Source of the DNA: an uncultured Candidatus Saccharibacteria bacterium
GTDB taxonomy: Bacteria; Patescibacteriota; Minisyncoccia; Phycocordibacterales; UBA3531
Length of the DNA stretch: 64,000 nucleotides
Direction of reading: 5' to 3'
NCBI GenBank assembly: GCA_964361405.1
Contig: CAYIAA010000001.1
Span: 20,917 to 84,916, forward strand
Below are positions 1 through 64,000 of this stretch, piece by piece (positions within the stretch are counted from its first letter, which is position 1; every line of letters begins with the position of its first letter). The notes under the pieces were generated by a model that was not told the origin of the DNA, did no database searches, and saw nothing but the letters and a program-made list of their open reading frames with translations. The position numbers and the translations under genes were made by a program.

Positions 1-54
1 TCCCGATATCCCGCTTGGTTATATGAGTACAGCATGATACCCTAATTTTCATCC

Positions 55-1065
55 ATGTCATTTCTCAAAGGTAAAAAGGTAATGATTACCGGCGGCGCCG
101 GGTTTTTGGGTACCAACCTCTCATTATATTTGGCTGATCGTGGCGCTAAGCTCATCATAATCGATAACTTTATGCGACGAGGTGCGGAGAAGAATTACGA
201 AGTTCTTAAGGCACGTTTCCCAGATATTATTTTTTACACCGTAGAAATAAGCGATATTCCTTCCATTATTACAAAGGAATTACCAGAGCTTATTTATCAT
301 TTTGCTGCACAAGTTGCTGTCACATCAAGCGTTATTTCTCCGGTTAGCGATTTTCGAATTAATGCAGAAGGTACTTTTCACATTGCCCGCACGGCACATT
401 CTAATGGCATCCCTGTTGTATACGCATCAACAAATAAGGTTTACGGCGACAATGTAAACAAGGTACCTATCAAGGAACATAAGACCCGATATGATTTTGA
501 CGGAGATCTTGCACGCAGGGGAATAGATGAAAATTTTTCCATTGATGCATCAAAGCGGTCACCATACGGAGTCTCAAAATTAGTTGGGGAAATGTATGTA
601 AGGGAATACGGTGGCGTATCAAACCGTTTCTCCTGCATGTACGGACCCCACCAGTACGGCATTGTTGATCAGGGGTGGGTTTCATATTTCGTCGCCCGGA
701 AACTTGCCGATGAGCCGATCACGATTTTCGGCGACGGAAAGCAGATCCGCGATGTTTTGCACGCGGCTGATGTTGTGCGCCTTCTTGAGCTCGAGGGCTA
801 CCATTTGACGAATAATACCGGTGTTGATCTCCGCGGAGAGGTTTTTGCGATCGGCGGAGGGCACCAGAATACCATCTCGCTTCTTGAGCTCTGTAAGGAG
901 CTCGATATTACGCCCTCTTTCGGTCCTTGGAGGCCGTCTGACCAGAAAGTATTTTACGCCGACACCGCAAAAGCAAAACGTCTCCTCGGGTGGGAACCGG
1001 TTGTGGGGATACGGGAAGGTATTGCCGATTTGGTACGATGGGTGAGCTCCGCCAAGGCGGGGTAA
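55..1065 (+). CDS. NAD-dependent epimerase/dehydratase (extended SDR; NDP-sugar epimerase-like)
   Basis: 336 aa; N-terminal Rossmann motif GGAGFLG; catalytic YGVSK (Y-x3-K); first gene of the glycan island. Confidence 0.75.
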   Translation: MSFLKGKKVMITGGAGFLGTNLSLYLADRGAKLIIIDNFMRRGAEKNYEVLKARFPDIIFYTVEISDIPSIITKELPELIYHFAAQVAVTSSVISPVSDFRINAEGTFHIARTAHSNGIPVVYASTNKVYGDNVNKVPIKEHKTRYDFDGDLARRGIDENFSIDASKRSPYGVSKLVGEMYVREYGGVSNRFSCMYGPHQYGIVDQGWVSYFVARKLADEPITIFGDGKQIRDVLHAADVVRLLELEGYHLTNNTGVDLRGEVFAIGGGHQNTISLLELCKELDITPSFGPWRPSDQKVFYADTAKAKRLLGWEPVVGIREGIADLVRWVSSAKAG

Positions 1066-1068
1066 CCT

Positions 1069-2211
1069 ATGAAACTCATCTATATTTTTGATGGGCGGAT
1101 TCCAACAGAACGAGCCCACGGTCTTCATATTGTCAAAATGTGCGAGGCCTTGGGCAGAATTACAGATGTGACACTCGTTGTGCCGGGGAAAGGAAACCGA
1201 GATACAGAAGCGCCCTTTACCTTTTACGGTCTGAAAAAAACATTTTCCGTGCACTATGTTCCGATCCGGGATTTTATCTCGTGGGGACGAATCGGATACT
1301 GGATTAATCAGCTTTCTTTTACGCGAGCGCTTCTTACGGTAGGTATCTTGCCATCGCCCGCCGAGTGCAGAGTTCTGACGAGGGACGGCGTCTCCGGATG
1401 GATTCTCGCGCGGCGCGGGTATCGAGTATTTTACGATATGCACGGTGTACCTCACCGTTTCACTCTGCTGTGGAGGATTGGAATGCGCGTAATGCGCGGT
1501 GTCGTCGTTACCAACCAATGGAAAGTTCGTTTTTGCACTGAAGTGCTCGGTATTTCCCCGGACCGTCTCTTGGTTATGCCGAATGCATTTGATCCGCGCG
1601 CATTCTCCGGGCTTCCGGAGAAAAAGGAATTACGCCGGCAACTTAACCTTTCTTCGGGGCCTATTGCCGCTTACACCGGCCACCTTTACGACTGGAAGGG
1701 AGCGGGAGTACTTGCTCGGGTTGCCAGACTACTCACAGACGTCACTGTGCTTTTTGTCGGCGGAACGGAGCGGGACGTTGCCCGGTTCCGAGAAGAACAT
1801 GGGCACAGCGCCAACATACTCCTTCTTGGTTTTAAGCCGCACGCCCTCGTGCCGCAGTATCTCAAGGCCGCAGATGTTCTTGTTCTTCCCAACTCAAACG
1901 TTTCTCAATCGCGGCGACTTGAGGGTTATTCAAAGTTTGAAACATCACCGATTAAACTTTTTGAATATATGGCAAGCGGAACCCCTATTGTCGCTTCGGA
2001 TCTTCCATCTATCCGAGAAATAGTTGATGAGGAAAGTGCGGTTCTCGTGGCGCCTGACGATCCCGAGGCGCTTGCTCGCGGTATACAGAGGGTGTTAAAT
2101 GAACCTGTACTCGCCGAACGTTTAGGAAAGAAGGCGCAAGAAATAGTGCAGGCATATACATGGGACAATCGCGCCGCCGCAGTGTTTAAGTTTATCAATA
2201 CGCACTCATGA
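1069..2211 (+). CDS. glycosyltransferase family 1 (GT4-type, GT-B fold)
   Basis: 380 aa; C-terminal EYMASGTPIVASDLPSIREIV (E-x7-E donor-binding motif); ATGA start/stop overlap with next gene. Confidence 0.75.
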   Translation: MKLIYIFDGRIPTERAHGLHIVKMCEALGRITDVTLVVPGKGNRDTEAPFTFYGLKKTFSVHYVPIRDFISWGRIGYWINQLSFTRALLTVGILPSPAECRVLTRDGVSGWILARRGYRVFYDMHGVPHRFTLLWRIGMRVMRGVVVTNQWKVRFCTEVLGISPDRLLVMPNAFDPRAFSGLPEKKELRRQLNLSSGPIAAYTGHLYDWKGAGVLARVARLLTDVTVLFVGGTERDVARFREEHGHSANILLLGFKPHALVPQYLKAADVLVLPNSNVSQSRRLEGYSKFETSPIKLFEYMASGTPIVASDLPSIREIVDEESAVLVAPDDPEALARGIQRVLNEPVLAERLGKKAQEIVQAYTWDNRAAAVFKFINTHS

Positions 2212-3296
2212 GAATCGGCATTATTTTACATCCCTACGATGAAGACAAACCGGCCGGGCTCGCCCGGACGATTTTTGAGTGGACGAAAGGAATGCTTTCC
2301 ATCGATAAGAAGAATGAATATATCGTTTTTTTGAAAAATACTCCTCGAAAAAATCCCGATTTGCCGGGGAAAAATTGGCGCGTTGAGTCAACGGGGGGAG
2401 GGATTTTTTGGCTTGATAACCTGCGGAAGAAGACCCTCTGCGATGTGTATGTGTTCAATACTCCCGTGATGCCGCTCTTTTTTAAACCAAAGCGTTCGGT
2501 TGTTCTTGCTCTCGATTTTGCTTACTACTACTTGGCGCCGAAAACTATCCGCGGCCAGTTTTTTAAGTGGTTTACGTATTTTTATCATTTCCTCTCACTC
2601 AAGAGAGCGAATTCAATCGTTGCCATCTCGCGCGCGACGAGGGACGATGTGGTGAAGCTTTTCGGTATTCCAGCTGACCGAATGAGTGTTATTTATCTGG
2701 GGTACAAACACATCTGCGCCGTTTCCGAGACGGCCGTTTCCGGGACCCCTTCGGAAAAGTTCTTTTTTTTCGCGGGCATCATCAAGGAAAGGAAGAATGT
2801 CTATAATACCGTACGGGCTTTCCACCTTTTTTCTCAAAAAGTGAAGGGGTTCAAACTTGCTATTGCCGGAAGCCCGACGGGGAGCTATTTCGAAAAAATA
2901 AAAAAGTATATTGCTGAAAATCACCTGAGCGATTCAGTGATTTTTCTCGGCCACCTAAACGACGGAGAGCTTAGCTATGTGTATAAGAAAGCATACGCAT
3001 TTCTCTTCCCCACGCTCATTGAAGGGTTTGGTATGCCTGTTGCCGAAGCGATGGATTGCGGTGTGCCGGTCATTACATCGAACCAGTCGTCTCTTAAGGA
3101 AGTTGGAGGAGAAGGAAGTTCGCTTCTCGTTGATCCATACGATCCCGCCGATATAGCCGATAAGATGGTGCGTCTTACTGAAGACGAATCCTTGCGGAGA
3201 AGGCTGATAGAAAAAGGTAACTTGCAGTCCAAAAAATTTTCATGGGAGCATTCCGCGAGAGAGCTTCTCGCCATACTTCACGAAGTGGTGAAATAA
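2208..3296 (+). CDS. glycosyltransferase family 1 (GT4-type)
   Basis: 362 aa; EGFGMPVAEAMDCGVPVITS motif; translationally coupled to upstream GT. Confidence 0.75.
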   Translation: MRIGIILHPYDEDKPAGLARTIFEWTKGMLSIDKKNEYIVFLKNTPRKNPDLPGKNWRVESTGGGIFWLDNLRKKTLCDVYVFNTPVMPLFFKPKRSVVLALDFAYYYLAPKTIRGQFFKWFTYFYHFLSLKRANSIVAISRATRDDVVKLFGIPADRMSVIYLGYKHICAVSETAVSGTPSEKFFFFAGIIKERKNVYNTVRAFHLFSQKVKGFKLAIAGSPTGSYFEKIKKYIAENHLSDSVIFLGHLNDGELSYVYKKAYAFLFPTLIEGFGMPVAEAMDCGVPVITSNQSSLKEVGGEGSSLLVDPYDPADIADKMVRLTEDESLRRRLIEKGNLQSKKFSWEHSARELLAILHEVVK

Positions 3297-3298
3297 CC

Positions 3299-4411
3299 AT
3301 GAGAGGATTTTTACAGAAATTATTACTCCTCTCTGTGAGCATGATTGCCATCTTTTTCGTGCTCGAGATTGGGGTACGGATTTTTCTGCGGCAATCCTCA
3401 ACCCTCATTGAGGATGATCCGTATATCGTAAAAAAACATAAAGAGAATCTCGACCTGCGTATTGCCGCAGATACGGAAAAACTCTCTCACATTCGCACCA
3501 ATAGTTATGGGTTCATCGGCGATGAATGGGAGATGAAGAAAGACGCAACGACCTCGCGAATCGCGAATCTTGGCGATTCGTTTACCGCAGGCCACGATGT
3601 CGACTACGACAAAAATTTTAGCGCCATCCTCGCGGGGGAACTCTCCGGAAAAATCGGGGAAAAAGTAGAAAGCTTGAATTTTGGCGTCCCTGGGCAGGGG
3701 AGCGGCCACGCCCTTCTCACCTACCGTCACTATGCTGCCCAATTTATGCCAGACACGGTGATTCTATGGTTTTACATGGGAAATGATTTCGAAGATAACC
3801 TCATTTTTGAAGAAGGCAGTGCGAAGGCTGGCGGTGGCGGCGGACCTCTGGTGAAGAGGATTGCGAGAAAGTCCCAGCTCGCGCACTTTATCGTGAACCG
3901 CCTTGCGAAGAATCCCGCAGTTGCGAATTTTATGCACGGTAGAGTTCTCACCCGAGTTGGCTATGATATAACGGCCGAAACGCACAACGTGCCCCTTGCA
4001 CTTCGGCTTATTTTTACGAATGATAAAGAGAACGACCGCGCCCTTCTAGAAACCAAAAGACTCCTTGATCTTTTGCGGCAAGAAGTTGGGGCGGGTGGTG
4101 GAAAACTTCTCATTGCGGCCATCCCCGCTAACTTTCAAGTAGAAGAGAACTTGAAGGACGATCTTTTCTCTCAATATCCCGGTCTCGACGAGCTTGGGTT
4201 TGATGCGGCGAGGCCAGGCCGCGAACTTAAGGAGATCGCCAGTGAACTTGATCTTCCGTACATAGATCTCACACCGGCATTTAAAGAAGCGTGCCAAGAA
4301 AAATGTACACTCTATGTATGTCCTCACTGCCACCTCTCCGAAGACGGTCATGCGCTTCTAGCCGAGGAGGTAGGGAAGGCGGTCCTTGAGCGCGGGCTCA
4401 TTCCCCGGTAA
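3299..4411 (+). CDS. SGNH/GDSL-family hydrolase with N-terminal membrane anchor
   Basis: Start moved to the internal ATG at 3299 because the track ORF overlaps the upstream gene; hydrophobic N-terminus LLLLSVSMIAIFFVLEIG; NLGDSFTAGHD block fits the GDS(L) catalytic motif. Confidence 0.55.
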   Translation: MRGFLQKLLLLSVSMIAIFFVLEIGVRIFLRQSSTLIEDDPYIVKKHKENLDLRIAADTEKLSHIRTNSYGFIGDEWEMKKDATTSRIANLGDSFTAGHDVDYDKNFSAILAGELSGKIGEKVESLNFGVPGQGSGHALLTYRHYAAQFMPDTVILWFYMGNDFEDNLIFEEGSAKAGGGGGPLVKRIARKSQLAHFIVNRLAKNPAVANFMHGRVLTRVGYDITAETHNVPLALRLIFTNDKENDRALLETKRLLDLLRQEVGAGGGKLLIAAIPANFQVEENLKDDLFSQYPGLDELGFDAARPGRELKEIASELDLPYIDLTPAFKEACQEKCTLYVCPHCHLSEDGHALLAEEVGKAVLERGLIPR

Positions 4412-4423
4412 GGTAAAGCTACC

Positions 4424-4660
4424 ATGCCTCTATTTTTCAAAACCCTCTACCAGTGGTGGATGGCCTTTGCTCATGCCTTCGGCAGAGTAAATAGCGCTGT
4501 TATTCTCTCGGCATTCTTTATTGTTCTTGTGGGGTTTTATGCTCTCGTGTCGCGACTCATTACGTTATTCCGCCAAGAAAAAAGGGACAATACCGGAACA
4601 TTCTGGCGCGCCAAAGAATGGCATAAACCGACAATTGAACTTCTACGTCGCCAGTTTTAG
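4424..4660 (+). CDS. small membrane protein (possibly SxtJ-like partner of the carbamoyltransferase)
   Basis: 78 aa; one or two predicted TM helices (AVILSAFFIVLVGFYALVSRLITLF); lies immediately upstream of the carbamoyltransferase; family assignment is weak. Confidence 0.3.
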   Translation: MPLFFKTLYQWWMAFAHAFGRVNSAVILSAFFIVLVGFYALVSRLITLFRQEKRDNTGTFWRAKEWHKPTIELLRRQF

Positions 4661-4672
4661 ATATATTAAGAC

Positions 4673-6436
4673 ATGAAAATTCTCGGTATTTCATGTTTCT
4701 ATCACGACGCCGCGGCGGCGCTTCTCGTTGACGGAGAAATTGTCGCCGCCGCGCAAGAGGAGCGCTTCTCGCGGAAAAAGCACGACGACAGTTTTCCTGC
4801 ACACTCCATCGAGTACTGTCTCTCTTCACAGAAACTTTCTATCGGAGATATTGACTACGTTGTTTTCTACGACAAGCCCGTACTCAAGTTCGAACGTCTT
4901 CTCATGACATTCATCAAAGTGTGGCCACGCGGACTACGGCTTTTTGTAACGGCGATGCGTGTATGGCTTAAGGAAAAACTTTGGGTAGAACACACAATAG
5001 CAAAGAGACTTGAGTATAAGGGAGATATTCTTTTTACCGAGCACCACTATGCGCATGCGGCGAGCGCCTACTATGCTTCGCCGTTTCTCGATGCGACCGT
5101 TGTCACGATGGACGGCGTGGGGGAATGGGATACCGCGACCGTTGGATATGCCAGGGGGAATGAACTCAAATTAACGCACACGATTCACTTTCCCGATTCC
5201 CTCGGTATGCTCTATTCGGCCGTGACGTACTATCTCGGCTTCAAAGTAAATAGCGCCGAGTACAAAGTGATGGGGTTAGCTCCGTACGGGAATCCCAATC
5301 GGTATTATGAGCACTTTAAGAAGTTAATTGACGTGAAGGCAAATGGGAGTTTCCGGCTCGATATGCGCTACTTTGCCTATGAGTATGGGCTCACGATGAC
5401 AAATACCAAGTTTGATGCACTTTTTGGAGGTCAGCCGCGCACCCCGGAATCAGAACTCACGGAGCGACACAAAGATATTGCCGCCTCACTTCAGAAGATA
5501 ACTGAAGAGATAGTGCTAAAAATTGTCACTCATGCAAAGAAATTGCACCCATCCGAAAATCTCTGTATGGCGGGTGGTGTGGCGCTTAATGCCGTCGCCA
5601 ACGGAAAAATTCTCGCTTCGGGAGTGTTCAAAAATATCTATATCCAGCCGGCGGCAGGGGATGCGGGGTGCGCTCTCGGCGCCGCATGCTACGTCTATTT
5701 CGACGTACTCGGGCACAAAAAGGAAGGGAGTGCGATGAAGAGCGCATACCTTGGACCGTCGTTTTCAAACGATGAGATCAAGGATTTTTTAGGTGAGGCA
5801 GGGCGCGAATATCCCGGATTCCGTTATAGTGTTTTTTCTGATAGTGATCTTTCTTCACACGTCGCAAAATTTCTTTCGGAGAATCAGGTCGTTGGTTGGT
5901 TTCAAGGGAGGATGGAATTCGGGCCGCGTGCCTTGGGGAACCGCTCGATTCTCGCCGATCCGAGAAAGAAAGAAAATTGGCAGAGGGTTAATCTCAAAAT
6001 TAAATTTCGCGAGAGTTTTCGTCCATTCGCACCCTCTGTTCTCGCCGAGCGGGCAGGGGAGTATTTCGATTTACATGGCGCGGAGAGTTCTTACATGCTT
6101 TTGGTCGCCCCAGTTCGAATGAAAAGTATTCCGGCGGTTACGCATGTTGATGGCTCGGCGCGGATTCAAACTCTGCGACGCGAGGACAATGAGCGTTTCT
6201 ATGACCTCATCAGCGAGTTTGAGAAACTGACCGGATGCTCGGTTCTTGTGAACACTTCTTTTAACGTCCGCGGCGAGCCGATTGTCTGTACTCCGAAAGA
6301 AGCCCTCCGCGTTTTCGCAAACACCGATATGGATGTGCTTGTTTTGGGGAACTTCCTCATTGTAAAAAGTGAGAATCCAATGTTAAATATAAAAGTGAAT
6401 CAGGAGTTGTATCTCAAAGAATTTCAAATAGACTAA
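4673..6436 (+). CDS. carbamoyltransferase, NodU/CmcH family
   Basis: 587 aa; N-terminus MKILGISCFYHDAAAALLVDGEIVAAAQEERFSRKKHD is typical of the Kae1/HypF-like carbamoyltransferase domain. Confidence 0.8.
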   Translation: MKILGISCFYHDAAAALLVDGEIVAAAQEERFSRKKHDDSFPAHSIEYCLSSQKLSIGDIDYVVFYDKPVLKFERLLMTFIKVWPRGLRLFVTAMRVWLKEKLWVEHTIAKRLEYKGDILFTEHHYAHAASAYYASPFLDATVVTMDGVGEWDTATVGYARGNELKLTHTIHFPDSLGMLYSAVTYYLGFKVNSAEYKVMGLAPYGNPNRYYEHFKKLIDVKANGSFRLDMRYFAYEYGLTMTNTKFDALFGGQPRTPESELTERHKDIAASLQKITEEIVLKIVTHAKKLHPSENLCMAGGVALNAVANGKILASGVFKNIYIQPAAGDAGCALGAACYVYFDVLGHKKEGSAMKSAYLGPSFSNDEIKDFLGEAGREYPGFRYSVFSDSDLSSHVAKFLSENQVVGWFQGRMEFGPRALGNRSILADPRKKENWQRVNLKIKFRESFRPFAPSVLAERAGEYFDLHGAESSYMLLVAPVRMKSIPAVTHVDGSARIQTLRREDNERFYDLISEFEKLTGCSVLVNTSFNVRGEPIVCTPKEALRVFANTDMDVLVLGNFLIVKSENPMLNIKVNQELYLKEFQID

Positions 6437-6440
6437 AACC

Positions 6441-6602
6441 ATGGCAAGCAAATTTCGCATCGCGGGACAACTTTGGGACTTTATGCGCGTTAATAAAAAG
6501 TGGTGGCTCCTCCCTATGTTTCTTGTGCTCCTCCTTTTTGGCATCGTCCTTGTCTTTGCTGAAGGTTCCGCCTTCGCCCCATTTATCTACACGATTTTTT
6601 GA
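6441..6602 (+). CDS. small membrane protein, DUF5989-like (carbamoyltransferase-associated)
   Basis: Below the track threshold: 53 aa MASKFRIAGQLWDFMRVNKKWWLLPMFLVLLLFGIVLVFAEGSAFAPFIYTIF. The KKWWLLP...APFIY pattern resembles the small protein that commonly follows NodU/CmcH carbamoyltransferases. Begins 5 nt after the carbamoyltransferase stop. Confidence 0.5.
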   Translation: MASKFRIAGQLWDFMRVNKKWWLLPMFLVLLLFGIVLVFAEGSAFAPFIYTIF

Positions 6603-6636
6603 TCACCGTACTCTACGGTTGTTATCGTGTGTCCGT

Positions 6637-6656
6637 TTTGACACCTTTTGACACCT
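6637..6656. repeat. tandem direct repeat TTTTGACACC x2 in an intergenic region
   Basis: Exact 10-bp unit repeated twice; each copy contains a TTGACA -35-like hexamer. Confidence 0.4.
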
Positions 6657-6670
6657 CGGTTAGTTTTAGT

Positions 6671-6694
6671 ATGTGACGGTTTGAGCCGTCACAT
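6671..6694. promoter_or_regulatory. perfect palindrome ATGTGACGG-N6-CCGTCACAT, candidate operator
   Basis: 9-bp inverted arms ending 4 nt before the ATG of the HTH gene at 6698. Confidence 0.45.
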
Positions 6695-6697
6695 TTT

Positions 6698-6898
6698 ATG
6701 GATAGTTCAATCAAACCTCGAGTCGTTTATACCACAGGAGAAGCACGGAGGATCCTCAAGATAAGCGAGAGCACAGTTAAACGTTTACTTAAGCGCGGTT
6801 TTCTGCGCGCCAACAAGGTTGGTGGACAGTACCGGATTCTTGGACAGGAACTCCTGCGTCTTGTCGTGCCGGAGAGAAAAAAGCAAACCCCACGATGA
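6698..6898 (+). CDS. excisionase-family helix-turn-helix DNA-binding protein
   Basis: 66 aa; TTGEARRILKISESTVKRLLKRGFLRANKVGGQYRI matches the MerR-like excisionase HTH pattern; ATGA overlap with the next gene. Confidence 0.55.
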   Translation: MDSSIKPRVVYTTGEARRILKISESTVKRLLKRGFLRANKVGGQYRILGQELLRLVVPERKKQTPR

Positions 6899-8241
6899 AA
6901 ACTGTCATGATGACTCTTTCCCGCGGATCCCTTATCCGCAACTTTTTTCATACAGGGATTGTTCCTGAACTCCTTCGTCGCGGATTACGTGTCGTAGTCT
7001 TGACTCCGCATTCGGATGACTCGGCTTTTGTACCTTACCGGCATCAAAATCTTATTTTTGAACCACTGATCGAATCGAAAAACTTGCGTTTCAATCAGCT
7101 ATTCATTGAGATTGAAAAAGGAATTATTTTCAATAAGACTGTACGTGCGCGCTACCGCTATCGCGTTGCCGGCAGGATACCGTCGCGTTTCTACTTTGTG
7201 GTGCGGATGTTTCTCTTTGCACCGCTCTCACTCATTCCCAGCATAAAGCGCTTTTTTCGCTGGGTTGATTTTCACGTGAACCCAGAACGTCAACATGATT
7301 ACCTTATTGAGAAATACAAACCGGATCTCATATTTTCAACATCAGCCGGCGGTGATATTTCGGTTATCAAAGGTGCACAGCGCTTTGGCACCAGGTCGGT
7401 TGATATGCCGAAAAGTTGGGACACATTACCAAAATATCTTTTCAATGTGAAAGCCGATTACATGGTCGTCTGGAGCGAGTTTATGAAAGAGCAAGCAATT
7501 GAAGTGCAAGGGTATCGCCCGGAGGAAGTTATCGTGACCGGCGTGCCGCAATTTGATTTTTATAAAGACGAAAAACGATTTATCTCGCGCGAGGAATTCT
7601 GCCGGCAGTTTGGATTTGATCCGGAAAAAAAAATCATTCTCTATGGTTCGACTGGGGGCAACTGCTGTGATGAGATGACATACATACAGCTTCTCCGGCG
7701 GTATATGGCGGACGGCATTTTGAAAGATGCACAGGTTTTAATCCGGCCGCACATTGGCTACCTCGGGGACGTGGATCGTTTTGCCGAGGCTGAACGTTAT
7801 CCAGGTTTTGCGCTCGACCTGAGCGGAAGACAAGGAAGTACGTTCCAAGACAGGTGGGACACGAGCGAGAGCCATGTGAATCATCTCGTCAATTCTTTCA
7901 GACACGCCGCGGTAAGTATCAATATTGCCTCAACGCTTTCTCTTGATTCGCTTGCAGCCGGGGTACCTGTGGTGAATATAAACTTCGACGTTGATCCGAA
8001 CATAAGTTCGCATTTTTCCACCAAGCGCTTGTATCAATCGGATTATATCGAAGCGGTTGTGCGTTCGGGCGGCACGCGGGTTGCCCGAAGTGAAAAGGCA
8101 TTTCGAGAAGCACTCACGGAAATTCTTGATGGTGGTGTGGTCGAGAAAGAGAAAGAATCGGCACTACGCTACCTTGTATTCCGCGCAGACGGTCACTCTG
8201 GGGAGCGGCTCACAGAGGCGCTTGTCGGTCTTTTACCATAA
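6895..8241 (+). CDS. GT-B fold transferase, CDP-glycerol glycerophosphotransferase (TagB/TagF)-like
   Basis: 448 aa; KKIILYGSTGG...VLIRPHIGY...SINIASTLSLDSLAAGVPVV parallels the TagF LYAPTWR / RFH / ITDYSS blocks; paralogous to 17752..19131 (shared MPKSWDT motif). Confidence 0.45.
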   Translation: MKTVMMTLSRGSLIRNFFHTGIVPELLRRGLRVVVLTPHSDDSAFVPYRHQNLIFEPLIESKNLRFNQLFIEIEKGIIFNKTVRARYRYRVAGRIPSRFYFVVRMFLFAPLSLIPSIKRFFRWVDFHVNPERQHDYLIEKYKPDLIFSTSAGGDISVIKGAQRFGTRSVDMPKSWDTLPKYLFNVKADYMVVWSEFMKEQAIEVQGYRPEEVIVTGVPQFDFYKDEKRFISREEFCRQFGFDPEKKIILYGSTGGNCCDEMTYIQLLRRYMADGILKDAQVLIRPHIGYLGDVDRFAEAERYPGFALDLSGRQGSTFQDRWDTSESHVNHLVNSFRHAAVSINIASTLSLDSLAAGVPVVNINFDVDPNISSHFSTKRLYQSDYIEAVVRSGGTRVARSEKAFREALTEILDGGVVEKEKESALRYLVFRADGHSGERLTEALVGLLP

Positions 8242-8245
8242 ACAT

Positions 8246-10171
8246 ATGTGCGCAATTATCGGAGTAGTCGGAAAAATTCCAGAGCGTGAAAAAGTCATCC
8301 GCGCTCGCGATACCATGACACATCGTGGTCCGGATGATGCCGGGATTTATTATATGCCCGAGGAAGGGGTGGCGCTTGGGCACCGACGTCTTTCCATCAT
8401 TGATCTCTCACCGTCGGGCCGTCAGCCCATGGAATCGGTGGATGGGCGTTTCGTGGTTACCTTTAACGGCGAGATTTATAATTACCAAGCACTTCGTTCC
8501 GAGCTTCGCAGTAAGTATAAATTTTCTACCGAGACAGACACGGAGACGATTCTCGCGGCGTTTTCAGTGTGGGGGCTTTCCTGCGTCAAACGGCTCCGCG
8601 GTATGTTTGCATTTGCGGTGTGGGATAAGAAAACGCGAAAGTGTTACCTCGTGCGTGACCGGCTTGGGATCAAGCCGCTTTACTATACAGAGCACGCGGG
8701 GAATTTTTATTTTTCTTCTGAAATCAAAGGCATCCTTCTGCTTTCTGACATTCCCCGAAAGCTCAATCGGGCCGCTTTCACCGATTATCTAAGTTATCGT
8801 TATCCTCTCGGAGGAAAAACATTTTTTGAGGGGATTCACTCGGTTTTACCCGGACAGATTATGACAATTGTTCCTGGTGGAAAAGTGGAAGAAACGTTGT
8901 ATTGGGATCTTCCCGTTGTCTCCGATAAAAAGGAACGCACCGAGGTCGAAGTCCTGTTTGAGACTGAACGGATTTTGAAGGAGACCGTCCGACTTCATCT
9001 GCAAAGCGACGTCCCGGTCGGGGCGTATCTTTCCGGTGGCATTGATTCAAGTCTTCTGGTTGCTTTGATGTCCGAGCTAACGAGTAAACCGGTCAAGACC
9101 TTTTCCGTCGGGTTTCCTGAAGTAGAGGCAAATGAATTCAGCTTTGCGCGGGAGGTCGCACAGCGCTATGGCACACAACATCGGGAAATTGAACTCGACG
9201 CGAAAAATTATCTCGCACTTCTGCCTGAAGTGATTCGGTTCAAGGACGCTCCTTTGGCAATCCCGAACGAGGTACCACTCCATGTGCTGTCTTCCGAATT
9301 GAAAAAACATATCACCGTGGTGCTCTCCGGCGAAGGAGCAGACGAACTCTTCGGCGGCTATGGGCGGATTTTTCGGAGCGGCTTTGATTGGGAGCGCATG
9401 TCATGTCTTCCGTTATTTCCGTTTTCGGATCATGAGCGAGGAGAGCTGAAGAAAAATTTAATCAGTAAATACGGCACTTCCTTTCCAAGGACAATCACAG
9501 AACATTTCACCGGAGAATACTCGTATATGCCAGTATCTGAAAAACAGGCGCTCTTGTCGGGAGAGCACTTCGATCTTTCCCGCCGCATGCTTTTGAACGA
9601 ATCCTTCTTTGAAACTTTTTTCGAGAAGGCGCGGACATTATCTTTTTCAGAGCAGTATCTCTATCTTTTCGAAAAGGTTCACATCATTGGTCCACTGGAA
9701 CGCTTGGATACGACGACAATGTCCCGATCGGTTGAAGCGCGGGTGCCGTATGTTGACCACGAGCTTGTTGAATTTGTCTCTGCGCTTCCGCTTTCTTTTA
9801 AGCTAAGGTGGAACGATATGGATGCAGAAACTGCCAGCCGTGTGTTGAATGCGGATCAGATCAGTGAAACATACGACACACCGAAATACATTTTGAGGAA
9901 ACTTGCTGAAAAATACTTGCCGGAGAATGTGATTAACCGTAAAAAAATGGGATTCCCCGTACCGCTCAATGCATGGATGGGGGGTGAGCTCTCATCCTAC
10001 GCTCGCGACATTCTCCTTAAACCCGACGCCCGCTTGAGCGGGTTATATAACGAGGAAACGCTCAAGCGTTTTCTTACCGAGCCGCCCCTCGCCCCCGGTC
10101 GCCGCGGTATGAATATCTGGATGCTCATTAACTTGGAATTATGGGCGAATGAGTATAAGGTAACAATTTAA
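8246..10171 (+). CDS. asnB: asparagine synthetase (glutamine-hydrolysing) family amidotransferase
   Basis: Start set at the MCAIIG ATG (8246), giving the N-terminal nucleophile Cys2; RGPDDAGIY, HRRLSIIDLS and the SGGIDSS PP-loop are present; 641 aa. Confidence 0.8.
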   Translation: MCAIIGVVGKIPEREKVIRARDTMTHRGPDDAGIYYMPEEGVALGHRRLSIIDLSPSGRQPMESVDGRFVVTFNGEIYNYQALRSELRSKYKFSTETDTETILAAFSVWGLSCVKRLRGMFAFAVWDKKTRKCYLVRDRLGIKPLYYTEHAGNFYFSSEIKGILLLSDIPRKLNRAAFTDYLSYRYPLGGKTFFEGIHSVLPGQIMTIVPGGKVEETLYWDLPVVSDKKERTEVEVLFETERILKETVRLHLQSDVPVGAYLSGGIDSSLLVALMSELTSKPVKTFSVGFPEVEANEFSFAREVAQRYGTQHREIELDAKNYLALLPEVIRFKDAPLAIPNEVPLHVLSSELKKHITVVLSGEGADELFGGYGRIFRSGFDWERMSCLPLFPFSDHERGELKKNLISKYGTSFPRTITEHFTGEYSYMPVSEKQALLSGEHFDLSRRMLLNESFFETFFEKARTLSFSEQYLYLFEKVHIIGPLERLDTTTMSRSVEARVPYVDHELVEFVSALPLSFKLRWNDMDAETASRVLNADQISETYDTPKYILRKLAEKYLPENVINRKKMGFPVPLNAWMGGELSSYARDILLKPDARLSGLYNEETLKRFLTEPPLAPGRRGMNIWMLINLELWANEYKVTI

Positions 10172-10180
10172 TTGAGAGAC

Positions 10181-11395
10181 ATGTATACAAAAAAAGACAA
10201 CCATGGAAAGGAAAGTAAGGGGTTGGGACTTGCCCGACTTGCGGATGATATTCCGGCCTTTTATGTGCTTGCGATTGATAAAATTGCAAATGAATATCAA
10301 CAAGCCGGGAAAGACGTTATCAAACTCAATCTTGGAAAGTCGGAGGTTCCGATGCCTAAATATGTTGCGGACGAGATGGTGCGGAATATCTACGACGGTA
10401 TCCGACGGGAAATGATCGATCCACAAGGACTCATTCCACTCCGCGAAGAAATTGCACATGCGCACGAGGCGGCTTCCGGAGTACAGGTCTCGCCGGACAA
10501 CGTCTTTATCAATAACGGGACGAGTCCGTTTTTCCTCTCATTTTTTCTCCTTCTTGCAGATCCTGGAGACGAGATTCTTCTTCCTCTCCCGTACTACCCG
10601 ACCTATGTGGCGAGTGCAAATATGGCGCGTCTCGGAAAAAGTTTCTACCGGATTGAAAACGGGCGGGTGAACATGGATGATATTCGCTCACGTTTTGTTC
10701 CCGGAAAAACGAAGATTGTATTTCTCAATTCCCCTGGGAATCCGTTGGGAAACGTACACACGAAGGAGGAACTCCGGGAAATTCTCGACATTGTTGACGG
10801 TCGTGCCTATGTTATTTCCGACGAGATTTACGACGGTTTCGTGTACGGAGACGACTATACCTCCATCTTGAGTGTATACAATCCCGCGCGGGACAAAGTC
10901 ATCGTCGTGAACGGTTTCTCGAAAATCCATCACATGTATACGAGGCGGCTTGGATACGCAATTGTACCAGAAGAATTGACACCGGCACTGCTTAGGTACC
11001 AACAGCATACGCTTGTCTGCGTCGACCCGATTACCCAGTTTGCGGGACTTGTTTCTATGAAGAACAAAGAACGCCTTATCCGTGACGAGACCAAGACAGA
11101 AGTTGAAGAGTATCGCCGCCGACTTCATGCGTCGGAGCGCATTCTCCGGAGCACGCACGCTCGGGTTATACCCCCCGCAGGCAGTTTCTACATGTGTTTG
11201 GATGTCTCGGGTTACCTTGGCGGTAAAACCTCCGATTCGCTCTCACTCGCTAAACTTCTTTTAAACGACGCACATGTTGCAATTACTCCCGCGGAAGATT
11301 TCGGTGGGAGCGATTTTTTCAGAGTGAGTCTTACGAGCAGTCGTGTGGTCGAAGGGATTGAACGGATAGCGGATTTTTTCGCACACTTTAAATGA
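10181..11395 (+). CDS. PLP-dependent aminotransferase, class I/II fold
   Basis: First ATG after an alternative TTG start; NGFSKIHHMYTRRLG carries the class-I aminotransferase Lys (SxSK...R) motif; about 404 aa. Confidence 0.7.
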   Translation: MYTKKDNHGKESKGLGLARLADDIPAFYVLAIDKIANEYQQAGKDVIKLNLGKSEVPMPKYVADEMVRNIYDGIRREMIDPQGLIPLREEIAHAHEAASGVQVSPDNVFINNGTSPFFLSFFLLLADPGDEILLPLPYYPTYVASANMARLGKSFYRIENGRVNMDDIRSRFVPGKTKIVFLNSPGNPLGNVHTKEELREILDIVDGRAYVISDEIYDGFVYGDDYTSILSVYNPARDKVIVVNGFSKIHHMYTRRLGYAIVPEELTPALLRYQQHTLVCVDPITQFAGLVSMKNKERLIRDETKTEVEEYRRRLHASERILRSTHARVIPPAGSFYMCLDVSGYLGGKTSDSLSLAKLLLNDAHVAITPAEDFGGSDFFRVSLTSSRVVEGIERIADFFAHFK

Positions 11396-13476
11396 AAGTT
11401 ATTCTCTGCGCAGCTGGAGTGGGGAGCCGGATGGGACCACTTACCCTTGATCGTTCAAAAGGACTTCTTCCACTGGGTGACAAGCTTTTGATCGAGCATA
11501 TACTTGACGCGGTTTCCGTTTGCGGCATCCGAGACGTTGTCATTGTTGTGGGGCACTTCGCACAGAAGGTTCGAGAGGCAGTGGGAGAAAGTTATGGCGG
11601 TTGCCGCATCACCTACGTTGAGAACCAAGAGTATGCCACGACACAAAATATTTACTCACTCTGGCTCGCGCGGAATCACGTGACTGACGGCATGGTATTT
11701 ATAAACGCCGATACCGTTTTTCACCCCACAATTTTGAAGATGCTCATTGATAGTCCACACGAGAATGCTTTTGCAATGAGTACCCCGATTAAGATTTTTG
11801 AGGATTCAATGAAGGTGTACCTTGAGGAGGATAAGCTTTTCGCAATTGGGAAAGAAATTGCCTACGAACCGCACGGGGAGGCTTTTGGCATCTATAAACT
11901 TTCACAGGAGGGAAGCAAAAAATACTTTTCCATTGCAGAAAATCTTTTTAAGTCGGACAAATACCATAAAACCGTTCCTTTTGTTGTGCCGCTTCAGATA
12001 ATGGCTAGTACGACGCCGATTAAAGCGGTTTCGTCCGGCGAATATCCATGGGCTGAAGTTGATACACCGGAAGATTATGAACGGGCACAGAAAATTATCG
12101 GGCTTATTAGCACTCCTTCGTCTACAAGCGGGCTCGTGAAGAATTACACTGTGGTGGCAACATCTCCCGAAAAGCGCTCACTTCTCAAGTGGTTCGAGAC
12201 AGGAATGCAAAGCATTTTACCGGAATTTCTCATACCAGCTACAGTTCGTGTCTCTCGAGACACCTTATTTGTTCAAGATAAATCATTTCCTTTAGCCAAT
12301 CGACGTGTATTTGTGATTGGAATCGGGAAAGCCGTCCTTGGAATGGCGAAGGCGATTGAAGACGTGCTTGGACTCGAACGGATTACAGCGGGTGTAGTTG
12401 TTTCAAACAGGGATACTGGGCAACTCCGTACTATCGAGGTGCATGAGGCGGATCATCCAGTGCCGTCGGAGCGTAGTGTTTTTGGGGCCAGGAAAGTACT
12501 CGACTTGAAAGCCAAACACAATCTGACTGAGCGGGATCTCTTAATTGCACTTATCTCCGGCGGCGGTTCATCGCTCTTGGCACACCCAGCGTCGGGCATC
12601 ACGCTTTCCGACAAACAGAAAATGATTGAACTCTTAATTCGGAGTGGCGCCACCGTGCACGAGATGACGGTTTTGAAGAAAAAGGTCTCAAGCGTGAAAG
12701 GAGGGAAGCTCGCGCGGCATTTTTATCCGACCCCCATTGTTTCTCTCACGCTCTCTGACGTCGTCGGGAATGATCTTACCGTAATCGCCTCGGGGCCGTT
12801 CGTCCATGACGAGACAACTATCGATGACGCATTCCGTATTATCGATACCTACAACCTCCGCTCCGTATTGCCGAAGAGTATTATGCAGTTTTTTGAAAGT
12901 CGTATCGGAAAAGAAGAAAAAGTTCCTTCATTTGACCACGTTCACCACACGCTTCTTGGGGATAATGATACGGTGCTCTATGCAATTAAAACGGCGGCAG
13001 AGAGTGATGGGGTTCGTGTGCATGTGAAATCCCGCCTTGAAGGCGAAGCAAGCGAAGTCGCACGCACTATCTGTGCCGATATTTCGAAACGGAAAATACA
13101 GGAACCGACGCTTTTTCTCTATGGCGGAGAGACGACGGTGAAACTTCCAGAGGCGCATGGTGTGGGCGGCAGGAATCAGGAATTCGTGTTATCGTGCCTT
13201 GAGTACTTCCGTGCTAATCCGCTCACCGCGCCCTGGGCGCTTCTGTCTCTCGGGACTGACGGAGTTGATTTTATTCCCGAAGCGGCTGGAGCCCTTGTTG
13301 ACCCCGAAACGATTAGAGACGCGGATAAGAAGGGTATTGACTTCGCTCACGCGCTTGCCACGCATGATTCGTATCCGGTGCTCCGCGATCTCGGAACGAT
13401 TGTTTCAACCGGCGGTCCGACAGGAACCAACGTTGGTGATGTAATTATGGTTTTTATTGACCCCAGGCATTCATGA
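11392..13476 (+). CDS. bifunctional fusion: LicC-like nucleotidyl(cytidylyl)transferase plus MOFRL/DUF4147 glycerate 2-kinase-like domain
   Basis: 694 aa. N-terminal MKVILCAAGVGSRMGPLT...KGLLP...NIYSL fits the NTP_transferase (LicC/MobA-like) fold. C-terminal IGIGKAVLGMA, ISGGGSSLL, VKGGKLAR, LSDVVGND, YGGETTV, GVGGRNQE and LGTDGVDF match glycerate-2-kinase (GckA/MOFRL) blocks. Confidence 0.65.
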   Translation: MKVILCAAGVGSRMGPLTLDRSKGLLPLGDKLLIEHILDAVSVCGIRDVVIVVGHFAQKVREAVGESYGGCRITYVENQEYATTQNIYSLWLARNHVTDGMVFINADTVFHPTILKMLIDSPHENAFAMSTPIKIFEDSMKVYLEEDKLFAIGKEIAYEPHGEAFGIYKLSQEGSKKYFSIAENLFKSDKYHKTVPFVVPLQIMASTTPIKAVSSGEYPWAEVDTPEDYERAQKIIGLISTPSSTSGLVKNYTVVATSPEKRSLLKWFETGMQSILPEFLIPATVRVSRDTLFVQDKSFPLANRRVFVIGIGKAVLGMAKAIEDVLGLERITAGVVVSNRDTGQLRTIEVHEADHPVPSERSVFGARKVLDLKAKHNLTERDLLIALISGGGSSLLAHPASGITLSDKQKMIELLIRSGATVHEMTVLKKKVSSVKGGKLARHFYPTPIVSLTLSDVVGNDLTVIASGPFVHDETTIDDAFRIIDTYNLRSVLPKSIMQFFESRIGKEEKVPSFDHVHHTLLGDNDTVLYAIKTAAESDGVRVHVKSRLEGEASEVARTICADISKRKIQEPTLFLYGGETTVKLPEAHGVGGRNQEFVLSCLEYFRANPLTAPWALLSLGTDGVDFIPEAAGALVDPETIRDADKKGIDFAHALATHDSYPVLRDLGTIVSTGGPTGTNVGDVIMVFIDPRHS

Positions 13477-14360
13477 ATGAGCACAAACACAAAATGACTA
13501 CCGAGGAGGTTCGCGTCTACTGGGGCAAGAAGAACATTCCCCAGCAGTGGTACTCGAAGAAAGACCCGTTCACGAGGCAATGGTTTAACGAACTTGCTTA
13601 TAAAAGGTATAGCCGCTACTACCCATACTTGAAAGACGAATTGGAATTTGAGAATCACCGTGGCGAAGAAATTCTCGAAATCGGCTGCGGTATCGGCACG
13701 GACTTAGCTGAATTTGCCCAAGGCGGCGCCGTTGTCACTGGCACCGACCTCGGTCCGGATCAAGTGATGCTCTCGAAACTAAACCTCGACCTCCGTGGTC
13801 TACCCTATAAAGAGATTACAGAAGCTAATGTTGAGAACCTCCCGTTTCCGGACGGTTCATTTGACCTTGTTTACTCAATCGGCGTTATACATCATGTTGC
13901 AAATCCCGAGAAAGCGATAAGTGAGATATTCCGCGTGCTCAAGCCCGACGGGAAGGCGATTGTGCTCGTCTATGCCCGCGGCTGGAAACACTACCTCAAG
14001 CGATGTCTCGTGCACGGCATTCTCAAGGGAAAGTGGTTTCGATACGGGTTTGACTGGCGGAAGGTGAGGAGCGAGGTGTCCGAGGTCCACGGTTCTTCAC
14101 CTCGTACCGAGATTTGGACGAAGCGCGAGGTCCGGAAACTGTTTAAACAATTTCCGACGCTTGAAATCAAGAAGCGGCGGCTCGGAGAATTTTTCGAGTA
14201 TAAACCCTACAATACCGTGATGTTTCCGGCGTTCGTAAGAAATATTCTTTTCCTTCTCGGACTTGAATCTCTCATCGGTGAGAATTGGTTCGTGAAAGCA
14301 GATAAAACAAAATGGCCAAAAGAGGAAACCTTCTTTGGAGTGTGGTGGAGACACTACTAG
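13473..14360 (+). CDS. class I SAM-dependent methyltransferase
   Basis: 295 aa; motif I ILEIGCGIGTD; VLKPDGKAIV post-I region. Confidence 0.65.
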   Translation: MNEHKHKMTTEEVRVYWGKKNIPQQWYSKKDPFTRQWFNELAYKRYSRYYPYLKDELEFENHRGEEILEIGCGIGTDLAEFAQGGAVVTGTDLGPDQVMLSKLNLDLRGLPYKEITEANVENLPFPDGSFDLVYSIGVIHHVANPEKAISEIFRVLKPDGKAIVLVYARGWKHYLKRCLVHGILKGKWFRYGFDWRKVRSEVSEVHGSSPRTEIWTKREVRKLFKQFPTLEIKKRRLGEFFEYKPYNTVMFPAFVRNILFLLGLESLIGENWFVKADKTKWPKEETFFGVWWRHY

Positions 14361-14370
14361 GAGTAAATTG

Positions 14371-15186
14371 ATGCAACACTACACCCTAAAGGAAATTCGC
14401 GAGAAACGGTTTGATCCGAAACGAAGTCGGGCACGTATCATAAGCGAGCGATATGTAGTATTGAACGCTATCGGGAAGCTCGTCTCGCCGTATCCGACCT
14501 ATGCATTTCTCAACCTCGGACTCACACCGGATGTGATAACGCTCGTAAGTATCGGTTTCATCATCGCGAGTGCGGGATTTTTCCTCGCGGGTCAATCGGT
14601 TCTAGCGGCAATAGGACTCTTATGTTTCCTGCTCTGTGACAGCGTGGACGGCGACATGGCGCGCGTGCGCGGCTCCACGCGTTACGGCGGTGTCATCGAC
14701 TCCTACGGAGCCGACTTCTTTTATGCTCTTATCCCATCGTCTATTGGTTTTTTCCTTTTTTCACGAGGCACAACGATAGCTGCTTTTTCTCCGGAGGTTG
14801 TTCTGATGATCGCTGTTTCTGTTTCGCTCACCTTTACGCTCTACCGATCAATTAATATCAAGCTTGTGGGGTTTTTGGAGCGGGAGGGCGCAATTACGAA
14901 AGGAGACGCATTCTCGGGAATGAATTCCGAAGGAAAGTTCTCGGTCTCTCTGTGGGCGAGGAAAGTGGTAAAGTTATTCCGCCATGAGGTGGTGAAGGGA
15001 AATTTTTTTTCCGAACCCGGCTTAGTTCTCTGGTTCTCACTCGGTATGTTTACCGGCGCTTATGCGGCCCTTGCCTGGTATCTCGTGGCGCTTCTTTTCT
15101 ATAACCTCGTATGGCTTCTCATCACACTTGTGCGTTCATATATAACATTCCTTCACATCGAGAAAACACCTCACTCTAATTCCTGA
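14371..15186 (+). CDS. CDP-alcohol phosphatidyltransferase family membrane protein
   Basis: Start at the ATG 9 nt after AGGAG; signature D-G-x2-A-R-x8-G-x3-D-x3-D is present as DSVDGDMARVRGSTRYGGVIDSYGADFF; multiple TM helices. Confidence 0.65.
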   Translation: MQHYTLKEIREKRFDPKRSRARIISERYVVLNAIGKLVSPYPTYAFLNLGLTPDVITLVSIGFIIASAGFFLAGQSVLAAIGLLCFLLCDSVDGDMARVRGSTRYGGVIDSYGADFFYALIPSSIGFFLFSRGTTIAAFSPEVVLMIAVSVSLTFTLYRSINIKLVGFLEREGAITKGDAFSGMNSEGKFSVSLWARKVVKLFRHEVVKGNFFSEPGLVLWFSLGMFTGAYAALAWYLVALLFYNLVWLLITLVRSYITFLHIEKTPHSNS

Positions 15187-15193
15187 TAGCACC

Positions 15194-16003
15194 ATGCCTG
15201 ACAATAAAGCATTTGAGGAAAAATGGGCGAGCGTTTGCGGTGGCACGGGTAAAGTAGAAGAGAAAACCGTTTTTGTTCCAAGAGGCGCTCAACCGAAAAC
15301 CCAGAGGCAATTTAACCTTCTCCATTACTTCGAATTCATTGCCAGGCGTATTGAAGGCAAGGGTTACCGGACTGCGCTTGAAGTGGGGTGCGGCCGTGGC
15401 ACGATCGGACTCTATCTGAACCGCTACCTTGGCATGAACGTGACTCTTCTCGATTCATCACAGGATGCGGTGGAACTTGCGCGGTGGAATTTCACGCACT
15501 GGGGTGGAAAGGGGGTATTTCGAATCGAAGACGCTCGCGCGCTTTCTTTCCCCGAATCGAGTTTTGACGTTATTGCGACAATTGGACTTCTCGAGCATTT
15601 CGAGGACTATAGACCAGTGTTACGGGAAATGCATCGAGTGCTTAAACCCGGAGGGGTTTTGTTTTCGGTGAACATTCCGAAGAAAAAATCCGTTCAGGTT
15701 TTGAACAGTATCTTCCGCTCCTTTTTGCGTTTTGGAAAGACAGGGCTTCATAAAGATTACTTCAGGAATACCGACACGCCGGGTGATTTCAAATGCCACG
15801 CTGAAGAGGCCGGATTTAAGGATGTAAAAGTGTTTTACGTCAATCCTTTTCCGCTCTTTACTCCCATACCAGCGTGGGCGGAGCGGGCGCTTGCGAGACT
15901 TTATCGCGCGATCTACGCCGCCAGAGGTCTGGTGATGCCGTATCCCTTCCGAGGATCAAGAATGTTCTCACAGGCTCATTTCTTATCAGCAAAGAAAAAA
16001 TAG
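15194..16003 (+). CDS. class I SAM-dependent methyltransferase
   Basis: 269 aa; LEVGCGRGTIGL motif I; VLKPGGVL. Confidence 0.65.
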   Translation: MPDNKAFEEKWASVCGGTGKVEEKTVFVPRGAQPKTQRQFNLLHYFEFIARRIEGKGYRTALEVGCGRGTIGLYLNRYLGMNVTLLDSSQDAVELARWNFTHWGGKGVFRIEDARALSFPESSFDVIATIGLLEHFEDYRPVLREMHRVLKPGGVLFSVNIPKKKSVQVLNSIFRSFLRFGKTGLHKDYFRNTDTPGDFKCHAEEAGFKDVKVFYVNPFPLFTPIPAWAERALARLYRAIYAARGLVMPYPFRGSRMFSQAHFLSAKKK

Positions 16004-16004
16004 T

Positions 16005-17747
16005 ATGTGCGCGATCATTGGAGCAGTGGGGAAGAAACTTCCTGCGCGGGAAATATTTGAACGCGCGCGCGACACTATGGCGCATCGCGGTCCGGATGGC
16101 ATGGGTATTTATTACGAGCCGAAAGAGGGGATTGCCCTGGGACATCGGCGACTTGCGATTATTGATCTCTCGAACGCAGGCAATCAGCCGATGATTTCAA
16201 ACGATGGGCGCTATCAGATTGTTTTTAATGGCGAGATCTATAACTATCTCGAACTCAAGCGAGAACTTAAAGGATATCAATTTAAAACAAAAACTGACAC
16301 TGAAGTTTTGTTAGCCGCCTACGAGCGTTGGGGGACGAATTGCCTCGATCGGCTCGAAGGTATGTTTAGTTTCGCGATCTGGGATTCGCGCGAGAAATCA
16401 CTTTTTGCCGCGCGGGATCGTTTTGGCGAGAAACCGTTCTTTTATTCTGTTCTCGGCGCCGACACTTTCGTTTTTGCTTCCGAAATAAAAGGTCTTTTGG
16501 CTCTTGGGGTGAAACCGAAAATTAATGAATCGGCCATCCATGCATACCTTGTATACGGTTATTATGACCACTCGAATGAAACGTTTTTTGATGGGGTACA
16601 GGTGCTTCCACCCGGACACATGATATCTCGCGGCCAGGACGGGGACCTGGACATTACTCGGTACTGGGATATTGCCGATGCGCGCCCTATCATTCCAACG
16701 TCGCCAGAAGGAATTCTTGAGCGATATAAAGAGCTTCTCGAGAAGTCGGTGGAACTTCGTTTCAGAAGCGACGTACCGGTAGGACTCAATCTCTCAAGCG
16801 GACTTGATTCAAATTCACTTCGCTATTTCTCCGAATGCACGATGGGAAAGACTGTTGACATGTTTTCATTGTGTCTTCCAAGCGATGAATACAATGAATG
16901 TGATCTGATTGAGAAATTTCTCACCGAGGATGAGAAAAAACGTTGGCATACTACCGTAATGACACCAGAAAATGTGTGGAGCGACATTGAACGTATGGTG
17001 AAAATCGAAGATCAACCATTTGGCGGTGTGCCAACCATTGCATACTTAGCACTTCCGGAGCTTGCGAAACGTTCATCGGTTACCGTTCTTCTTGAAGGGC
17101 AAGGGCTCGACGAGCTTCTTGGCGGCTATCCTTACTATCTATCGCTTGTCGAGGCGGGGAATATGCCCGCGTTGCCGGGGAAAAGCCAAGATATGTCGCA
17201 GGAAACGGATGGATCAGTTCTCGAACAAGCGTTCGTTGGCCAATATGCTGGTGGCGCATTCCGTTTTCCGGAACCCTTTTCTTCGCCTCTTATGAATGCC
17301 CAATATCGCGATATAGGGTATACCAAGCTCCCGCGAGTGCTTCGGTTCAATGACCACGCGTCGATGGCACTGGGCCGAGAGCTTCGTATGCCATATCTAT
17401 CGCGTGAGTTTGCAGAGTTCTGCTTTCACCTCCCACTTGCGGAGAAAATTCTAAGTGGGGAACAGAAGGTGCTAAACCGGCGGGCGATGAAAGAGTATCT
17501 CCCTAGCGTTGTGCGAGCAAAGCAGAAAAAAGTTTTTGGAGCCATACAGACCGAATGGTTCCGAAAATACTACAAAGACGCTACTCTAGGGGTTCTCGCT
17601 TCATCTTCATTTCGATCCCGTCCGTATTGGAACCATGTTGTTCTTGAGGAGAAAGTGCAACGCTTTTTTAGTGGCGAAGGAACCAACTCATTTTTTATTT
17701 GGCAGTGTATTAACCTTGAGTTTTGGCTTAGAGAATTTATTGACTAA
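16005..17747 (+). CDS. asparagine synthetase family amidotransferase (second paralog)
   Basis: 580 aa; MCAIIGAVGK N-terminal nucleophile, RGPDGMGIY, HRRLAIIDLS, SSGLDSNS PP-loop variant. Confidence 0.8.
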   Translation: MCAIIGAVGKKLPAREIFERARDTMAHRGPDGMGIYYEPKEGIALGHRRLAIIDLSNAGNQPMISNDGRYQIVFNGEIYNYLELKRELKGYQFKTKTDTEVLLAAYERWGTNCLDRLEGMFSFAIWDSREKSLFAARDRFGEKPFFYSVLGADTFVFASEIKGLLALGVKPKINESAIHAYLVYGYYDHSNETFFDGVQVLPPGHMISRGQDGDLDITRYWDIADARPIIPTSPEGILERYKELLEKSVELRFRSDVPVGLNLSSGLDSNSLRYFSECTMGKTVDMFSLCLPSDEYNECDLIEKFLTEDEKKRWHTTVMTPENVWSDIERMVKIEDQPFGGVPTIAYLALPELAKRSSVTVLLEGQGLDELLGGYPYYLSLVEAGNMPALPGKSQDMSQETDGSVLEQAFVGQYAGGAFRFPEPFSSPLMNAQYRDIGYTKLPRVLRFNDHASMALGRELRMPYLSREFAEFCFHLPLAEKILSGEQKVLNRRAMKEYLPSVVRAKQKKVFGAIQTEWFRKYYKDATLGVLASSSFRSRPYWNHVVLEEKVQRFFSGEGTNSFFIWQCINLEFWLREFID

Positions 17748-17751
17748 AGTT

Positions 17752-19131
17752 ATGAAGCAGAAAACTATTTTTATCGTCGTTTCACAGACTATTATCATTC
17801 GGAACATTTTACGCTCCGGTGTATTTGATGCACTTCGCAAAAAAGGTTACAGACTTGTCATCTTCTTTAACTGCGAGCGTCTCCCGGACTATATCTCGGA
17901 AGAGTTCAGTGGTTCCGATGTCACGCTTATCGCTATCCACGACACGAGAGTTGGTCGTCTCCATCGAAAATTTATTGAGTTCACACACCTCTTGCTTTGG
18001 ACTAAAACGACGAGGCGCTATTTCCGTTATAGTCGTAATTTCGTTGAGAAATCGCGTATTATCGTATGGTTCCACCTTGCCGCGATGCGTCTCTTGAGTA
18101 CCATGGGTTTTCTTAAACCGCTTTCGCGCTGGATCGAGGGGATGTTCTTCAAGGAAAGAGATCAAGATGTCGAGACATGTTTCGATCGGTACAAGCCGGA
18201 CTTGGTGTTTTCGACTTCAATCACCTCTAAAATGGACAATGTCTTTATAAAGGCGGCTAAACGGCGCAGTATTCTGACTGTTTCCATGCCGAAGAGTTGG
18301 GATACGGCGACGAAAATGTATTACCGTTTCGTGCCGGATTATTTCATAGTGCAGAACGAACTCCTGAAAGATCAGCTCGTCAATCTTCAGGATTTTTCCC
18401 GGGAGAAGGTTTTTGTCGTCGGCTACCCGCAGTTTGACTGGTATGCGAGGGAAGAAATCATCCGTTCCCGAGAGGAGCATTTCAAAAAAATGGGGCTTGA
18501 TCCGAAGCTCCCGCTCATACTTTTTGGTTCGCAGGGAAGCTGGTACGACAAAGACTACCAGGTTGTCGAGAAAATCTACGAATGGATTCGGAAAGACGAG
18601 CTTGCGCGTCCCGCACAGCTCTTGGTCCGACCCCACTTCTCAAATGTAAAGAAGAATCCTTTCCAGAAATACCGGAATCTTCCGCGGGCGGCTTACGACG
18701 ATTCCTACCGCATATCGTACGATTTCCGGGACAATTGGGATCCGAGTGTTGCTGAAACGATAGATCTCGCGAACACCATTGCCCACGCGGATGTAGTCGT
18801 TATTATTCTCTCAACGCTTGCGCTTGACGCCGCTTGCCGCGATAAACCAGTGATTAACGCGCTCTTCGGGGCGAAATACCGGAAAGGGAAGGATATTACA
18901 CCGCTCATGCAGTACACGAGCCACTACGAATGGGTTATCGACACCGACGCCACATTCCGCGCGAACTCGCCCGAGGAGCTAAAGCGTTATATCAATATCT
19001 GTCTTCAAAATCCGTCAGTGAAGGCGGAGGAGCGGAAAGTCCTCCGTGAACGGCTGTGTTACCGGGTTGACGGAAGGTCGTCGGAACGCTTAGTTCTCGC
19101 GCTTGGAGAGATAATTAAGCGGGGAGAGTAA
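17752..19131 (+). CDS. GT-B fold transferase, TagB/TagF (CDP-glycerol glycerophosphotransferase)-like, paralog of 6895..8241
   Basis: Start moved to MKQKTIF (17752); MPKSWDT, LILFGSQGSW, LLVRPHF and VVIILSTLALDAACRDKPVI blocks. Confidence 0.45.
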   Translation: MKQKTIFIVVSQTIIIRNILRSGVFDALRKKGYRLVIFFNCERLPDYISEEFSGSDVTLIAIHDTRVGRLHRKFIEFTHLLLWTKTTRRYFRYSRNFVEKSRIIVWFHLAAMRLLSTMGFLKPLSRWIEGMFFKERDQDVETCFDRYKPDLVFSTSITSKMDNVFIKAAKRRSILTVSMPKSWDTATKMYYRFVPDYFIVQNELLKDQLVNLQDFSREKVFVVGYPQFDWYAREEIIRSREEHFKKMGLDPKLPLILFGSQGSWYDKDYQVVEKIYEWIRKDELARPAQLLVRPHFSNVKKNPFQKYRNLPRAAYDDSYRISYDFRDNWDPSVAETIDLANTIAHADVVVIILSTLALDAACRDKPVINALFGAKYRKGKDITPLMQYTSHYEWVIDTDATFRANSPEELKRYINICLQNPSVKAEERKVLRERLCYRVDGRSSERLVLALGEIIKRGE

Positions 19132-19776
19132 ATGTATATGGTATCGAAAGAAAAAATGCTTAGATTATTCAGGAAAGTCGCCAATTGGTACTACCTGTTT
19201 CGATTACAAAGACTTCCTGTCTGGGTTGAGATAGAGCGGTTTAAAAAACACGTAACATTCGGGAAGACGTACCCGCATTATGCGAAGTATTACATTCTCT
19301 ATAAAACAATACGTAATCTGAAACCGTTATATACTCTTGAACTCGGGAGCGGCATAAGTTCCCTTATTATTGGGTTTGCTCTCAAGGAAAACGGAGGTGG
19401 CGTCTTAGTTTCGATGGAAGAGAGCGGAGAGTACGGCAAAGAGGTAATGGAAACGATTGGTCATGAATATCCGATTGAACTTCATATAGAGGAAGCCATC
19501 GAAGATAAATACACGGACTTCGAAGGCAATCGATATCAGAATATTCCAAGGAAACCATACGATTTCATTTTTATAGATGGCCCGAGAACGAAAAAAGTAG
19601 ATCTCGACGTTTTCTATATACTGGAGTATTGCCCGAATGCCCGAGTGCTTATTGATAACCGCAAGAGAACATTCGATGCGTTCAAATCAAGATTCAGATC
19701 CAGTTTTAATACTATTACGAACATCGGGTATATTAACTTGCCTACAATAAAATCTAGATATGAGCGGACGAGTTAA
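19132..19776 (+). CDS. putative SAM-dependent methyltransferase
   Basis: 214 aa; LELGSGISSLIIG motif-I-like glycine loop followed by an acidic residue; weak. Confidence 0.4.
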   Translation: MYMVSKEKMLRLFRKVANWYYLFRLQRLPVWVEIERFKKHVTFGKTYPHYAKYYILYKTIRNLKPLYTLELGSGISSLIIGFALKENGGGVLVSMEESGEYGKEVMETIGHEYPIELHIEEAIEDKYTDFEGNRYQNIPRKPYDFIFIDGPRTKKVDLDVFYILEYCPNARVLIDNRKRTFDAFKSRFRSSFNTITNIGYINLPTIKSRYERTS

Positions 19777-21547
19777 CAATTTACGAAGACTCATTGGGAT
19801 ATCCGGAACAACATTCCGGCAGTATCAGGGGCAGATTATTCTTATCACTGTGCTCGGATTTGTGGGTGGGATTCTCGAAGGTATTGGCGTGAACGCCCTC
19901 ATTCCTGTTTTTTCATTTGCCGCAGGGGAAGGTTTTGCCGCGGGGGACGCCATCTCGCGCTTTATTGAGAATGTTTTTGTTTTTGCCGGTATTCCATTTC
20001 GTCTTGGATACTTGATTGCAGTTGTGGTCTTTCTATTCCTCGGGAAAGCCGTTGCCTTCTACTTCTTTAGTGTTATAAAGGTGAGAATCACTGCTGACTA
20101 CGAGCATTACCTGCGGAGCGACCTTATGGCAGGCACGCTTCGCGCGCGGTGGCTTTACCTCGCCAGTGAGAAGATCGGGCACCTTGAGAATGTGCTGATG
20201 ACCGATGTTCGGTTTGCATCAACAATCCTTCAGAAGGTGAGCAACCTTATCATGGCTTTCTCGAGTATTACTGTGTATTCGCTTATCGCAATCTCGATTT
20301 CTGCGCGAATCACGCTTCTCGCACTCGGGTTTGGTGCCCTTATCGCGCTTCTTTTTAAACGTCTCGTCGCGGAGGTGCGGGAGGTTGCCGCGGAGACAGG
20401 GCAATTCAATAAACGCGTCGCCCACTACGTGAACGAGAGTGTGCTTGGGATGAAAATTCTGAAAGCGATGGATGTAGGGGAAGGTGTGCGCGCGCGAGCG
20501 CAGGGGTACTTTGACCGCCTGAAAGAGCTCAAAATCCGGCTCGTTTTACTCACGAATTGGAGTGCGGTCGCGCTCCAGCCGCTTTCGGTCTTTTTCATTC
20601 TCACTCTCTTTGCTTTTTCATACCGCACCCCGGATTTTCAGCTCGCATCGTTTATGGTTGTCGTCTATCTCGTCTACCGCATTTTCCAACAGGTGAATCA
20701 AGTGCTTGGTAGTCTCTATGCCGCGGCGGACACCGAGCCATACCTTGAAACCGCCCTTGCCTATCAAAGGCGCACGGCGGAGGCGCGGGAGAGTAAGGGT
20801 GGCAAAGAACCCTTTGCATTCTCACGTGAACTTGCCTTTAGAAACGTTTCTTTTTCCTATACAGCCGGAGAGTCAGTGCTCAGCGGGGTCAATTTCAAGA
20901 TTGAACGCGGTGAAATGATCGGGCTCATTGGCCCATCTGGAGCGGGGAAGACGACTGTTGTCGATCTTTTGCTTCGGCTGTTTTCTCCGACTGCCGGGGA
21001 GATTACTGTGGACGGGGGTAATGTAGAAGCTATCGCCGTCCCCGCGTGGCGCAAGTCCGTTGGCTACATTCCGCAGGACATATTTTTGATGAATGATACT
21101 GTCACAGCAAATGTGAAGTTCTACGATGACTCAATCTCGGACGAGGTGGTACAGAGTGCCGTTCGAGATGCGGCGATTGCCGAACGTATTGATCGCCTGC
21201 CGCAGAAATTTGAAACGGTCGTTGGGGAACGTGGAGTCCGACTCTCCGCGGGCGAACGCCAACGTATCGCGATTGCACGGGTCTTGGCGCGGAAACCCGC
21301 GATTCTAATTCTGGACGAGGCGACGAGCGCGCTTGACAGTGAATCGGAGAAGGAAGTACAAAAGGTGATCGAGTCCTTGAAGGGCCATGTTACCATCATT
21401 GTGATTGCCCACCGGCTTTCGACGGTTATGCACTGTGATCGGCTTCTAGTTTTGGATGGTGGCAGTATCGCGGAATCAGGAACACCAGAGGAACTTCTTA
21501 AACGGCAGAGTTCTTATTTCTATAAACTGATTCACCTTACATCTTAG
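19760..21547 (+). CDS. ABC exporter, fused permease and ATPase (MsbA-like flippase/exporter)
   Basis: 595 aa; six predicted TM helices followed by Walker A GPSGAGKTT, signature LSAGERQRIAIAR and Walker B ILILDEATSALD. Confidence 0.8.
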   Translation: MSGRVNNLRRLIGISGTTFRQYQGQIILITVLGFVGGILEGIGVNALIPVFSFAAGEGFAAGDAISRFIENVFVFAGIPFRLGYLIAVVVFLFLGKAVAFYFFSVIKVRITADYEHYLRSDLMAGTLRARWLYLASEKIGHLENVLMTDVRFASTILQKVSNLIMAFSSITVYSLIAISISARITLLALGFGALIALLFKRLVAEVREVAAETGQFNKRVAHYVNESVLGMKILKAMDVGEGVRARAQGYFDRLKELKIRLVLLTNWSAVALQPLSVFFILTLFAFSYRTPDFQLASFMVVVYLVYRIFQQVNQVLGSLYAAADTEPYLETALAYQRRTAEARESKGGKEPFAFSRELAFRNVSFSYTAGESVLSGVNFKIERGEMIGLIGPSGAGKTTVVDLLLRLFSPTAGEITVDGGNVEAIAVPAWRKSVGYIPQDIFLMNDTVTANVKFYDDSISDEVVQSAVRDAAIAERIDRLPQKFETVVGERGVRLSAGERQRIAIARVLARKPAILILDEATSALDSESEKEVQKVIESLKGHVTIIVIAHRLSTVMHCDRLLVLDGGSIAESGTPEELLKRQSSYFYKLIHLTS

Positions 21548-21549
21548 TT

Positions 21550-23082
21550 ATGCGTGTTTTCGTTTTTCGTTTTCATTCCCCAATGTTGATCAATGTCGTA
21601 CGCCGGTTCCGAGACGAAGGCACCGAGGTTTTATATTGGGAGGGGTCCAAACACTACTTCGACGCTCTACGGAAGAGCGGGGAATTTCCCAAGACAATGT
21701 TTCATAACACGATCGACGCTGTCCGTGGAATCCCTGCTCTAGGTCTCGACGTGTCGTCCTTCGAGCCAGCGGGGAAAAACCTTCTCGAAACTATGTCGCC
21801 CCATGAGGCGCAAATTATTCGCATGATGGATGCTGTTGATATAGATGGAGCGTCGTATGCTAAGAAGAAACACCTGTACACACAATACCTCTCTTACTGG
21901 AGTGGGCTTCTTGAGAAAATGAAGCCCGACGCAATTCTCTTCGCCGATATTCCTCACATAGCTCATCAATACACGCTCTATGCACTCGCGAAGCAGAAGG
22001 GAGTGCGAACCCTGATGCTCCGCACGATTCCTGTTTTTGGTCGCCTTATCTTTTTTTCCGACCACACCTGCTATGATGAGCTTGCCGAAGAGGTTCATAA
22101 AACAAAAGGGAAACTTTTCAACGTTTCTGATCTCTCAGCCGATGCACGCCTCTACTACGAACGGCAGACGAATCTGCGAGTGGATGCGCACCCTTTCTAC
22201 ATGAAGCATGAGTATATTAAAGGATTTCAACGTGGTAGGCGTTTACTTCCCAATATACAGAGTATTTTCCAGCATCTCCGGGATGGGACGCTTTTTACCA
22301 CAGTGCATGGCTACTTTGGTATGCTCTCGCGTAAGCGAAGAATCGCGAGCATCGAAGGATTTGAGGTAACGGGTTTCGGGCTCAAGAAAAAAATGCGGGA
22401 GTGGCAAGGGAAAAAGGAAAATTTCCGCGAGGAGCACAGTCGGTTCGTCACCCTCAATCCTGACTACTCGCGGAAGTTTATTTATGTTGCACTCCACAAA
22501 CAGCCGGAGGCATCAACCTCCGCTATGGGTGATGTCTTTGTTGATCAGTTGCTCATGGTCGAAATGTTATCGCGTTCGCTTCTTCCCGACTGGTTTTTGT
22601 ACGTTAAGGAGAGTCCACTCCAGTGGGTTAATCCGCGTGCTGAACTCGGGCGCTATCCCGGTTATTACGAAGAGATGGCAAGATATCCGAATGTCATTCT
22701 CGTTCCAACCGACACCGATACCTTTATGCTCACCGAGCTCTCGCAGGCTGTTGCTTCGGTGACGGGGACAGTTGGCTTTGAAGCCGTCCTCCGGGGTAAG
22801 CCCGCACTTGCCTTCGGGCATATTTGGTACCAACATTGCGACGGGGTGTTTAAGGTGCAGAATTTTGATGCGTGCAAGCAGGCGATTTGCGAAATTGCCG
22901 CTGGCTCGAAGCCAGATAAGCAGAAAGTACTCAACTTTATGGTGGCACTTGACCGAGGGACGGTGCGAGGGTTTCCAAATTTGCGTTTTCAGAAAGATAC
23001 CGGTATTGGTATCAAGGAGAATGTAGGTGCGATTGCTGGTGCTTTTGGGCGGATGCTCGGTCTCCGGCAAGGTCCAAATTAG
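21550..23082 (+). CDS. GT-B fold capsule/teichoic-acid-type polysaccharide biosynthesis protein (KpsC/KpsS or TagF-like; family uncertain)
   Basis: 510 aa; C-terminal GTVGFEAVLRGKPALAFG block typical of GT-B nucleotide-binding domains; VALHKQPE motif. Confidence 0.35.
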   Translation: MRVFVFRFHSPMLINVVRRFRDEGTEVLYWEGSKHYFDALRKSGEFPKTMFHNTIDAVRGIPALGLDVSSFEPAGKNLLETMSPHEAQIIRMMDAVDIDGASYAKKKHLYTQYLSYWSGLLEKMKPDAILFADIPHIAHQYTLYALAKQKGVRTLMLRTIPVFGRLIFFSDHTCYDELAEEVHKTKGKLFNVSDLSADARLYYERQTNLRVDAHPFYMKHEYIKGFQRGRRLLPNIQSIFQHLRDGTLFTTVHGYFGMLSRKRRIASIEGFEVTGFGLKKKMREWQGKKENFREEHSRFVTLNPDYSRKFIYVALHKQPEASTSAMGDVFVDQLLMVEMLSRSLLPDWFLYVKESPLQWVNPRAELGRYPGYYEEMARYPNVILVPTDTDTFMLTELSQAVASVTGTVGFEAVLRGKPALAFGHIWYQHCDGVFKVQNFDACKQAICEIAAGSKPDKQKVLNFMVALDRGTVRGFPNLRFQKDTGIGIKENVGAIAGAFGRMLGLRQGPN

Positions 23083-23117
23083 GCGACATTTTACTGATTC
23101 GGCAAGTTATAAAAACC

Positions 23118-24266
23118 ATGCGCAAGATTTGTTTCGTCATTACATCCCATATCCACTATGCCCGGAGCAAGCTTATTTTGGAAGAACTCAAGCGTGACCT
23201 AGGAACAGAGCTTTTGATCGTTGTTGGAGCATCGGCGATTCTCGACCCGCATGGCGATGTTTTGTCACTCCTCGAGCGCGATGGGTTTCCCCACCACGCA
23301 AAAATTCACATGATGCTCGAAGGGGGAAATCCGATTGCGATGGCAAAAACGACCGGTATCGGTATTATGGAATTCGCGACCGCATTCGATAATCTCCGTC
23401 CTGACGTCGTCGTCGTCCGCGGTGACCGCTATGAAGTGCTTGCCGCCGTAATCGCCGCGGCCTATCTCCATATTCCCATCGCGCATATCGAAGGGGGAGA
23501 TGTGACGGGCACGATTGACGAGAGCGTGCGCCACGCGATTACGAAGCTCGCGCACATTCACTTCACTACCAATGAGGCGGCACGGAAGCGAGTTCTTGCC
23601 ATGGGGGAGCATCCGAAGTACGTGTTTAATTTCGGCGCGCCCGAACTTGAGTTTGTCGCTAAAAATACCTTTCAGATTGACAACGACTTTATCAACCGTC
23701 TCGGCGTCGGTGATGCAATAGACATTGACGAGCCGTTTCTCGTAGTAATGCAACATCCGGTGACGAGCGAGATGGGAAAAAATCGCGCACACATCGAAGA
23801 AACGCTTCACGCAGTGCACGACCTCAAAATTCCGACCATTTGGTTTTGGCCGAATGTCGATGCAGGCTCCGACGAGATATCAAAAGGTATCCGGTCATTT
23901 CGAGAAAAGTATAAACCAGAACATATGCGTTTTATTAAATACCTCCCGCCGGAGGAATTCATTGCGCTTTTGAAAAAAACACACTGCCTGGTGGGAAATT
24001 CTTCGGCGGGGATTAAAGAGAGTTCTTATCTTGGTATTCCGGTCGTCAATATCGGTACGCGGCAGAATAATCGCCTGCGGGGTAACAATGTTTTGGATGT
24101 CCCACACAATCGGAATAAGATAAAGAAAGCAATTCAAAAACAACTTGCCCACGGACTCTATAAAAAAGACATGCTCTACTGCCAAAAAGACACCTCTAAA
24201 AATATTGTACGGACGCTCAAAAAAGTCACGCTCTATACCCAAAAAGTTTTTCATGATCGGAAGTAA
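23118..24266 (+). CDS. UDP-N-acetylglucosamine 2-epimerase (hydrolysing), NeuC/LegG-like
   Basis: 382 aa; AHIEGGDVTGTIDESVRHAITKLAHIHFTTNE closely parallels the NeuC [31 protein letters not shown] block. Confidence 0.75.
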   Translation: MRKICFVITSHIHYARSKLILEELKRDLGTELLIVVGASAILDPHGDVLSLLERDGFPHHAKIHMMLEGGNPIAMAKTTGIGIMEFATAFDNLRPDVVVVRGDRYEVLAAVIAAAYLHIPIAHIEGGDVTGTIDESVRHAITKLAHIHFTTNEAARKRVLAMGEHPKYVFNFGAPELEFVAKNTFQIDNDFINRLGVGDAIDIDEPFLVVMQHPVTSEMGKNRAHIEETLHAVHDLKIPTIWFWPNVDAGSDEISKGIRSFREKYKPEHMRFIKYLPPEEFIALLKKTHCLVGNSSAGIKESSYLGIPVVNIGTRQNNRLRGNNVLDVPHNRNKIKKAIQKQLAHGLYKKDMLYCQKDTSKNIVRTLKKVTLYTQKVFHDRK

Positions 24267-24275
24267 TCTAATATC

Positions 24276-24992
24276 GTGGCAAAGCGAATTTCAGTATTAG
24301 GTATTATCACCGCGCGGGGCGGCTCAAAAGGCATTCCGCGGAAAAATATTAAAGACCTCTGCGGAAAGCCGCTTATCGCATATACCATCGAGGCGGCAAA
24401 AGGGAGTAAATTACTTACCCGGTGCGTGCTTTCTACCGACGACACAGAGATCGCCGATATTTCCAAAAAATTCGGATGCGAAGTGCCATTTATGCGTCCT
24501 GTGGAATTTGCACAAGACAGTTCCACTTCCATTGACACAGTTAAACATGCAGTGAATTGGTTTAAGGATAACGAGGCAAAAGAATATGATTATATTATGA
24601 TTCTTCAACCAACGTCTCCCGGTAGAACGAGCGAAGATATTGACGCATCTATTAAAATTGCAGAGAAGACTGGCGCGGATTCGGTAATGAGTATGAAGGA
24701 GCTCGTTGATATGTCGGCGAAGAAGTTAAAAAAAATCGATGAGTCGGGAAAGATTCTTCCGTACTATGAAGATGAGGGAAGAGTGTCTATGATGCGGCAG
24801 GATCTTGCGAAAGTGTATAAGAGAAACTGTGCGATTTATTTGACGAAAACCGCGTCTATTATGAATGGCGATTTATTCGGCGCGGATTCTCGCGCATACA
24901 TCATGCCCGAAGAGCGATCGGCCGATATCAATAAACCCGCTGATTTTGAGTTAGCGGAGTTTTGGATGAGAAAACTTGGAAAATGCGGTTAA
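24276..24992 (+). CDS. acylneuraminate (nonulosonate) cytidylyltransferase, NeuA/CMP-NulO synthetase family
   Basis: GTG start; ITARGGSKGIPRKNIKDLCGKPLIAYTIEAA matches the CMP-sialate synthetase N-terminal motif. Confidence 0.75.
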   Translation: MAKRISVLGIITARGGSKGIPRKNIKDLCGKPLIAYTIEAAKGSKLLTRCVLSTDDTEIADISKKFGCEVPFMRPVEFAQDSSTSIDTVKHAVNWFKDNEAKEYDYIMILQPTSPGRTSEDIDASIKIAEKTGADSVMSMKELVDMSAKKLKKIDESGKILPYYEDEGRVSMMRQDLAKVYKRNCAIYLTKTASIMNGDLFGADSRAYIMPEERSADINKPADFELAEFWMRKLGKCG

Positions 24993-25960
24993 AAATTTTA
25001 AACACCATCGGATCCGAGTTTGCGGAGAAGGCAAAAGCTATTACAGATGCCCTGGGGGAGAGCGACTACAAATCAGTTTCTCAATCTGACCTTCCAAATG
25101 AGATCGAAAAATACGATATTGCAATTGTGGGTTTCGCGAACAAGTTTGACGCGGAAGTTTTGTCGCGCGCAAAGAATTTGAAAGTGATTGCAACTCCTGC
25201 AACCGGACTTGATCATATTGACCTGGCAGTTGCAAAAGAGAAGGGAATCGAGATTCTCTCGCTTCGCGGCGAGACGGAGTTCCTGAATTCAATCACGGGT
25301 ACTGCCGAGCTTGCGTTCGGTCTCTTGATTGATCTTCTCCGGATGACGCCGTTTTCATTTAACGATGTAAAGGAAGGCCGATGGAATAGGGAAAAGTGGC
25401 GTGGGCACAATCTTTCCGGCATGACACTTGGCGTTGTCGGCGTGGGGCGTTTGGGCAGGTGGATGGTTCGCTACGGCAATGCGTTCGATATGAAAGTTAT
25501 TTTTTCCGATCCGAATGTCGAGAAGGTGGATTGTCAAGGGTTCCCCTTGACAACAAATGGAGCAAAAAAAGTGACTTTTGATGAACTTTTATCCGCAAGT
25601 GATGCCATATCAATTCATGTACACCTGGCACCGGACACGGAAAATCTCTTTCATAAACAAGCGTTTGAGAAGATGAAAAAGACCGCCGTGCTCGTGAATA
25701 CCGCGCGCGGCAAGATCGTGAATGAAAAAGACGTATTAGAAGCTCTCATGGGTGGTACTATCGGGGGCTATGCGACGGACGTTTTCGCCGACGAGCTCGA
25801 TTTCAAAAACAATTCCTTCGCGGATCATCCTCTGGTTGAATATGCCAAGGGACATACGAATTGTATTATTGTCCCGCATATCGGCGGCATGACGTATGAA
25901 TCCCGCGAGGCGACGGACGTGTTTATTTCGGAAAAACTCGCTCGCCATTTAAAAAATTGA
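24983..25960 (+). CDS. D-isomer-specific 2-hydroxyacid dehydrogenase (glycerate/hydroxypyruvate reductase or PGDH-like)
   Basis: NAD-binding GVVGVGRLGRWM loop; catalytic-domain pattern ARGKIVNE...HIGG; start could be 24962 or 24983. Confidence 0.7.
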   Translation: MRLKILNTIGSEFAEKAKAITDALGESDYKSVSQSDLPNEIEKYDIAIVGFANKFDAEVLSRAKNLKVIATPATGLDHIDLAVAKEKGIEILSLRGETEFLNSITGTAELAFGLLIDLLRMTPFSFNDVKEGRWNREKWRGHNLSGMTLGVVGVGRLGRWMVRYGNAFDMKVIFSDPNVEKVDCQGFPLTTNGAKKVTFDELLSASDAISIHVHLAPDTENLFHKQAFEKMKKTAVLVNTARGKIVNEKDVLEALMGGTIGGYATDVFADELDFKNNSFADHPLVEYAKGHTNCIIVPHIGGMTYESREATDVFISEKLARHLKN

Positions 25961-25964
25961 TGCG

Positions 25965-26888
25965 ATGAAGGAAGCACCATACCCCAATTTTCTTGTTATA
26001 GGGATGGAGAGAAGTGGCACGCATTGGGTTGCTGCTCTTCTCAACAATCACCCCGAAATCGCGTGTTTTCCGTCACTTCCGTTTTACACCGAAGCCGGAA
26101 GGAACAATATCGGCGAGGTTCATTTTTTTAATACGCTGGCCGGCCTCGACAGAGTGGTCGGGGAGCGCGATACTCGTTCATTTGAAGATTTTTCGACTAA
26201 ATACAACCAAGTTTTTGCCGACCTGGTGCCGTATAAAGACAAGGTTTCAAAGGAAGAACTCTACGTGATGTTTTGTAAGCGATACAGCGATTACTGTAAC
26301 GAGCAGCGTGGTAACAAAAAAATCGTCGGTGAATCAACGCCCGCGTATGTCTTTCACCTCGATTTTATTGACACCCTGTATCCGGGTATTAAGAAAATAG
26401 CGAGCATACGCGACCCGAAAGATAAGATTGTTTCATGGCATTTCAACATGATCAGAAAAAATCGGAAGCCCGCAGGCGAACCTATCACAGAAGAATTTGC
26501 TCTGGGTTATCTTAGAAAACGTATTATCCCCGAATATGAGTCACTTCTTTTATACAATGGAGATGTGCATGTCCTCACCTATGAGCGGATGCACGAAAAA
26601 ACAAAGGAGGTCGCGCGCGGCATGGTGGAATACCTTGGTATGAAAGTCACCGATGAGCTGCTTGACCATATGGAAGCAGAATCTACTTTTGAACGGCAAA
26701 CGGCTCGTGACAGTGCAGATCATACACCTCGTAAGCCGGGAGAGCAGGATGTTTCAAGCGGCCTTCGGAAGGGGATTGTTGGCGATTGGAGGGGAAATAT
26801 AAATGACGCACTGGTGGCAAAGATAGACAGTGAAGTTGCGGAAATACGGAAAAAAGTGTTTGATAGATACCACGTTCTAGAAGAATAA
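25965..26888 (+). CDS. sulfotransferase family protein
   Basis: 307 aa; 5'-PSB-like PNFLVIGMERSGTHWV and 3'-PB-like RDPKDKIVSWHF motifs. Confidence 0.65.
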   Translation: MKEAPYPNFLVIGMERSGTHWVAALLNNHPEIACFPSLPFYTEAGRNNIGEVHFFNTLAGLDRVVGERDTRSFEDFSTKYNQVFADLVPYKDKVSKEELYVMFCKRYSDYCNEQRGNKKIVGESTPAYVFHLDFIDTLYPGIKKIASIRDPKDKIVSWHFNMIRKNRKPAGEPITEEFALGYLRKRIIPEYESLLLYNGDVHVLTYERMHEKTKEVARGMVEYLGMKVTDELLDHMEAESTFERQTARDSADHTPRKPGEQDVSSGLRKGIVGDWRGNINDALVAKIDSEVAEIRKKVFDRYHVLEE

Positions 26889-26893
26889 TAATT

Positions 26894-27751
26894 ATGAAAA
26901 AAAGTGACACACTTCTGCGGTTCTCGTTTACATGGGAAGGGCTCCGTACCTGTCCACTGTGCTCCCATGAGGTTATGCTGCCCTCGGGCAGTGTCGAATG
27001 GCTCGATATGCGGTTTTGGTATGTTATATGCCCCCGTTGTGGTCTTAAGTACATGAACCCGCGTCCCACTCAAGCCTCATACCAGAAATTTTATAAAGAT
27101 TACTTTTGGCAACAAAAGGTCCATAATATTGGTTTTCGGAAAGAGGGCCAAATGTGGGGCATCAAAAAGTATCAATGGGACAATGAGAAAAAATGGACAA
27201 AAGAGGAAGGGGTGAAGAATAAAATGGAGAAGCTAAAAGCACTTCGAATCGATACCGTTACCAAGGCACTCCTCTCGAAATTAGCCATTAATCGAAAGAG
27301 TCATATTCTTGAAGTGGGTTCTGGGTTTCCGGTGACACTTGATGCAATAAACAAGAAATACGGAGCCTCCGTCTATGCCATTGAACCCTCTTTAGAGGCA
27401 CAGAAATCAATTAAAAAATTCAAAAACGTCACTTTTCTTGGTTCGTACGGGGAGGAACTCAAAGTCTTGCGAAAAGGTAAAACAAAATTCGACGCCGTTA
27501 TTTTTTCGCACTCGCTTGAAAATACATTGGTACCGTTTGAGATCATGGGTTATGCACGAGATGTTTTACGCAAAGGAGGTATTATCTACGTTCAGTGCGC
27601 AAATTTGCAGACTTTTGACCAAATGAACCCATACCATCCCTACATTTTTTCTGAGAGCGCCTTTCGAGTCCTCACGAAAAAACTCAAAATGCGATACGAG
27701 AGAATATCGGATCCTACCGATCGAATGCTCACTTCACTTTTTATAAAATAG
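26894..27751 (+). CDS. SAM-dependent methyltransferase with N-terminal Cys4 zinc-ribbon
   Basis: CPLCSH...CPRCG pairs; LEVGSGFPVT motif I. Confidence 0.55.
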   Translation: MKKSDTLLRFSFTWEGLRTCPLCSHEVMLPSGSVEWLDMRFWYVICPRCGLKYMNPRPTQASYQKFYKDYFWQQKVHNIGFRKEGQMWGIKKYQWDNEKKWTKEEGVKNKMEKLKALRIDTVTKALLSKLAINRKSHILEVGSGFPVTLDAINKKYGASVYAIEPSLEAQKSIKKFKNVTFLGSYGEELKVLRKGKTKFDAVIFSHSLENTLVPFEIMGYARDVLRKGGIIYVQCANLQTFDQMNPYHPYIFSESAFRVLTKKLKMRYERISDPTDRMLTSLFIK

Positions 27752-27764
27752 AAATACCTCGGGA

Positions 27765-29999
27765 ATGGCAAAAATAATCGTTACACTTGGGCCATCGACC
27801 AATACTGAGAGCGACCTCCGGAAAATACAAAGTAAGGGCGTTAGTTTCGTGCGGGTTAATATGTCCCACTCGACAACTCTTGATCTTGAGCGTTTCATTC
27901 AAATGTCAAAGAAGGTAGGTATCCCTTTCATTGTTGATACCGAAGGGTCTCAAGTGAGAACGGGGGATCTAAAAGATCCTGAAGTTTCTTACGATGAAAA
28001 TGATGAAATTAAGATATATAACCGTCCGATCATCGGTGACCGAGAAATGATCTGTCTCAAGCCATACCACGTGGTAGAGCAACTTGAACCCGGAGATATT
28101 ATTCACGTTGATTTTAATAATTTAATACTGCGGATAACCGATATATACACACTATCCAAAGGTTACTCTATGGCGAGAGTGATAAGTAGTGGGGTTTTAG
28201 GAAGAAATAAAGCAGTTGTTATTGACTTCGGTGCAAAAAGAGAACTTAACCTTTCTCCATTGTCAGAAAAAGATCACGAGTCCATCGCGATCGGTCTCAG
28301 AGAAGGGGTCGGCCATATTGCTGCTTCATTTATGAGGTCAAAGGCATTTGTAGAAGAGGTGCGACGAGCTACAAAAGGTTCAATGAAAATTATTTCTAAG
28401 ATCGAATGCCTCGACGCTCTCGAGAACCTCGATGAAATAATTGAGGCATCAGATTATTTGTTGATTGACCGGGGGGATTTAAGTAAGGAAGTACCTATAG
28501 AAAAAATACCATTTCTTCAGAAAATCATTTTAAAAAAAGCAAAGGATCAAGGAAAAGGTGTATTTGTTGCAACAAACCTTTTGGAGACCATGGTTCGAGA
28601 GAGGAAACCCACACGTGCAGAGGTAAATGACGTTGCAAATACCATCCTCGATGGCGCATATGGTCTTGCACTCGCGGCCGAGACCGCCATCGGCAAATAC
28701 CCAATGGAGAGTATTGCTATGCTCAATAAATTGATTTCTGAGACAGAGGTATTCCTCAATACCAAGAAAAAAACCACAGGAGAGTCTAAAGAGATGGAGT
28801 ATTTGGAATACCTGTCGTCTGCCGCCATTTCTTCAGCTCTTATACCGCCGCACGGGGGAGTACTCGTTGACCGAGTTTTGAAAGAAATTCCTCCAAAGTC
28901 ATATCTCGATTCACTACGGAAGATCACGATTGACGAAAATCAACAAATGGACGTCGAGCAGATCGGCATTGGAACATTTAGTCCGATTGAAGGATTTATG
29001 GACAAAGATAACTTCAGAAGTGTTTTAGATCGGATGCGGCTGTCCAGCGGTGTTATTTGGACTATACCAATTCTTTTGGATATATCTCTTCCGGAAGCGG
29101 GGGCCATATCAATTGGTGACACCGTTATATTAGTGAATGAAAAAGGCGAAACCCTCTCACTGCTACATGTAAGCGATAAATATACATTCGATAAAGAAGA
29201 AATGGCACAGAAACTGTATGGAACTCGTAGTCCCGAACACCCAGGAGTACAAATGATATCCAAAATGAAACCAATATTACTCGGCGGAAAGATAGATTTA
29301 GTGAAGCGGCGAGGGTCGGACCATAAAGAATATGAATTAACACCTCGTCAGGTACGAAAGTTATTTGATGAGCGTGGCTGGAGAAAAGTAGTGGGATTCC
29401 ACACAAGAAATGTGATCCATCGAAGCCATGAATTTATTCAACTGAAGGCAATGGAGGGGGAATATGCCGATGGATTATTCATACATCCAATTATTGGTAA
29501 GAAAAAAAAGGGAGATTTTAAGGCACTGTATATCCTTAAAGCGTATGAGATGATGATGAAAGATTATTATCCCAAGAACAGCGTTGTCTTAAGCGCTTTT
29601 TCAACGTACTCGCGGTACGCAGGACCAAGGGAAGCAATTTTTACGGCACTTTGCAGAAAAAATTTCGGCTGTAGTCATTTTATTGTTGGACGAGATCACA
29701 CTGGGGTGGGTGATTTTTATCATCCAAATGCTTCTCATGATATTTTTGACCAATTTCCAGATTTGGGTATACAGCCAGTTAAATTTGATAAAGTATTTTA
29801 TTCAAACAGCCATAAAAAGCATCTCCACGAAAGAGATGTTCCTAGTCATCCAGAGAGCGATAAATTTCATATCAGTAGCACTGACGCGAGAAAAATGTTT
29901 GAAAAGGGAGAAAGTCCGCCTGAGTGGTCTATGAGACCGGAAATATCGAAAATGATTATCGATTCTTTATGTGCGGGGCATAAGGTATTTGTCGAATAG
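27765..29999 (+). CDS. fusion protein: pyruvate-kinase-like catalytic barrel (N-terminal) plus sulfate adenylyltransferase/ATP sulfurylase (C-terminal)
   Basis: 744 aa. Pyruvate-kinase blocks VRVNMSHS, VDTEGSQVRTG, IISKIEC, DRGDLS, VATNLLETM and DVANTILDGAYGLALAAETAIGKYP are present with all catalytic residues; no PK C-terminal domain. Sat blocks GFHTRNVIHRSHEFI (QTRNxxHRAHE) and IVGRDHTGVG (GRDHAG) follow. Confidence 0.75.
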   Translation: MAKIIVTLGPSTNTESDLRKIQSKGVSFVRVNMSHSTTLDLERFIQMSKKVGIPFIVDTEGSQVRTGDLKDPEVSYDENDEIKIYNRPIIGDREMICLKPYHVVEQLEPGDIIHVDFNNLILRITDIYTLSKGYSMARVISSGVLGRNKAVVIDFGAKRELNLSPLSEKDHESIAIGLREGVGHIAASFMRSKAFVEEVRRATKGSMKIISKIECLDALENLDEIIEASDYLLIDRGDLSKEVPIEKIPFLQKIILKKAKDQGKGVFVATNLLETMVRERKPTRAEVNDVANTILDGAYGLALAAETAIGKYPMESIAMLNKLISETEVFLNTKKKTTGESKEMEYLEYLSSAAISSALIPPHGGVLVDRVLKEIPPKSYLDSLRKITIDENQQMDVEQIGIGTFSPIEGFMDKDNFRSVLDRMRLSSGVIWTIPILLDISLPEAGAISIGDTVILVNEKGETLSLLHVSDKYTFDKEEMAQKLYGTRSPEHPGVQMISKMKPILLGGKIDLVKRRGSDHKEYELTPRQVRKLFDERGWRKVVGFHTRNVIHRSHEFIQLKAMEGEYADGLFIHPIIGKKKKGDFKALYILKAYEMMMKDYYPKNSVVLSAFSTYSRYAGPREAIFTALCRKNFGCSHFIVGRDHTGVGDFYHPNASHDIFDQFPDLGIQPVKFDKVFYSNSHKKHLHERDVPSHPESDKFHISSTDARKMFEKGESPPEWSMRPEISKMIIDSLCAGHKVFVE

Positions 30000-30013
30000 T
30001 CTCTGGCAACCTC

Positions 30014-30955
30014 ATGGAACTCCTTATTGTTACCTACCACTACGTTGACGACCCGAAGAAATTTAAGGCCGGGATTTATCCCATTTCTCCCGAAGCTTTT
30101 CAGGACCAGATGGAGGGACTTTCTCGAACTCACCAGTTCATTTCCGAGGGGGACTTGCTTGACGCAATTTCTGGAGTGCGACCATTTGCTAAGCCATCAT
30201 GCCTAGTGACTTTCGACGACGGTCTCGCTTCCCAAATGCACTTTGCGGTGCCTATTTTGGAGAAGCAAAAAATCCCTGCAGTTTTTTTTGTTACCACCCA
30301 ACCGTATACAAGCGGTAAGGCCGCTACGGTTCACAAGATCCACTACCTTCTCTCGCAGGTGCCAGCTGAAACCCTCAAAACTGAAGCTGAAGATAGTTAT
30401 AAAAAATTGACCGGTGAAATACTTAATTGGTTGGCAGAGCGCTTGAGAGAGGCGGAGGAGTGGTACATTTACGACGATTTAGTCACTGCTCGTCTCAAGT
30501 TCCTTTTGAACCATTATCTCGACTCCGAGAAGACGGATCATATAGTGGATGACCTTTTTGCTCGCCACTATAGAGATGGAGAAGCGGCATTTGCGAAAGA
30601 ACTCTATTTTTCCCAAAATGATCTCAAGATGATTAAAGACAATCCACTTTTTGCCGTCGGACTTCATACGCACACTCACCTCAACATACAGAAGGCATTA
30701 GAGTCTGCGGTTAAATCGGACATAACTGCAAACTATTCTTATCTCTCTGAACATTTGGGTATGACAATACGCGGCATTTCATACCCTTACGGCATGATTT
30801 CTGAGACTGAATACGAGAAAAAAGTGGTGACTATCGGAAAAGAATTGGGTCTTCTCTATGGCGTCACAACAGTAAAGGGCGTGAATACTGACCTTACAAG
30901 ACCGTTTTTCCTAAAGCGTTTGAATCCGAACGACCTGAAAGAAGAACTCGAGTGA
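30014..30955 (+). CDS. polysaccharide deacetylase (NodB homology, CE4)
   Basis: 313 aa; LVTFDDG motif and the His-rich HTHTH region. Confidence 0.7.
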   Translation: MELLIVTYHYVDDPKKFKAGIYPISPEAFQDQMEGLSRTHQFISEGDLLDAISGVRPFAKPSCLVTFDDGLASQMHFAVPILEKQKIPAVFFVTTQPYTSGKAATVHKIHYLLSQVPAETLKTEAEDSYKKLTGEILNWLAERLREAEEWYIYDDLVTARLKFLLNHYLDSEKTDHIVDDLFARHYRDGEAAFAKELYFSQNDLKMIKDNPLFAVGLHTHTHLNIQKALESAVKSDITANYSYLSEHLGMTIRGISYPYGMISETEYEKKVVTIGKELGLLYGVTTVKGVNTDLTRPFFLKRLNPNDLKEELE

Positions 30956-30973
30956 GATAAGGACGATGCTGTT

Positions 30974-31591
30974 TTAAAGTTTGCCAGAGAGTTTTTGCAA
31001 AAGTGTACTCTCGTCCGCTTGGGAAGAAACAACGAAGGTGCGATCCGCAAGTTGGGAAAAGAGCGGCAAGAATATTTTCTCATTTATTTCCATTGCCACT
31101 CCCCATGACGCTCTCTCCCTGCCGCTCGCGATTCCTTCTCGAGCACCATAACCACGCTCATCTGCGCGTTTTCCGCGGACCTCTTTCGGCGTGGCGAGGA
31201 GAATAAGCATTTCGACGCGGGGGATGAATTCTAGATAGCGTTCAAATATACGGGGTGGAACTGGTCGCTCAAAAATCGAGTAGAAGTTTTGGACATGGCC
31301 TTCGTCGATGATGGCGTTTTTGAGTTTTCTAGCCTTTTCATATTTGGCGGCATGGTGGAGAAAAGTATTCAAGACTTTTGTTCGGAACACCGGCCAGCTT
31401 CGCGACTCGGTCACAATGAGGGAAAGTGTTTTGATTGTGAAGAGCGGGTGTTTTGAGGCAAAGAGGGAAGCGAGAGTAAGAAGCTCACTTTTTCCGGTAA
31501 TCTTCACAATCGGGAAATCCAGACGCTCGGAGAGTATTTTTGCAAGAGATGTTTTCCCTGAAGCGGGAGGGCCGACGAGTTCTATAATCAC
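30974..31591 (-). CDS. P-loop NTPase/kinase-like hypothetical protein (not a recognisable APS kinase)
   Basis: 205 aa; Walker A GPPASGKTSLAK at the N-terminus; lacks the CysC DGDN/FISP motifs. Confidence 0.4.
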   Translation of the reverse strand: MIIELVGPPASGKTSLAKILSERLDFPIVKITGKSELLTLASLFASKHPLFTIKTLSLIVTESRSWPVFRTKVLNTFLHHAAKYEKARKLKNAIIDEGHVQNFYSIFERPVPPRIFERYLEFIPRVEMLILLATPKEVRGKRADERGYGAREGIASGRERASWGVAMEINEKIFLPLFSQLADRTFVVSSQADESTLLQKLSGKL

Positions 31592-32316
31592 GGCTTTGTG
31601 AATGTTACAGCGTAAGATTCTGAAAAAAAAGCACTCGCGGGATTGAGTTGGAAGGACGAAAATATCCGGTAAAGTAATCTATTGAGAGCCGGAATTGAGA
31701 TAACTGGGGTATGAAGAGTAACTGGCCACACCCCCTCTACAGAGAATCCCGCATCTCTTAGAAACCTAGTGAGCACTTTCGGTTTGATTTGACCTCGGTG
31801 GATGGGTGGAATAGTTTTTCTCGCGAGGGTACTCCGTCCATAATGAGACATCTTGGTGATGATGATACCCCGACCACCCGCTTTCATGAGTGAGAACACC
31901 TTCTTCGCGAAATCTTTTTTAGACGGAAGGTACTCGATTGCCCGGGATGAAAAGAAGAAATCGTATCTTTTGTTTGCCGCAAAAGACATAAAGTCCGAAT
32001 GAATATAGTGGATATTTTCGGCATTTCCCAATCCGGTTTTTGCCTGCCTCAACATGACCTCGGAGATGTCGACAAGATCAAATGAAGCGTTTGGAACGAA
32101 CGTGATGAACACTTTTGTCCATGTCCCCGGGCCGGAGCCTAGTTCGAGATAGTGCGAGAACTTTACATCCTTGGCGAGCTGCCGTATAGATTTCTCCGTC
32201 ATAAAATAATCTTGTTCGCGTTCGGCGGTGCTTTTCCACCGCGCCCTTTCATATTCGCCTCCAGCATTTTCCGCGAAGCGGTTGAAGGATTGTTCTATAT
32301 CAGTTTGTTGGAACAT
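31588..32316 (-). CDS. class I SAM-dependent methyltransferase
   Basis: 242 aa; LELGSGPGTWT motif I; MKAGGRGII; start/stop overlap with the downstream P-loop gene. Confidence 0.6.
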   Translation of the reverse strand: MFQQTDIEQSFNRFAENAGGEYERARWKSTAEREQDYFMTEKSIRQLAKDVKFSHYLELGSGPGTWTKVFITFVPNASFDLVDISEVMLRQAKTGLGNAENIHYIHSDFMSFAANKRYDFFFSSRAIEYLPSKKDFAKKVFSLMKAGGRGIIITKMSHYGRSTLARKTIPPIHRGQIKPKVLTRFLRDAGFSVEGVWPVTLHTPVISIPALNRLLYRIFSSFQLNPASAFFSESYAVTFTKP

Positions 32317-32370
32317 GGGAAAAATCTTCTTTATTATTGTAAATAAAGCATTTTCTGTTATAGTAGGTCA

Positions 32371-34641
32371 ATGCGTCCGGAACGGATACTTACGAACGTT
32401 CTCACTGGCGGAATTTTTTTGATTCCCTTTGTTCCGCTCCTTATTGCGAGTACTGATGCTTTTCCATACCTGATTGGGAATCTCTTTTTCCCCTACATCA
32501 CCGGAAAGAATATCGTTTTCCGGGTTCTCGTTGAAATACTCACGGCCGGCTGGCTTATTCTCGTCATCCTTGATAAGCGTTATCTACCAAAAAAGTCACT
32601 CATCGTCTATGCGGTGTCGGCTTTCCTTGTGGTTATGTCACTCGCCACAGCGCTTGGTGTGGATCCTTATCGGAGTTTCTGGTCGAGTTTTGAAAGGATG
32701 GAAGGACTTGTCACTTACATCCACCTCTACCTTTTCTTTATTCTCCTCGGCTCTTTTCTCCAGAGCGAAAAGCTTTGGCGGTGGTTTTTCCACACCTCGA
32801 TCGGGGTTTCCATCGTAATAAGTTTCATCGCTCTTTCACAACTTTTAGGTTATACCCCCATTGTGCAAAGCTCGGAGCGCCTTGAGGCTACATTCGGGAA
32901 CGCTACGTACTTGGCAGTCTACCTTCTCTTCCACATCTTCTTCGCCGCTTATTATCTATTTCAGACAAAGCATCGCGGCAAGTTAACCAAAATTATCTAC
33001 GCTGGAATCATTCTCTTTGAATCCACCATGCTTCTTTTTACCGAAACGAGAGGAGCTATTGTGGGACTCGTGGCGGGTGTTCTCGTTATCGCGGCACTGA
33101 ACGCGTATGCGAACCGCGGACGCGCGCGAAAAATTGCGGTGGGTGTTCTTGTCGGCGCTTTTTTATTGACTGCCCTTTTCGCGACACTCCGTGATACTGA
33201 ACTTGTGCAAAATCAGCGTGTTCTCCGGCGGATGGCAAATATTTCCATCTCCGAAGTTGCCACCTCTCGTTTTACTATCTGGAAAATGGCTTTGAGAGGA
33301 ACGGTAGAGCGGCCTATTCTTGGCTGGGGTCCGGAGAACTTTATGGCCGTATTCTCGAAGTATTACGATCCAAACCTCTATAACCAAGAACCGTGGTTTG
33401 ACCGGGCGCACAATGTATTTCTTGACTGGCTTGTGGGTGGCGGCATAGCGGGCCTCCTAGCCTACCTTTCTCTTTTTGCCGCATCGCTTTATTACCTTAT
33501 CAGTGGACAGCGAGAATCCGCTCCGAATGGAAGTTTCCGGAGGAAAATTTCAGCCCTTCTTTCAAAGTTTCTCGGGGATGAAGATATGATGGGGAGGACA
33601 ATTCTTGTTGGGCTTTTCGTCGCCTATTTCATCCAAAACTTTTTTGTTTTCGATAATATTGGAAGTTATATCCTTTTCTTCTCCGTGCTTGCCTACCTCA
33701 ATTATCATTATGGCGCGGAGTGGAAACTTTTCGATCGTGTGGCAACCGCGTATCAAAAAACAGTTCCCTTACTTGCAGGGATTATAATCATTGTCCCAAT
33801 CGTAGCTTTTGTTTTCTACACAGTGAACGTCAAGGCATTTCTTGCGTCGAGGACGCTTATTGCTGCTATGCAACCGCATGAAGGAAAAGGGGTGCTTTAT
33901 AATCTCGAACTCTTTGAAAAAGTTATTGAGTATGGAACACTCGGGACGCCCGAAGCTCGTGAGCAGTTTCTACAAATTGCGGCGACGATTGCCGGAGTAG
34001 AGGGCATCGGTCCCGAGGTGAAAGAACAATTTATACATACAGCGAAAGCGGAAATGGTAAAACAACTTGAGGAGCGTCCGTACGACAGCCGCTACCCGCT
34101 TTTTCTCGGTTCATTTCTCGCAAGCACGGGGAATGTTGACGAAGCATTAATTTATCTCAATAAAGCTCACGAACTCTCTCCGCGCAAGCAATTGGTATTT
34201 TTTGAGATTGCCTCGATATATGTTCGAAAAGGGAATTACCAAGAAGCGCTTCGATACGCAAAAGAGGCATATGATCTCGCACCAACTTTTCCCGAGGCGC
34301 AGAAATTTTATGCCCTCCTCGCAATTTATACCGGGAATATTTCACTTGCGGATGAAATTATTACGGATCGAAAGCTTTATACCGACCAGCGGTTTATAAA
34401 CGCTTTTCTTTCGCAAGGGAAAGCAGGCCGCGTAGTCGAAGTATGGAAAAGTGTTGTCGCCGAAAATCCGAACAATGCGCAGAATCACATATCGCTTGCT
34501 GCGGCATACCTCGCAAACGGCGAGCGATCGCAAGCCGTGAAAGAACTTGAAGCGGCAATTCTCCTTGAGAGTGCATTTCGAGAACAGGGTGAGTATTTGA
34601 TTGGTGAAATTAAAGCCGGCAGAAATCCTTCGTCTCCATAG
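32371..34641 (+). CDS. O-antigen ligase/polymerase (Wzy_C-like) multi-pass membrane protein with C-terminal TPR repeats
   Basis: 756 aa; more than 10 TM helices; FTETRGAIVGLVAG loop typical of Wzy_C; C-terminal TPR-like repeats (NYQEALRYAKEAYDLAP...). Confidence 0.65.
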   Translation: MRPERILTNVLTGGIFLIPFVPLLIASTDAFPYLIGNLFFPYITGKNIVFRVLVEILTAGWLILVILDKRYLPKKSLIVYAVSAFLVVMSLATALGVDPYRSFWSSFERMEGLVTYIHLYLFFILLGSFLQSEKLWRWFFHTSIGVSIVISFIALSQLLGYTPIVQSSERLEATFGNATYLAVYLLFHIFFAAYYLFQTKHRGKLTKIIYAGIILFESTMLLFTETRGAIVGLVAGVLVIAALNAYANRGRARKIAVGVLVGAFLLTALFATLRDTELVQNQRVLRRMANISISEVATSRFTIWKMALRGTVERPILGWGPENFMAVFSKYYDPNLYNQEPWFDRAHNVFLDWLVGGGIAGLLAYLSLFAASLYYLISGQRESAPNGSFRRKISALLSKFLGDEDMMGRTILVGLFVAYFIQNFFVFDNIGSYILFFSVLAYLNYHYGAEWKLFDRVATAYQKTVPLLAGIIIIVPIVAFVFYTVNVKAFLASRTLIAAMQPHEGKGVLYNLELFEKVIEYGTLGTPEAREQFLQIAATIAGVEGIGPEVKEQFIHTAKAEMVKQLEERPYDSRYPLFLGSFLASTGNVDEALIYLNKAHELSPRKQLVFFEIASIYVRKGNYQEALRYAKEAYDLAPTFPEAQKFYALLAIYTGNISLADEIITDRKLYTDQRFINAFLSQGKAGRVVEVWKSVVAENPNNAQNHISLAAAYLANGERSQAVKELEAAILLESAFREQGEYLIGEIKAGRNPSSP

Positions 34642-34722
34642 AGGTTGACTTTTTGCTCAATTTTGCTATACTGCGCTTGTGAGTGTTTTTATCCGAAAGG
34701 ATAAAACTCTAACGAATGTCTG

Positions 34723-34760
34723 CGTAAAGTCCCGCTCTGCGGGACTTTACGTTTATATAC
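34723..34760 (+). terminator. intrinsic terminator hairpin
   Basis: CGTAAAGTCCCGC-TCT-GCGGGACTTTACG, 13-bp perfect stem followed by TTTAT. Confidence 0.5.
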
Positions 34761-34795
34761 TCGTTCGCGCATAATTGAGTAGCGTCAATCGACGC

Positions 34796-34880
34796 ACCCA
34801 CTCATGGTCGGTGGAAGCACTCACAAAGGACATTTGTTTTGGAGTCAACACCACCGACCATGAGTGGGTTTTTGTATTTT
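34796..34880 (+). other. long stem-loop (18-19 bp perfect stem, ~36-nt loop) followed by a T-run; terminator or small structured RNA
   Basis: CCCACTCATGGTCGGTGG ... CCACCGACCATGAGTGGG then TTTTTGTATTTT. Confidence 0.4.
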
Positions 34881-35082
34881 AAATTTGTGAAAACATTTTT
34901 TACGCGGTGATAGGTGAAAGTTATCCACATTTTCATCTCATGTTGGTTGTTGTGAACACATATATGAACGATAATGGAAGTAATATTGGTAACAGTTCAT
35001 TGTGCGCCGCAAGAATTGCGCAGGGGGTCGATGACTGTTATGTGCATCTTTAGCAAGATTAATTCCAGGAAATAAAAAAACC

Positions 35083-35172
35083 ATGGCACAAAAAAGAAAG
35101 AAGGCAGTAGCAAAGAAAACTACAAAACGGAAAAAGACAACAAAGAAGACTTCAAAGCGACGGAGAAGGTAA
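35083..35172 (+). CDS. 29-aa lysine/arginine-rich peptide (hypothetical)
   Basis: MAQKRKKAVAKKTTKRKKTTKKTSKRRRR; AGGA 12 nt upstream; its own terminator lies 24 nt downstream; below the track threshold. Confidence 0.25.
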   Translation: MAQKRKKAVAKKTTKRKKTTKKTSKRRRR

Positions 35173-35195
35173 CCGTTCCACCTTTTCTATCAAAA

Positions 35196-35227
35196 TAAGA
35201 GCGCCCCTGCGGCGCTCTTATTTTTAT
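35196..35227 (+). terminator. intrinsic terminator
   Basis: TAAGAGCGCC-CCTG-CGGCGCTCTTA followed by TTTTTAT. Confidence 0.55.
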
Positions 35228-35256
35228 GCTACAATTGCCACGCATCATCGAAAACC

Positions 35257-37767
35257 ATGTCTCTACTCGGGGCTTTTTTTGGATCAAAGGGCGGTATAAC
35301 ATCGCGTGAGCGGGAGCTCCTTCGGCGCGTTAATACTCTTGAGTCTGAAGTCTCATCGCTTACAGCGGATCAATTTCCGGAGCGCACAGGGCTTCTTCGA
35401 GAGCGATATAAAGGCGGGGAGACATTAGATGATTTACTTCCCGAAGCCTTCGCGCTTACACGTGAGGCGGCGAAGCGAACGCTCGGCCAACGACACTTCG
35501 ATGTTCAGATTCTCGGCGGCATCGTGCTTCACGAAGGAAAGATTGCGGAGATGAAAACGGGCGAAGGGAAAACACTCGTCGCGACACTGCCGGTGTATCT
35601 TAATTCGCTCTCTGGGCGTGGAGTTCATGTGGTTACCGTAAATGATTATCTCGCGCGGCGCGATGCGGTATGGATGGGACAGATTTATGCGCTTCTTGGA
35701 CTTTCCGTCGGTGTCATCAATCACGACACGTCGTACCGCTATGATGTGTCTGCGAAGCCTGACAAAGACCGTGAACGCGATGAGAGCGGCTCCTACAAAG
35801 TAATCTATGATTTTCTCCGGCCCGCAGCGCGTAGTGAGGCCTACTCGGCGGATATTACCTACGGTACCAATAATGAATATGGATTTGATTATCTTCGCGA
35901 TAATATCGCGTACCTGAGAGAGGATGTAGTTCAGCGCGAACACCACTTTGTCATCGTTGACGAGGTAGATTCGATCTTGATTGATGAGGCGCGAACACCC
36001 CTCATTATATCGGCGCCTGTCGGTGAAGCTGAAAGCCTATACCCGGTATTCGCAAAAATTGCCCAGTCACTTAAGCGGGACGAAGATTACACGGTTGACG
36101 AGAAACTCCGCGCTATCACTCTTACTGATGACGGCATTGAGAAAGCCGAGAAAGTGCTCGGCGTTGGAAATATTTATACAGACCAGGGAATCAAATATGT
36201 TCACCACCTCGAGACTGCAGTGCGAGCACAGGCTCTCTTCGAGCGGGATAAGGAATATGTAGTCCGTGGCGGGGAAGTTATTATCGTTGACCCTTTCACA
36301 GGCCGTCTTCAGCCCGGGCGGCGCTGGAGCGATGGGCTTCACCAGGCCATCGAGGCAAAAGAAGGTGTGAAAGTGAAGGAAGAGAGCCGTACATTCGCCA
36401 CTGTTTCTTTCCAGAACTACTTTCGGCTCTATGAAAAACTCTCCGGTATGACGGGTACGGCGCTTACATCGGCGGAAGAGTTCGCCAAGGTTTACGAGCT
36501 TGAGACGGTGGCAATTCCCACCAATAAACCCGGCGCGCGTGTCGACCGCGATGACCTCGTCTTTCAGACAGAGAATGGGAAATTCACCGCCGCAGTGCGG
36601 AAAATTAAAGAACTTCACGAGAAAGGAATGCCAGTTTTAGTCGGCACTGCGTCGATTGAAAAAAGCGAAACTCTTGCCACCCGTCTTGGGCGAGAAGGTA
36701 TTCCGCATGAAGTTTTGAATGCTAAGAACCACGAGCGGGAAGGCGAGATTATTGCACGCGCGGGGGAACGCGGGCGCGTGACGATTTCAACCAATATGGC
36801 GGGCCGCGGTGTTGATATAAAACTCGGCGGAGTACATGCGGCAACCGAAGAATACGAAGCGATAAAAAATCTTGGTGGACTCTTTGTTTTGGGTACAGAG
36901 CGGCATGAAGCGCGGCGCATTGATAATCAGCTCCGCGGACGCTCCGGGCGGCAAGGTGACCTCGGCGAGACCCAGTTCTACGAATCGCTCGAAGACCCGC
37001 TCTTGCGCATCTTTGGCCCCGAGCGCATCAAGAATATGATGGGGCGTTTTGGCATTCCGGAAGATGAACCGATACAAAACCGGTTGGTAACAAAAGCAAT
37101 CGAAAGTGCACAGGAGAAAATCGAAGGGTTCAACTTCGACGCCCGAAAGCACTTACTCGAATACGACGATGTGATGAATCATCAGCGCGGCATTATCTAC
37201 AAAATGCGGCGAACGGTGCTCATGGGCGATCAAAGTGCCCTCGAAGCGTTTCTCGAGGAACTCTTGGCCAAGAGCGAGGAGCGCGAGAAACTCACGACTA
37301 CCATTCTAGAGAAAAGGAAATCTTTCGGTGACGGGCCATTTTTCGAAACACTGCGGATGATAGCGCTCCGAACGACCGATATGTTTTGGGTTGAGCACCT
37401 TGAGGCAATGGAGCATATGCGCGGGAGCGTGAATCTCCGCGCCTACGGCCAGCGCGACCCATTGGTGGAATACAAAAAGGAAGGATTGAGTCTTTTTAAA
37501 GACCTGGAACGTTCTGTCCATATGCAGATACTTCATTTCATTTCAAGCATGAGCGATGCAGGCGGGAGAGTAGACGGCGGAGAGAGAAAACTCAAAGAAG
37601 TACATGAGCATGCGACTTTAATCGTGGGCGACAGAGGGCAGAGTAAAGGAGTTCAGCCGCAAAATGGAGAAGAGAAAGTCGGCCGGAACGACCCCTGCTC
37701 GTGTGGGAGCGGGAAGAAATATAAGAAATGCGGTTTTATTAATGATCCGCATCACAAACAACCCTAG
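35257..37767 (+). CDS. secA: preprotein translocase ATPase SecA
   Basis: 836 aa; DEAD-motor blocks (KTGEGKTLVATLP, VNDYLARRD, VIVDEVDSILIDEARTPLIIS); C-terminal zinc motif CSCGSGKKYKKCG. Confidence 0.9.
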   Translation: MSLLGAFFGSKGGITSRERELLRRVNTLESEVSSLTADQFPERTGLLRERYKGGETLDDLLPEAFALTREAAKRTLGQRHFDVQILGGIVLHEGKIAEMKTGEGKTLVATLPVYLNSLSGRGVHVVTVNDYLARRDAVWMGQIYALLGLSVGVINHDTSYRYDVSAKPDKDRERDESGSYKVIYDFLRPAARSEAYSADITYGTNNEYGFDYLRDNIAYLREDVVQREHHFVIVDEVDSILIDEARTPLIISAPVGEAESLYPVFAKIAQSLKRDEDYTVDEKLRAITLTDDGIEKAEKVLGVGNIYTDQGIKYVHHLETAVRAQALFERDKEYVVRGGEVIIVDPFTGRLQPGRRWSDGLHQAIEAKEGVKVKEESRTFATVSFQNYFRLYEKLSGMTGTALTSAEEFAKVYELETVAIPTNKPGARVDRDDLVFQTENGKFTAAVRKIKELHEKGMPVLVGTASIEKSETLATRLGREGIPHEVLNAKNHEREGEIIARAGERGRVTISTNMAGRGVDIKLGGVHAATEEYEAIKNLGGLFVLGTERHEARRIDNQLRGRSGRQGDLGETQFYESLEDPLLRIFGPERIKNMMGRFGIPEDEPIQNRLVTKAIESAQEKIEGFNFDARKHLLEYDDVMNHQRGIIYKMRRTVLMGDQSALEAFLEELLAKSEEREKLTTTILEKRKSFGDGPFFETLRMIALRTTDMFWVEHLEAMEHMRGSVNLRAYGQRDPLVEYKKEGLSLFKDLERSVHMQILHFISSMSDAGGRVDGGERKLKEVHEHATLIVGDRGQSKGVQPQNGEEKVGRNDPCSCGSGKKYKKCGFINDPHHKQP

Positions 37768-37780
37768 CTAGCATACTTCC

Positions 37781-38269
37781 ATGCAAAAAAACCAAAATAA
37801 CTTTGCATTCATTGATAATACTAATGTCTATAAAGGCATTAAAATGATTGGATGGAAATTAGATTTGGTGAGGTTTAGGAAGTTACTTCGAGAACGTTAC
37901 AGTGTTACCCGTGCATATATGTTCATTGGTTATTTGGCAGGTAATCAAGATATGTATCGAGATTTTCAAAATATAGGATACACGCTGATTTTTAAACCAA
38001 CGCTTCCCAATAAAGATGGTGCGGTTAAAGGCAACTGCGATGCTGAACTAGTATTACAAGTGATGATAGATATCAACAATTATGATAAGGCGGTAATTGT
38101 GACAGGTGATGGAGATTTTCAGTGCGTTGTTAAGCATTTACGCAAAATTGAAAAACTCGGCTACGTTATCAGTCCTAATAAAAGATGGTGTTCAATTTTG
38201 TTAAAACGCGAGGCACGAGGAAGTCACGTCTTTATTGAAGAAATGCGCTCAAAATTGGAACTAAAATGA
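37781..38269 (+). CDS. NYN-domain (LabA/DUF88-like) putative ribonuclease
   Basis: 162 aa; FIDNTNV...NCDAELVLQVMID...VIVTGDGDF acidic-residue pattern of NYN/PIN-like nucleases; local GC is clearly below the window average. Confidence 0.6.
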   Translation: MQKNQNNFAFIDNTNVYKGIKMIGWKLDLVRFRKLLRERYSVTRAYMFIGYLAGNQDMYRDFQNIGYTLIFKPTLPNKDGAVKGNCDAELVLQVMIDINNYDKAVIVTGDGDFQCVVKHLRKIEKLGYVISPNKRWCSILLKREARGSHVFIEEMRSKLELK

Positions 38270-38270
38270 A

Positions 38271-38315
38271 AAGGGCCCCTGTTGGGACGAACCCAACAAG
38301 GGACCTTTTCGTGTT
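38271..38315 (+). terminator. imperfect intrinsic terminator
   Basis: AAGGGCCCCTGTTGGG-acgaa-CCCAACAAGGGACCTT followed by TTTCGTGTT. Confidence 0.4.
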
Positions 38316-38402
38316 GATATCTGTAGTATAGTAAATTGAAGACTAGTGTCAAGTAATTGTGGATAACCATATTTGAAATCCATATTGCATGCACCGAATT
38401 TC

Positions 38403-38534
38403 ATGGAAAATAAAAAATTAGAAAAAATAAAGTGGTATAAAAGTCCGAAAATCGGTGTGCCAGCCATTATCGCTCTGATTCTTACTATGGTGACTGCTAT
38501 AGTGACTATTGTGACAACGTACTGGTGGAACTGA
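38403..38534 (+). CDS. 43-aa hydrophobic peptide (hypothetical single-TM peptide)
   Basis: MENKKLEKIKWYKSPKIGVPAIIALILTMVTAIVTIVTTYWWN; in the AT-rich segment between the NYN gene and the tRNA. Confidence 0.2.
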   Translation: MENKKLEKIKWYKSPKIGVPAIIALILTMVTAIVTIVTTYWWN

Positions 38535-38629
38535 ATATAAATTCAAACCAGGCATCTACGAGTATTTTAGGCGAGTGATGCTTGAAGAGGCCGAAGAGTA
38601 CCTATAAGATACAAAGCGTTCAGATAACA

Positions 38630-38700
38630 CGGGCTGTAGTATACCGGTAGTACGCATGCATGGGGTGCATGTAGACCGGGTTCAATTCCCGGCAGCCCGA
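38630..38700 (+). tRNA. tRNA-Pro (anticodon GGG)
   Basis: Manual fold: 7-bp acceptor stem with C1:G72 and discriminator A73 (bacterial tRNA-Pro identity elements), U8, 4-bp D stem, anticodon stem CATGC/GCATG with loop A-U-GGG-G-U, T arm CCGGG-TTCAATT-CCCGG; no encoded CCA. Confidence 0.8.
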
Positions 38701-38809
38701 GTTCAATGAGGGATGAGCACGCAAATTGTTTTGCGTGCGTCCGGAAATTGAAAGGATTTTCTATAGCCCCGTCTTGCGGGGCCAGAAAATCACCTGGCTA
38801 CGTGGTAGC

Positions 38810-38850
38810 CAATTCCCGGCAGCCCGAGCGCAGCGAGGGGTGAGCGCACT
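38810..38850 (+). repeat. direct repeat of the tRNA-Pro 3' end (att-like duplication)
   Basis: CAATTCCCGGCAGCCCGAG (19/19 identical to 38683..38701), followed by imperfect similarity GAGGG(A/G)TGAGC. Confidence 0.5.
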
Positions 38851-38943
38851 TGCTTTCTTTTGATATTCCGCTACTCTGACCTTGGTATTCGGCCGGACAG
38901 ACCGGCTCTCTTTGTGCCTTTACAACAAAAAGAGGAATTTTCG

Positions 38944-39582
38944 ATGGACGTGACAAAGCGAAAGGTCCTGGGAATTCTCAACAAAGTCGGCGCTGTCATC
39001 ACCGATAGTCACATTGTTTACGCATCGTGGCTGCATGGTACGGCTTACATCGACAAGGATGCCCTCTACCCGCACACCAAAGAGACATCGCGTCTCTGCC
39101 GAGAAATAGCCGAACAGTTCTCTGATGACGACGTGGAGGCGGTGGTCGCCCCAGAGAAAGGTGGAATAATTCTTTCGCAGTGGGTGGCATTCCATCTTTC
39201 CAAAATTACCGGCCGGGAAGTGCTCGCGTTCTATGCAGAGAAAAAGAGCGGTGGCTTCATCGTTGAACGCGGTGGCGCCCGGACACAGCTTCGCGGAAGG
39301 AATGTTTTGGTAGTGGAAGATGTTCTTACCACTGGACGCTCTGCCAAGTTGGTGATCGAAGCCGTTCGGGTAGTTGGCGGCACCGTCATCGGTCTCGGCG
39401 CGCTTGTGAACCGCGGAGGAATCACGTTGAAAGATACGGGAAATGTTCCCAGACTTATCTCACTCGTTAACATCAAGCTTAATGTATGGGATAAGAAAGA
39501 CTGTTTTCTTTGCAGGGACGGGGTGCCAGTCAACGCTGATATTGGCAGAGGTCTGGAATTTCTTGCGAATCAGGAGAAATGA
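38944..39582 (+). CDS. type I phosphoribosyltransferase family protein
   Basis: Start at MDVTKRK with an AAAAAGAGGAA RBS; PRPP-binding motif VLVVEDVLTTGRS. Confidence 0.65.
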   Translation: MDVTKRKVLGILNKVGAVITDSHIVYASWLHGTAYIDKDALYPHTKETSRLCREIAEQFSDDDVEAVVAPEKGGIILSQWVAFHLSKITGREVLAFYAEKKSGGFIVERGGARTQLRGRNVLVVEDVLTTGRSAKLVIEAVRVVGGTVIGLGALVNRGGITLKDTGNVPRLISLVNIKLNVWDKKDCFLCRDGVPVNADIGRGLEFLANQEK

Positions 39583-39603
39583 ATAGGGGTATTCCCCCGT
39601 GGG

Positions 39604-39637
39604 GTGGAAGTCAAATGATTTCCACCCTTTTTATTTT
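39604..39637 (+). terminator. intrinsic terminator
   Basis: GGTGGAA-loop-TTCCACC followed by CTTTTTATTTT. Confidence 0.5.
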
Positions 39638-39849
39638 CATGTTTTATTTATAAAGGACATGGAATCTATTTCTATGTCCTTTATCTTCACCTCGATGAAA
39701 TAAGACAATGTCTTTTATAAACCTTCTTGAAAAATGTCCTTTTCAAGCTATTGGACATTTTTTTGACTAAAATAACCAGATACAATCATTGACTATTGAA
39801 GTACTGCAAGTATGATTGACCCATTATAGATAAAACTAAGAGTTTCTTA

Positions 39850-42546
39850 ATGTATTCACTAAGTTTCGGTTATAGGGAGAAATGGGTAATTGGAGTGGCT
39901 ACTTCTTTTTCTTTCGCTCTGTTTTTTCTTGGAGCACTCATCACTCCAATAGCGTTTGCTACCGGTGGTGACAGTGGTACGTCATATACACCGACATGTC
40001 CTTTTGAGCCAACAGAAGGAAGAATTATTGTCGCCCTCAATAAAAAACTTTTCTCTGACCAAGAATCCACCGCAATTCAAGGGCCGGTAAATTTGTGGCC
40101 ATTGCTAGGGGCGGGAACCTATGATGTTTCACTAGCTTCGTATGATGTTGAACATTCTGATGAACCAATGGAGGAAAATGAAAGCTGGTTCCTTACTCTC
40201 GAGAGTGCGCTCGGTTCGTCGGTTGCGACAACGAGCGCAATTGATGATTTGCCTGACCAAGACAAAAGTATTTCGCAAAAAGTAAATGAGAATTTGACGC
40301 TTACCGAAGACGTGAGAAAAATCTTCGTCCAACACACCGCCTATCCGACTGATCTCCCGAACAGCATTACGGCTGTATGTGTGGCATTTGATAGGAATGT
40401 AAACCAAGAGCCACCGACAACTGGACCTGTGTGTGGAAATAAGGCACTTGAGGGGGGAGAGATGTGCGACGATGGAAACACCACACCCGGTGACGGTTGT
40501 TCCGCTATATGCACACTTGAAACTCTCATATGTGAGGACACCGGAGAGAAATCTGGATGGTACGGTGAATATTTCAATTACTCCAGCGATCATCCGGCAA
40601 TGGAGCTTCCGGCCGAGGAGTGGGGGGCGAACTACGGCGATCCGCTCTCGGCAACCTCGACGTGGACCGCGGACTGGTATGACGAACAATATTTTAGATT
40701 TTCTCGGATTGACCCGACACTCTCTTTCGGGAGTGCTTTTTTTCCTTTTGACGTAGCTGCGGAGGAACTTGATAACGATGAGAACCGGAGAAGTCACGAC
40801 TACCACTTCGGAGTACATTGGAGGGCCCGAGTGGGGGGAGTGCCCGGCGAGTATTCTTATACACTCATATCCGACGATGATGCATGGGTATACGTTGATG
40901 GAATTCTCATCGACACCATCCCCGGTGTTCACCCACCTCAAACCATCGAGGGGAATCTTTCACTTACCGGGGTCAATGTCATTGATGTCTATTTTGCCGA
41001 GCGACATACAGTCCTTTCATACCTCGATTTTTCCATAGACGGAGACCTTGAGATTGCACCTCTCGGTCCGTCATGCGAAATACCCGGGACAATTTCCGGC
41101 GTGAAGTATTTCGACCGGAACGCAAACGGCGCGCACGATCAAGATGAGGAGGAGATTCCCGGTTGGGGAGTGACGCTCACTCGCGGCGGTGTCGAGTATG
41201 CAACGACGACGACAGATGCAAACGGCACCTATTCATTCACTGACTTGTCACCTGGATTCTATGCAGTGTCTGAAGAAAAGCGTGAAGGTTGGACTGAAAC
41301 ATCTACCGGGACCACAAGCCCGTATTCGTTCTCCGTTCTTGGAAATGGCGTGGTCTTTAGTAATGGAGATTTCGGTAATGTTGCCTCAACGAGCGTTATA
41401 CATGGCACAAAGTATGAAGATATTGATGGCGATGGAGTGTGGGACGAAGAAGAACCGGGTCTCCCCGGGTGGGAAATTAAGCTCTCACGCGCCGGCGTTC
41501 TCTTCGCTACTACGACCACAGCGATTGACGGGACGTATGCTTTTAACAATCTTGCTCCAATTACGTACGTTGTCACTGAAGAAGTACGGGAAGGATGGCT
41601 AAGGACACAACCGGCCGAGGAGGGTTATACGGTAAGTCTCATTCCGAACGAGGAACGCGAATACATTGATTTCGGCAACCACAAAATCGCGACAACGACA
41701 CTTATTATTTCAAACGAAGGAGAAGAGAATATCACGGAGACAAGCGTAACGCTTACATGGGCTACGAATATACCCGCATCAAGCGTTGTCGTTTACGCTA
41801 CGACATCTGTACCCACCTTCGGTACGGCGCCACTCTATGGATACGGAACAACTTCACCGATAGATTCAACGTTCGTCACATCGCATGCGATAGGACTTTC
41901 GGGACTTACCCCCAATACAACCTATTACTGGAGGGGCGTGTCGACTTCCTCATCGACACCGCCTCTTGAGGCAGTTGGTGGAGAGCAGTCGTTTGTAACA
42001 CAGTCGCACAATGATGGAGGTAATGGAGACAATGGCGGTGGGGATGGCAATGACGGAGGTAATGGAGACAATGGCGGAGGTAGTGGTGGAGTCGGGGGAA
42101 CTGAAACAGGAAGTGGAGGCAGTGGGGGAGGCGGTGGCGGTACTATCTTTCAGAACAGCTCACTTGCTTATGGCTTTACACAAGGCGCTACCGGTGGTAC
42201 CCCGATTCTCGGAGTGGGTGTTCCACTTTTTGTCTTGGATCCAGGATCTGGAACTTCTTTACCGCCCTCGCCTGATGCCGATGGTGTCCTTCCGGACAAT
42301 GAAGGAGTGCCGAGTGGTACTTCTCTTCTCACCGATGATGATACAAGCGGAAGCGTAGAGGAAGACGAGGTGGGAACGACGACAACCAATGAAATAACTC
42401 AGGCTGCAGGGCTCATTTTCTTCGGGCTCGACATCAGAATCTGGGCTTTGATACTCCTCGCAATCGCAATTATTCTCTTCATTATCTGGTATTCAAGGAA
42501 AGACGAGGAAGAAGAAAATCAACCCAAAATTCCCTTTCACACCTAA
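39850..42546 (+). CDS. large secreted/cell-surface protein: signal peptide, Myxococcus-type Cys-rich repeat, PA14-like domain, 2x SdrD-B/Cna-B-like domains, Fn3-like domain, Gly/Asn/Asp-rich linker, C-terminal TM anchor
   Basis: 898 aa. CGNKALEGGEMCDDGNTTPGDGCSAIC matches the cysteine-rich repeat. GEYFNY...DDDAWVYVDG...VYFAERH is PA14-like. Two GxKYxDxNxNGxxDxxE...GW...DxNGxYxF...PGxY units are SdrD-B-like. The C-terminus is IWALILLAIAIILFIIWYSRKDEEEE. Confidence 0.6.
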   Translation: MYSLSFGYREKWVIGVATSFSFALFFLGALITPIAFATGGDSGTSYTPTCPFEPTEGRIIVALNKKLFSDQESTAIQGPVNLWPLLGAGTYDVSLASYDVEHSDEPMEENESWFLTLESALGSSVATTSAIDDLPDQDKSISQKVNENLTLTEDVRKIFVQHTAYPTDLPNSITAVCVAFDRNVNQEPPTTGPVCGNKALEGGEMCDDGNTTPGDGCSAICTLETLICEDTGEKSGWYGEYFNYSSDHPAMELPAEEWGANYGDPLSATSTWTADWYDEQYFRFSRIDPTLSFGSAFFPFDVAAEELDNDENRRSHDYHFGVHWRARVGGVPGEYSYTLISDDDAWVYVDGILIDTIPGVHPPQTIEGNLSLTGVNVIDVYFAERHTVLSYLDFSIDGDLEIAPLGPSCEIPGTISGVKYFDRNANGAHDQDEEEIPGWGVTLTRGGVEYATTTTDANGTYSFTDLSPGFYAVSEEKREGWTETSTGTTSPYSFSVLGNGVVFSNGDFGNVASTSVIHGTKYEDIDGDGVWDEEEPGLPGWEIKLSRAGVLFATTTTAIDGTYAFNNLAPITYVVTEEVREGWLRTQPAEEGYTVSLIPNEEREYIDFGNHKIATTTLIISNEGEENITETSVTLTWATNIPASSVVVYATTSVPTFGTAPLYGYGTTSPIDSTFVTSHAIGLSGLTPNTTYYWRGVSTSSSTPPLEAVGGEQSFVTQSHNDGGNGDNGGGDGNDGGNGDNGGGSGGVGGTETGSGGSGGGGGGTIFQNSSLAYGFTQGATGGTPILGVGVPLFVLDPGSGTSLPPSPDADGVLPDNEGVPSGTSLLTDDDTSGSVEEDEVGTTTTNEITQAAGLIFFGLDIRIWALILLAIAIILFIIWYSRKDEEEENQPKIPFHT
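42016..42077 (+). repeat. 39-bp tandem repeat inside the surface-protein gene (encodes a GGNGDNGG tract)
   Basis: GGAGGTAATGGAGACAATGGCGG is present at 42016 and again at 42055. Confidence 0.5.
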
Positions 42547-42592
42547 AAAAGAGGTAGCCAATAAGAAAGAGTCTCCATGTTAGACTTGGCGA

Positions 42593-43519
42593 ATGTCTCT
42601 ACAACTCCCCGGTCTTCGGTATGATGTAGATCTTCGTTCTCTTACCACGCTGGGTATTGGAGGAAGAGCGAAGTATCTTTTTAAGGCGAGGGATGTATCC
42701 CAACTTGCCCACGCGGTAAAAGAAGCTCGCCGTGCCCGAATGAGATGGGTGGTTCTCGCGGGCGGAAGTAATGTCGTTATTTCAGACCGACACATTAACG
42801 CTCTTGTTATTTTATTGTCCGGAAGCGGTCTAGAACTGAAAGGTAAGACTGTTATCGTAAAAGCGGGGACCCCGCTTTCAGAATTGATAGAGGGTGTTAT
42901 TCGAGCCGGGCTTTGCGGTCTCGAGACTCTCTCTGGCATTCCGGGGAGCGTCGGCGGGGCGATTCTCGGGAATGCCGGCGCTTACGGGCAGTCTATATCC
43001 GATCACCTTATGCGAGTCACGATTTTTGACGGAAAGACAGTCCGCTCGATTGGAAAAGAGAAATGTGGCTTTTCATATCGAGAAAGTATTTTTAAACGTA
43101 AACCTTGGATTATCACGGAAGCGCAGTTTTCCCTAGCGCGCGGAGACAGGAAATTGCTCACAAAGCGCGCTCAAGAAATCATGGCTATTCGGGAGAAAAA
43201 ATACCCACCGGGGTTGCGTTGTCCGGGGAGTTTTTTTAAAAACGTACTCGTCCGGAGTGTTACGAAACGTACATTGACATTGATTCCCCGAGAAAAGATT
43301 ATTGATGGGAAAATTCCCACTGGCTATCTTTTGGAGCGGGTCGGTGCATGCGGTATGCGCCATGGCGGCATTGAGATTGCGGAGTATCACGGCAACTTGC
43401 TTTTGAATCGAAGGAGGGGAACATACCGTGACGTGCGCGCTCTTGCATCTGTACTGAAGCGTCGCGTGAAGCGGAGATTCGGAATCACTCTCGAAGAAGA
43501 GATTCACTATATTCAATAA
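42593..43519 (+). CDS. murB: UDP-N-acetylenolpyruvoylglucosamine reductase
   Basis: 308 aa; FAD-binding N-terminus LTTLGIGG...GGSNVV; GFSYRES block. Confidence 0.8.
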   Translation: MSLQLPGLRYDVDLRSLTTLGIGGRAKYLFKARDVSQLAHAVKEARRARMRWVVLAGGSNVVISDRHINALVILLSGSGLELKGKTVIVKAGTPLSELIEGVIRAGLCGLETLSGIPGSVGGAILGNAGAYGQSISDHLMRVTIFDGKTVRSIGKEKCGFSYRESIFKRKPWIITEAQFSLARGDRKLLTKRAQEIMAIREKKYPPGLRCPGSFFKNVLVRSVTKRTLTLIPREKIIDGKIPTGYLLERVGACGMRHGGIEIAEYHGNLLLNRRRGTYRDVRALASVLKRRVKRRFGITLEEEIHYIQ

Positions 43520-43522
43520 TGA

Positions 43523-44197
43523 ATGTCGATGGATTTACGGAAATTAAAAACAAGAAAAGAGCGCGTACGAAAAATTACCGCCGCACTTAAAAAACTATAT
43601 CCCAATGCGAAGATCGCACTCCATTACCAAAACACCTGGGAACTTTTGGTTTCTGTCATACTCTCGGCCCAGTGCACGGACAAGATGGTAAACCGTGTCA
43701 CCGAGAAACTTTTTCAAAAATACCGAACGCTCGACGACTATATTCATGCTGACCCGAAGATATTTGCAGAAGACATAAAATCGACGGGGTTTTACCGCAA
43801 TAAAGCGAAGAATATCCTCGCGGCTGCGCGACTCGTGAGAGAGAAGTTTAAGGACCAAGTCCCCGGCACAATGTCTGAACTCCTTACTTTGCCCGGTGTT
43901 GCTCGGAAAACCGCAAATGTTATTCTCGGAAATGACTTCGGCGTGATTGAGGGTATTGCTGTTGATACGCACGTGAAGCGATTCGCACGGAAGTTTGACC
44001 TTTCGGATTTTACCGACCCAGTGAAGATTGAGCGCGATTTGATGGAGCTTTTCCCGCGCGCGGAATGGTTTCCGCTCACGTATCGTTTGATTGAGTATGG
44101 CCGAACAGAGTGCCCAGCAAGAAAGCATAGATGCAGTGATCACCCGCTCACAAAAATATATCCACCCGCGGCGCGTTCTTGGCCGAGGGCGCACTAA
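43523..44197 (+). CDS. nth: endonuclease III family (HhH-GPD) DNA glycosylase
   Basis: 224 aa; ELLVSVILSAQCTD, LPGVARKTANVIL, HhH-GPD region; the C-terminus has only C-x6-C-x2-H instead of the full C-x6-C-x2-C-x5-C cluster motif. Confidence 0.7.
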   Translation: MSMDLRKLKTRKERVRKITAALKKLYPNAKIALHYQNTWELLVSVILSAQCTDKMVNRVTEKLFQKYRTLDDYIHADPKIFAEDIKSTGFYRNKAKNILAAARLVREKFKDQVPGTMSELLTLPGVARKTANVILGNDFGVIEGIAVDTHVKRFARKFDLSDFTDPVKIERDLMELFPRAEWFPLTYRLIEYGRTECPARKHRCSDHPLTKIYPPAARSWPRAH

Positions 44198-44252
44198 TTC
44201 TTTGAGGACAATTGATGACTATGTTAAGATCTGAAACTCCAACCTTTATTTT

Positions 44253-44978
44253 ATGGAAGCGCTTAAAATTGAACACCTACGAAAGTCCTATGGCGGAACT
44301 CATGCCGTTGACGATGTCTCGTTTGAAGTGAGGGAAGGGGAATTCTTCGGATTCCTCGGACCGAACGGGGCAGGAAAGACAACAACGATTCATTGTATTA
44401 CCGGCATATCGCGGATTGATTCCGGTTCGGTAAAGCTCTTCGGAATAGACGCGGTAAAGGATTATCGTGCGGCTCGGTTTAAGGTCGGACTTGCACCACA
44501 GGAATATAATGCCGATTTCTTTGGAACTACGTATAAAACTTTAGACTACGTCGCCGGCTACTATGGGGTTCCGAGTAAAAAGCGTAAAGCCCGCATCAAC
44601 GAACTCCTTGAGCGATTTGGACTCACGGAGCATGCAAAGAAATCCTTCCGAGAACTCTCAGGAGGACTCAAACGCCGCGTGATGCTTGCGCGCGCCATGG
44701 TGCACAATCCCGATTTACTTATCTTGGACGAGCCCACGGCCGGTGTTGACGTTGAGCTTCGCCATGAGCTCTGGAAGCATCTCCAGGAACTCAATAAAGC
44801 AGGGAAGACTATACTTCTCACCTCACACTACCTTGAAGAGGTGGAAATGCTTTCAAGTCGGATCGCAATCATCAATCGCGGGAAAATTGTTGCGATTGGG
44901 GACAAGAGCGAATTTGTGAAAGACGGAAAGAACCTTGAGAAACGGTACTTAGAAATAACACAAGGAGAATCATGGTAA
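44253..44978 (+). CDS. ABC transporter ATP-binding protein
   Basis: Walker A GPNGAGKTT, signature LSGGLKRR, Walker B LLILDEPTAGVD. Confidence 0.8.
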   Translation: MEALKIEHLRKSYGGTHAVDDVSFEVREGEFFGFLGPNGAGKTTTIHCITGISRIDSGSVKLFGIDAVKDYRAARFKVGLAPQEYNADFFGTTYKTLDYVAGYYGVPSKKRKARINELLERFGLTEHAKKSFRELSGGLKRRVMLARAMVHNPDLLILDEPTAGVDVELRHELWKHLQELNKAGKTILLTSHYLEEVEMLSSRIAIINRGKIVAIGDKSEFVKDGKNLEKRYLEITQGESW

Positions 44979-45736
44979 ATTGGATTGGACTGTATACGCT
45001 TATTCGGCGGGATGTCGAGCGAATGTTTCGTGTTACAGGACAGACCTTGGTAACGCCCTGGATTTCTTCACTCCTTTATATTTTTATCTTCGGAAAAGTC
45101 GTGGGGAGCCGTATTGATCTCATTGCCGGAGTTCCGTATATCAATTTCGTCTTACCGGGTATTCTCATGATGAACGTTATCGCTTCGGCTTTCGCTCACA
45201 GCTCAAGCTCGGTATACTTCCAGCGGTTTCTTCGGACAATCGACGAGATACTTGTTGCTCCACTTTCTCATCTCGAAATGATTGCAGGATTTGCTGTAGG
45301 AGCCATCATTCGTGGACTCGTTGTTGGCGGTGGAATTTACGTCATCGCCATTTTCTTCGGCGGGGCTGGCATTGACCATATCGGGCTTTTTGTCTTCTAT
45401 ACGGTTGCCGTTTCCACCATCTTCGCCCTCTTAGGAATCCTTGTCGGTCTCTGGGCGAACGGCTTTGAGCAGTTAAATATTTTGAGCACTTTCGTTATTA
45501 TGCCTTTATCGTTTCTGGGTGGTGTTTTCTACTCCGTCACCATGCTCCCAGCAAAGGCACAACTTATTGCCTATTGGAACCCTTTCTTTTACTTTATCGA
45601 CGGCATTCGCTACGCAATGATTGGCACCAGAGAATCAAACGGAGTTTTTGGGTATGTGATGATTTTTAGCCTTGTGACGGTTTTGGGCGTTTTGGTCCAC
45701 GAGCTTTTTCGCCGTGGTTGGCGCTTGCGCGGGTAA
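44972..45736 (+). CDS. ABC-2 family transporter permease
   Basis: 254 aa; six predicted TM helices; overlaps the upstream ATPase gene by 7 nt. Confidence 0.6.
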   Translation: MVNWIGLYTLIRRDVERMFRVTGQTLVTPWISSLLYIFIFGKVVGSRIDLIAGVPYINFVLPGILMMNVIASAFAHSSSSVYFQRFLRTIDEILVAPLSHLEMIAGFAVGAIIRGLVVGGGIYVIAIFFGGAGIDHIGLFVFYTVAVSTIFALLGILVGLWANGFEQLNILSTFVIMPLSFLGGVFYSVTMLPAKAQLIAYWNPFFYFIDGIRYAMIGTRESNGVFGYVMIFSLVTVLGVLVHELFRRGWRLRG

Positions 45737-45888
45737 GGGAATTCCTACCTAAGAGGCGTCTTGCTTTTTAGATGGGTGAACTCAACTGAAAAGTACGTAA
45801 AAAACGGCTTAAAATAAAGCTTTTTTAAGCCTTGCAATCAGGGGTGGGGTAGGGTAGTATCCTCTCCGCTTGCTTAGTTAGGGTGTAC

Positions 45889-45917
45889 TTGACAAATTTT
45901 AGAGGATAAGGTAGAAT
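45889..45917 (+). promoter_or_regulatory. sigma70-type promoter (TTGACA-17-TAGAAT)
   Basis: Exact -35 hexamer, 17-nt spacer, near-consensus -10; a hairpin plus T-run (CAGCCG-GGAAA-CGGCTG-TTTTT, 45930..45951) lies immediately downstream. Confidence 0.45.
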
Positions 45918-46030
45918 AGTCTTATAAGCAGCCGGGAAACGGCTGTTTTTAATTTTAGGTTATCCAACTCCAGGCTGGTTAATCTTCCTTGAGTTGGTGG
46001 TCGCAAGTACCTCTAATAGCGAGCACAGCT

Positions 46031-46456
46031 ATGTTCATTAGAACGATTCTTGGAATACTCACCGCGGCGTCCCTCACCATTGCACCGCAGGGGTTTTCAA
46101 TCCCCGGGGTGCTTGTGGCTGTAGCGGAGGCTCCAGGGATGGAGGATATTCCAGAGTTCCTCGACCCATTCGTCGGTTACCCGACCTTAAAGCGTATCTG
46201 TTCGTGTGAGAGCAATCTGCGGCAATACGCTTCCGACGGAAAAACGGCGCTTCGGGGAATGGTGAATTCCTACGACATTGGGATTTGTCAGATCAACGAG
46301 ACATATCACCAAGGTGACGTTGAGAAACTCGGTGTTGATATTCACACCAAGGAAGGAAATATCGCCTTTGCGAAAAATCTCTACGACCGAAAAGGTGCCG
46401 CTCCGTGGATTTGGAGTAAACCTTGCTGGTCACGGGAAGATACTCCCGTTCAATAA
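46031..46456 (+). CDS. small secreted lysozyme-like/transglycosylase-like (Rpf/SLT-type) protein
   Basis: Start moved to MFIRTILG (signal peptide); CES...YDIGICQINETYH resembles the catalytic Glu-Ser and GLMQ-like motifs of transglycosylase-like domains. Confidence 0.4.
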   Translation: MFIRTILGILTAASLTIAPQGFSIPGVLVAVAEAPGMEDIPEFLDPFVGYPTLKRICSCESNLRQYASDGKTALRGMVNSYDIGICQINETYHQGDVEKLGVDIHTKEGNIAFAKNLYDRKGAAPWIWSKPCWSREDTPVQ

Positions 46457-46463
46457 AAATCAC

Positions 46464-46497
46464 AAAAGACCCCGCGGAGCGCGGGGTCTTTTGTTTT
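46464..46497. terminator. bidirectional intrinsic terminator
   Basis: AAAA-GACCCCGC-GGAGC-GCGGGGTC-TTTTGTTTT. Confidence 0.6.
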
Positions 46498-46526
46498 AAG
46501 TATATCAGTGGGTCTATAATGGCTCT

Positions 46527-47330
46527 ATGTCGGACGTCCAAGTGTTTCAGAGAAAAGTTTTCGCATACTATCGGAAACATGGACGGCATTTTCCATGGCG
46601 AGAGAGCTATGATCCTTATCGAATCTTTATCTCTGAAGTCATGCTTCAGCAGACGCAGGCAGACCGAGTGGTGAAAAAGTATGTCGAATTTTTGGAGATA
46701 TTTCCGACAGTTCATTCCCTTGCTTCTTCGTCTTTCAACCGCGTTATTCGTTCATGGCAAGGACTTGGATACAACCGAAGGGCACTTTACTTGAAACAAG
46801 CGGCCAAAGTGATTGTAGAAAAATACGAAGGACATATTCCTCGGGAGGAGATGAAACTCCGCGAGCTTCCTGGTGTCGGCCCTTATACCGCTGCTGCGGT
46901 ACCCACCTTTGCCTACAACATTCCGACCGTCTTCATTGAAACGAATATCCGAAGCGCTTTCATTCATCACTTTTTTTCTGCACGGAAAAAAGTAAAAGAC
47001 AGAGAAATAATACCCCTTATCAGAGATGCCCTTCCTCGCCGAAATCCGCGGGAGTGGTACCAAGCGCTCATGGATTACGGTGCTTATGTAAAGCGCATCC
47101 ATGGGAATCCGGGGCGGCGTAGTGCACACCATGTACGCCAATCATCCTTCCGAGGATCTAACCGCGAGATTCGCGGCGCTATCGTCCGGTTACTCGCAGA
47201 AAAAAAAATGCGGGAAACGGAACTCACAGAGCGCCTCACGGCCGATCGAGCGCGGGCGCGAGAGAATCTCTCACGGCTTAGAGAAGAAGGTATGATTAGG
47301 AAAAGATTTGGTATCTATGAAATTATTTAA
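46527..47330 (+). CDS. MutY/EndoIII-family HhH-GPD DNA glycosylase with a C-terminal winged-helix-like tail, no FeS-cluster cysteines
   Basis: 267 aa; FPWRESYDPYRIFISEVMLQQTQADRV and GLGYNRRALYLKQAA match the MutY N-terminal domain; the basic helical C-terminus (REIRGAIVRLLAEKKMRETELTERL) replaces the usual Cys4 loop and NUDIX domain. Confidence 0.6.
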   Translation: MSDVQVFQRKVFAYYRKHGRHFPWRESYDPYRIFISEVMLQQTQADRVVKKYVEFLEIFPTVHSLASSSFNRVIRSWQGLGYNRRALYLKQAAKVIVEKYEGHIPREEMKLRELPGVGPYTAAAVPTFAYNIPTVFIETNIRSAFIHHFFSARKKVKDREIIPLIRDALPRRNPREWYQALMDYGAYVKRIHGNPGRRSAHHVRQSSFRGSNREIRGAIVRLLAEKKMRETELTERLTADRARARENLSRLREEGMIRKRFGIYEII

Positions 47331-47432
47331 TACACTTTATACATGAAAGGAAAAAACTACTCAAAAATTGGAAAGAGAGAAGGTAAGCCGACATACCGGA
47401 CGGCTTCGGCATTCCGGTCGCGCAAACATTTC

Positions 47433-48713
47433 TCAACTACGAGACAGTCCCGACGAAGCGGGCTTCGATAGCGGATCGCAAACAGCGCACATACTCGGGG
47501 TTTTGCCGAAGAGTGTGGAAACGGCCGTTTGTAACGGGAGAATAGAGAGGTAATAGCGAATATCCGCAGTTTTGCGGAGTATCCATCCGGAGATTCCATA
47601 GAAGGAAAGCGGCCCAAATAAGGTGGCAGCCCAGTATGCCCCAACAGGGAGGGCGAGGTGGTTTTTTTGGGGAATATAGGATTTTAAGGGCATATTTCTT
47701 ACAAGACGCGCAATATTTTGCCCGATCGATCGTCCATCCACGATGGCGGTTTGCGCCATTCCGGCGAAAGGAGTTTCTGCTCCGTCTCCAGCGATAAAAA
47801 TGTTTTCTGTTCCTGCCGCGCGGAGGTAGGTATCGACTTTTACGCGCCCGTTTTTTTCAAGCGAAAGACCTTCAGTTTCCCGATACAGGCGGTTTGGTAT
47901 GAGCCCCGCCGTCCATATTACCGTTTCCGTTTTCATTGTCATTCCACGCACTTTGATGCCCTCCACCTCTTCGGCAAGAAGGGCGCGGTTCACGAAGATG
48001 TTGACGCCGAGCGACCGCAAGCGTGCGGAGATTCTTTCGGCAACTTTTTCGGGGAATGAGGGGAGGATGTGGGCCGCGGATTCGAGAAGATCTATGGTGA
48101 TGAGAGACCGGTCGACGCGGTAGCGGCCGGCGAATTCCTGCGCGCAGGCGGCGAGTTCGCCGGCAATCTCGACGCCGGAAGGGCCGGCGCCGACAATGAC
48201 GAAATGAAGCAGGCAGAGGGCCCTTTCCCCGCCGTCTTTTTGGAGCGCCGTTTCTGTTTCGGGTTGAAGCTTGTGGCAATCCGCGTAGAGACGCTCAATG
48301 TGACGGCGGAGAGCCACGGCCTCGGGGATAGTTTTGAATCCGTAGGAAAATTCTCTCAGGCCAGGAATATCAAAATAGGCGGTGTCGGTGCCGAGGGCGA
48401 GCACCAAAACATCGTATTCATGCACTGCGCCGGAGGAGCAGGCTACTTGCCCGCCCTTGATATCAATTTTTGTGACCGAATCGCAAACAGTTTGAACGGA
48501 ACTTTTCGAGAAAATATCGCTTAAAGGAATACAGACTTTTTTTGGAGAAGTGCCGGTGACGATGCGGTATGTGCCCGGCGTAAATTCGTGGTGGGGTTTA
48601 TCAGAAATAAGCGTGACGGAAACGTTCCGCGCACCGCTTCGCGCCAGCTTAAGCGCAGTCGCAACTCCACCGAAACCGGCGCCTAGTATGAGTATCCGTT
48701 TGTTCCCGCTCAT
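47433..48713 (-). CDS. ndh: type II NADH dehydrogenase / FAD-dependent pyridine nucleotide-disulfide oxidoreductase
   Basis: 426 aa; ILILGAGFGGV FAD loop; second dinucleotide fold VIVGAGPSGVE. Confidence 0.75.
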   Translation of the reverse strand: MSGNKRILILGAGFGGVATALKLARSGARNVSVTLISDKPHHEFTPGTYRIVTGTSPKKVCIPLSDIFSKSSVQTVCDSVTKIDIKGGQVACSSGAVHEYDVLVLALGTDTAYFDIPGLREFSYGFKTIPEAVALRRHIERLYADCHKLQPETETALQKDGGERALCLLHFVIVGAGPSGVEIAGELAACAQEFAGRYRVDRSLITIDLLESAAHILPSFPEKVAERISARLRSLGVNIFVNRALLAEEVEGIKVRGMTMKTETVIWTAGLIPNRLYRETEGLSLEKNGRVKVDTYLRAAGTENIFIAGDGAETPFAGMAQTAIVDGRSIGQNIARLVRNMPLKSYIPQKNHLALPVGAYWAATLFGPLSFYGISGWILRKTADIRYYLSILPLQTAVSTLFGKTPSMCAVCDPLSKPASSGLSRS

Positions 48714-48984
48714 TCTCTTTGGAGAAAAATGGCACTATAGCTATAGATGCCAGTTTTGATTTTATAGATGCGGAATAGGTGAAATTTATTTGTCGCAGAT
48801 ATCACGCTGGAAGTTTACCATGGAGCCGATTTTCCGGTGAACGTTTCTAGCGTATTGGGATTTATTTCAATAGCCGGTGGTTTTTTCGGGGGGTTAGTTG
48901 ATGTCCCGCACTACCGAGTTGACTCGACCTCGCGGCGTAGTTCGCAATATCCACTGCAGATGTTCGGCAAGAAACGAAACCCCG

Positions 48985-49611
48985 TCATCCTCGGTACTCG
49001 AGCGGGTGCTGGAAGATCAGATACTGCACGCCTGCGATTCCGCTCGCCTTTACCGCATCTGCGACCGAGCGGTGCACGATCACCGCGGCGACGTTCTCCG
49101 CGAGGCGGAAGAGCTTACGGTTTCCGATTTTGCTCGGATCGAGAACGAGCTTGTGGAACCAGGCACTAATCAGCATGTCGCCGCTAAGGGGCGAGCCCGT
49201 CATCGTGGAACCCACCATGTCCACTGCGCTCACGAGTCCGACGAAGTTGACCGCCTCGTGCGTTTTGAACTCGCGACCGGTACGAACCTCCCGAATCAGC
49301 GCCGGATACGAGTCGATGTTGTCCACGCCTGCGGACCGCAGAACTCCGGTGAGCTCGGTCGACATCAGCGGGGCGCCGAGCGCCCGGTAGTACGGGCGGA
49401 TCTCGCCTTCGTCAGGGGGATCGATCTCGTACACCAGCGGATTCGGGACAGCGATGTCGATGCGCGCGCCCGTCATCCAGTTGTCGTGCGTCGGGGGCAG
49501 GCGCGGCTGGGTGGAGATCCGAGCCCCCCCGCGGCCGATGCTCGACAGGAAGACATAGTAGTCGGTCTCCGGCAGCGGCTCGGAGTCGTCGTCTTCCCAC
49601 AATCCACTCAT
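48985..49611 (-). CDS. hypothetical protein on a high-GC insertion (possibly SUKH-1/SMI1-KNR4-like immunity protein)
   Basis: 208 aa; local GC about 63% against a ~48% background; the overlapping + strand ORF is Arg-rich antisense. N-terminal W...LPETDYYVFLSSIGRGG resembles the LPxDYxxFLxxxNGG signature of SMI1/KNR4 proteins; the family call is tentative. Confidence 0.45.
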   Translation of the reverse strand: MSGLWEDDDSEPLPETDYYVFLSSIGRGGARISTQPRLPPTHDNWMTGARIDIAVPNPLVYEIDPPDEGEIRPYYRALGAPLMSTELTGVLRSAGVDNIDSYPALIREVRTGREFKTHEAVNFVGLVSAVDMVGSTMTGSPLSGDMLISAWFHKLVLDPSKIGNRKLFRLAENVAAVIVHRSVADAVKASGIAGVQYLIFQHPLEYRG

Positions 49612-49795
49612 CGCTTCGTCTCCCTCGCTACTACGTTCGAGTCTCCGATCGTGACCAGCATCTCGACTAGGGTCAGCCCTCGGGCGTAGACCCTACGGGC
49701 GAGCCCTCGGGTGGTGGTGCTTGGTGAAGCTTCCATGCTCATAGTTTAATTGCTGAAGGGTTATTAATACAAGAGGGTGGCTTCCAAGCCGAGAA

Positions 49796-49804
49796 TGCTA
49801 TAAT
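49796..49804 (+). promoter_or_regulatory. extended -10 promoter element TGCTATAAT upstream of gatB
   Basis: TGnTATAAT; gatB ATG lies about 10 nt downstream, implying a very short or absent leader. Confidence 0.35.
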
Positions 49805-49813
49805 CCTTACACT

Positions 49814-51232
49814 ATGGAGTTTTTGCCGACAATCGGCCTCGAAATCCATGCCGAACTCAAGACCAAAACCAAGATGTTTTGCCCTTCGCCGAATAATTCT
49901 GATGAGAAGCGGCCGAATGTGAACATCTGCCCAATTTGTATGGGGCATCCAGGTACGCTTCCGACGATTAACAAAGAGGCAGTTATGCATGTCATTAGAG
50001 TTGGGAAGGCGATCGGGGGCGATATCGCCGACTTTACGGAGTTTGAGCGCAAACACTATTTTTACCCCGACATTCCGAAGGGGTATCAAATTAGCCAGTT
50101 TCGGTACCCTATCGTATTTGGCGGGAGCTTAAACGGTATTGCAATCACCCGCGTGCACCTCGAAGAAGATACAGCGCGCTCCATGCATGATGCAGACGAC
50201 GAATCGAGTCTTGTTGATTTTAACCGCGCCGGAATCCCCTTGATGGAGCTTGTTACCGAACCAGTCATAAAAAGTGCTAAGGAAGCGGGGGATTTTGCCC
50301 GCGAGCTTCAGCTCACTATCCGCTATTTAGGGGTGTCTGAGGCGAATATGGAAAAAGGAGAAATGCGGGTTGAGGCAAACATTTCCATTGCTCCCGAGGG
50401 GTCACGTGGTACGAAAGTTGAAGTGAAAAATCTCAATTCGTTTCGAGTTGTCGAAAGGGCGATTGAATTCGAAATAAAGCGCCAGTCCGAAACGCTTCTC
50501 GGTGGAGGAAAAATTGTACAGGAGACACGTGGATGGAATGAAAAGACGGGAAAAACATTTTCACAGCGCTCAAAAGAAGAAAGTCATGATTACCGATATT
50601 TTCCGGAACCGGATCTTCCCCCCATGCGGCTTTCTCTCGTGCCGGAATTTCAGAATCTCGTATTGCCGGAACTGCCAAAAGAGAAGAGAGAAAGATATCG
50701 GAAGGATTATGGAATTAAAAACGAAGATATTGAAAGTTATATCGTGAACGTGCCGCTCGGTGGGTTTTTTGAAAGTGTCGCGCGAAGTCTCGGGGATGAT
50801 TCGGAAGCGATGAAACTCGGGTCAAACTATATAACATCGGACATCGTCGGCATTTTGAAAACTGAATCTCATGACATATCTGCCGAAAGAATCGGGAAAC
50901 TCGACGCGAGTGATTTTGCGGACATGGTTATGATGGCAAAAAAAGGAGAGGTATCGTCGCGCGGGATGAAGGATATTTTACCCGTCGTGATGCGCGAAGA
51001 AATGACAGCGCGCGAAATCGCACACAGAATGAATGTTTTTCAAAAGAGTGATGAAGGAGAACTCAAAAAAATTATTGAAAAAGTTATCAGTGAAAATGAA
51101 AAAGTTGCTGAAGAATATCGAGGTGGAAAGGAACAGTCGCTTCAATTTTTAGTCGGGCAGGCGATGAAAGAGTCCAAAGGAAGCGCGAATCCACAAGTCT
51201 TGGCCGAGCTTTTTCGCAAGGTGTTACAATAA
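49814..51232 (+). CDS. gatB: Asp-tRNA(Asn)/Glu-tRNA(Gln) amidotransferase subunit B
   Basis: 472 aa; N-terminus PTIGLEIHAELKTKTKMFC...NICPICMGHPGTLP is canonical GatB. Confidence 0.9.
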   Translation: MEFLPTIGLEIHAELKTKTKMFCPSPNNSDEKRPNVNICPICMGHPGTLPTINKEAVMHVIRVGKAIGGDIADFTEFERKHYFYPDIPKGYQISQFRYPIVFGGSLNGIAITRVHLEEDTARSMHDADDESSLVDFNRAGIPLMELVTEPVIKSAKEAGDFARELQLTIRYLGVSEANMEKGEMRVEANISIAPEGSRGTKVEVKNLNSFRVVERAIEFEIKRQSETLLGGGKIVQETRGWNEKTGKTFSQRSKEESHDYRYFPEPDLPPMRLSLVPEFQNLVLPELPKEKRERYRKDYGIKNEDIESYIVNVPLGGFFESVARSLGDDSEAMKLGSNYITSDIVGILKTESHDISAERIGKLDASDFADMVMMAKKGEVSSRGMKDILPVVMREEMTAREIAHRMNVFQKSDEGELKKIIEKVISENEKVAEEYRGGKEQSLQFLVGQAMKESKGSANPQVLAELFRKVLQ

Positions 51233-51238
51233 AAGGGC

Positions 51239-52264
51239 ATGAAACGGATTAAAGTCGCAATCAACGGACTTGGACGGATTGGGAGGGCTTTCCTTAAAAT
51301 CGGGGTTTTGCGCGATGAGCTTGAAATCGTCGCGGTTAACGACTTGGGTGACATCAATAATCTTGCCTATCTTTTGAAGTATGACAGTGCATACGGCAAG
51401 TCCGATTTGGATATCAAAGTCGAGGGTGGGGAGCTGGTTGTGAATGGCAATCGTATCAAGGTTTTAGGGGAGAAAGACCCCAGAGAGTTGCCGTGGAAAG
51501 ATCTCGGTGTTGAGGTCGTGGTTGAATCCACCGGATTTTTTGAGACTTATGAAAAGTCAAAAGCGCATTTGGATGCGGGCGCACAGCGCATCGTGATTTC
51601 CGCTCCGGCAAATGACGAACCACCGGAGGGTATTGTCGGCGGGACTATTCTCATGGGAATTAATGAGGGCGCGCTCGAAACTTGCCAGATAAGTTCGAAT
51701 GCGTCGTGTACAACAAACTCCGCAAGTCCTTTGATGCAGATTTTGAATGAAACAATTGGCATCGAGAAGGCGATTTTGAACACCGTGCACGGGTATACCG
51801 GTACCCAGAAACTTGTGGATTCTCCGGACACGAAGGACTGGCGACGCGGGAGAGCTGCGGCAGTAAATATTGTTCCTTCAACAACAGGAGCGGCGATTGC
51901 CCTTACCAAGGCCATGCCAGACCTTTTGGGAAAATTCGACGGTATTGCAATGCGTGTGCCTGTGCTCACGGGCTCAATAGCGGATATCACATTTATTGCA
52001 AAGCGTTCTACAACGGTGGATGAGGTAAACGACATTTTAAAAAAAGCCGCAGGGGAAGAACGATGGAAAGAGATATTTACAACAACTGACGAACAAATTG
52101 TTTCTTCGGATATCGTGGGGACTCCGTATGCCGCGATTGCAGATCTTTCATTCACAAAAGTTGTCGGGGGGAACCTGGTCAAAGTGCTATCGTGGTACGA
52201 CAATGAAATGGGGTATACCTACACGCTTGTTCAACACGTTATCAAGAGCGGATCGTATCTCTAA
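51239..52264 (+). CDS. gap: glyceraldehyde-3-phosphate dehydrogenase, type I
   Basis: 341 aa; INGLGRIGR NAD loop; active site ASCTTNS; WYDNE C-terminal block. Confidence 0.9.
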   Translation: MKRIKVAINGLGRIGRAFLKIGVLRDELEIVAVNDLGDINNLAYLLKYDSAYGKSDLDIKVEGGELVVNGNRIKVLGEKDPRELPWKDLGVEVVVESTGFFETYEKSKAHLDAGAQRIVISAPANDEPPEGIVGGTILMGINEGALETCQISSNASCTTNSASPLMQILNETIGIEKAILNTVHGYTGTQKLVDSPDTKDWRRGRAAAVNIVPSTTGAAIALTKAMPDLLGKFDGIAMRVPVLTGSIADITFIAKRSTTVDEVNDILKKAAGEERWKEIFTTTDEQIVSSDIVGTPYAAIADLSFTKVVGGNLVKVLSWYDNEMGYTYTLVQHVIKSGSYL

Positions 52265-52284
52265 TTTTGTAATTCTGTACTAGA

Positions 52285-52737
52285 ATGAAAATTTTCATTG
52301 CATCGGACCACGCAGGGTTTCTATTGAAGGGAAAACTGATAAAACTTCTCGGAGGGCTTGGGATGGAAGTCTTTGACAAAGGCCCATCCTCGCAGGACGA
52401 TACTGACGACTATCCCGATTTCATTGGGCCGGTCGCACGGGAGATTTCAGAGAATCCGAAGACCTTCCGCGGTATCGTGATCGGCGGCTCGGGGCAAGGC
52501 GAAGCAATGGTCGCAAATCGTTTTCCAGGAGTTCGCGCCGCAGTCTACTACGGGGGAAAAAATGATGTTGTCGCGCTCTCGCGAGAACACAATGACGCGA
52601 ATGTACTCGCCCTCGGCGCGCGCTTCGTCACCGAAGATGAAGCGCGCGACGCAGTGAAGCTCTGGCTCAAAACGCCCTTCAGTCAGGAAGAGCGGCACGT
52701 GAGGAGAATTGAAAAAATTGAAGTGATGACAAAATGA
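52285..52737 (+). CDS. rpiB: ribose-5-phosphate isomerase B (RpiB/LacAB family)
   Basis: 150 aa; [13 protein letters not shown]-terminus, [17 protein letters not shown]. Confidence 0.85.
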
Positions 52738-53381
52738 TTATCATTCCCGCCGTTCTTGGGGCTAATGCGGCAGAAGTCAAAGAAAAACTTTCGAAAGTGG
52801 TTGGGCATACCGAATGGGTGCACATTGACGTTGTTGACGGAAAATTTGCCGAGCCGGAGTCGTGGCATGCGCCGCTTGATCTCTGGGAAATCATTGGGAT
52901 TCCCAAGGTGGAACTACATCTTATGGTTGCCGATCCCATAGCCGCGATTCCCGAGTGGGTGAATTCACCGATTGACCGCATACTTTTCCATATGGAATCA
53001 AATGGTGATAAAAGAGCGCTCATAGAAAAAATCAAAAAGTACAAAATGGAACCGGGACTGGTACTCAAATTAGAAACCGATATTGGCGCGGTAGACCCAT
53101 ATCTCCGCGAGGTGAATGTCATTCAACTCATGAGTATCGCCCAAATCGGTGCTTACGGCGCGCCTTTCGATGATCGTGTACTCGCTAAAGTAAAGGCACT
53201 CCGTCAAAAATGGCCCAATGGCACAATTGGAATTGACGGTGGGGTCAGCAAAGAAAATATCGGACAACTGCGCGATGTCGGCGTGACCCAATGCGCCGTT
53301 GGCTCGGCGGTATTTGGAGGAGAAGACATAGCGTCGGCAATTCAACACTTAGGAGGTGTGTCTATATCATCCAATGTCTAA
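52734..53381 (+). CDS. rpe: ribulose-phosphate 3-epimerase-like (TIM barrel)
   Basis: 215 aa; IIPAVLGAN...HIDVVDGKF metal-site pattern; lies in the pentose-phosphate gene run with rpiB and tkt. Confidence 0.7.
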
Positions 53382-54273
53382 TCTCACCGATGAAAAAATA
53401 AAGGCGCTTGAAGTCAAAGCGAACGACATTCGCGAGACGCTCATTGAAGCCCTGATAGAGGCGGGGAGCGGGCACAGCGCCGGGTCGCTCGGGATGGCGG
53501 ATATTCTTACCCTCCTCTTTTTCCATGTCTTGAAACACGATCCGAAAAATCCTTCGTGGGAGGGGCGTGATCGCTTAGTGCTCTCAAACGGGCACATCTG
53601 CCCCGTGCTCTATTCGGCGATGGCGCATGCCGGGTATGCGAGCGTGGATGAATACAAAAAAACGCTCCGCAAATTCGGCACCAAGTTCCAGGGTCATCCA
53701 CACCGCGATTTTTTTCCTGCTCTTGAAACAAGCTCCGGACCCCTAGGGTCGGGTCTTTCGCAAGCCGTCGGGATGACACTCGCCGACCACATTGACTATG
53801 GTCGCACTAGCGGGAGATATTTCTACGTGCTTATGAGCGACGGCGAGCTCGATGCGGGAAATTCATGGGAAGCCGCGCTTCTCGCGGGGAAACATAAACT
53901 CCACAACTTAATTGCCATCATCGACCGGAACAATATCCAGATTGACGGCTACACAGAAGACATCATGCCGCTTGAGCCTCTTGCCGCGAAGTTCGAGGCA
54001 TTTAATTGGCATGTAATTGAAGCCGACGGACACGATTTCCGGGCAATGGACGAAGCGATTGGCGAGGCGCAAGCAGTATTTGAAAAACCGAGCGTTATTA
54101 TTGCGCACACGATTCCCGGAAAAGGAATCGAGTTTATGGAGCATCGTTTCGAATGGCATGGTGTGCCGCCCGGACAAGGACCAGAGAATATCGTGAAAAA
54201 GGGCGAGCAGGGGGTGGCTGCACTTGCCGCGCTTCGCACCTTGGGAGGGAAAATTAGAAGCGAGCACGAATAA
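53374..54273 (+). CDS. transketolase, N-terminal (TPP-binding) subunit of a split enzyme
   Basis: GSGHSAGSLGMADIL, HPHRDF and GPLGSG(L)SQAVG TPP-binding motifs; about 300 aa. Confidence 0.8.
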   Translation: MSNLTDEKIKALEVKANDIRETLIEALIEAGSGHSAGSLGMADILTLLFFHVLKHDPKNPSWEGRDRLVLSNGHICPVLYSAMAHAGYASVDEYKKTLRKFGTKFQGHPHRDFFPALETSSGPLGSGLSQAVGMTLADHIDYGRTSGRYFYVLMSDGELDAGNSWEAALLAGKHKLHNLIAIIDRNNIQIDGYTEDIMPLEPLAAKFEAFNWHVIEADGHDFRAMDEAIGEAQAVFEKPSVIIAHTIPGKGIEFMEHRFEWHGVPPGQGPENIVKKGEQGVAALAALRTLGGKIRSEHE

Positions 54274-54530
54274 TCCTCGTGTATCTTACACTTACCACTT
54301 GGAAGCTTCGCTTCCAAGTGCGGGTTTTGTACCAAGAAACCAGAACTCTATGCCAGAGCATATTAAAGTATTTTACCGGGAACTATTGACATAGCTATTC
54401 TAAAGATGTAAGCTATAAAAAGCAGTTCTTTTGAACAGAATAAGAATCAGAGGTTTGTTACAGCAGAAAGCATCCGGCAAGGATTTTTTCTGCTGTTACG
54501 AACCCATACCGGGCAAGTTTAAACGGCGCC

Positions 54531-55205
54531 GTGATTACGATCACAGGGGGGCATGTAGTGAGCGGACGACAGATCGCTGAACTTGCAGATGTACTGGTCA
54601 AACACCAGCATCATTTCGGTTCCATTTCGACCAGAGACCGCATATGGGTAATCAAGAACACCGAAACTGCTATCGGTCTATTTGCCGAAGCAGTGAAGGG
54701 ATGTGGAAAGGACGAAGTTTCTTATCAGAACAAGCTTCTCGAGTTCATGACGACAATTCACGTCGCCGCGACCGAGAGATTCAAGGCCTCGGAACACTTC
54801 AAGGAAAGTAACAACAGAAGGATGGTAGTACAGGTCCAGCTGCTCCGCGGCAGTTTTAGAAGGCATTTTCTCGGTAAGATCGAGCGTGCTTCGGAGGCCG
54901 CCGATATCAAGGTTCACAAGCTGCTCCAGTTGTCGAATCACATCTTGATCGTTGCCGAACCTATCTACAAGTGCGAGATCACGCTCGGTCAGTTCTTCTC
55001 GGTGCTTTCCCCGCAGGGAAATGGAGAAGCCGGGCCTCTTCTTACGAACGGCGCGGCAAATATCGCTTGTATCCGCGATGTCGAAGGCACCTTGTGGGCT
55101 GTGTGTGCAAACTGGAACTCCAACTATGGTGGTTGGGAAATCGGATCCCACTCAGTGGTGAACCCACAGGGGTGGCAGGCTGGTCTCCAACTTCTATCCC
55201 GCTGA
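54531..55205 (+). CDS. hypothetical protein (ORFan) inserted between the transketolase halves
   Basis: 224 aa; no motif recognised; chosen over the opposite-strand 157-aa ORF for better purine-first codon periodicity and an ATG start; strand is uncertain. Confidence 0.3.
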   Translation: MITITGGHVVSGRQIAELADVLVKHQHHFGSISTRDRIWVIKNTETAIGLFAEAVKGCGKDEVSYQNKLLEFMTTIHVAATERFKASEHFKESNNRRMVVQVQLLRGSFRRHFLGKIERASEAADIKVHKLLQLSNHILIVAEPIYKCEITLGQFFSVLSPQGNGEAGPLLTNGAANIACIRDVEGTLWAVCANWNSNYGGWEIGSHSVVNPQGWQAGLQLLSR

Positions 55206-55332
55206 TTCTTTGGTGCCCATAGGTCTTCGGGCTTGAGATTTGACCCTCTGAAACTTCGCGCAAGCGGAAGAGTAGGAGGGTCATTTTTTATACAGGACTT
55301 TCACTTTTTTATGCTAAACTTGTATCAAACGT

Positions 55333-56328
55333 ATGCTTGTAGAAGAGGCGAAGTTAAATCCAAAAGTTTTTGATGAAGATGTGGAACAAGAGCCGATTCG
55401 AAAGGGGTATGGCGAAGGTTTGCTTGAAGCAGGAAAAAAAGATACGCGGGTTGTAGCGCTTTGTGCCGATTTAACCGAATCCACACAGACACACCATTTT
55501 GCGAAAGCGTTCCCCGAGCGGTTTATTGAAATCGGCGTTGCCGAGCAGAATCTTGCGGCGGTAGCTTCCGGCATGGCCGCGATGGGAAAAATTCCTTTCA
55601 TCACGTCCTACGCAATGTTTTCTCCCGGGAGAAATTGGGAGCAGATTAGAACCACGATTTGTTACAACAACACTCCGGTAAAAATTGTTGGGTCACACGC
55701 CGGTATCTCCGTTGGTCCGGACGGCGGCACACATCAAGCGCTTGAAGATATCGCGATTACGCGCGTCATTCCTCGGATGATGGTACTCTCACCCTGCGAC
55801 GCTCTCGAGGCGAAGAAGGCGACGCTTGCGGCCGCAGGGCACCCGGGGCCCGTTTACTTGCGTCTCGCACGCGAGAAGACGCCAGTTATCACTACTCTCG
55901 AGACTCCTTTTGAAATCGGGAAAGCACAGGTTTTTTTCCAGTCTAAGAAAATCCCACCGAGAATTGGCATCATTGCGACGGGATCACTTGTCTACAACGC
56001 TTTGAAAGCGGCAAAAGGACTGGACTCCGAGGGCATTGGGGTCTCCGTACTCAATCTCGCGACCATTAAACCCCTTGATGGAGCCGGGATACTCGCGTTC
56101 GTAGAAGATATTGTTGGACTCGTTACCGTCGAAGAGCATCAGGTGAGTGGCGGCATGGGTTCTGCTGTGGCGGAACTTCTTGCAGAGCATTACCCACTCC
56201 CAATCCGCTTCATCGGCGTCCACGATCAGTTTGGACAATCCGGAGAACCTGCGGAGCTGGTCGAACACTATGAAATGGGAGTAGAATCAATCAAGGAAGT
56301 AGCTCGAACTTTCCTTTCTAAACGTTAA
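55333..56328 (+). CDS. transketolase, C-terminal (pyrimidine-binding plus C-terminal domain) subunit
   Basis: 331 aa; FIEIGVAEQNLAAVASGMA, ITSYAMF, GSHAGISVGPDGGTHQALEDIA blocks. Confidence 0.8.
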   Translation: MLVEEAKLNPKVFDEDVEQEPIRKGYGEGLLEAGKKDTRVVALCADLTESTQTHHFAKAFPERFIEIGVAEQNLAAVASGMAAMGKIPFITSYAMFSPGRNWEQIRTTICYNNTPVKIVGSHAGISVGPDGGTHQALEDIAITRVIPRMMVLSPCDALEAKKATLAAAGHPGPVYLRLAREKTPVITTLETPFEIGKAQVFFQSKKIPPRIGIIATGSLVYNALKAAKGLDSEGIGVSVLNLATIKPLDGAGILAFVEDIVGLVTVEEHQVSGGMGSAVAELLAEHYPLPIRFIGVHDQFGQSGEPAELVEHYEMGVESIKEVARTFLSKR

Positions 56329-56339
56329 ACAGTAAAACA

Positions 56340-57683
56340 ATGTCCCATTATTCATCACTTGCTCTATTGGGAATTTTTGCCGTCGGAGCCGGAGTTTTCG
56401 TATTTCATCATCGTGCTGAAGGACAGATAAATGGAGTTGAAACAAACAGTGTCAATACAAACACAGAAGAGCAAAGGATTACGACAAATAGTGTCGTGGA
56501 AGAATTCAAGCATATTTCCGAGACCATTCAATATACGGAAGAAGAAGGAAGAAAGGAAGAAGAGCGTTTACATACTGAAACAGAGAGTACTCTAAGAGAC
56601 TATGCGGAAAATGTGCGGGAGGCGATACAAAAATCAGCGACTTCGACTCCGATTTCTCCCGACGTTTTGGAGCAGTTTCGCGCACGGGAAGTAAAACTCC
56701 AAGAAGAACTTAAAGCAGTGGTGGAGCGAGAAAGCAGAAGACTCAATGAAGGGGTGAGGACCGATAATACAAGACTCCGGCAGGAAAGCAAAGACCGAAT
56801 CATTACGGAAACGCAATCAAGACTCCGCGAGTTCACTAATATCGCGCGCGAGCGTGCGCTTCAGGTGGAAAGAGCAACATACGAAGCGCGCGTAAAAGAT
56901 GCCGTAGCAAAGTTTGAGGAGCGGGCTGTCGCGAACGAAGTCATTCTCAAAGAGCGTGTCGGACTGAAGTTGTTCCGCGATACCGATAGAGATGGAATTT
57001 CTGATTACGACGAGGAAAACGTATACAAAACGGATCCGGAAAATTTCGATACCGACGGGGACAAGAGGAGCGACGGACTTGAGGTACAAGGAGGTTTTAA
57101 CCCAAGAGAAGAGCGTGTAGATGCGCGGATAGAGCATGAAGATCCGCGTGAGCGTGGTGTACGCGCAGAAGGTGTTTTCCGTGTTGAGAGTTTCGAAGTG
57201 ACGGAGGTGAAAGAGCTCCCGAACGGAAAGAAGGATGTGCGGAGTGCCATAGTGAGCGGCCGTGCCCTTCCGAACAGTTTCATCACAATTTATATCTATA
57301 GCACACCGGTCATAGTGACCGTAAAGACCGATAACAGTGGCAGGTGGACGTATACACTCGATAAAGAACTTGATGACGGTGCTCACGATATCTTTGTCGC
57401 CGTCACTGATTATTCGGGAAAAATTCTTGCGAAGAGCGAAGCGTTCCCGTTCGTGAAGGAAGCTGAAGCTATAACGCTCATTACGAACACGGCGAATGCC
57501 GCGACTCCCGATGCCCGGCCCAGAGTTACAGCGTTTCCGACGCTCATTGTGACGGGCGCAGTGATTGCCGTACTTGTACTCATGGGTATTATCGCTGTCG
57601 GGTACTTCGAAAGGAAGCGCGGCGGCGGGAGTGGCGATTTTCCACCCACAGCTTCCGGCGAAGGAGGAATAACTCCACAGTGA
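56340..57683 (+). CDS. membrane-anchored coiled-coil protein with thrombospondin-type-3-like Ca-binding repeats
   Basis: N-terminal TM helix, about 200-aa E/R-rich coiled coil, DTDRDGISDYDEEN...DTDGDKRSDGLE repeats, C-terminal TM helix plus Gly-rich tail. Confidence 0.5.
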   Translation: MSHYSSLALLGIFAVGAGVFVFHHRAEGQINGVETNSVNTNTEEQRITTNSVVEEFKHISETIQYTEEEGRKEEERLHTETESTLRDYAENVREAIQKSATSTPISPDVLEQFRAREVKLQEELKAVVERESRRLNEGVRTDNTRLRQESKDRIITETQSRLREFTNIARERALQVERATYEARVKDAVAKFEERAVANEVILKERVGLKLFRDTDRDGISDYDEENVYKTDPENFDTDGDKRSDGLEVQGGFNPREERVDARIEHEDPRERGVRAEGVFRVESFEVTEVKELPNGKKDVRSAIVSGRALPNSFITIYIYSTPVIVTVKTDNSGRWTYTLDKELDDGAHDIFVAVTDYSGKILAKSEAFPFVKEAEAITLITNTANAATPDARPRVTAFPTLIVTGAVIAVLVLMGIIAVGYFERKRGGGSGDFPPTASGEGGITPQ

Positions 57684-57686
57684 AGA

Positions 57687-59060
57687 ATGAAGGGTGATTT
57701 TTTCATTGCGAATTTAACGAGGGGAATTACGTTTGTTAGGCGGAATCCACAAGCGCTCTATTCGCTTATCGTTCTTATTATCATCGTCTCTGCGTTCATT
57801 TTTATGGCGCAGCGATTTGTTTCAGTGACGCTCGAGACGAAAGAGCGTCTGCAGGACGTACGAACCGGAGCTATTCATGATACCTTCGTTCAGTTTGCGC
57901 CCGAAAAACTTACAGATACGGTATTTATCACAAAAGTCGTGAAGCGGATTGCCGCAATGAACCCTTCAATTACAGAGTTCAGAGCGTCCTCTTTTGACGG
58001 TGATACATTCACGGTGATTGCCTCACTCAATGAGAACGAAGTGGGGAAAGTGGATGAAGAAAACGGACAAAAGCTCTATCAGCTTTCAAGTGTTGATGTG
58101 ACGACATCGTACACGATTGCGGAGATTGATTCAAAAGGACGTTCAGCGAAGACCGCGCGGGCACTCGTCGGTGAATCAGGGCGCGTCGTTGGTATGGTGA
58201 TGACGCGTGAGTCGCGGGCGGAGGCGGACCGCGTTGTCGAGGAAGAAATCAGAAAATCAATCCTCATACTTTCTGTTATTGTTGCGCTCATCGTGCTTCT
58301 TTTTGTTCGCTATGCGCGTATCATCGATTACTCCGCTCTCTACCGCGAGCTCAAAAATATTGACGAAATGAAAAATGACTTTATTTCGATGGCATCGCAC
58401 GAGCTTCGCGCTCCACTCACCATCATTCGCGGATACGCCGACATACTTTCGGCTGCGCCCGGACTCTCCTCGAAAGAAAGAGAAGCGGTTGGGAACATTG
58501 ACCATGGAGTGAAACAGCTCGACCTTTTAGTTACTGACATGCTCGATGTCGCCCGATTTGAACAAGGGAGAATGAGTTTTGACATGAAGTTAATGGATCC
58601 CGCGCCTCTTCTCGAAGAAGTCGTTCAGTCCTTCAAACAACAAGCTGGGTTGCATGAGCTCGGACTTACCTCGGTGATTAAGGGAGCGGGGGAAGTGATT
58701 GTGGACCATGACCGACTCCGTCAGGTTTTCGTCAACTTAATCGGAAATGCGGTTAAGTATTCAAAAAAAGGCGAGATTAAAGTATCTCTCCATGGAGAAC
58801 AAGGCAGACTTCAAATCCAGGTGAGTGATACAGGGTCCGGAATTTCAAGTGAAGACCAAGCCCGACTGTTTCAGAAGTTTTTCCGCGTGAAGTCGGAGGA
58901 TACAAGGGGAGTAAGCGGCACGGGACTCGGACTCTGGATTTCAAAGCAAATTGTCGAGAATATGAAAGGGAGATTAACTGTTGAATCCATCAAGGGAGTG
59001 GGGTCGCATTTCATCGTATCTTTTCCTCTCGTGGCCCGATCAGTCGCGAAAGTTACATAA
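57687..59060 (+). CDS. sensor histidine kinase
   Basis: Two TM helices flanking a ~150-aa extracytoplasmic domain; H-box MASHELRAPLT; N, G1 and G2 boxes (NLIGNAVKYS, DTGSGI, GTGLGL). Confidence 0.8.
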   Translation: MKGDFFIANLTRGITFVRRNPQALYSLIVLIIIVSAFIFMAQRFVSVTLETKERLQDVRTGAIHDTFVQFAPEKLTDTVFITKVVKRIAAMNPSITEFRASSFDGDTFTVIASLNENEVGKVDEENGQKLYQLSSVDVTTSYTIAEIDSKGRSAKTARALVGESGRVVGMVMTRESRAEADRVVEEEIRKSILILSVIVALIVLLFVRYARIIDYSALYRELKNIDEMKNDFISMASHELRAPLTIIRGYADILSAAPGLSSKEREAVGNIDHGVKQLDLLVTDMLDVARFEQGRMSFDMKLMDPAPLLEEVVQSFKQQAGLHELGLTSVIKGAGEVIVDHDRLRQVFVNLIGNAVKYSKKGEIKVSLHGEQGRLQIQVSDTGSGISSEDQARLFQKFFRVKSEDTRGVSGTGLGLWISKQIVENMKGRLTVESIKGVGSHFIVSFPLVARSVAKVT

Positions 59061-59096
59061 AAAGAGATTTTGCAGCGCTCAACCTCTCTAGTGAAA

Positions 59097-60089
59097 CTAG
59101 GAGATTTTTTTCGGCGTGTAGTCTGCTGGAGCTTGCAGAAGGTAGTGCTCAATTTCAGACACAGTGAGGAGACCTGCCTGCGCGCCAATTTTCTGAACGA
59201 CGGACATGGAGTTTATCGGCGCCCAACGGAGGGCTTCATCGATAGTTTTTCCCATGGCGAGTGCTGACACTATGGTCGAAGAAAATGCATCGCCAGCCCC
59301 GGTCCTTTCATAGGGCGGTTTAGGGTCCGGGTAGGACGACATATACCACATATCACTTTCATGATACGCGTAAGCGCCTTTTACGCCGTCGGTGATGATA
59401 ACCATCTTCGGTCCGAGTTCTCGGATTCCTTTGAGAAGCACTTTGATATCAAGGTCTTCACGTTTTAGAATTCGTCTTGCTTCGTCAGTATTACAGAAAA
59501 ATATGTCCGTGTGAGTATAGATTCCCGCGAGCCTTTCTGTCCCAAGCTTCATCTGGTACGTTCCCGGTTGGAAGGCGAGTTGAGTTTCCGGGTGGGCATC
59601 AAGATACGGTGGAATGATGTCGTAGAGAGGAGATGCCTCTTCTCCCATTGAGGAAAGGTACATCCACCGCGGTGAGCCGACATCGGGAAGCGTGTAGGCA
59701 AAGGACTCGTGCTTGATGAGAATCGTTCGTTCATCTTCGTACCAAAGAACGTAGTGGTAATTCGTGTGTTTTCCAGCTTGAGTCGAAATGAAATTGGTAG
59801 AGACGCCGCTACTCTGAAGTGATGCGAGACATTCTTTTCCATTGTCATCGTCACCGATATTCCCGACAAGAGCGGTTTTGAGACCGAGACGTGCCCCCGC
59901 GACAGCGGCATTCGCACTATTACCCACCGCACGGACAATTTCTACGAACTCATACGGGACTTTATCGCCGAAACGCAGTGACAGCATACAGTGCTCACGA
60001 TTTATGTCGCAGTTGACCGACGCATCCTTTAACCGAATGAATGCATCGGTTGTGGTGTCGCCGATTGCGATGATGTCAAAGTTTTCCAT
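59097..60089 (-). CDS. PfkB-family carbohydrate kinase (ribokinase/tagatose-6-P/fructose-P kinase-like)
   Basis: 330 aa; N-terminal GG-loop, C-terminal TGAGDAF catalytic motif. Confidence 0.8.
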   Translation of the reverse strand: MENFDIIAIGDTTTDAFIRLKDASVNCDINREHCMLSLRFGDKVPYEFVEIVRAVGNSANAAVAGARLGLKTALVGNIGDDDNGKECLASLQSSGVSTNFISTQAGKHTNYHYVLWYEDERTILIKHESFAYTLPDVGSPRWMYLSSMGEEASPLYDIIPPYLDAHPETQLAFQPGTYQMKLGTERLAGIYTHTDIFFCNTDEARRILKREDLDIKVLLKGIRELGPKMVIITDGVKGAYAYHESDMWYMSSYPDPKPPYERTGAGDAFSSTIVSALAMGKTIDEALRWAPINSMSVVQKIGAQAGLLTVSEIEHYLLQAPADYTPKKIS

Positions 60090-60091
60090 AC

Positions 60092-60928
60092 CTAACTTGT
60101 AAGCATTATTTTTTTAATGATACGGAACCGATCGGGGAGCGTTTCTCTAAGGAATGCTTCTTGTTCCGAACCTCGGAGGGCACATGCTTCTTGCCACAGC
60201 GCGCGACCTGCAAGGAATCCTTGTGCACCCCCCCGGGCCACCTCGGTGAGTTGTTTTTGAAATATATCGAAAGATTCACCGCGAGTAAGAAGAATCCATG
60301 GCCGTTCCCCCAAAAGATTTGTTATGTCACCTATAATCGTTCCCTCGCCTGGATATTCCAGTTTAAAGACATCAGGGAAAATTCCTCTCTCGAGAAATGT
60401 CTCAAGAATCTTAAATATCATCGTTCCGCGCTCATAGGATTTTCCGGCCGGGTCGTAGGTAACGATCTCGACGAAAGAGGGGAGATCTTCCTCTTTTGCA
60501 TCTGCGCACACCTTCGCCGCTGTCGCTAGTTGATGCTCGAAACTGGGAACTACTATGTTCATATAGAGAAGGAGTTTTATGCCGCTTGCACCCATAGATT
60601 TCACTTCTTGAGCTGAATGTTCAAGTGTGGTGATACGTTCACCGGACTCTCCTGTGTATCCCGATCGTTCTACCGGGAGTAAGAATGGTTTTGAACGGCT
60701 CTCGTAGGCACCGAGGCCAAGCTCGGGGTCTATGAGAATACCGCTTGTTTCACCCTCTACTGCCCGAATGATATCGCGCTTTAGCCGAGTGGCCTCCTCG
60801 TTAGATACGGTAGACGGATTCTCTGGATTAATGAGTTTTTTAAAGCTTTCTCGGTGGTCAAGCGCCAGCATAAGAAATTTCCCATGCTCGGTGAAAATCT
60901 TAGTATCCATTTGGAAAAAGTATATCAT
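60092..60928 (-). CDS. class I aldolase, DeoC/LacD (tagatose/fructose-bisphosphate aldolase) family
   Basis: 278 aa; FLMLALDHRES resembles the LacD/DhnA-type N-terminal block; Schiff-base Lys candidates lie in the LLLYMN / FKLEYPG regions. Confidence 0.55.
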   Translation of the reverse strand: MIYFFQMDTKIFTEHGKFLMLALDHRESFKKLINPENPSTVSNEEATRLKRDIIRAVEGETSGILIDPELGLGAYESRSKPFLLPVERSGYTGESGERITTLEHSAQEVKSMGASGIKLLLYMNIVVPSFEHQLATAAKVCADAKEEDLPSFVEIVTYDPAGKSYERGTMIFKILETFLERGIFPDVFKLEYPGEGTIIGDITNLLGERPWILLTRGESFDIFQKQLTEVARGGAQGFLAGRALWQEACALRGSEQEAFLRETLPDRFRIIKKIMLTS

Positions 60929-60968
60929 ACCCGCTCTACTACTCGTGTTATACTATGCTTCATTCACC

Positions 60969-62609
60969 ATGCTTAAAGGGGAGATTAAGAAATTTTTTTC
61001 CGGAGATGTCCTCGACGACGAGGAAACGCTTTCGCGTTACAGCCGTGACGCAAGTCTCCTCGTAGTCCGTCCGGCGTGCGTGGTATTTCCGAAAAGCGTG
61101 GACGATATCACAAAACTCGTCAGATTTGTGCGCTCCCGGAAACACAATGATCCAACAATTTCGATCACTGCCCGCTCTGGAGGCACGGACATGAGTGGCG
61201 GACCCCTGAATGAATCCATAATTCTCGATGTGAGCAAGCATCTCTCCGGTACACCAGAAATCAAGGATAACACTGCGACCGTTCTTCCTGGTACATTTTA
61301 CAGAGATTTTGAAAAGGCAACGGCAAAAAAAGATATCATGCTCCCTTCATATACGGCCTCAAAGGAGATCTGTACTCTCGGTGGAATGGTGTCCAATAAT
61401 TCCGGAGGAGAGAAGACCCTTCGCTACGGAAAAACCGCTGACTATGTAACAGAGCTTGATGTCGTTCTCTCCGACGGAAATGTATATACAATCCGTCCGC
61501 TCGAAGGCGCCGAGCTTCATGAAAAACTTTCGCAGAACGATTTTGAGGGCGAGCTGTATCGAAAGATGCACTCCCTTGTTACGGGGAACGCCGAGCTCAT
61601 TGAAGGAGCACGGCCGAATGTAACGAAAAACTCTGCGGGTTATGCGCTCTGGGATATTTTTGACGGACACATATTCGATCTCACCAGGCTTTTCTCCGGA
61701 TCCCAGGGGACCTTGGGTATCGTGACGAAGATTACGGTTCGTCTCGTTCCTATTCCGCACCACTCACGTCTTCTGGTGATTTTTCTCAAAGATCTCGCGC
61801 CGCTTTCGGATATTGTCAATAAAGTTCTCCCATTTCAACCAGAGAGTCTTGAATCCTACGATGACCATACACTCCGTCTCGCCATCCGTTTTTTTCCAGA
61901 TCTTTTGAAGACGATGAAGGTTGTCAATTTACTCTCGCTCGTGGTTGCGTTTATTCCGGAATTCTTTATGGTTCTCCGCGGTGGACTCCCGAAATTGGTA
62001 CTCCTTGCGGAGTTCTCGGCTCGTTCGGAGGCGGAGGTGGAAGAGAGGGTTCAGGGCGCCTCTCTCGGACTCTCTCATATCGGATTTAAAACCCGCATCA
62101 TCAGATCGAAAACCGAAGCGAAGAAATACTGGACCATCAGGCGGGAGAGTTTTAATCTTCTCCGAAAGCATGTGCATGGCAAGCGCACGGCGCCTTTCAT
62201 CGACGACGTCGTAGTTCGTCCAGAATACCTTCCAAAGTTTCTTCCGGAGCTTATAAAACTTCTCGAAGAATATAAACTTCTCTACACGATCGCTGGGCAC
62301 GCCGGGGACGGTAACTTTCACGTTATTCCGCTCATGGACATGACGGATCCGCATAACGCAAAGATTATTCCCGAGCTCTCCGATAAGGTGTACAATCTTG
62401 TTCTCCGCTACCGTGGAAGTATCACCGCCGAGCACAATGACGGTATCATCAGAACTCCGTATCTTAAGAAAATGTTTGGGCGGGAGGTTGTACACCTTTT
62501 CCAGGAGGTGAAACGGATTTTTGATCCCGAGAATATCTTTAATCCGGGGAAAAAAGTCGGCGGAAGCCTCGAATATATCATCTCCCACCTCTCTCGGTTC
62601 CCTGGTTGA
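60969..62609 (+). CDS. FAD-binding oxidoreductase (GlcD/D-lactate dehydrogenase/ADPS-like, PCMH FAD domain)
   Basis: Start moved to 60969 (a TATACT -10-like element sits just upstream, and the track ORF overlaps the divergent gene); SGGTDMSGG FAD motif; C-terminal HAGDGNFH...EHNDG oxidase blocks. Confidence 0.65.
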   Translation: MLKGEIKKFFSGDVLDDEETLSRYSRDASLLVVRPACVVFPKSVDDITKLVRFVRSRKHNDPTISITARSGGTDMSGGPLNESIILDVSKHLSGTPEIKDNTATVLPGTFYRDFEKATAKKDIMLPSYTASKEICTLGGMVSNNSGGEKTLRYGKTADYVTELDVVLSDGNVYTIRPLEGAELHEKLSQNDFEGELYRKMHSLVTGNAELIEGARPNVTKNSAGYALWDIFDGHIFDLTRLFSGSQGTLGIVTKITVRLVPIPHHSRLLVIFLKDLAPLSDIVNKVLPFQPESLESYDDHTLRLAIRFFPDLLKTMKVVNLLSLVVAFIPEFFMVLRGGLPKLVLLAEFSARSEAEVEERVQGASLGLSHIGFKTRIIRSKTEAKKYWTIRRESFNLLRKHVHGKRTAPFIDDVVVRPEYLPKFLPELIKLLEEYKLLYTIAGHAGDGNFHVIPLMDMTDPHNAKIIPELSDKVYNLVLRYRGSITAEHNDGIIRTPYLKKMFGREVVHLFQEVKRIFDPENIFNPGKKVGGSLEYIISHLSRFPG

Positions 62610-62641
62610 ACACTAGCCTCAAGTCGGGTATACTTCTTTCC

Positions 62642-63346
62642 ATGGTAGCAATTGAGGCGCAAAAACGCGCCATTTTTGGGAAAAAGTTGAAGAATTTGCG
62701 ATTGCAAGGGAAAATCCCGGCTGTTATGTATGGCCCGAAGGAGGAAGCGGTAGCCATCCTCGTTGATCAAAAAGAATTCAAAAAGGTTTTAAGCGAAGCT
62801 GGTGAATCGTCTGTAGTGACACTGCGTCTCGGTGAGGATGAGCGCGAGGCGCTTATCTATGAGGTGGGATTAAACCCCATGACTGACGAGCCGATTCACG
62901 CCGACTTTTACATATTCGAGAAAGGCAAATTAATTCGTACGCATGTTCAGCTTGAATTCACCGGCGTTGCGCCTGGCGTACGCGAGCAGGGAGGCACGCT
63001 CGTTAAAATTATGCATGAACTTGAAGTCGAAGCTCTGCCAAAGGATTTACCTAAAGCTATTTTGGTACCGCTTGAATTACTCACGAAGATTGGAAGCCAG
63101 ATTGCAGTTCGTGACCTCAAGGTTGGAGGGGGTGTCAGGGTACTTGCTCCGGAAACGGAAATCATTGCTTCGGTTGCCGCTCCACGTGAAGAAAAAGTAG
63201 AGGAGGAACCAGCGGCGATTGATCTTACAAAAATAGAGGTTGAAAAGAAAGGCAAGAAACTTGAAGAAGGGGAGGAAATAGGAACTGCGGAAGCAAAAGG
63301 AGGAGAGAAAACTGGAGAGAAGGGAGAAAAGAAAGGCGCGAAATAA
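62642..63346 (+). CDS. rplY: 50S ribosomal protein bL25 (Ctc form)
   Basis: N-terminus MVAIEAQKRAIFGKKLKNLRLQGKIPAVMYG; acidic/lysine-rich C-terminal extension. Confidence 0.8.
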   Translation: MVAIEAQKRAIFGKKLKNLRLQGKIPAVMYGPKEEAVAILVDQKEFKKVLSEAGESSVVTLRLGEDEREALIYEVGLNPMTDEPIHADFYIFEKGKLIRTHVQLEFTGVAPGVREQGGTLVKIMHELEVEALPKDLPKAILVPLELLTKIGSQIAVRDLKVGGGVRVLAPETEIIASVAAPREEKVEEEPAAIDLTKIEVEKKGKKLEEGEEIGTAEAKGGEKTGEKGEKKGAK

Positions 63347-63357
63347 AGAGGGAGGTT

Positions 63358-64000
63358 ATGTTTCCCACGCGTGATATTCTCGACTCTGGAAAGGGGACAG
63401 CATCTCGCCTCTTCTCTTTCCATATTTTCGTATTTTTTTCCTCACTACTCATCATCCTTGTTCTCGGAGTATCTCTTCCGAGTTTTGCCCAAGTGCCCAC
63501 GGGCGCTGACGTGGACGCTCGGAAAGCTGCACTCGAAGCGGACCTCTTAGCCCTCGAGAAACAAATAGAAGCCCAACGTGAGCTTCTCGGTGCAAAGCAA
63601 CGTGAAGGTGTATCTCTCGAGCGCGATGTCGCGATTTTGAATGTTCAAATCAATAAAGCGAAACTCGAAATCAAAGCGAGAAATCTTGTCGTCGATCGAC
63701 TTGGAGGGGAAATCAATACACGAGGGGACAAGATTGACAATCTAAACGCAAAGATTGACCGTGAGCGACAGTCACTCGCCCAACTCATTCGAAAGACACG
63801 CCAACTCGAATCTGCGTCCCTCGTTGAAATCGTTCTCGCAAATAAAGATCTTTCAGATCTCTTGGTTGATCTCGATTCGTTCGAGTTCATTCAAGCCGCG
63901 ATGCAGGAATCATTTGTGGAACTCCGTGACATCCGTACGGCAACAGAAGAGGAAAAGAAAGTACTTGAAGAAAAAAGGCTTGATGAAGTCGAACTCCGGA
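63358..64000 (+). CDS. partial CDS (runs off the window): membrane-anchored coiled-coil protein, likely the N-terminus of an EnvC/M23-type peptidoglycan hydrolase or activator
   Basis: TM helix SSLLIILVLGV followed by heptad-rich coiled coil (LEADLLALEKQIEAQRELLGAKQRE...); no stop before position 64000. Confidence 0.4.
   Translation, partial: MFPTRDILDSGKGTASRLFSFHIFVFFSSLLIILVLGVSLPSFAQVPTGADVDARKAALEADLLALEKQIEAQRELLGAKQREGVSLERDVAILNVQINKAKLEIKARNLVVDRLGGEINTRGDKIDNLNAKIDRERQSLAQLIRKTRQLESASLVEIVLANKDLSDLLVDLDSFEFIQAAMQESFVELRDIRTATEEEKKVLEEKRLDEVELR

Follow-up and report, generated by a model that had tools for sequence, protein, structure and literature searches.

The analysed stretch of DNA, a window of 64,000 nucleotides, contains a tightly packed array of 30 genes at positions 55-34641, as judged from the ORF listing together with the genes called on the source contig (Table 1); 33 genes had been claimed in the original prediction. 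The array consists of 27 open reading frames of at least 100 amino acids and three small genes of 53-66 amino acids, separated by intergenic gaps of -31 to +95 bp. Twenty-eight genes lie on the forward strand and only two, at 30974-32316, on the reverse strand. In positions 1-20000 of the window, neither terminator-like sites (29 vs 24.8 ± 6.3) nor promoter-like sites (19 vs 21.8 ± 4.7) were more common than in shuffled sequences. Judged by this gene layout and by the first 20 kb, nothing points to a locus split into unrelated operons of opposite orientation. The 5' limit at position 55 is an artefact of the window, since the array extends at least 10 kb further upstream on the source contig, where 10 kb hold four more GT4 glycosyltransferases, a UDP-glucose dehydrogenase, a third AsnB and two epimerases. 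The 3' limit at 34641 looks real, as it is followed by 615 bp and then SecA.

Table 1 Genes of the array, with Pfam/NCBIfam HMM assignments (equivalog cutoffs noted where reached or missed)
Protein	Position	Strand	Family evidence	Further features
NDP-sugar epimerase/dehydratase (SDR)	55..1065	+	PF16363 and PF01370, E 1e-36	below every NCBIfam equivalog cutoff
GT4 glycosyltransferase a	1069..2211	+	PF00534, 90.8 bits	EPS/teichuronic-type GT4 models match, under their cutoffs
GT4 glycosyltransferase b	2208..3296	+	PF00534, 120.6 bits	
SGNH/GDSL esterase or acyltransferase	3299..4411	+	PF13472, 40.3 bits; weak ALGX match	N-terminal membrane anchor, hydrophobic residues 3-31
SxtJ-like small membrane protein, 66 aa	4460..4660	+	PF19588 (SxtJ) in L058 orthologue	one TM segment; called on source contig
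O-carbamoyltransferase (NodU/CmcH type)	4673..6436	+	PF02543, 318.8 bits; PF16861, 245.4 bits	NodU model 171 bits, under cutoff
DUF5989 small membrane protein, 53 aa	6441..6602	+	PF19451	one TM segment
HTH_17/excisionase-type DNA-binding protein	6698..6898	+	PF12728; TIGR01764, 34.5 bits (cutoff 28.8)	copies in L009 and L010 (61-64% identity) and in P0259 locus
TagB/TagF-like GT-B transferase 1 (TagF1)	6895..8241	+	PF04464, 22.4 bits (cutoff 22.1)	BFO_1060 family domain, E 6e-14
AsnB-type glutamine amidotransferase 1	8246..10171	+	PF00733, 291.6 bits; GATase_7; TIGR01536, 460.7 bits (cutoff 267.1)	orthologues (48-57% identity) adjoin module in other loci
AspAT-like class I aminotransferase	10181..11395	+	PF00155, 165 bits; class I/II	top PDB match aspartate aminotransferase 1o4s, E 8e-54
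Cytidylyltransferase::glycerate-2-kinase fusion	11392..13476	+	PF12804 + PF13660 + PF05161	
SAM methyltransferase 1	13473..14360	+	PF08241, 90.7 bits	PDB matches limited to SAM-binding core
CDP-alcohol phosphotransferase, integral membrane	14371..15186	+	PF01066, 33 bits (cutoff 22)	multi-TM; PDB matches PIP synthases 6h5a and 6wm5
SAM methyltransferase 2	15194..16003	+	PF13649 and PF08241	orthologues in L012 and L061, 49% identity
AsnB-type glutamine amidotransferase 2	16005..17747	+	PF00733, 176.4 bits; TIGR01536, 396.1 bits, over cutoff	
TagB/TagF-like GT-B transferase 2	17752..19131	+	PF04464, 30.1 bits; BFO_1060 family, E 1e-11	orthologues in L007, L009, L011, 38-50% identity
Methyltransf_24 (TylF-like) methyltransferase	19138..19776	+	PF13578, 27.6 bits	low GC, 0.396
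MsbA/HepA/PglK-type ABC exporter, fused TMD and NBD	19760..21547	+	PF00664 + PF00005	HepA 323 bits, MsbA 291 bits, each under cutoff; orthologues in module loci 43-47% identity
KpsC/KpsS-like (Capsule_synth) GT-B protein	21550..23082	+	PF05159, 27.6 bits (cutoff 20)	sole PDB sequence matches KpsC 8fux and 6mgc, E 4e-4, residues 360-428
NeuC, hydrolysing UDP-GlcNAc 2-epimerase	23118..24266	+	TIGR03568, 378.4 bits (equivalog cutoff 235.9)	
NeuA/PseF-like CMP-ulosonic acid synthetase	24276..24992	+	PF02348, 87.5 bits	PseF model 169.1 bits, under cutoff 205.7
D-2-hydroxyacid dehydrogenase	24962..25960	+	PF02826, 164.9 bits	PGDH and glyoxylate reductase models match, under cutoffs; true start probably ATG at 24983
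PAPS-type sulfotransferase, cytoplasmic	25965..26888	+	PF00685 (Sulfotransfer_1), 74.2 bits; PF13469, 69.6 bits	no TM segment found
SAM methyltransferase 3	26894..27751	+	PF13489, 32.3 bits	
Pyruvate-kinase barrel + PUA_2 + ATP sulfurylase fusion	27765..29999	+	PF00224, 229.3 bits; PF14306; PF01747, 260.3 bits	catalytic motifs intact
Polysaccharide deacetylase (CE4)	30014..30955	+	PF01522, 61.9 bits	N-terminus like PgaB and IcaB; neither signal nor TM segment
P-loop protein	30974..31591	-	AAA_18, E 4e-7	
SAM methyltransferase 4	31588..32316	-	PF13649, 46.3 bits	
Wzy_C membrane protein (O-antigen ligase/O-oligosaccharyltransferase family) + C-terminal TPR	32371..34641	+	PF04932, 71.2 bits (cutoff 31.7); TPR families	~11 TM segments

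The HMM assignments agree with the predicted role of the locus in surface-glycopolymer synthesis and export, and nearly all of the families originally listed were recovered. These include the two GT1 proteins (Glycos_transf_1, i.e. CAZy GT4), two AsnB proteins, the carbamoyltransferase, the deacetylase, the CDP-alcohol phosphotransferase, the exporter, which is of the MsbA/HepA type, and the Wzy/ligase-TPR protein. Methylation, amidation, carbamoylation and sulfation each have their enzyme families in the array, with five methyltransferases where five to six had been expected. The three TagF/capsule-like GT-B proteins were also found, but their matches are marginal, and the aminotransferase resembles aspartate aminotransferases, not sugar aminotransferases. 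The array further contains SGNH/GDSL, D-2-hydroxyacid dehydrogenase, P-loop, HTH_17, SxtJ and DUF5989 proteins and the fusion of a pyruvate-kinase barrel to ATP sulfurylase, none of them listed before. The HTH_17 protein is the likely regulator of the locus.

The fusion protein at 11392-13476 had also been overlooked, and with it the core cassette that it forms with a methyltransferase and the CDP-alcohol phosphotransferase, encoded two genes downstream of it. Its residues 1-~240 form a cytidylyltransferase domain of the LicC/CpgD type (COG1213), the closest solved relatives of which, LicC (1jyk, E 4e-13), PntC (6pd1) and IPCT (2xme), are activators of small phospho-alcohols. Residues ~250-694 form a MOFRL glycerate 2-kinase matching PH0495 (1x3l, E 5e-75) and TM1585 (2b8n, E 1e-63) over the full length, with a score under the NCBIfam glycerate 2-kinase equivalog cutoffs (216 vs 550 bits). 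Such a fusion is rare, with 3-4 cluster representatives among 1.84e9. In the CDP-alcohol phosphotransferase the signature DxxDGxxAR...G...D is invariant (alignment A4), with the last Asp displaced by one residue. Both AsnB proteins of the array begin with MC, and the catalytic Cys2 is kept in all three AsnB copies.

The conserved core of the locus consists of TagF1, AsnB, the AspAT-like aminotransferase, the cytidylyltransferase and glycerate 2-kinase (fused here), the methyltransferase, the CDP-alcohol phosphotransferase, the second TagF-like GT-B protein, the MsbA-type ABC exporter and the KpsC-like protein. This module recurs across 10 or more CPR lineages and in a single DPANN locus. The gene set was found in L007, L009/L010, L011, L012, L013, L061, L063 and L064 and in the DPANN locus L014, at 38-68% identity. 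Methyltransferase 1 is its best conserved protein (66-68% in L007-L013, L061 and L064), and AspAT-like orthologues (57-60%) occur in all module loci with sufficient upstream flank. The ABC gene is followed by the KpsC-like gene in L007 and the P0259 locus and, at a distance of a few genes, in L009. Every locus in which the cytidylyltransferase is at least 40% identical also carries the kinase; at 37% identity or less, none of the 26 loci with at least 9 kb of sequence contained any other module gene. The P0259 locus keeps the order TagF1 ... cytidylyltransferase, methyltransferase, TagF2, ABC, Capsule_synth, with inositol-1-phosphate synthase in the place of the glycerate kinase, an exchange of the kind to be expected if a CDP-head-group cassette can be swapped and supplies TagF-like transferases.

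The TagF assignment of TagF1 is itself marginal. Its AF2 model (pLDDT 93.9) has a generic GT-B fold, and TagF and KpsC were absent from the top 50 of the fold search. Homologues form about 150 clusters, every taxon-named one of which is CPR, and relatives are fused to a CDP-OH_P_transf (P0258), P-loop (P0268) or methyltransferase domain. The P-loop protein of the array was considered as an APS kinase and rejected, showing no similarity to APS kinases. In the P-loop::TagF1-like fusion P0268 it matches the N-terminal domain at 29% identity (E 3e-14), which suggests a link to the TagF1-like family.

Two of the predicted decoration routes stand only in part. The NeuC and NeuA-like enzymes are present, but a homologue search revealed no NeuB in the 74 kb of visible DNA, in which nonulosonic-acid synthesis is thus incomplete. 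Orthologues of the D-2-hydroxyacid dehydrogenase (58% identity) follow NeuA in L012 and L061. Likewise, sulfotransferase and ATP sulfurylase were found, but APS kinase and CysQ homologues were absent from the same 74 kb, leaving sulfate activation and sulfation incomplete there. Homologous pyruvate-kinase/ATP-sulfurylase fusions form more than 120 clusters, which come from CPR, DPANN and Anaerolineae; in some of them APS kinase is added as a third domain.

The original prediction called the locus an island, which in the accessory sense is not supported. Coding GC3 is 0.498 inside the array and 0.499 outside, and a relative at ~80% amino-acid identity is collinear with it, which argues against a foreign origin; the scaffold also recurs across distant Parcubacteria, with variation confined to sub-cassettes. 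The suggested CPR placement agrees with the named homologues, all of them from MAGs of Parcubacteria, Pacebacteria or Patescibacteria, with the 0.1-µm groundwater fraction from which the sample came and with the flanking genes, which are typical of CPR genomes. On the whole, we consider it reasonably probable that the array is native to an ultra-small, Parcubacteria-type CPR bacterium and serves as its envelope-glycopolymer locus.

Judged from sequence, CDP-glycerate appears to be the form in which the conserved core activates glyceric acid. The aminotransferase and the 2-hydroxyacid dehydrogenase could supply D-glycerate, e.g. from serine via hydroxypyruvate, the kinase domain would form 2-phosphoglycerate, and the fused LicC/CpgD-type domain would convert this with CTP to CDP-glycerate. 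2-Phospho-D-glycerate is the known product of this glycerate 2-kinase class. It is possible that the kinase domain acts instead on an already modified glycerate, since 2-phosphoglycerate is a glycolytic intermediate and a dedicated glycerate kinase is therefore puzzling; the full-length match is to glycerate 2-kinases. The GT-B TagF-like proteins could, for their part, use a CMP-sugar as donor, since they weakly match a nonulosonic-acid transferase family; the P0258 fusion and the exchange in the P0259 locus are consistent with a CDP-activated head group. We infer that the activated unit is glycerate and not glycerol or ribitol.

With CDP-glycerate as the activated unit, amidation of the carboxylate, addition of a methyl group or both may be the work of the AsnB enzymes and of methyltransferase 1, which is strongly conserved. 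Amidation would give D-glyceramide 2-phosphate, a constituent reported for an O-antigen of the bacterium Providencia (PMC6222762, citing Ovchinnikova 2012). The CDP-alcohol phosphotransferase, probably together with the TagB/TagF-like GT-B proteins, would transfer phospho-glycerate or phospho-glyceramide to a membrane-bound acceptor or growing chain, a step proposed for Caulobacter CpgA with CDP-glycerate. Sugars would be attached by the GT4 enzymes. As variable additions the polymer would bear carbamoyl, methyl, O-acyl and sulfate groups and possibly nonulosonic acid. HMM annotation revealed no WecA/WbaP-type primer in the 74 kb. The route would be of the ABC-transporter-dependent kind, with cytoplasmic assembly and decoration on a membrane acceptor and subsequent export of the finished product by the MsbA-type transporter. 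The Wzy_C-TPR protein, placed in the pathway by adjacency only and with no orthologue seen in the shorter related loci, might ligate the product onto its final carrier. All substrates named here are deduced from sequence assignments. The predicted teichoic-acid-like character is backed by the CDP-activated head-group cassette, the flanking TagB/TagF-like GT-B proteins and the ABC exporter, and an exported polymer of this type, with CDP-glycerate-derived phospho-glycerate or glyceramide units and variable decorations, is to us the somewhat favoured product.

The proposed chemistry has a likely counterpart in Caulobacter. The PgsA domain presumably belongs to the CDP-alcohol phosphotransferase family. 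CpgA, the proposed CDP-glycerate user of Caulobacter, has such a domain (PMC9393093), and the CDP-alcohol phosphotransferase described here is likened to it by family. CpgD, a CDP-glycerate synthase of the COG1213 group (PMC12275187), prefers 2-phospho-D-glycerate (PMC12275187, PMC13228409); COG1213 is common to CpgD and to the cytidylyltransferase domain of the fusion, again a likeness of family. Until now, the CDP-glycerate building block had been known from a single source, a membrane lipid of Caulobacter.

The surface-polymer locus comprises 30 genes when the ORF listing and the gene calls of the contig are taken together, i.e. 27 open reading frames of at least 100 aa and three small genes (SxtJ-like, 66 aa; DUF5989, 53 aa; HTH_17, 66 aa), and not the 33 of the original prediction. 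Its description as a glycan-gene array was borne out, as nearly all of the families named were recovered by Pfam and NCBIfam. Twenty-eight of the 30 genes are on the forward strand, with intergenic distances of -31 to +95 bp. Terminator-like and promoter-like sites in positions 1-20000 were not more common than in shuffled sequence, and thus they do not give operon boundaries. On the 3' side a gap of 615 bp is followed by SecA, an NYN-domain gene, tRNA-Pro and housekeeping genes, and this border looks real. The 5' limit is the edge of the window, and the 10 kb upstream on the contig contain four further GT4 genes, a UDP-glucose dehydrogenase, a third AsnB and two epimerases. The contig used for this comparison was Hain_H51_01um_R3_18 of ENA assembly ERZ1292643 (150,611 bp), the name of which points to a 0.1-um fraction of a Hainich site; the window begins near its position 21,147.

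Features of the window, with identities of module proteins in related loci to the window protein (pooled from two locus comparisons; AsnB, CDP-alcohol phosphotransferase and ABC exporter were also present, at similar identities, in some loci of the second)
Feature	Position in window	Identity to window protein	Remark
Surface-polymer locus	55-34641		
HTH_17/excisionase-type gene	6698-6898		
TagF1 (TagF-like GT-B)	6895-8241	45-48%	
AsnB		48-57%	
AspAT-like aminotransferase		57-60%	
Cytidylyltransferase-kinase fusion	11392-13476		
Methyltransferase MT1	13473-14360	66-68%	best conserved
Methyltransferase MT2	15194-16003		
CDP-alcohol phosphotransferase		38-46%	
TagF2 (second TagF-like GT-B)	17752-19131	30-50%	best match per locus
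Methyltransferase MT24	19138-19776		
MsbA-type ABC exporter		43-47%	
KpsC-like GT-B	21550-23082		
NeuC, NeuA-like, 2-hydroxyacid dehydrogenase	23118-25960		
Methyltransferase MT3	26894-27751		
PK-ATP sulfurylase	27765-29999		
P-loop protein	30974-31591 (-)		
Wzy_C-TPR protein	32371-34641		
NYN-domain gene	37781-38269		
Predicted surface protein	39850-42546		898 aa
GC-richest stretch	48700-49810		
Split transketolase	53356-56328		
ORF between transketolase genes	54531-55205		

It had also been proposed that the locus could be an accessory island, and the composition and the related loci did not support this. The coding GC was 0.474 within the locus compared to 0.492 outside, and GC3 was 0.498 compared to 0.499. 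The related locus L058 is collinear with the window from GT4a up to the end of its contig at MT2, with proteins mostly 77-94% identical, and the scaffold occurs in distant Parcubacteria. Compositional outliers were few: PK-ATP sulfurylase in GC3 (0.379), and MT24 (0.396) and MT3 (0.423) in overall GC. Variation is confined to sub-cassettes, with the locus itself constant. An HTH_17/excisionase-type gene recurs inside the glycan loci, in the window, L009 (12348-12596), L010 (553-804) and the P0259 locus, with 61-64% identity, and is likely a dedicated regulator of these loci.

Outside the locus, the NYN-domain gene directly after SecA has a GC of 0.352 (GC3 0.319) compared to about 0.49-0.52 in its neighbours. 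Five kb downstream of the locus a predicted surface protein with SdrD_B, CarboxypepD_reg, SpaA-like and DUF4215 domains is encoded, which could be an adhesin or a target of glycosylation. The GC-richest stretch (0.558) occupies 1.1 kb between a pyridine-nucleotide oxidoreductase and GatB and has overlapping ORFs on both strands without any Pfam family; it was considered as an RNA gene and gave no Rfam match. Two genes about 1 kb apart encode the N- and C-terminal parts of a split transketolase, and the ORF between them had no Pfam match.

One gene of the locus was found by Pfam to join an NTP_transf_3 nucleotidyltransferase (NT) to a DUF4147+MOFRL glycerate kinase. The kinase half scored 232 bits with PF13660 and 100 bits with PF05161, and matched solved glycerate 2-kinases over its full length (PH0495, 1x3l, E 5e-75, residues 19-427 of 431; TM1585, 2b8n, E 1e-63). 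With the two NCBIfam glycerate 2-kinase equivalog models it reached 216 and 210 bits, under the cutoffs of 550 and 670, so that its substrate is presumed from family membership. The top PDB matches of the NT half were LicC (E 4e-13), the phosphonate cytidylyltransferase PntC and inositol-1-phosphate cytidylyltransferase (IPCT), which are activators of small phospho-alcohols. Fusions of a kinase and a nucleotidyltransferase usually run consecutive steps, e.g. HldE and FKP, and since the kinase is fused to the NT here, we infer the sequence glycerate to 2-phosphoglycerate to CDP-glycerate. The NT half has an AAGVGSR loop at residues 7-13 (G-x-G-x-R), and its T84-x-N86-x-x-S89 and N105-A-D107 are spaced like the residues described as contacting CTP and glycerate in CpgD (PMC13228409). 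The Caulobacter CpgD is a COG1213 cytidylyltransferase forming CDP-glycerate, with 2-phospho-D-glycerate as the preferred substrate (PMC12275187, PMC13228409), and CpgA, the proposed user of CDP-glycerate, carries a PgsA domain (PMC9393093). According to the JBC paper of the Caulobacter authors, a dedicated phosphoglycerate-producing enzyme was not identified there.

The fusion gene is rare, but the gene set around it is not. About 10 clusters of the fusion at 90% identity were present among 5.8e9 proteins, and an exhaustive HMMER search gave 3-4 representatives among 1.84e9, compared to 4129 relatives of the kinase at E <= 1e-30. A pattern search with the fusion alignment returned, within its limits, no fused copy from 185,579 species-representative genomes; its 41 loci were distant NT-only relatives without the module, except for the Phycisphaera locus L032, with matches to the aminotransferase, NT and kinase. 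The neighbours of the module were found with a fused or adjacent NT and kinase in L007 (Parcubacteria MAG GCA_016204045.1), L009/L010, L011, L012, L013 (GCA_016180525.1), L061, L063 and L064. A KpsC-like gene also lies downstream in several of the module loci, and in L009/L010 a 2-hydroxyacid dehydrogenase is located between the aminotransferase and the fusion. Every locus with an NT at least 40% identical to that of the window contains the kinase, whereas no other module gene is present in 26 loci with an NT of at most 37% identity and 9 kb or more of sequence; the association of this NT with the module is specific. A Nanoarchaeota-labelled DPANN contig from the same groundwater well (L014) contains kinase, AsnB, aminotransferase, 2-hydroxyacid dehydrogenase and NT, 31-52% identical to the window proteins, and the CDP-alcohol phosphotransferase (23%), which suggests transfer of the module between domains. 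No description of comparable CPR glycan loci was found in the searchable literature.

The PgsA domain of CpgA is one we take to be equivalent to the CDP-alcohol phosphotransferase family, and a gene of this family sits two genes downstream of the fusion. Its product has several hydrophobic segments, scored 33 bits with PF01066 (cutoff 22) and had PI-phosphate synthases as best PDB matches (E 3e-7). Compared to the reference signature D(x)2DG(x)2AR(x)7-8G(x)3D(x)3D, residues D90, D93, G94, A97, R98, G106 and D110 were invariant in 10 relatives; the final Asp is at +5 rather than +4 in the bacterial subfamily, and missing in the copies of DPANN, L056 and L057. MT1 was considered as a phospho-base N-methyltransferase, and this was not adopted, its PDB matches to phosphoethanolamine methyltransferases spanning the SAM-binding core only.

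The three GT-B proteins are harder to place. TagF1 and TagF2 match PF04464 with 22.4 and 30.1 bits (cutoff 22.1) over partial stretches only. The TagF1 model (pLDDT 93.9) resembled generic GT-B enzymes in Foldseek, namely MshA, UDP-GlcNAc 2-epimerases, BshA and MurG with TM 0.5-0.57, and TagF was absent from the best 50 matches; the family profile gave neither TagF nor anything informative among PDB sequences. The KpsC-like protein scored 27.6 bits with PF05159 (cutoff 20) over 59 residues only, and its C-terminal nucleotide-binding half matched solved KpsC with E 4e-4 along a stretch of about 70 residues. All three weakly match the family of BFO_1060 (52 bits compared to a cutoff of 200), a TagB-like Pse/Leg transferase of Tannerella (PMC5420450). 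The marginal TagF similarity, the generic fold and the BFO_1060 matches together point to a broad group of GT-B enzymes using cytidine-nucleotide donors, and the donor could be a CDP-activated unit or a CMP-ulosonic acid. In relatives, TagF1-like proteins are fused to a CDP-alcohol phosphotransferase (P0258), to an N-terminal P-loop domain (P0268) or to TylF/MT24 methyltransferase domains (P0333). The P0259 locus has the order GT4 array, HTH_17, epimerase, TagF1, further on NT, two MT genes, TagF2, deacetylase, ABC and Capsule_synth, and after its TagF1 an inositol-1-phosphate synthase and a HAD protein replace AsnB, aminotransferase and kinase. These fusions and the cassette swap tie the GT-B proteins to the head-group cassette, which fits a scaffold that would polymerise or attach any CDP-activated phospho-unit the cassette provides. 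In this respect the predicted teichoic-acid-like character of the product was supported; the unit itself would differ from the classical one.

Of the predicted decorations, sulfate activation and the NeuC/NeuA-like enzymes were recovered incompletely. The locus contains an ATP sulfurylase (260 bits) and a sulfotransferase (74 bits) by Pfam, and neither APS kinase nor CysQ homologues were found in the window and 10 kb upstream (74 kb). The P-loop protein was considered as the APS kinase and rejected, having no similarity to two APS kinases of related loci and PDB matches in the Walker A region only. It is 29% identical (E 3e-14) to the N-terminal domain of P0268, and its single-sequence AlphaFold model was unusable (pLDDT 37.6). 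NeuC scored above its equivalog cutoff and the NeuA-like protein under it (169 bits compared to 205.7). The block of NeuC, NeuA-like protein and 2-hydroxyacid dehydrogenase is 58-72% identical to those of L012 and L061, and in L012 NeuB precedes it; no NeuB homologue was found in the window and 10 kb upstream, and no NeuB remnant in the 35-bp gap before the window NeuC. The genes for APS kinase, CysQ and NeuB may be located elsewhere in the genome. All three AsnB copies retain the catalytic Cys2.

A pyruvate-kinase (PK) barrel without the PK C-terminal domain is joined to the ATP sulfurylase, and the catalytic motifs of both halves are intact. This fusion, for which no paper was found, forms more than 120 protein clusters with 59-68% identity in Patescibacteria, DPANN archaea and Anaerolineae; about one fifth of the clusters add APS kinase as a third domain, and in related loci APS kinase adjoins or is fused to it. 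One possibility is that the PK barrel regenerates ATP from PEP for the unfavourable activation of sulfate. A homologue of PK-ATP sulfurylase led to L056, where positions 2123-12817 contain a gene set reminiscent of O-methyl phosphoramidate synthesis in Campylobacter. Behind a 996-aa protein (CTP_transf_like+PPDK_N+PEP-utilizers), a Peptidase_C26 amidohydrolase and a COG1213-type NT come PK-ATP sulfurylase, a member of the APS kinase family, methyltransferase, sulfotransferase, Inositol_P phosphatase and CDP-alcohol phosphotransferase.

Judging from the gene content, we infer an ABC-dependent envelope polymer locus, the core of which would be a phosphoglycerate module of the CpgD/CpgA kind that carries a fused kinase of its own and is common to CPR and DPANN. 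In the proposed pathway D-glycerate would be supplied by the aminotransferase and the 2-hydroxyacid dehydrogenase, e.g. from serine via hydroxypyruvate, and converted to CDP-glycerate by the fusion protein. The AsnB enzymes would amidate the glycerate carboxylate, and MT1 and/or MT2 would methylate the unit; the product of amidation could be D-glyceramide 2-phosphate, for the genetics of which no paper was found. 2-Phosphoglycerate is an intermediate of glycolysis, and modification before phosphorylation, if it occurs, would nevertheless explain the need for a dedicated kinase. The CDP-alcohol phosphotransferase and the TagF-like enzymes would then transfer the phospho-unit, the former being the only candidate for a membrane primer, as the 74 kb show no WecA/WbaP-type gene. 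Sugars would be added by the GT4 enzymes, and among them would be uronic acids formed with the UDP-glucose dehydrogenase encoded upstream; these uronic acids may be amidated by the third AsnB. The cytoplasm is the expected site of carbamoylation, sulfation, de-N-acetylation and methylation, because the decorating enzymes are without membrane or signal segments. The MsbA/PglK-type transporter would export the product, and a membrane-anchored SGNH protein and the Wzy_C-TPR protein (PF04932, 71.2 bits, cutoff 31.7; about 11 hydrophobic segments followed by TPR repeats) would act outside the membrane.

In its full form the proposal is that CPR bacteria, together with some DPANN archaea that acquired the genes by transfer, make an exported polymer with phosphodiester-linked glycerate, or its amide or methyl derivative, by means of the fused kinase-NT, CDP-glycerate, the CDP-alcohol phosphotransferase and TagB/TagF-like GT-B enzymes, and that the head-group cassette is swappable (glycerate here, inositol phosphate in a relative). 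We put this forward tentatively, as possible rather than probable. As a whole, the original observation was confirmed with corrections, and its interpretation was partly supported.

It is also conceivable, though rather doubtful, that the core remodels a membrane lipid. CDP-glycerate would then be used by the CDP-alcohol phosphotransferase on a (scavenged) lipid, giving an anionic phosphoglycerate-headed lipid or glycolipid, the GT-B enzymes would glycosylate the head group, as PimA acts after PI synthase, and the products of the GT4 and decoration genes would build a separate glycan. CDP-alcohol phosphotransferases normally use lipids or small solutes, the top PDB matches are PI-phosphate synthases, among the best TagF1 fold matches are MshA and BshA, whose acceptors are small hydroxy compounds, and no polyprenyl-phosphate primer gene was seen in the window and 10 kb upstream. 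The CpgD/CpgA precedent is itself a lipid pathway, leading to the ceramide diphosphoglycerate of Caulobacter (PMC9393093, PMC12275187). However, the module always lies amid genes for TagF-like GT-B, MsbA-type exporter and KpsC-like proteins, inside GT4 arrays, and anchor and polymer are compatible, as a lipid-primed polymer fits both readings. A system for general protein O-glycosylation appears unlikely. In such a system a lipid-linked oligosaccharide would be flipped by a PglK/MsbA-type ABC transporter, capped with nonulosonic acid by a BFO_1060-like GT-B enzyme, decorated, and moved by the Wzy_C-TPR protein (PglL/PilO-type) to an S-layer, pilin or adhesin. The Wzy_C family (71 bits here) also includes O-oligosaccharyltransferases, the exporter scores 225 bits with the PglK model, NeuC and NeuA-like genes are present and the SdrD_B-type protein is encoded nearby. 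The matches of the three GT-B proteins to the Tannerella family model (PMC5420450) would agree with the capping step, but the scores are far under the cutoff, NeuB is missing from the visible 74 kb, and in L007, L009 and L011 the GT-B genes occur with NeuBCA absent from the visible flanks. The related loci showed no orthologue of the Wzy_C-TPR protein, and the kinase-cytidylyltransferase and CDP-alcohol phosphotransferase core would be left unexplained.

We give hardly any credence to a classical wall teichoic acid (poly-glycerol or poly-ribitol phosphate) or group 2 Kps-type capsule locus, even though PF04464 and PF05159 are matched above the Pfam cutoffs, the route would be ABC-dependent and public records label the TagF1-like homologues 'CDP-glycerol glycerophosphotransferase family protein'. 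Supply of CDP-glycerol or CDP-ribitol (TagD/TarD, TarIJ) was found neither among the scanned genes of the window nor in the 10 kb upstream, TagO, TagA, TagGH, LCP, KpsM/T/E/D and KdsA/B were not among the scanned window genes, and the only cytidylyltransferases are the glycerate-kinase fusion and the NeuA-like enzyme. The sequence similarity to TagF and Kps proteins is marginal, and the TagF1 fold is also unspecific. That the kinase, aminotransferase, 2-hydroxyacid dehydrogenase, AsnB and pyruvate kinase domains are central-metabolism genes merely lying among glycan genes is very improbable as well. Each is from a housekeeping family, and CPR genomes are compact and known to have mixed operons, but the kinase is fused to or adjoins the cytidylyltransferase in every related locus, and the same neighbours occur in at least 10 lineages, including an archaeon. 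In addition, one locus holds three AsnB paralogues, and the PK domain, without its C-terminal regulatory domain, is fused to ATP sulfurylase in more than 120 clusters.

Attachment to other cells is the way of life of CPR bacteria and DPANN archaea, which are hard to study, and to our knowledge next to nothing has been reported on their surface chemistry. For a major envelope polymer of these organisms the locus provides a candidate that is concrete, conserved and open to testing, and if the phosphoglycerate polymer is real it would be an analogue of teichoic acid based on glycerate and not on glycerol or ribitol. CDP-glycerate chemistry, described in 2025 and until now for a Caulobacter sphingolipid only, would be extended to another type of product and to two domains of life, and the fusion would be a candidate for the dedicated phosphoglycerate-producing enzyme left open in the Caulobacter work. 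The central prediction concerns a single soluble protein and is directly assayable. An exchangeable head-group cassette also suggests how CPR glycan loci could be interpreted more generally. Should the chemistry be wrong, an ordinary though large polysaccharide gene cluster would remain.

Several known systems resemble parts of the locus. Wall teichoic acid synthesis (TagD/TagB/TagF/TagGH) would share with it a CDP-activated non-sugar phosphate unit, cytoplasmic assembly and ABC export, and the GT-B proteins of the window match the TagB/TagF family; the window differs in having no TagD, TagO, TagA, TagGH or LCP ligase, in its marginal TagF similarity, in the presumed glycerate or glyceramide unit and in its fused MsbA-type half-transporter. 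With the group 2 (Kps) capsule it shares a protein matching the Capsule_synth family beside an ABC exporter and a CMP-ulosonic acid synthetase, and a polyprenyl primer is not needed there, but the KpsC similarity is short and KpsMTED and Kdo synthesis genes are absent from the window. The phosphocholine pathway LicA-LicC-LicD likewise consists of a kinase, a COG1213 cytidylyltransferase (LicC being the top PDB match of the NT domain) and a transferase that moves a phospho-head group onto an envelope glycan; here the kinase is of the MOFRL type, the transferase is a CDP-alcohol phosphotransferase instead of LicD, and the head group would be different. In the IPCT/DIPPS system of hyperthermophiles a COG1213 cytidylyltransferase and a CDP-alcohol phosphotransferase act on a non-lipid phospho-alcohol, and the P0259 relative has inositol-1-phosphate synthase near the NT; unlike the window, DIPPS yields a soluble osmolyte and the NT is fused to the transferase, not to a kinase. 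Caulobacter crescentus CpgD/CpgA, compared through families and published descriptions, pairs a COG1213/LicC-type cytidylyltransferase with a PgsA-type transferase (PMC12275187, PMC13228409, PMC9393093). The preferred CpgD substrate, 2-phospho-D-glycerate, is the product of the kinase class fused in the window. Unlike in Caulobacter, the NT of the window and its relatives is fused to or adjoins a dedicated glycerate 2-kinase, the locus is without ceramide or sphingolipid genes, and the pair is set in a glycopolymer scaffold (AsnB, methyltransferase, GT-B, ABC exporter, GT4) in CPR and DPANN hosts. A chemical precedent for a 2-phosphorylated, amidated glycerate on a surface glycan is the D-glyceramide 2-phosphate of the Providencia alcalifaciens O22 O-antigen, as mentioned in PMC6222762, which cites Ovchinnikova et al. 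2012, and this unit would fit the combination of glycerate 2-kinase, cytidylyltransferase and AsnB in the window.

What the first reader, a model, noticed from the sequence alone, without database searches (positions are those of the whole stretch)
11392..15186. Cytidylyltransferase::glycerate-2-kinase fusion, two genes upstream of a CDP-alcohol phosphotransferase: predicted CDP-phosphoglycerate-type head-group pathway
One polypeptide joins a LicC-like nucleotidyltransferase domain, which activates a phospho-alcohol with CTP, to a MOFRL/DUF4147 glycerate-2-kinase domain (GGETTV, GGRNQE and GTDGxDF blocks), which makes 2-phosphoglycerate from glycerate. A methyltransferase gene (13473..14360) lies between this fusion and a CDP-alcohol phosphatidyltransferase with an intact DG-x2-AR...G-x3-D-x3-D motif, and a D-2-hydroxyacid (glycerate/hydroxypyruvate) dehydrogenase gene sits at 24983. 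By analogy with the IPCT/DIPPS and LicC/LicD logic, the cluster looks built to make a CDP-activated phosphoglycerate (or closely related phospho-hydroxyacid) and transfer it onto a glycan or polyol acceptor. Three TagF-like transferases nearby would then assemble a teichoic-acid-like polymer. A CDP-glycerate-type donor is not an established metabolite as far as I know.
Basis: partly seen in the sequence, partly recalled or inferred. Interest (0 to 1): 0.75.

Follow-up and report, generated by a model that had tools for sequence, protein, structure and literature searches.

The report
Glycerate kinase fused to CDP-glycerate synthase
One gene in an uncultivated groundwater bacterium joins a glycerate-kinase-type domain to a cytidylyltransferase resembling the recently described CDP-glycerate synthase CpgD, inside a conserved seven-gene cassette that probably attaches glycerate phosphate (or its amide) to a cell-surface polymer.

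Summary
ORF 11392..13476 is one uninterrupted 694-aa protein with a LicC/IPCT-type (COG1213) nucleotidyltransferase domain and a DUF4147+MOFRL glycerate-2-kinase-type domain. It is followed by a methyltransferase and a CDP-alcohol phosphotransferase.

It is not an assembly artefact. The identical protein lies on 7 contigs, and ten 90%-identity clusters (42-79% identical) carry the same fusion. Relatives have the two genes separate but 6 bp apart or overlapping.

CDP-glycerate was shown in 2025 to be made by Caulobacter CpgD, also a COG1213 enzyme. Its proposed user, CpgA, is a CDP-alcohol phosphotransferase family member.

The window's N-domain is 30% identical to CpgD over its full length. 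It keeps the catalytic, cytosine-reading and glycerate-contacting residues N90, N110, M147 and K161.

Nine distinct loci share a cassette: AsnB-like amidotransferase, AspAT-like aminotransferase, D-2-hydroxyacid dehydrogenase, nucleotidyltransferase, kinase, methyltransferase and CDP-alcohol phosphotransferase. TagF-like transferases and an ABC exporter sit beside it.

Best reading: serine -> hydroxypyruvate -> D-glycerate -> 2-phosphoglycerate -> CDP-glycerate -> surface polymer.

Caveats: the kinase clade replaces two otherwise invariant residues (N->T, R->K). The transferase motif ends D-x4-D rather than D-x3-D. Nothing has been tested biochemically. I rate it a new variant of a known kind.

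The parts
6895..8241 (+). TagF-like (Glyphos_transf / BFO_1060-family) transferase 1
   Evidence: Pfam PF04464 at 22.4 bits (cut-off 22.1); NCBIfam BFO_1060_trans 6.4e-14. Orthologous position in L001, L005, L009 and L011.
8246..10171 (+). AsnB-like glutamine amidotransferase 1. The probable start is Met64 of the listed ORF, giving an MCAIIG N-terminal nucleophile.
   Evidence: Asn_synthase 1.6e-86 plus GATase_7; TIGR01536 aligns from aa 65; called as 641 aa on the identical contig. Sits next to the aminotransferase (upstream of the nucleotidyltransferase in L011, which lacks one) in all nine loci.
10181..11395 (+). AspAT-like class I/II aminotransferase, translationally coupled to the fusion
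   Evidence: Aminotran_1_2 3.8e-48; best PDB match T. maritima AspAT 1o4s at 8.3e-54; ATGA overlap with the fusion start; 52-60% identical in L009 and L012.
11392..12099 (+). N-terminal CpgD/LicC-type (COG1213) cytidylyltransferase domain of the fusion (aa 1-236)
   Evidence: 30% identity to CpgD over 246 aa. G9/G11/R13, K23, T84, N86, S89, N105, D107, M139 and K154 correspond to CpgD G12/G14/R16, K26, T88, N90, T93, N110, D112, M147 and K161.
12100..12135 (+). Short linker (about aa 237-248). The retained N-terminus of the kinase ('VKNYTVVATSPEKR', cf. stand-alone 'MIFSNYKELATSP') follows directly.
   Evidence: Junction comparison with the split genes of L009 and L011.
12136..13476 (+). C-terminal MOFRL-class (class II) glycerate-2-kinase-type domain (DUF4147 + MOFRL), T426/K429 variant
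   Evidence: Pfam. PDB PH0495 1x3l at 5e-75 and TM1585 2b8n at 1.1e-63. 48 of 50 family-conserved columns are kept; N->T426 and R->K429 differ.
13473..14360 (+). SAM-dependent methyltransferase 1; sits between the kinase and the CDP-OH transferase in 8 of the 9 loci examined
   Evidence: Methyltransf_11 9.6e-26. 68% identical in L009. PDB hits are weak and core-only, and include phosphoethanolamine N-methyltransferases.
14371..15186 (+). CDP-alcohol phosphotransferase family membrane protein (CpgA/PIPS-like), motif DSVDGDMAR-x7-G-x3-D-x4-D
   Evidence: PF01066 at 33 bits; PIPS 6h5a at 3.2e-7; 29% identity over 119 aa to Caulobacter CpgA; motif.
15194..16003 (+). SAM-dependent methyltransferase 2
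   Evidence: Methyltransf_25/11; same position in L009.
16005..17747 (+). AsnB-like glutamine amidotransferase 2 (MCAIIG start)
   Evidence: Asn_synthase 1.7e-51 plus GATase_7; same position in L001.
17752..19131 (+). TagF-like transferase 2 (probable start at Met40 of the listed ORF)
   Evidence: PF04464 at 30.1 bits. The orthologous gene follows the CDP-OH transferase in L003, L005, L100 and L101.
19760..21547 (+). Fused ABC exporter (ABC_membrane + ABC_tran)
   Evidence: conserved next to the cassette in L001, L003, L005, L009, L100 and L101.
21550..23082 (+).
   Evidence: PF05159 at 27.6 bits; same position in L001 and L003.
24962..25960 (+). D-2-hydroxyacid dehydrogenase (PGDH / hydroxypyruvate-reductase-like). 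Displaced here, but contiguous with the cassette in other loci.
   Evidence: 2-Hacid_dh_C 1.6e-48. PDB 1wwk at 7.2e-45 and GRHPR about 1e-32. Lies directly between the aminotransferase and the nucleotidyltransferase or fusion in L003, L004, L100 and L101.

Best explanation
The ORF is a true end-to-end fusion of two consecutive enzymes. The MOFRL-type kinase domain phosphorylates D-glycerate, or a very close derivative such as D-glyceramide, at O-2 using ATP. The CpgD-like cytidylyltransferase domain then condenses that phosphate ester with CTP to give CDP-glycerate (CDP-2-glycerate) and pyrophosphate.

The fusion is the core of a conserved cassette in candidate-phyla-radiation (Parcubacteria-type) bacteria. 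I infer the following flow:
1. The AspAT-like aminotransferase converts serine to hydroxypyruvate.
2. The D-2-hydroxyacid dehydrogenase reduces hydroxypyruvate to D-glycerate.
3. The fusion converts D-glycerate to the CDP-linked donor.
4. The CpgA-like CDP-alcohol phosphotransferase and/or the TagF-like enzymes transfer glycerate-2-phosphate, releasing CMP, onto a lipid-linked or glycan acceptor.
5. The AsnB-like amidotransferase(s) and methyltransferase(s) modify the carboxyl group, for example to the amide.
6. The ABC exporter moves the finished polymer out.

Shown here: domain identities, the reality and recurrence of the fusion, synteny, and residue conservation. Inferred: every substrate, the order of amidation and methylation, and the acceptor.
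For: 1. Domain identity. All characterised MOFRL kinases make 2-phosphoglycerate (PMC2063504), and CpgD prefers D-2-phosphoglycerate.

2. Similarity to CpgD. The N-domain is 30% identical to CpgD over 246 aa, scoring 89.8 phmmer bits against 52.4 for LicC, the best PDB entry. CpgD's own best PDB hit scores only 46.9 bits.

3. [quoted passage not shown] They are conserved across nearly all fused and split relatives. The residue at the N110 position is D in LicC, E in PntC and M in IPCT.

4. The fusion is real. The identical protein is on 7 contigs. Ten 90%-identity clusters carry it, and an exhaustive search of 1.84 billion cluster representatives finds only three full-length fused representatives and one truncated fragment among its best 150 hits.

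5. Split orthologues. The nucleotidyltransferase lies immediately upstream of the kinase, 6 bp apart or overlapping, in L009, L011, L100 and L101.

6. Synteny. Nine distinct loci share AsnB - aminotransferase - (dehydrogenase) - nucleotidyltransferase - kinase - methyltransferase - CDP-OH transferase - TagF-like - ABC exporter. The order aminotransferase, dehydrogenase, nucleotidyltransferase, kinase is contiguous in L003, L100 and L101.

7. Precedent for the partner enzyme. CpgA, the proposed CDP-glycerate user, is a CDP-OH_P_transf protein.

8. The product class exists in nature. Glycerate-2-phosphate is attached to the Paenibacillus alvei S-layer glycan; a TagF-like domain is predicted to add it, and that cluster also has an AsnB homologue (PMC2943079). 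D-glyceramide 2-phosphate occurs in the Providencia alcalifaciens O22 O-antigen.
Against: - No biochemistry was done.
- The kinase clade carries T and K where 93 of 93 other homologues have invariant N and R. Its substrate or regiochemistry may therefore differ from canonical glycerate 2-kinase.
- Over its whole length the N-domain is more similar (125-142 bits) to an uncharacterised group that has Glu at the N110 position and a different, kinase-free operon than it is to CpgD (100 bits). Only in the substrate lobe is CpgD among the best matches (45 bits), tied with another uncharacterised group.
- CpgD S170 and W201 are not conserved.
- A third, divergent fusion lineage (P0194) has His at the N110 position.
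- The aminotransferase and dehydrogenase are closest to AspAT and to 3-phosphoglycerate dehydrogenase, not to known serine:glyoxylate aminotransferase or hydroxypyruvate reductase.
- The CDP-OH transferase has a non-canonical D-x4-D spacing. Its similarity to CpgA is only at family level.
- The genome encodes GAPDH, so 2-phosphoglycerate may be available from glycolysis. That leaves the need for a dedicated kinase unexplained.
Confidence: 0.6

Rival explanations
1. The pathway runs through the amide. An AsnB-like enzyme first converts D-glycerate to D-glyceramide. The variant (T/K) kinase makes D-glyceramide 2-phosphate, and the nucleotidyltransferase makes CDP-glyceramide. The polymer then carries glyceramide 2-phosphate, as in the Providencia alcalifaciens O22 O-antigen. 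This is a variant of the main explanation with a different order of steps.
For: - An AsnB-like gene with an intact N-terminal Cys is part of the cassette in all nine loci.
- The kinase clade has lost the invariant Arg and Asn of canonical glycerate kinases, as might be expected if the carboxylate is no longer the group recognised.
- D-glyceramide 2-phosphate exists in a natural glycan.
Against: - Arg is replaced by Lys, which keeps the positive charge.
- The CpgD residues that contact glycerate are kept.
- AsnB-like enzymes in glycan clusters could equally amidate the finished polymer or another acidic sugar. The same cluster has a NeuC-like gene and a CTP_transf_3 gene.
- No structural mapping of T426 and K429 was possible.
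Confidence: 0.2
2. The nucleotidyltransferase activates an amino-phospho compound derived from the aminotransferase, for example phosphoserine made from 3-phosphoglycerate by the PGDH-like dehydrogenase plus the aminotransferase, or an N-methylated derivative. The head group would then be zwitterionic and choline- or serine-like. The kinase would only feed carbon into the phosphoglycerate pool.
For: - The dehydrogenase's best PDB matches are 3-phosphoglycerate dehydrogenases.
- Methyltransferase 1 weakly resembles phosphoethanolamine N-methyltransferases.
- The relatives most similar to the N-domain over its whole length sit in operons of PLP enzyme, nucleotidyltransferase, methyltransferases and CDP-OH transferase, which look like amino-alcohol pathways.
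Against: - Those relatives have Glu at the N110 position, as does the aminophosphonate enzyme PntC. The cassette clade has Asn, like CpgD.
- Their PLP enzyme is HisC/CobD-like and only 24-26% identical to the window's AspAT-like enzyme.
- A kinase fused or adjacent to the nucleotidyltransferase in every lineage argues for consecutive steps. No phosphoglycerate mutase is present in the cassette.
- The methyltransferase similarity covers only the SAM-binding core.
Confidence: 0.1
3. CDP-glycerate is made, but for a soluble phosphodiester (a compatible solute analogous to di-myo-inositol phosphate from IPCT/DIPPS) or for a membrane lipid head group (a phosphatidyl-glycerate-type lipid), not for a teichoic-acid-like polymer.
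For: - The IPCT/DIPPS precedent pairs a COG1213 enzyme with a CDP-OH transferase.
- In Caulobacter the acceptor is a lipid.
- The CDP-OH transferase is an integral membrane protein.
Against: In nine loci the cassette is embedded among TagF-like transferases, glycosyltransferases, an ABC exporter, a KpsC/S-like protein and nonulosonic-acid genes. The lipid option is not exclusive, since a lipid-linked glycerate phosphate could be the primer of the polymer.
Confidence: 0.08
4. The fusion is an assembly or frameshift artefact, or the two domains are functionally unrelated.
For: None was found. The source is a metagenome, so the possibility had to be checked.
Against: - The identical 694-aa protein lies on 7 independently assembled contigs from different samples.
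- Ten fused clusters at 42-79% identity exist, and all four fused genes translated from DNA have no internal stop.
- The junction keeps the kinase's native N-terminal residues.
- The split versions are adjacent and in the same order.
Confidence: 0.02

Closest known systems
CpgD / CpgA of Caulobacter crescentus (ceramide diphosphoglycerate pathway; PMC12275187, PMC13228409, PMC9393093)
   Same: - A COG1213 cytidylyltransferase making CDP-glycerate is paired with a CDP-alcohol phosphotransferase family membrane enzyme.
- The N-domain is 30% identical to CpgD over its full length.
- It shares the catalytic, cytosine-reading and glycerate-pocket residues N90, N110, M147 and K161.
   Different: - Here the cytidylyltransferase is fused or adjacent to a kinase that would supply the phosphoglycerate. 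Caulobacter has none nearby, and the CpgD authors list a dedicated supplier as an open question.
- The context is a glycopolymer/capsule-like cluster in CPR bacteria, not sphingolipid genes.
- The CDP-OH transferase is only 29% identical to CpgA over 119 aa, lacks CpgA's roughly 180-aa N-terminal extension and has D-x4-D spacing.
- CpgD S170 and W201 are not conserved.
Class II (MOFRL) glycerate 2-kinases: TM1585, PH0495, T. tenax GK, GckA, GLYCTK
   Same: - Same two-domain DUF4147+MOFRL architecture.
- 5e-75 to PH0495.
- 48 of 50 family-conserved columns are kept, including the GKA, SGGGS, KGG, SDV, GGET, GGxN and TDGxD blocks.
   Different: - The invariant N and R of the E-I-N-x-x-R-K-H motif are T and K in the whole cassette clade.
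- It is fused to a nucleotidyltransferase.
- The setting is biosynthetic (glycan cluster) rather than catabolic.
IPCT/DIPPS (bifunctional inositol-1-phosphate cytidylyltransferase / DIPP synthase)
   Same: The logic is the same: a COG1213 cytidylyltransferase makes a CDP-alcohol, which a CDP-OH_P_transf enzyme passes to a hydroxyl acceptor.
   Different: - The fusion partner differs: a kinase upstream of the nucleotidyltransferase step, rather than the transferase downstream.
- The residue at the specificity position is Met in IPCT and Asn here.
- The product is expected to be a surface polymer, not a solute.
LicC/LicD and TagD/TagF phospho-alcohol decoration and polymerisation systems
   Same: A phospho-alcohol is activated with CTP and then transferred as a phosphodiester onto glycans. 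TagF-like genes flank the cassette.
   Different: - LicC has Asp at the specificity position and uses phosphocholine.
- TagD is an unrelated fold.
- No LicD homologue was found among the window ORFs scanned against Pfam.
- The TagF-like hits here are marginal (22-30 bits).
Paenibacillus alvei S-layer glycan GroA-2-phosphate addition (WsfC TagF-like domain; WsfA AsnB homologue)
   Same: A natural glycan carries 2-phosphoglycerate through a phosphodiester. Its cluster contains a TagF-like domain and an asparagine-synthase homologue.
   Different: The donor and its biosynthesis were not defined there. I could not compare the genes, as no P. alvei sequence was fetched.
Serine -> hydroxypyruvate -> D-glycerate -> 2-phosphoglycerate route (serine cycle; animal gluconeogenesis from serine)
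   Same: The same three enzyme types (aminotransferase, D-2-hydroxyacid dehydrogenase, MOFRL kinase) act in the same order. They are contiguous in L003, L100 and L101.
   Different: The aminotransferase is AspAT-like (class I), not class V. The dehydrogenase is nearest to PGDH. The route ends in CTP activation instead of glycolysis.

Membership tests
CpgD-type CTP:phosphoglycerate cytidylyltransferase (COG1213) | Nucleotidyltransferase fold with the catalytic residues R16, K26 and D112 and the G-x-G-x-R loop | tested here: met
   G9-x-G11-x-R13, K23 and D107 are invariant in the 8-sequence alignment; in the larger alignment they are missing only from N-terminally truncated sequences. Pfam NTP_transf_3.
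CpgD-type CTP:phosphoglycerate cytidylyltransferase (COG1213) | Cytosine-specific contacts (T88 backbone, T93 side-chain hydroxyl) | tested here: met
   T84 and S89 (a hydroxyl is kept) in all cassette-clade sequences. The same is true of LicC, so this shows CTP use, not glycerate use.
CpgD-type CTP:phosphoglycerate cytidylyltransferase (COG1213) | Glycerate-pocket residues N90, N110, M147, K161 (direct and van der Waals contacts) and S170 (water-mediated) | tested here: inconclusive
   - N86, N105, M139 and K154 are conserved; S170 is Ala.
- N110 is the only discriminating position: D in LicC, E in PntC, M in IPCT.
- M147 and K161 also occur in groups with other residues at position 110.
- The divergent fusion P0194 has His at position 110.
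CpgD-type CTP:phosphoglycerate cytidylyltransferase (COG1213) | Closer to CpgD than to enzymes of other specificity | tested here: inconclusive
   It is closer to CpgD than to any PDB entry (89.8 vs 52.4 bits). However, uncharacterised Glu-type homologues score higher overall (125-142 bits). In the substrate lobe CpgD is among the best matches, at 45 bits.
CpgD-type CTP:phosphoglycerate cytidylyltransferase (COG1213) | Makes CDP-glycerate from CTP and 2-phosphoglycerate | not testable with these tools
   This needs an enzyme assay.
Class II (MOFRL) glycerate 2-kinase | DUF4147 + MOFRL two-domain architecture with significant similarity to characterised or solved members | tested here: met
   PF13660 at 6.6e-69 and PF05161 at 1e-28. 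1x3l at 5e-75 and 2b8n at 1.1e-63. It is below the NCBIfam equivalog cut-offs (216 bits against 550).
Class II (MOFRL) glycerate 2-kinase | All family-invariant residues | tested here: not met
   48 of 50 conserved columns are kept. Invariant N and R (93 of 93 other homologues) are T426 and K429 in all 28 cassette-clade sequences.
Class II (MOFRL) glycerate 2-kinase | Phosphorylates D-glycerate at O-2 | not testable with these tools
   Inferred from the family and from the preference of CpgD for D-2-phosphoglycerate.
CDP-alcohol phosphotransferase (PF01066), CpgA-like | Pfam domain above the gathering threshold | tested here: met
   33 bits against 22. PIPS 6h5a at 3.2e-7.
CDP-alcohol phosphotransferase (PF01066), CpgA-like | Signature D-x2-D-G-x2-A-R-x8-G-x3-D-x3-D | tested here: not met
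   The window has D-x2-DG-x2-AR-x7-G-x3-D-x4-D, and so do the eight related loci scanned, six distinct. CpgA has the canonical spacing. All acidic residues are present; only the spacing deviates.
CDP-alcohol phosphotransferase (PF01066), CpgA-like | Specific (orthologue-level) similarity to CpgA | tested here: inconclusive
   29% identity over 119 aa at 38.5 bits, no better than to PIPS.
IPCT/DIPPS bifunctional enzyme | Cytidylyltransferase fused to the CDP-OH transferase in one polypeptide | tested here: not met
   They are separate genes with a methyltransferase between them. The NCBIfam IPCT/DIPPS model scores 69 bits against a cut-off of 580.
TagF-like CDP-glycerol glycerophosphotransferases | Pfam Glyphos_transf domain | tested here: inconclusive
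   Two neighbours pass marginally, at 22.4 and 30.1 bits against a cut-off of 22.1. The third is Capsule_synth.

The most novel reading that the evidence does not exclude
Parcubacteria-type CPR bacteria make a previously undescribed anionic (or amidated, neutral) wall polymer whose phosphodiester unit is glycerate-2-phosphate or glyceramide-2-phosphate. It would be a 'glycerate teichoic acid', built from serine by a dedicated seven-gene CDP-glycerate cassette. The cassette's kinase is a neofunctionalised MOFRL enzyme (T/K variant). If so, CDP-glycerate is a general glycan-building nucleotide, and this cassette would suggest a donor route for the phosphoglycerate substituents long known on S-layer glycans and O-antigens.
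Probability: 0.3. Interest if true: 0.7.

Novelty: new variant of a known kind. Interest (0 to 1): 0.55.

Why it matters
CDP-glycerate has so far been demonstrated only for one Caulobacter sphingolipid pathway. Its authors note that a dedicated source of phosphoglycerate may exist but is unidentified.

This locus gives a genomic answer in a different lineage: a kinase physically fused to the cytidylyltransferase. It also places the pair in a glycopolymer cluster. That suggests how glycerate-2-phosphate and glyceramide-2-phosphate substituents, known chemically on S-layer glycans and O-antigens, could be donated.

The cassette also offers a concrete, clonable handle on the cell-envelope chemistry of uncultivated CPR bacteria. 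Finally, it flags two residues (T426 and K429) that define a new subclade of MOFRL kinases.

Tried and rejected
- A strict regex for the canonical CDP-OH motif found nothing in any locus. Relaxing the spacing showed the conserved x7 / D-x4-D variant.
- The CpgD structures are not in the PDB copy. CpgD's own sequence finds at best 46.9 bits, so no structure-level comparison with CpgD was possible. Its sequence was recovered from a published cloning primer instead.
- CpgA was not within the 8-kb Caulobacter loci. It was recovered from metagenome loci fetched with CpgD. It lies about 6.5 kb from cpgD, directly upstream of a DAGK_cat (ceramide kinase-like) gene.
- These literature searches returned nothing useful: glycerate 2-kinase + cytidylyltransferase + polysaccharide; DUF4147/MOFRL + nucleotidyltransferase + Patescibacteria; glyceramide + O-antigen gene clusters.
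- The T. maritima glycerate kinase mutagenesis paper (Yang et al. 2008) is not held. I therefore could not say what the invariant N and R do, and no model coordinates are returned that would allow mapping them.
- The contig of the third fusion lineage (P0194) is only 4.9 kb and shows two SDRs and a HAD hydrolase, so the cassette could not be assessed there.
- I first took 'closer to CpgD than anything else' as evidence of orthology. I rejected that after finding uncharacterised homologues with higher overall scores but a different pocket and operon.
- I did not run structure prediction. Sequence-level homology of all domains was already unambiguous, and the output would not give residue distances.

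Full report
**Observation.** The window has a long run of co-directional genes on the + strand.
- ORF 11392..13476 encodes 694 aa with no internal stop.
- Pfam places an NTP_transf_3/NTP_transferase domain at aa 3-124, DUF4147 at aa 264-501 (6.6e-69) and MOFRL at aa 574-683 (1e-28).
- The start codon overlaps the stop of the upstream aminotransferase (ATGA), and the stop overlaps the start of the downstream methyltransferase (ATGA). The three genes are therefore translationally coupled.
- Next come a methyltransferase (13473..14360), a CDP-alcohol phosphotransferase family protein (called start 14371, end 15186), a second methyltransferase and a second AsnB-like amidotransferase.
- The D-2-hydroxyacid dehydrogenase is at 24962..25960.
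- Two details in the finding are not right. The transferase motif is D-x2-DG-x2-AR-x7-G-x3-D-x4-D, not ...D-x3-D. Only two neighbours are TagF-like by Pfam, and weakly (22.4 and 30.1 bits); the third is Capsule_synth-like.

**The fusion is real.**
- The identical 694-aa protein is encoded on 7 contigs from several samples, including a 150-kb contig from a 0.1-µm groundwater fraction.
- Ten 90%-identity clusters at 42-79% identity have the same architecture. The only named one is from a Parcubacteria-group genome.
- An exhaustive HMMER scan of 1.84 billion cluster representatives finds just three full-length fused representatives and one truncated fragment among its best 150 hits. The fusion is therefore rare.
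- The next-best relatives of the kinase half (44-50% identity) are stand-alone proteins. In L009/L010, L011, L100 and L101 their gene lies immediately downstream of a 240-255-aa nucleotidyltransferase gene, 6 bp apart or overlapping.
- The fusion junction keeps the native N-terminus of the kinase ('...IFKNYEELATSP' against stand-alone 'MIFSNYKELATSP'). The fusion therefore arose by loss of a stop codon between two adjacent genes.

**The N-domain.**
- The best solved relatives are LicC (52 bits, N-terminal half only), the phosphonate cytidylyltransferase PntC, and the inositol-1-phosphate cytidylyltransferases. The last two match over the full length. Sugar-1-phosphate transferases match the nucleotide-binding half only.
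Caulobacter CpgD (CCNA_01210), a COG1213 enzyme, makes CDP-glycerate from CTP and phosphoglycerate and prefers D-2-phosphoglycerate. Product-bound structures are described (PMC12275187, PMC13228409).
- I recovered the CpgD sequence by searching genomes with the published cloning primer.
- The window's N-domain is 30% identical to CpgD over 246 aa (100 BLAST bits, 89.8 phmmer bits). CpgD's own best PDB hit scores 46.9 bits.
- CpgD's functional residues are conserved in the window. R16, K26 and D112 (catalytic), T88 and T93 (cytosine-reading) and N90, N110, M147 and K161 (glycerate pocket) appear as R13, K23, D107, T84, S89, N86, N105, M139 and K154. They are also conserved in nearly all fused and split relatives. 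S170 and W201 are not conserved.
- The residue at the N110 position is Asp in LicC, Glu in PntC and Met in IPCT. It behaves like a specificity position.

**A caution on orthology.**
- A search with the N-domain alone found a larger uncharacterised group at 30-36% identity that scores higher overall (125-142 bits).
- That group has Glu at this position. It sits in a compact operon of a HisC/CobD-like PLP enzyme, the nucleotidyltransferase, methyltransferases and a CDP-OH transferase, with no kinase.
- The extra similarity lies in the nucleotide lobe. In the substrate lobe, CpgD is among the best matches.
- I therefore treat the N-domain as CpgD-like in its pocket, not as a demonstrated orthologue.

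**The C-domain.**
- It matches P. horikoshii PH0495 (5e-75) and T. maritima TM1585 glycerate kinase (1.1e-63) end to end.
- All characterised MOFRL kinases make 2-phosphoglycerate (PMC2063504), which is CpgD's preferred substrate.
- Of 50 columns at least 95% conserved in 91 stand-alone homologues, 48 are kept.
- The other two are invariant N and R in 93 of 93 other sequences (E-I-N-x-x-R-K-H-x-S-x-x-K-G-G). They are T and K in all 28 members of the cassette clade, fused or split.
- These are the only two positions conserved in both groups and invariant in each that separate them; one weaker difference (I versus L at position 416) also appears.
- Close neighbours of the clade vary at the N position. 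The divergent fusion P0194 has Q..R.
- I could not map these residues on a structure, so their meaning is open. A shift of substrate (for example to glyceramide) or of regulation is possible.

**The cassette.**
- Nine distinct loci share the same genes: the window, L001, L003/4, L005, L009/10, L011, L012, L100 and L101. All are apparently from CPR-type organisms.
- The shared genes are an AsnB-like glutamine amidotransferase, an AspAT-like aminotransferase, a D-2-hydroxyacid dehydrogenase, the nucleotidyltransferase, the kinase, a methyltransferase and the CDP-OH transferase.
- Usually these are flanked by TagF-like transferases and followed by a fused ABC exporter and a KpsC/S-like protein.
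- In L003, L100 and L101 the order aminotransferase - dehydrogenase - nucleotidyltransferase - kinase is contiguous.
- That trio plus a MOFRL kinase is the classical route serine -> hydroxypyruvate -> D-glycerate -> 2-phosphoglycerate. However, the aminotransferase is nearest to AspAT and the dehydrogenase nearest to 3-phosphoglycerate dehydrogenase.
- L011 lacks the aminotransferase and dehydrogenase. Next to the kinase it has an enolase-superfamily dehydratase, KduI and an SDR. That would fit an alternative, sugar-acid source of glycerate.
- The rest of the window's cluster encodes glycosyltransferases, a carbamoyltransferase, NeuC-like and CMP-sugar synthetase-like enzymes, a sulfotransferase, sulfate-activation genes and an O-antigen-ligase-like protein. 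It is a surface-glycopolymer locus.

**The transfer step.**
- In Caulobacter the proposed user of CDP-glycerate is CpgA, described as having a PgsA domain.
- I located it in metagenome loci fetched with CpgD. It is a 375-aa CDP-OH_P_transf protein with the canonical motif, directly upstream of a DAGK_cat gene.
- The window's transferase is from the same family but is only 29% identical to CpgA over 119 aa. That is no closer than to mycobacterial PIP synthase.
- The pairing 'CpgD-like cytidylyltransferase + CDP-OH transferase' therefore has a direct precedent, but orthology is not shown.
- The TagF-like enzymes are an alternative or additional user. In Paenibacillus alvei a TagF-like domain is predicted to add glycerate-2-phosphate to the S-layer glycan, and that cluster also contains an asparagine-synthase homologue.
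- D-glyceramide 2-phosphate occurs in a Providencia O-antigen. This makes amidation by the cassette's AsnB-like enzymes a reasonable guess.

**Rivals.**
- An amide-first order (CDP-glyceramide) is a variant I cannot exclude.
- An amino-phospho head group is disfavoured by the Asn/Glu difference, by the different PLP enzyme family and by the fused kinase.
- A soluble solute is disfavoured by context.
- An artefact is excluded.

**Verdict.**
The donor is no longer unknown chemistry.
- What is new is the kinase::cytidylyltransferase fusion, the T/K kinase subclade, the seven-gene cassette and its setting in CPR surface-polymer clusters. I found no paper describing any of these.
- I rate it a new variant of a known kind, interest 0.55.
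- My confidence is 0.6 that the fusion makes a CDP-activated glycerate-type donor. It is about 0.3 for the full 'glycerate/glyceramide-phosphate wall polymer' picture.

Noticed in passing
window 27765..29999 (+), next to the sulfotransferase at 25965..26888: One 744-aa ORF combines a pyruvate-kinase barrel domain (aa 2-317, 8.4e-68), a PUA_2 domain and an ATP-sulfurylase domain (aa 522-733, 1.4e-77). A pyruvate-kinase-barrel::ATP-sulfurylase fusion beside a sulfotransferase is unusual. It may couple PEP-driven ATP regeneration to sulfate activation for a sulfated glycan.
   Followed up: no
L015 6889..12478; L016; L017/L018 6892..10388: - Relatives of the N-domain at 30-36% identity (labelled 'choline kinase' by JGI) lie in a compact operon.
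- The operon holds a HisC/CobD-like PLP enzyme, a nucleotidyltransferase, 1-3 methyltransferases and a CDP-OH transferase, with no kinase or glycan genes.
- Their nucleotidyltransferase has Glu where CpgD has N110, as PntC does.
- This looks like an uncharacterised CDP-amino-alcohol (ethanolamine- or choline-like) lipid head-group pathway.
   Followed up: partly
window 12667..12678 (T426, K429 of the fusion); P0001-P0027: Every kinase of the cassette clade has T and K where 93 of 93 other MOFRL homologues have invariant N and R (E-I-N-x-x-R-K-H motif). These are the only two positions conserved in both groups and invariant in each that separate them. The functional meaning is unknown.
   Followed up: partly
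L011 11344..14028: One cassette variant lacks the aminotransferase and dehydrogenase. Directly after the kinase it has an enolase-superfamily (MR_MLE) dehydratase, a KduI-like isomerase and an SDR, followed by a GH57 enzyme. This may be an alternative, sugar-acid-derived supply of glycerate.
   Followed up: no
L008 3208..4083 (+) / L020 10759..11517 (-), adjacent to cpgD: In Caulobacter a second MobA-like NTP_transf_3 gene (4.1e-12) lies next to cpgD, convergently transcribed (its 3' end meets cpgD's). I saw no function assigned to it in the papers I read.
   Followed up: no
L020 16487..17614: Caulobacter CpgA has an N-terminal extension of about 180 aa with no Pfam hit ahead of its CDP-OH_P_transf domain. 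The CPR transferase lacks it.
   Followed up: no
L005 11102..11899; L012 9748..10371: A NUDIX hydrolase (L005) or a HIT-family protein (L012) is inserted inside the cassette. These may act in nucleotide-linked intermediate turnover or proofreading.
   Followed up: no
L003 12348..12596; L004 553..804 and 13333..13629; L100 4985..5233; L101 3131..3379: A small HTH_17 (excisionase/MerR-like) gene recurs just upstream of the AsnB-like gene of the cassette in several loci. It could be a dedicated regulator or a mobility remnant. None is evident at that position in the window.
   Followed up: no
window 32371..34641 (+): A 756-aa protein combines an O-antigen-ligase/polymerase-like Wzy_C domain with C-terminal TPR repeats at the end of the glycan cluster. 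It is followed by housekeeping genes: SecA, tRNA-Pro, MurB, GatB and GAPDH.
   Followed up: no

Follow-up and report, generated by a model that had tools for sequence, protein, structure and literature searches.

A proposed incomplete PAPS-supply cassette beside a conserved sulfotransferase in the surface-glycan island of a CPR bacterium

The groundwater CPR bacterium studied here has a genome of 570 kb (9 contigs, 97.9% complete) that encodes a PAPS-type sulfotransferase and an ATP sulfurylase fusion in one locus, and no APS kinase was found in it. We interpret this locus as an incomplete PAPS-supply cassette in a surface-glycan island, which is quite possibly topped up with PAPS from the host. 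The sulfotransferase would still need a 3'-phosphorylated donor, the cell would be unable to finish making that donor, and PAPS would be taken from the host or the surroundings to modify a surface glycan that may contain nonulosonic acid. An outside source of the donor is probable, because kin without Sat and CysC keep the sulfotransferase and neither of the neighbouring candidates looks like a replacement. If this is true, the surfaces of many CPR bacteria carry modifications made with an activated-sulfate donor that these bacteria cannot synthesise, which would be a specific host dependency beyond nucleotides and lipids; no paper on such a dependency was found in the literature searched.

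The window is the whole 64,000-nucleotide stretch of DNA that was analysed. All six open reading frames that an earlier, sequence-only reading had placed in this region were confirmed, and they are listed here with their context.

23118..25960, plus strand: context genes neuC, neuA-type cytidylyltransferase and D-2-hydroxyacid dehydrogenase
25965..26888, plus strand: sulfotransferase, PAPS-type, SULT-like (PF00685, 1e-20; PF13469, 6e-19), with PSB R16-S-G-T-H-W21, PB R149/S157 and the R268-K-G loop
26894..27751, plus strand: MT1, a CxxC/CxxC class I SAM methyltransferase (dN/dS 0.05)
27765..29999, plus strand: PK::PUA::ATP-sulfurylase fusion (PK::Sat), whole ORF (NCBIfam sat, 429 bits against a cut-off of 387)
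27765..28769, plus strand: PK-like barrel of the fusion, without C domain, with the family-specific pocket residues E60, Q63, D235 and N271 (GC3 0.39)
28836..29999, plus strand: the fusion's Sat-type ATP sulfurylase half, with intact HxxH, RYAGPRE and GRDH (dN/dS 0.05-0.075; GC3 0.36)
30000..30013, no strand: empty cysC slot of 14 bp; relatives have an APS kinase here, either fused or as a neighbouring gene, and in many cases cysQ after it
30014..30955, plus strand: polysaccharide deacetylase, NodB type
30974..31591, minus strand: 205-aa P-loop kinase of the dTMP/deoxynucleoside-kinase fold, not CysC; its GTG start overlaps the MT2 stop
31588..32316, minus strand: MT2, a class I SAM methyltransferase, whose gene immediately precedes the P-loop gene in most of the loci that were examined
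32371..34641, plus strand: context gene for a TPR protein of the Wzy_C/O-antigen-ligase-like kind, which forms the conserved right-hand end of the syntenic block

The neuB gene lies outside the window, at C1:2214-3359. The minus-strand pair had been described as divergent, which holds towards the Wzy_C gene at 32371, but the pair is convergent with the deacetylase gene.

The lack of a recognisable APS kinase, already noted by the sequence-only reading, was borne out by a profile search of the whole genome for CysC, which found none. The best match to PF01583 had an E-value of 0.017 and was confined to Walker-A stretches. Six-frame searches through stops gave no match to a CysC profile built from PK::Sat relatives or to a lidless-APSK profile, and neither an HxGH mini-sulfurylase nor cysQ was found in the six frames of the genome. 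The weak matches of these searches were Walker-A stretches of other NTPases. Neither cysC, cysD and cysQ nor remnants of them were found in the assembly, which therefore contains a sulfurylase and no detectable APS kinase to complete PAPS synthesis. Full-length CysC is present in 46 of 50 other PK::Sat genomes, so its absence here is unusual for the gene family. We also note that no CysQ was found in the genome to clear PAP, an observation that counts against uptake of host PAPS.

A misassembly at the empty cysC slot was ruled out by the same junction in a relative and by spanning and bridging contigs. The 14-bp junction between sat and the deacetylase gene occurs in this relative at 87-90% identity, it is bridged by a contig of a second study, and the region is spanned by one 50.5-kb contig, possibly from the source sample.

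The slot after the sulfotransferase varies among the syntenic kin. It holds PK::Sat with cysC and cysQ (L105), PK::Sat without cysC (the window and L106), only the PK barrel, or nothing (L110 and G051), and in every state the sulfotransferase and MT1 are intact with all PAPS contacts kept. Five of the seven cysC-less loci of the syntenic block also lack sat, and no CysC, Sat or PK was found in the 96%-complete genome of G051, a relative from the same family. These states (full, no cysC, PK only, empty) form a natural series with the same conserved sulfotransferase throughout, which makes PAPS versus APS donor specificity and the activity of PK::Sat assayable with four small proteins.

Identities of the sister lineage to the window are 84% for the sulfotransferase and 77% for the P-loop protein, and 48% for PK. 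The low GC3 and the discordance of the PK and sulfotransferase trees suggest that pk::sat was re-imported into the slot, in a direction that the data do not fix. This swap is inferred from the identities and GC3, because monophyly of the PK domains of the slot was not rejected (p-AU 0.62). A re-import of pk::sat, if it took place, implies some benefit, which again speaks against uptake of host PAPS. In the same way the retention of Sat is left unexplained by host PAPS: the window Sat keeps 62 of 63 conserved catalytic-domain residues and is under strong purifying selection (dN/dS 0.052 against L106 at dS ~1), yet a cell supplied with imported PAPS has no obvious use for Sat.

Among 401 sampled genomes of the order, PF13469 was found in 43, and 29 of these had no CysC at a threshold of E<=1e-15. 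A different, TPR-linked family accounts for many of these 29 orphan sulfotransferases, so the count supports the general pattern only. CysD was found in none of the 29 genomes and Sat in two; one genome in this group is 100% complete in a single contig.

The gap described by the sequence-only reading stands and the pathway is incomplete, but none of the three explanations it proposed (the P-loop protein as APS kinase, direct use of APS, and the PK-like domain as 3'-kinase) found support. In the first of them the 205-aa P-loop protein acts as a non-homologous APS 3'-kinase, as its main function or by moonlighting, and completes PAPS synthesis with PK::Sat. The protein does adjoin all seven cysC-less loci of the syntenic block (L106 ends before the P-loop gene; other contigs carry a close homolog), its Walker A is intact and D96, R146 and R151 are conserved. 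Distant relatives lie near PK::Sat in six Chloroflexi/Actinobacteria loci, and a re-import of sat without cysC would be sensible if a kinase was already there. Its closest folds, however, are the thymidylate and deoxynucleoside kinases PDB 1g3u, 4dwj and 2jas (Z 11.2-11.1, rmsd 3.2-3.9 over 158-166 residues), while APS kinases, which belong to the same superfamily, appear only at ranks 17 and 29 (1x6v, Z 8.7; 2gks, Z 8.4). A nucleoside-kinase fold is what the earlier reading had itself named as evidence against an APS kinase. The alignment with the CysC profile in hhalign spans only 21 Walker-A columns. The consensus of 44 P-loop sequences has neither the DGD Mg/APS motif that follows strand 2 in CysC nor the conserved lid motifs, and has a DEG motif at strand 3, in line with the earlier remark that the protein lacks CysC motifs.

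The distribution of the P-loop family likewise follows the adjacent methyltransferase and not sat or the loss of cysC. The family occurs together with a canonical CysC in the genome G075, in genomes where PF13469, Sat and CysC were not found (including the single-contig G097), and is absent from 26 of the 29 cysC-less sulfotransferase genomes; five of the seven loci it flanks have no sat either. Genomes with a sulfotransferase are not significantly enriched in it (4/43 against 4/160, p=0.06). Taken with the fold, this makes the P-loop protein an unlikely APS 3'-kinase, although it may have some promiscuous activity of this kind.

The fold of the P-loop protein is that of NMP kinases, Walker A and lid arginines included, and the protein stays below the cut-off of the dTMP/dNK family HMMs (dNK, E 0.039); PF02223 has no match in the genome. 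It differs from thymidylate and deoxynucleoside kinases in its low identity (15-18%) and its glycan-locus context. A PDB sequence search with the P-loop profile gave matches confined to Walker A, and the ESM Atlas returned only unnamed AAA_18/33 clusters. In genomes where no sulfation genes were found the usual context is MT2, the kinase and a glycosyltransferase or deacetylase. MT2 and the P-loop kinase would form a separate glycan-tailoring module, most likely one in which a sugar is phosphorylated and then methylated. A methyltransferase is coupled to a kinase in an ABC-exporter glycan locus here as in E. coli O9a (WbdD; PMC3482155) and K. pneumoniae O7 (ORF6; PMC11231755), and different kinases are known to serve such glycan terminators. 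The likeness is a functional analogy only, as we see here two separate small proteins, no coiled-coil ruler and an NMP-kinase P-loop fold.

It is also improbable that the sulfotransferase uses Sat-made APS directly, although this would explain the selection on Sat without cysC, as well as the recurrence, in the absence of CysC, of an intact PK::Sat next to a sulfotransferase in G022 and G186, two genomes without a full-length member of the P-loop family. The enzyme carries the 5'-PSB motif (RSGTHW at 16-21), the 3'-PB motif RxxxDxxxS (R149, D153, S157) and the R268-K-G loop. R149, S157, R268 and G270, which include 3'-phosphate contacts, are invariant across 96 sulfotransferase sequences, and no donor-motif column separates cysC-less from cysC-bearing loci. 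Of 64 conserved columns, cysC-less sulfotransferases keep 59-63 and cysC-bearing ones 63-64 (family median 62). As all 3'-phosphate contacts are kept, the sulfotransferase shows no adaptation to APS, and it is retained in kin whose locus lacks sat or in whose genome none was found, cells with no identified source of APS. The roles of the contact residues are those described for the cytosolic mouse SULT2A8 (PMC8134075), to which the PSB (K/R)SGTHW with its His, the PB Arg/Ser and the R-K loop map. The window enzyme differs from cytosolic SULTs in being bacterial and in a glycan island, and it matches solved SULTs only weakly (best E 1e-8). Its dN/dS is 0.07. A metagenome scan with the sulfotransferase matched one short contig.

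An explanation outside sulfation is also unlikely. The PK barrel would phosphorylate a small non-pyruvate substrate, the His-variant Sat would adenylylate it, and a phospho-type group would be transferred by the sulfotransferase fold and methylated by MT1, on the logic of the O-methyl phosphoramidate route of C. jejuni. The starting point is the coupled, near-invariant substitution of both active sites across the family. The barrel, which is the only PK in the genome, has the metal, K+ and nucleotide ligands of pyruvate kinase and keeps R30, N32, S34, H35, D58, R65, K149, K212, E214, G237, D238 and T270 of E. coli PykF. In contrast to PykF, it lacks the C domain and the canonical VARGD/ATQ/MLSGE motifs (equivalog score 280, below the cut-off of 306 bits). 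The motifs around the substrate site carry K-to-E, E-to-Q, A-to-D, Q-to-N and M-to-A changes, reading DTEGSQ for DT(K/R)GPE, IDRGD for VARGD and ATN for AT(Q/E), with the Met of VMLSGE lost. The Gln of the QxRN motif of Sat contacts sulfate. All 52 of 52 family members have HTRN instead, while the three solved enzymes aligned have QTRN. The family-wide substitutions are H546 (for Q), S616 (for M) and T627 (for H), seen in the motifs as HTRN, SRYAGP and FTA for (F/H)HA. In many fusions the PK barrel is intact and Sat is wrecked, PK::CysC without Sat exists, and MT1 is the usual neighbour of this sulfotransferase family.

However, PK::Sat is partnered across the family by ordinary CysC, by CysQ and by sulfotransferases of several unrelated families, and the Q-to-H and H-to-T changes in Sat may compensate for each other. 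The 3'-phosphate contacts and the empty-slot kin are also left unexplained. In the cluster of L015 a second Sat (Sat::CysC) lacks its catalytic motifs and is dead, which apparently leaves PK::Sat as the working enzyme that feeds a normal CysC; two Sats in this cluster are therefore no proof of another PK::Sat chemistry. It is doubtful that the widespread PK::Sat(::CysC) family, with its jointly altered PK and Sat pockets, makes an adenylated phospho-type donor in place of activated sulfate, to be put on glycans by sulfotransferase-fold enzymes and MT1; in the present lineage, without CysC, this donor would be left unphosphorylated at 3' or phosphorylated by the TMK-fold kinase. The closest PAPS-synthesis systems are the Aquifex bifunctional Sat-APS kinase (PDB 2gks) and the ATPS/APSK/PAPP of M. 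thermolithotrophicus (PMC10322725, PDB 8a8d). They share the Sat-type ATP sulfurylase (E 4e-97 to 8a8d), which here adjoins a PAPS-type sulfotransferase, and differ in that no APS kinase or CysQ was found here, a PK-like barrel is N-terminal and HTRN replaces QTRN. Literature searches turned up nothing relevant on the PK::Sat fusion, on CPR sulfotransferases or on APS as a donor.

With 9 contigs and a completeness of 97.9%, the absence of cysC is not absolute because about 2% of the genome is unassembled, and some genomes, e.g. L007, carry cysC away from PK::Sat. There is only a small chance that cysC lies in this part, as the island is contiguous within contig C1 and distant from contig ends, cysC is nearly always fused to or adjacent to PK::Sat in the small CPR/DPANN genomes, and no cysC was found in G051 either.

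We give as little probability to a silent, decaying module kept by lag only. The slot series does resemble stepwise loss, and G705S in the ISGT loop is private to the window Sat, though Thermus Sat has ISMT there. Against decay, dN/dS is 0.05-0.09 for every gene compared at dS ~1, and motifs are intact in kin of only 54-68% identity.

That the PK-like barrel supplies the 3'-phosphate is very improbable: it is fused to Sat and its substrate pocket is altered, but of 53 homologous loci 17 encode barrel and CysC in one polypeptide (PK::Sat::CysC) and 18 have a separate cysC, all with the same barrel and residues, and the window PK follows the family consensus at all but one of 85 conserved positions.

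The genes under study lie next to each other, and all six, with the families proposed for them, were confirmed:

25965-26888, sulfotransferase (ST)
26894-27751, CxxC/CxxC methyltransferase (MT1)
27765-29999, pyruvate kinase (PK)-like barrel fused to ATP sulfurylase (PK::Sat)
30014-30955, deacetylase
30974-31591, reverse strand, 205-aa P-loop kinase-like protein
31588-32316, reverse strand, methyltransferase (MT2) paired with the P-loop protein
32371-34641, Wzy_C gene, right border beyond the six

The sequence-only reading had found no recognisable APS kinase (CysC), and whole-genome CysC profile searches of the genome, G000, likewise came up empty. There was no match by Pfam, none with a profile made from PK::Sat-linked CysCs with stops read through and none with a lidless-APSK profile; CysD and CysQ were also searched for in G000 and not found. 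The sulfate activation pathway in G000 ends at APS. The assembly, from groundwater, has 569,703 bp in nine contigs and is 97.9% complete, and we read it as a CPR genome from its size and the named Patescibacteria among its relatives. The sole DHH match in G000 lies within a 582-aa frame on contig C3.

Among 401 genomes of the order, a Sulfotransfer_3 protein was found in 43, any CysC match in 20 and Sat in 10. CysC is absent (threshold E<=1e-15) from 29 of the 43 Sulfotransfer_3 genomes. Completeness reaches 90% or more in 28 of these 29; Sat is present in two of them and CysD in none. Many sulfotransferases of these 29 genomes belong to another, TPR-linked family, so the count describes a general CPR pattern and not the behaviour of the window ST family. 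Shortened APS kinases also occur in CPR genomes, fused to an HxGH nucleotidyltransferase (L143:569-1336, L144:3985-4737, L145:1970-2779, L146:4093-4935) or standing alone beside cysDN (L142:5372-5803).

The window ST can be aligned with cytosolic SULTs and keeps the residues described as contacting the 3'-phosphate in SULT2A8 (PMC8134075). R149, S157, R268 and G270 are invariant across 96 homologs, and in none of the donor-motif columns can cysC-less copies be told from cysC-bearing ones. Judged by its sequence, the ST is built for a 3'-phosphorylated donor. We tentatively favour, at somewhat less than even confidence, that this donor would be supplied by a host, although the Sat motifs are intact and Sat is under the same degree of constraint as the adjacent genes (dN/dS 0.05), a retention which host supply leaves unexplained. 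Direct use of APS by the ST, proposed earlier, is unlikely, since the 3'-phosphate contacts are kept and the sequence carries no sign of a switch.

The P-loop protein had also been put forward as the APS kinase, a proposal which the structure comparison does not support. Its confidently predicted model (pLDDT 93.7) most resembles thymidylate and deoxynucleoside kinases (Z about 11); APS kinases score Z 8.4-8.7, among many other P-loop kinases, and the protein's similarity to the CysC profile is confined to Walker A. The family occurs alongside a canonical CysC in G075, is missing from 26 of the 29 cysC-less sulfotransferase genomes and is present in four of 160 genomes without a PF13469 match, including the single-contig G097, where neither Sat nor CysC was found. 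That the protein moonlights on APS is improbable. The start of its gene overlaps the MT2 stop, MT2 is directly upstream in most homologous loci, and a glycosyltransferase or deacetylase usually follows the pair. We infer that both form a separate kinase-plus-methyltransferase glycan module, for which methylphosphate terminators, built on different kinases (PMC11231755), are a precedent by analogy only. Thymidylate kinase (PF02223) was not found in the whole G000 genome; adenylate kinase is present. In G075 a fusion protein of 641 aa (L165:2-1925) has a member of the P-loop family as its N-terminal part.

Both halves of PK::Sat carry near-invariant active-site changes throughout the family (window 27765-29999; L003-L056; P0009-P0158), at E60, Q63, D235 and N271 in PK and at H546, S616 and T627 in Sat, so canonical activity cannot be assumed for either. 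These coupled substitutions would fit a chemistry other than that of sulfate, as would the survival of an intact PK barrel in the many fusions where the Sat active site is wrecked (P0009, P0016-P0018, P0021 and others) or where Sat is absent, as in direct PK::CysC fusions (P0015, P0094). However, the partners are ordinary CysC, CysQ and sulfotransferases, and we regard this explanation as doubtful.

Loss of cysC in an assembly gap is very unlikely. The island is interior to contig C1, the gap between sat and the deacetylase gene is only 14 bp, and this junction is spanned by a contig of a second study and is the same in a relative with a synonymous divergence of about 1. Slightly beyond the island and outside the window, neuB (C1:2214-3359) is split from neuC/neuA and adjoins a murD-like gene; in kin, neuB, neuC and neuA are contiguous. 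Upstream in the same island (11392-13476) is what appears by inspection to be a nucleotidyltransferase-like::glycerate-kinase-like fusion.

In kin the block recurs as ST, MT1, a variable slot, deacetylase and, on the opposite strand, P-loop protein and MT2, followed by Wzy_C. The slot holds PK::Sat in the window and in locus L106, a stand-alone PK barrel in three lineages, and nothing in locus L110 and genome G051; locus L105 has the full ST-MT1-PK::Sat-cysC-cysQ set in slightly different order. The ST is intact across all slot states and persists in cells without an identified route to sulfate activation; in G051, of the same family and 96% complete, searches turned up neither PK nor Sat nor CysC. 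The stand-alone barrels form one clade and share derived residues (L085:5213-6226, L108:4803-5831, P0024), with RHD for RGD and SSY, ASY or SSF for ATN, suggesting an altered function and not random decay. Silent decay of the module has a similarly low probability to that of an assembly gap. The closest relative by ST (84% identical) and P-loop protein (77%) nonetheless has a stand-alone PK barrel at only 48% identity, and the GC3 of pk::sat is the lowest in the block (0.39 and 0.36 versus 0.46-0.54). A gene swap at the slot is likely; as to its putative direction, the most fitting reading would be that the window lineage took pk::sat back in.

The PK::Sat fusion is spread broadly over bacteria and archaea. 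CysC is part of the same chain in 17 of 53 loci, a separate cysC is close by in another 18, and 46 of 50 genomes tested have a full-length CysC, the gene being truncated at a contig end in two of the four exceptions. Because CysC coexists with the same barrel, the barrel is no substitute for it, and the suggestion that it is the 3'-kinase can be set aside as highly improbable. The window barrel, the only PK in G000, deviates from the family at one of 85 conserved positions. Intact PK::Sat without CysC also occurs in the draft genomes G022 and G186, and in the sister locus of G022 CysC is fused.

Exactly at the cysC position after PK::Sat, a locus of the CysC-less genome G042 encodes a 188-aa AAA_33/KTI12-like P-loop protein (L047:12238-12804), which makes a stronger candidate than the window protein for the role of atypical APS kinase. 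A 167-aa ORF without Pfam match, on the opposite strand between PK::Sat and cysC (L103:6853-7356, equal to L046), may be a shadow ORF. Chloroflexi and Actinobacteria PK::Sat loci (L015, L016, L020, L027, L029, L034, L048, L055) encode a nucleotidyltransferase::TMK-like protein of about 520 aa, and several also have a distant relative of the window P-loop protein.
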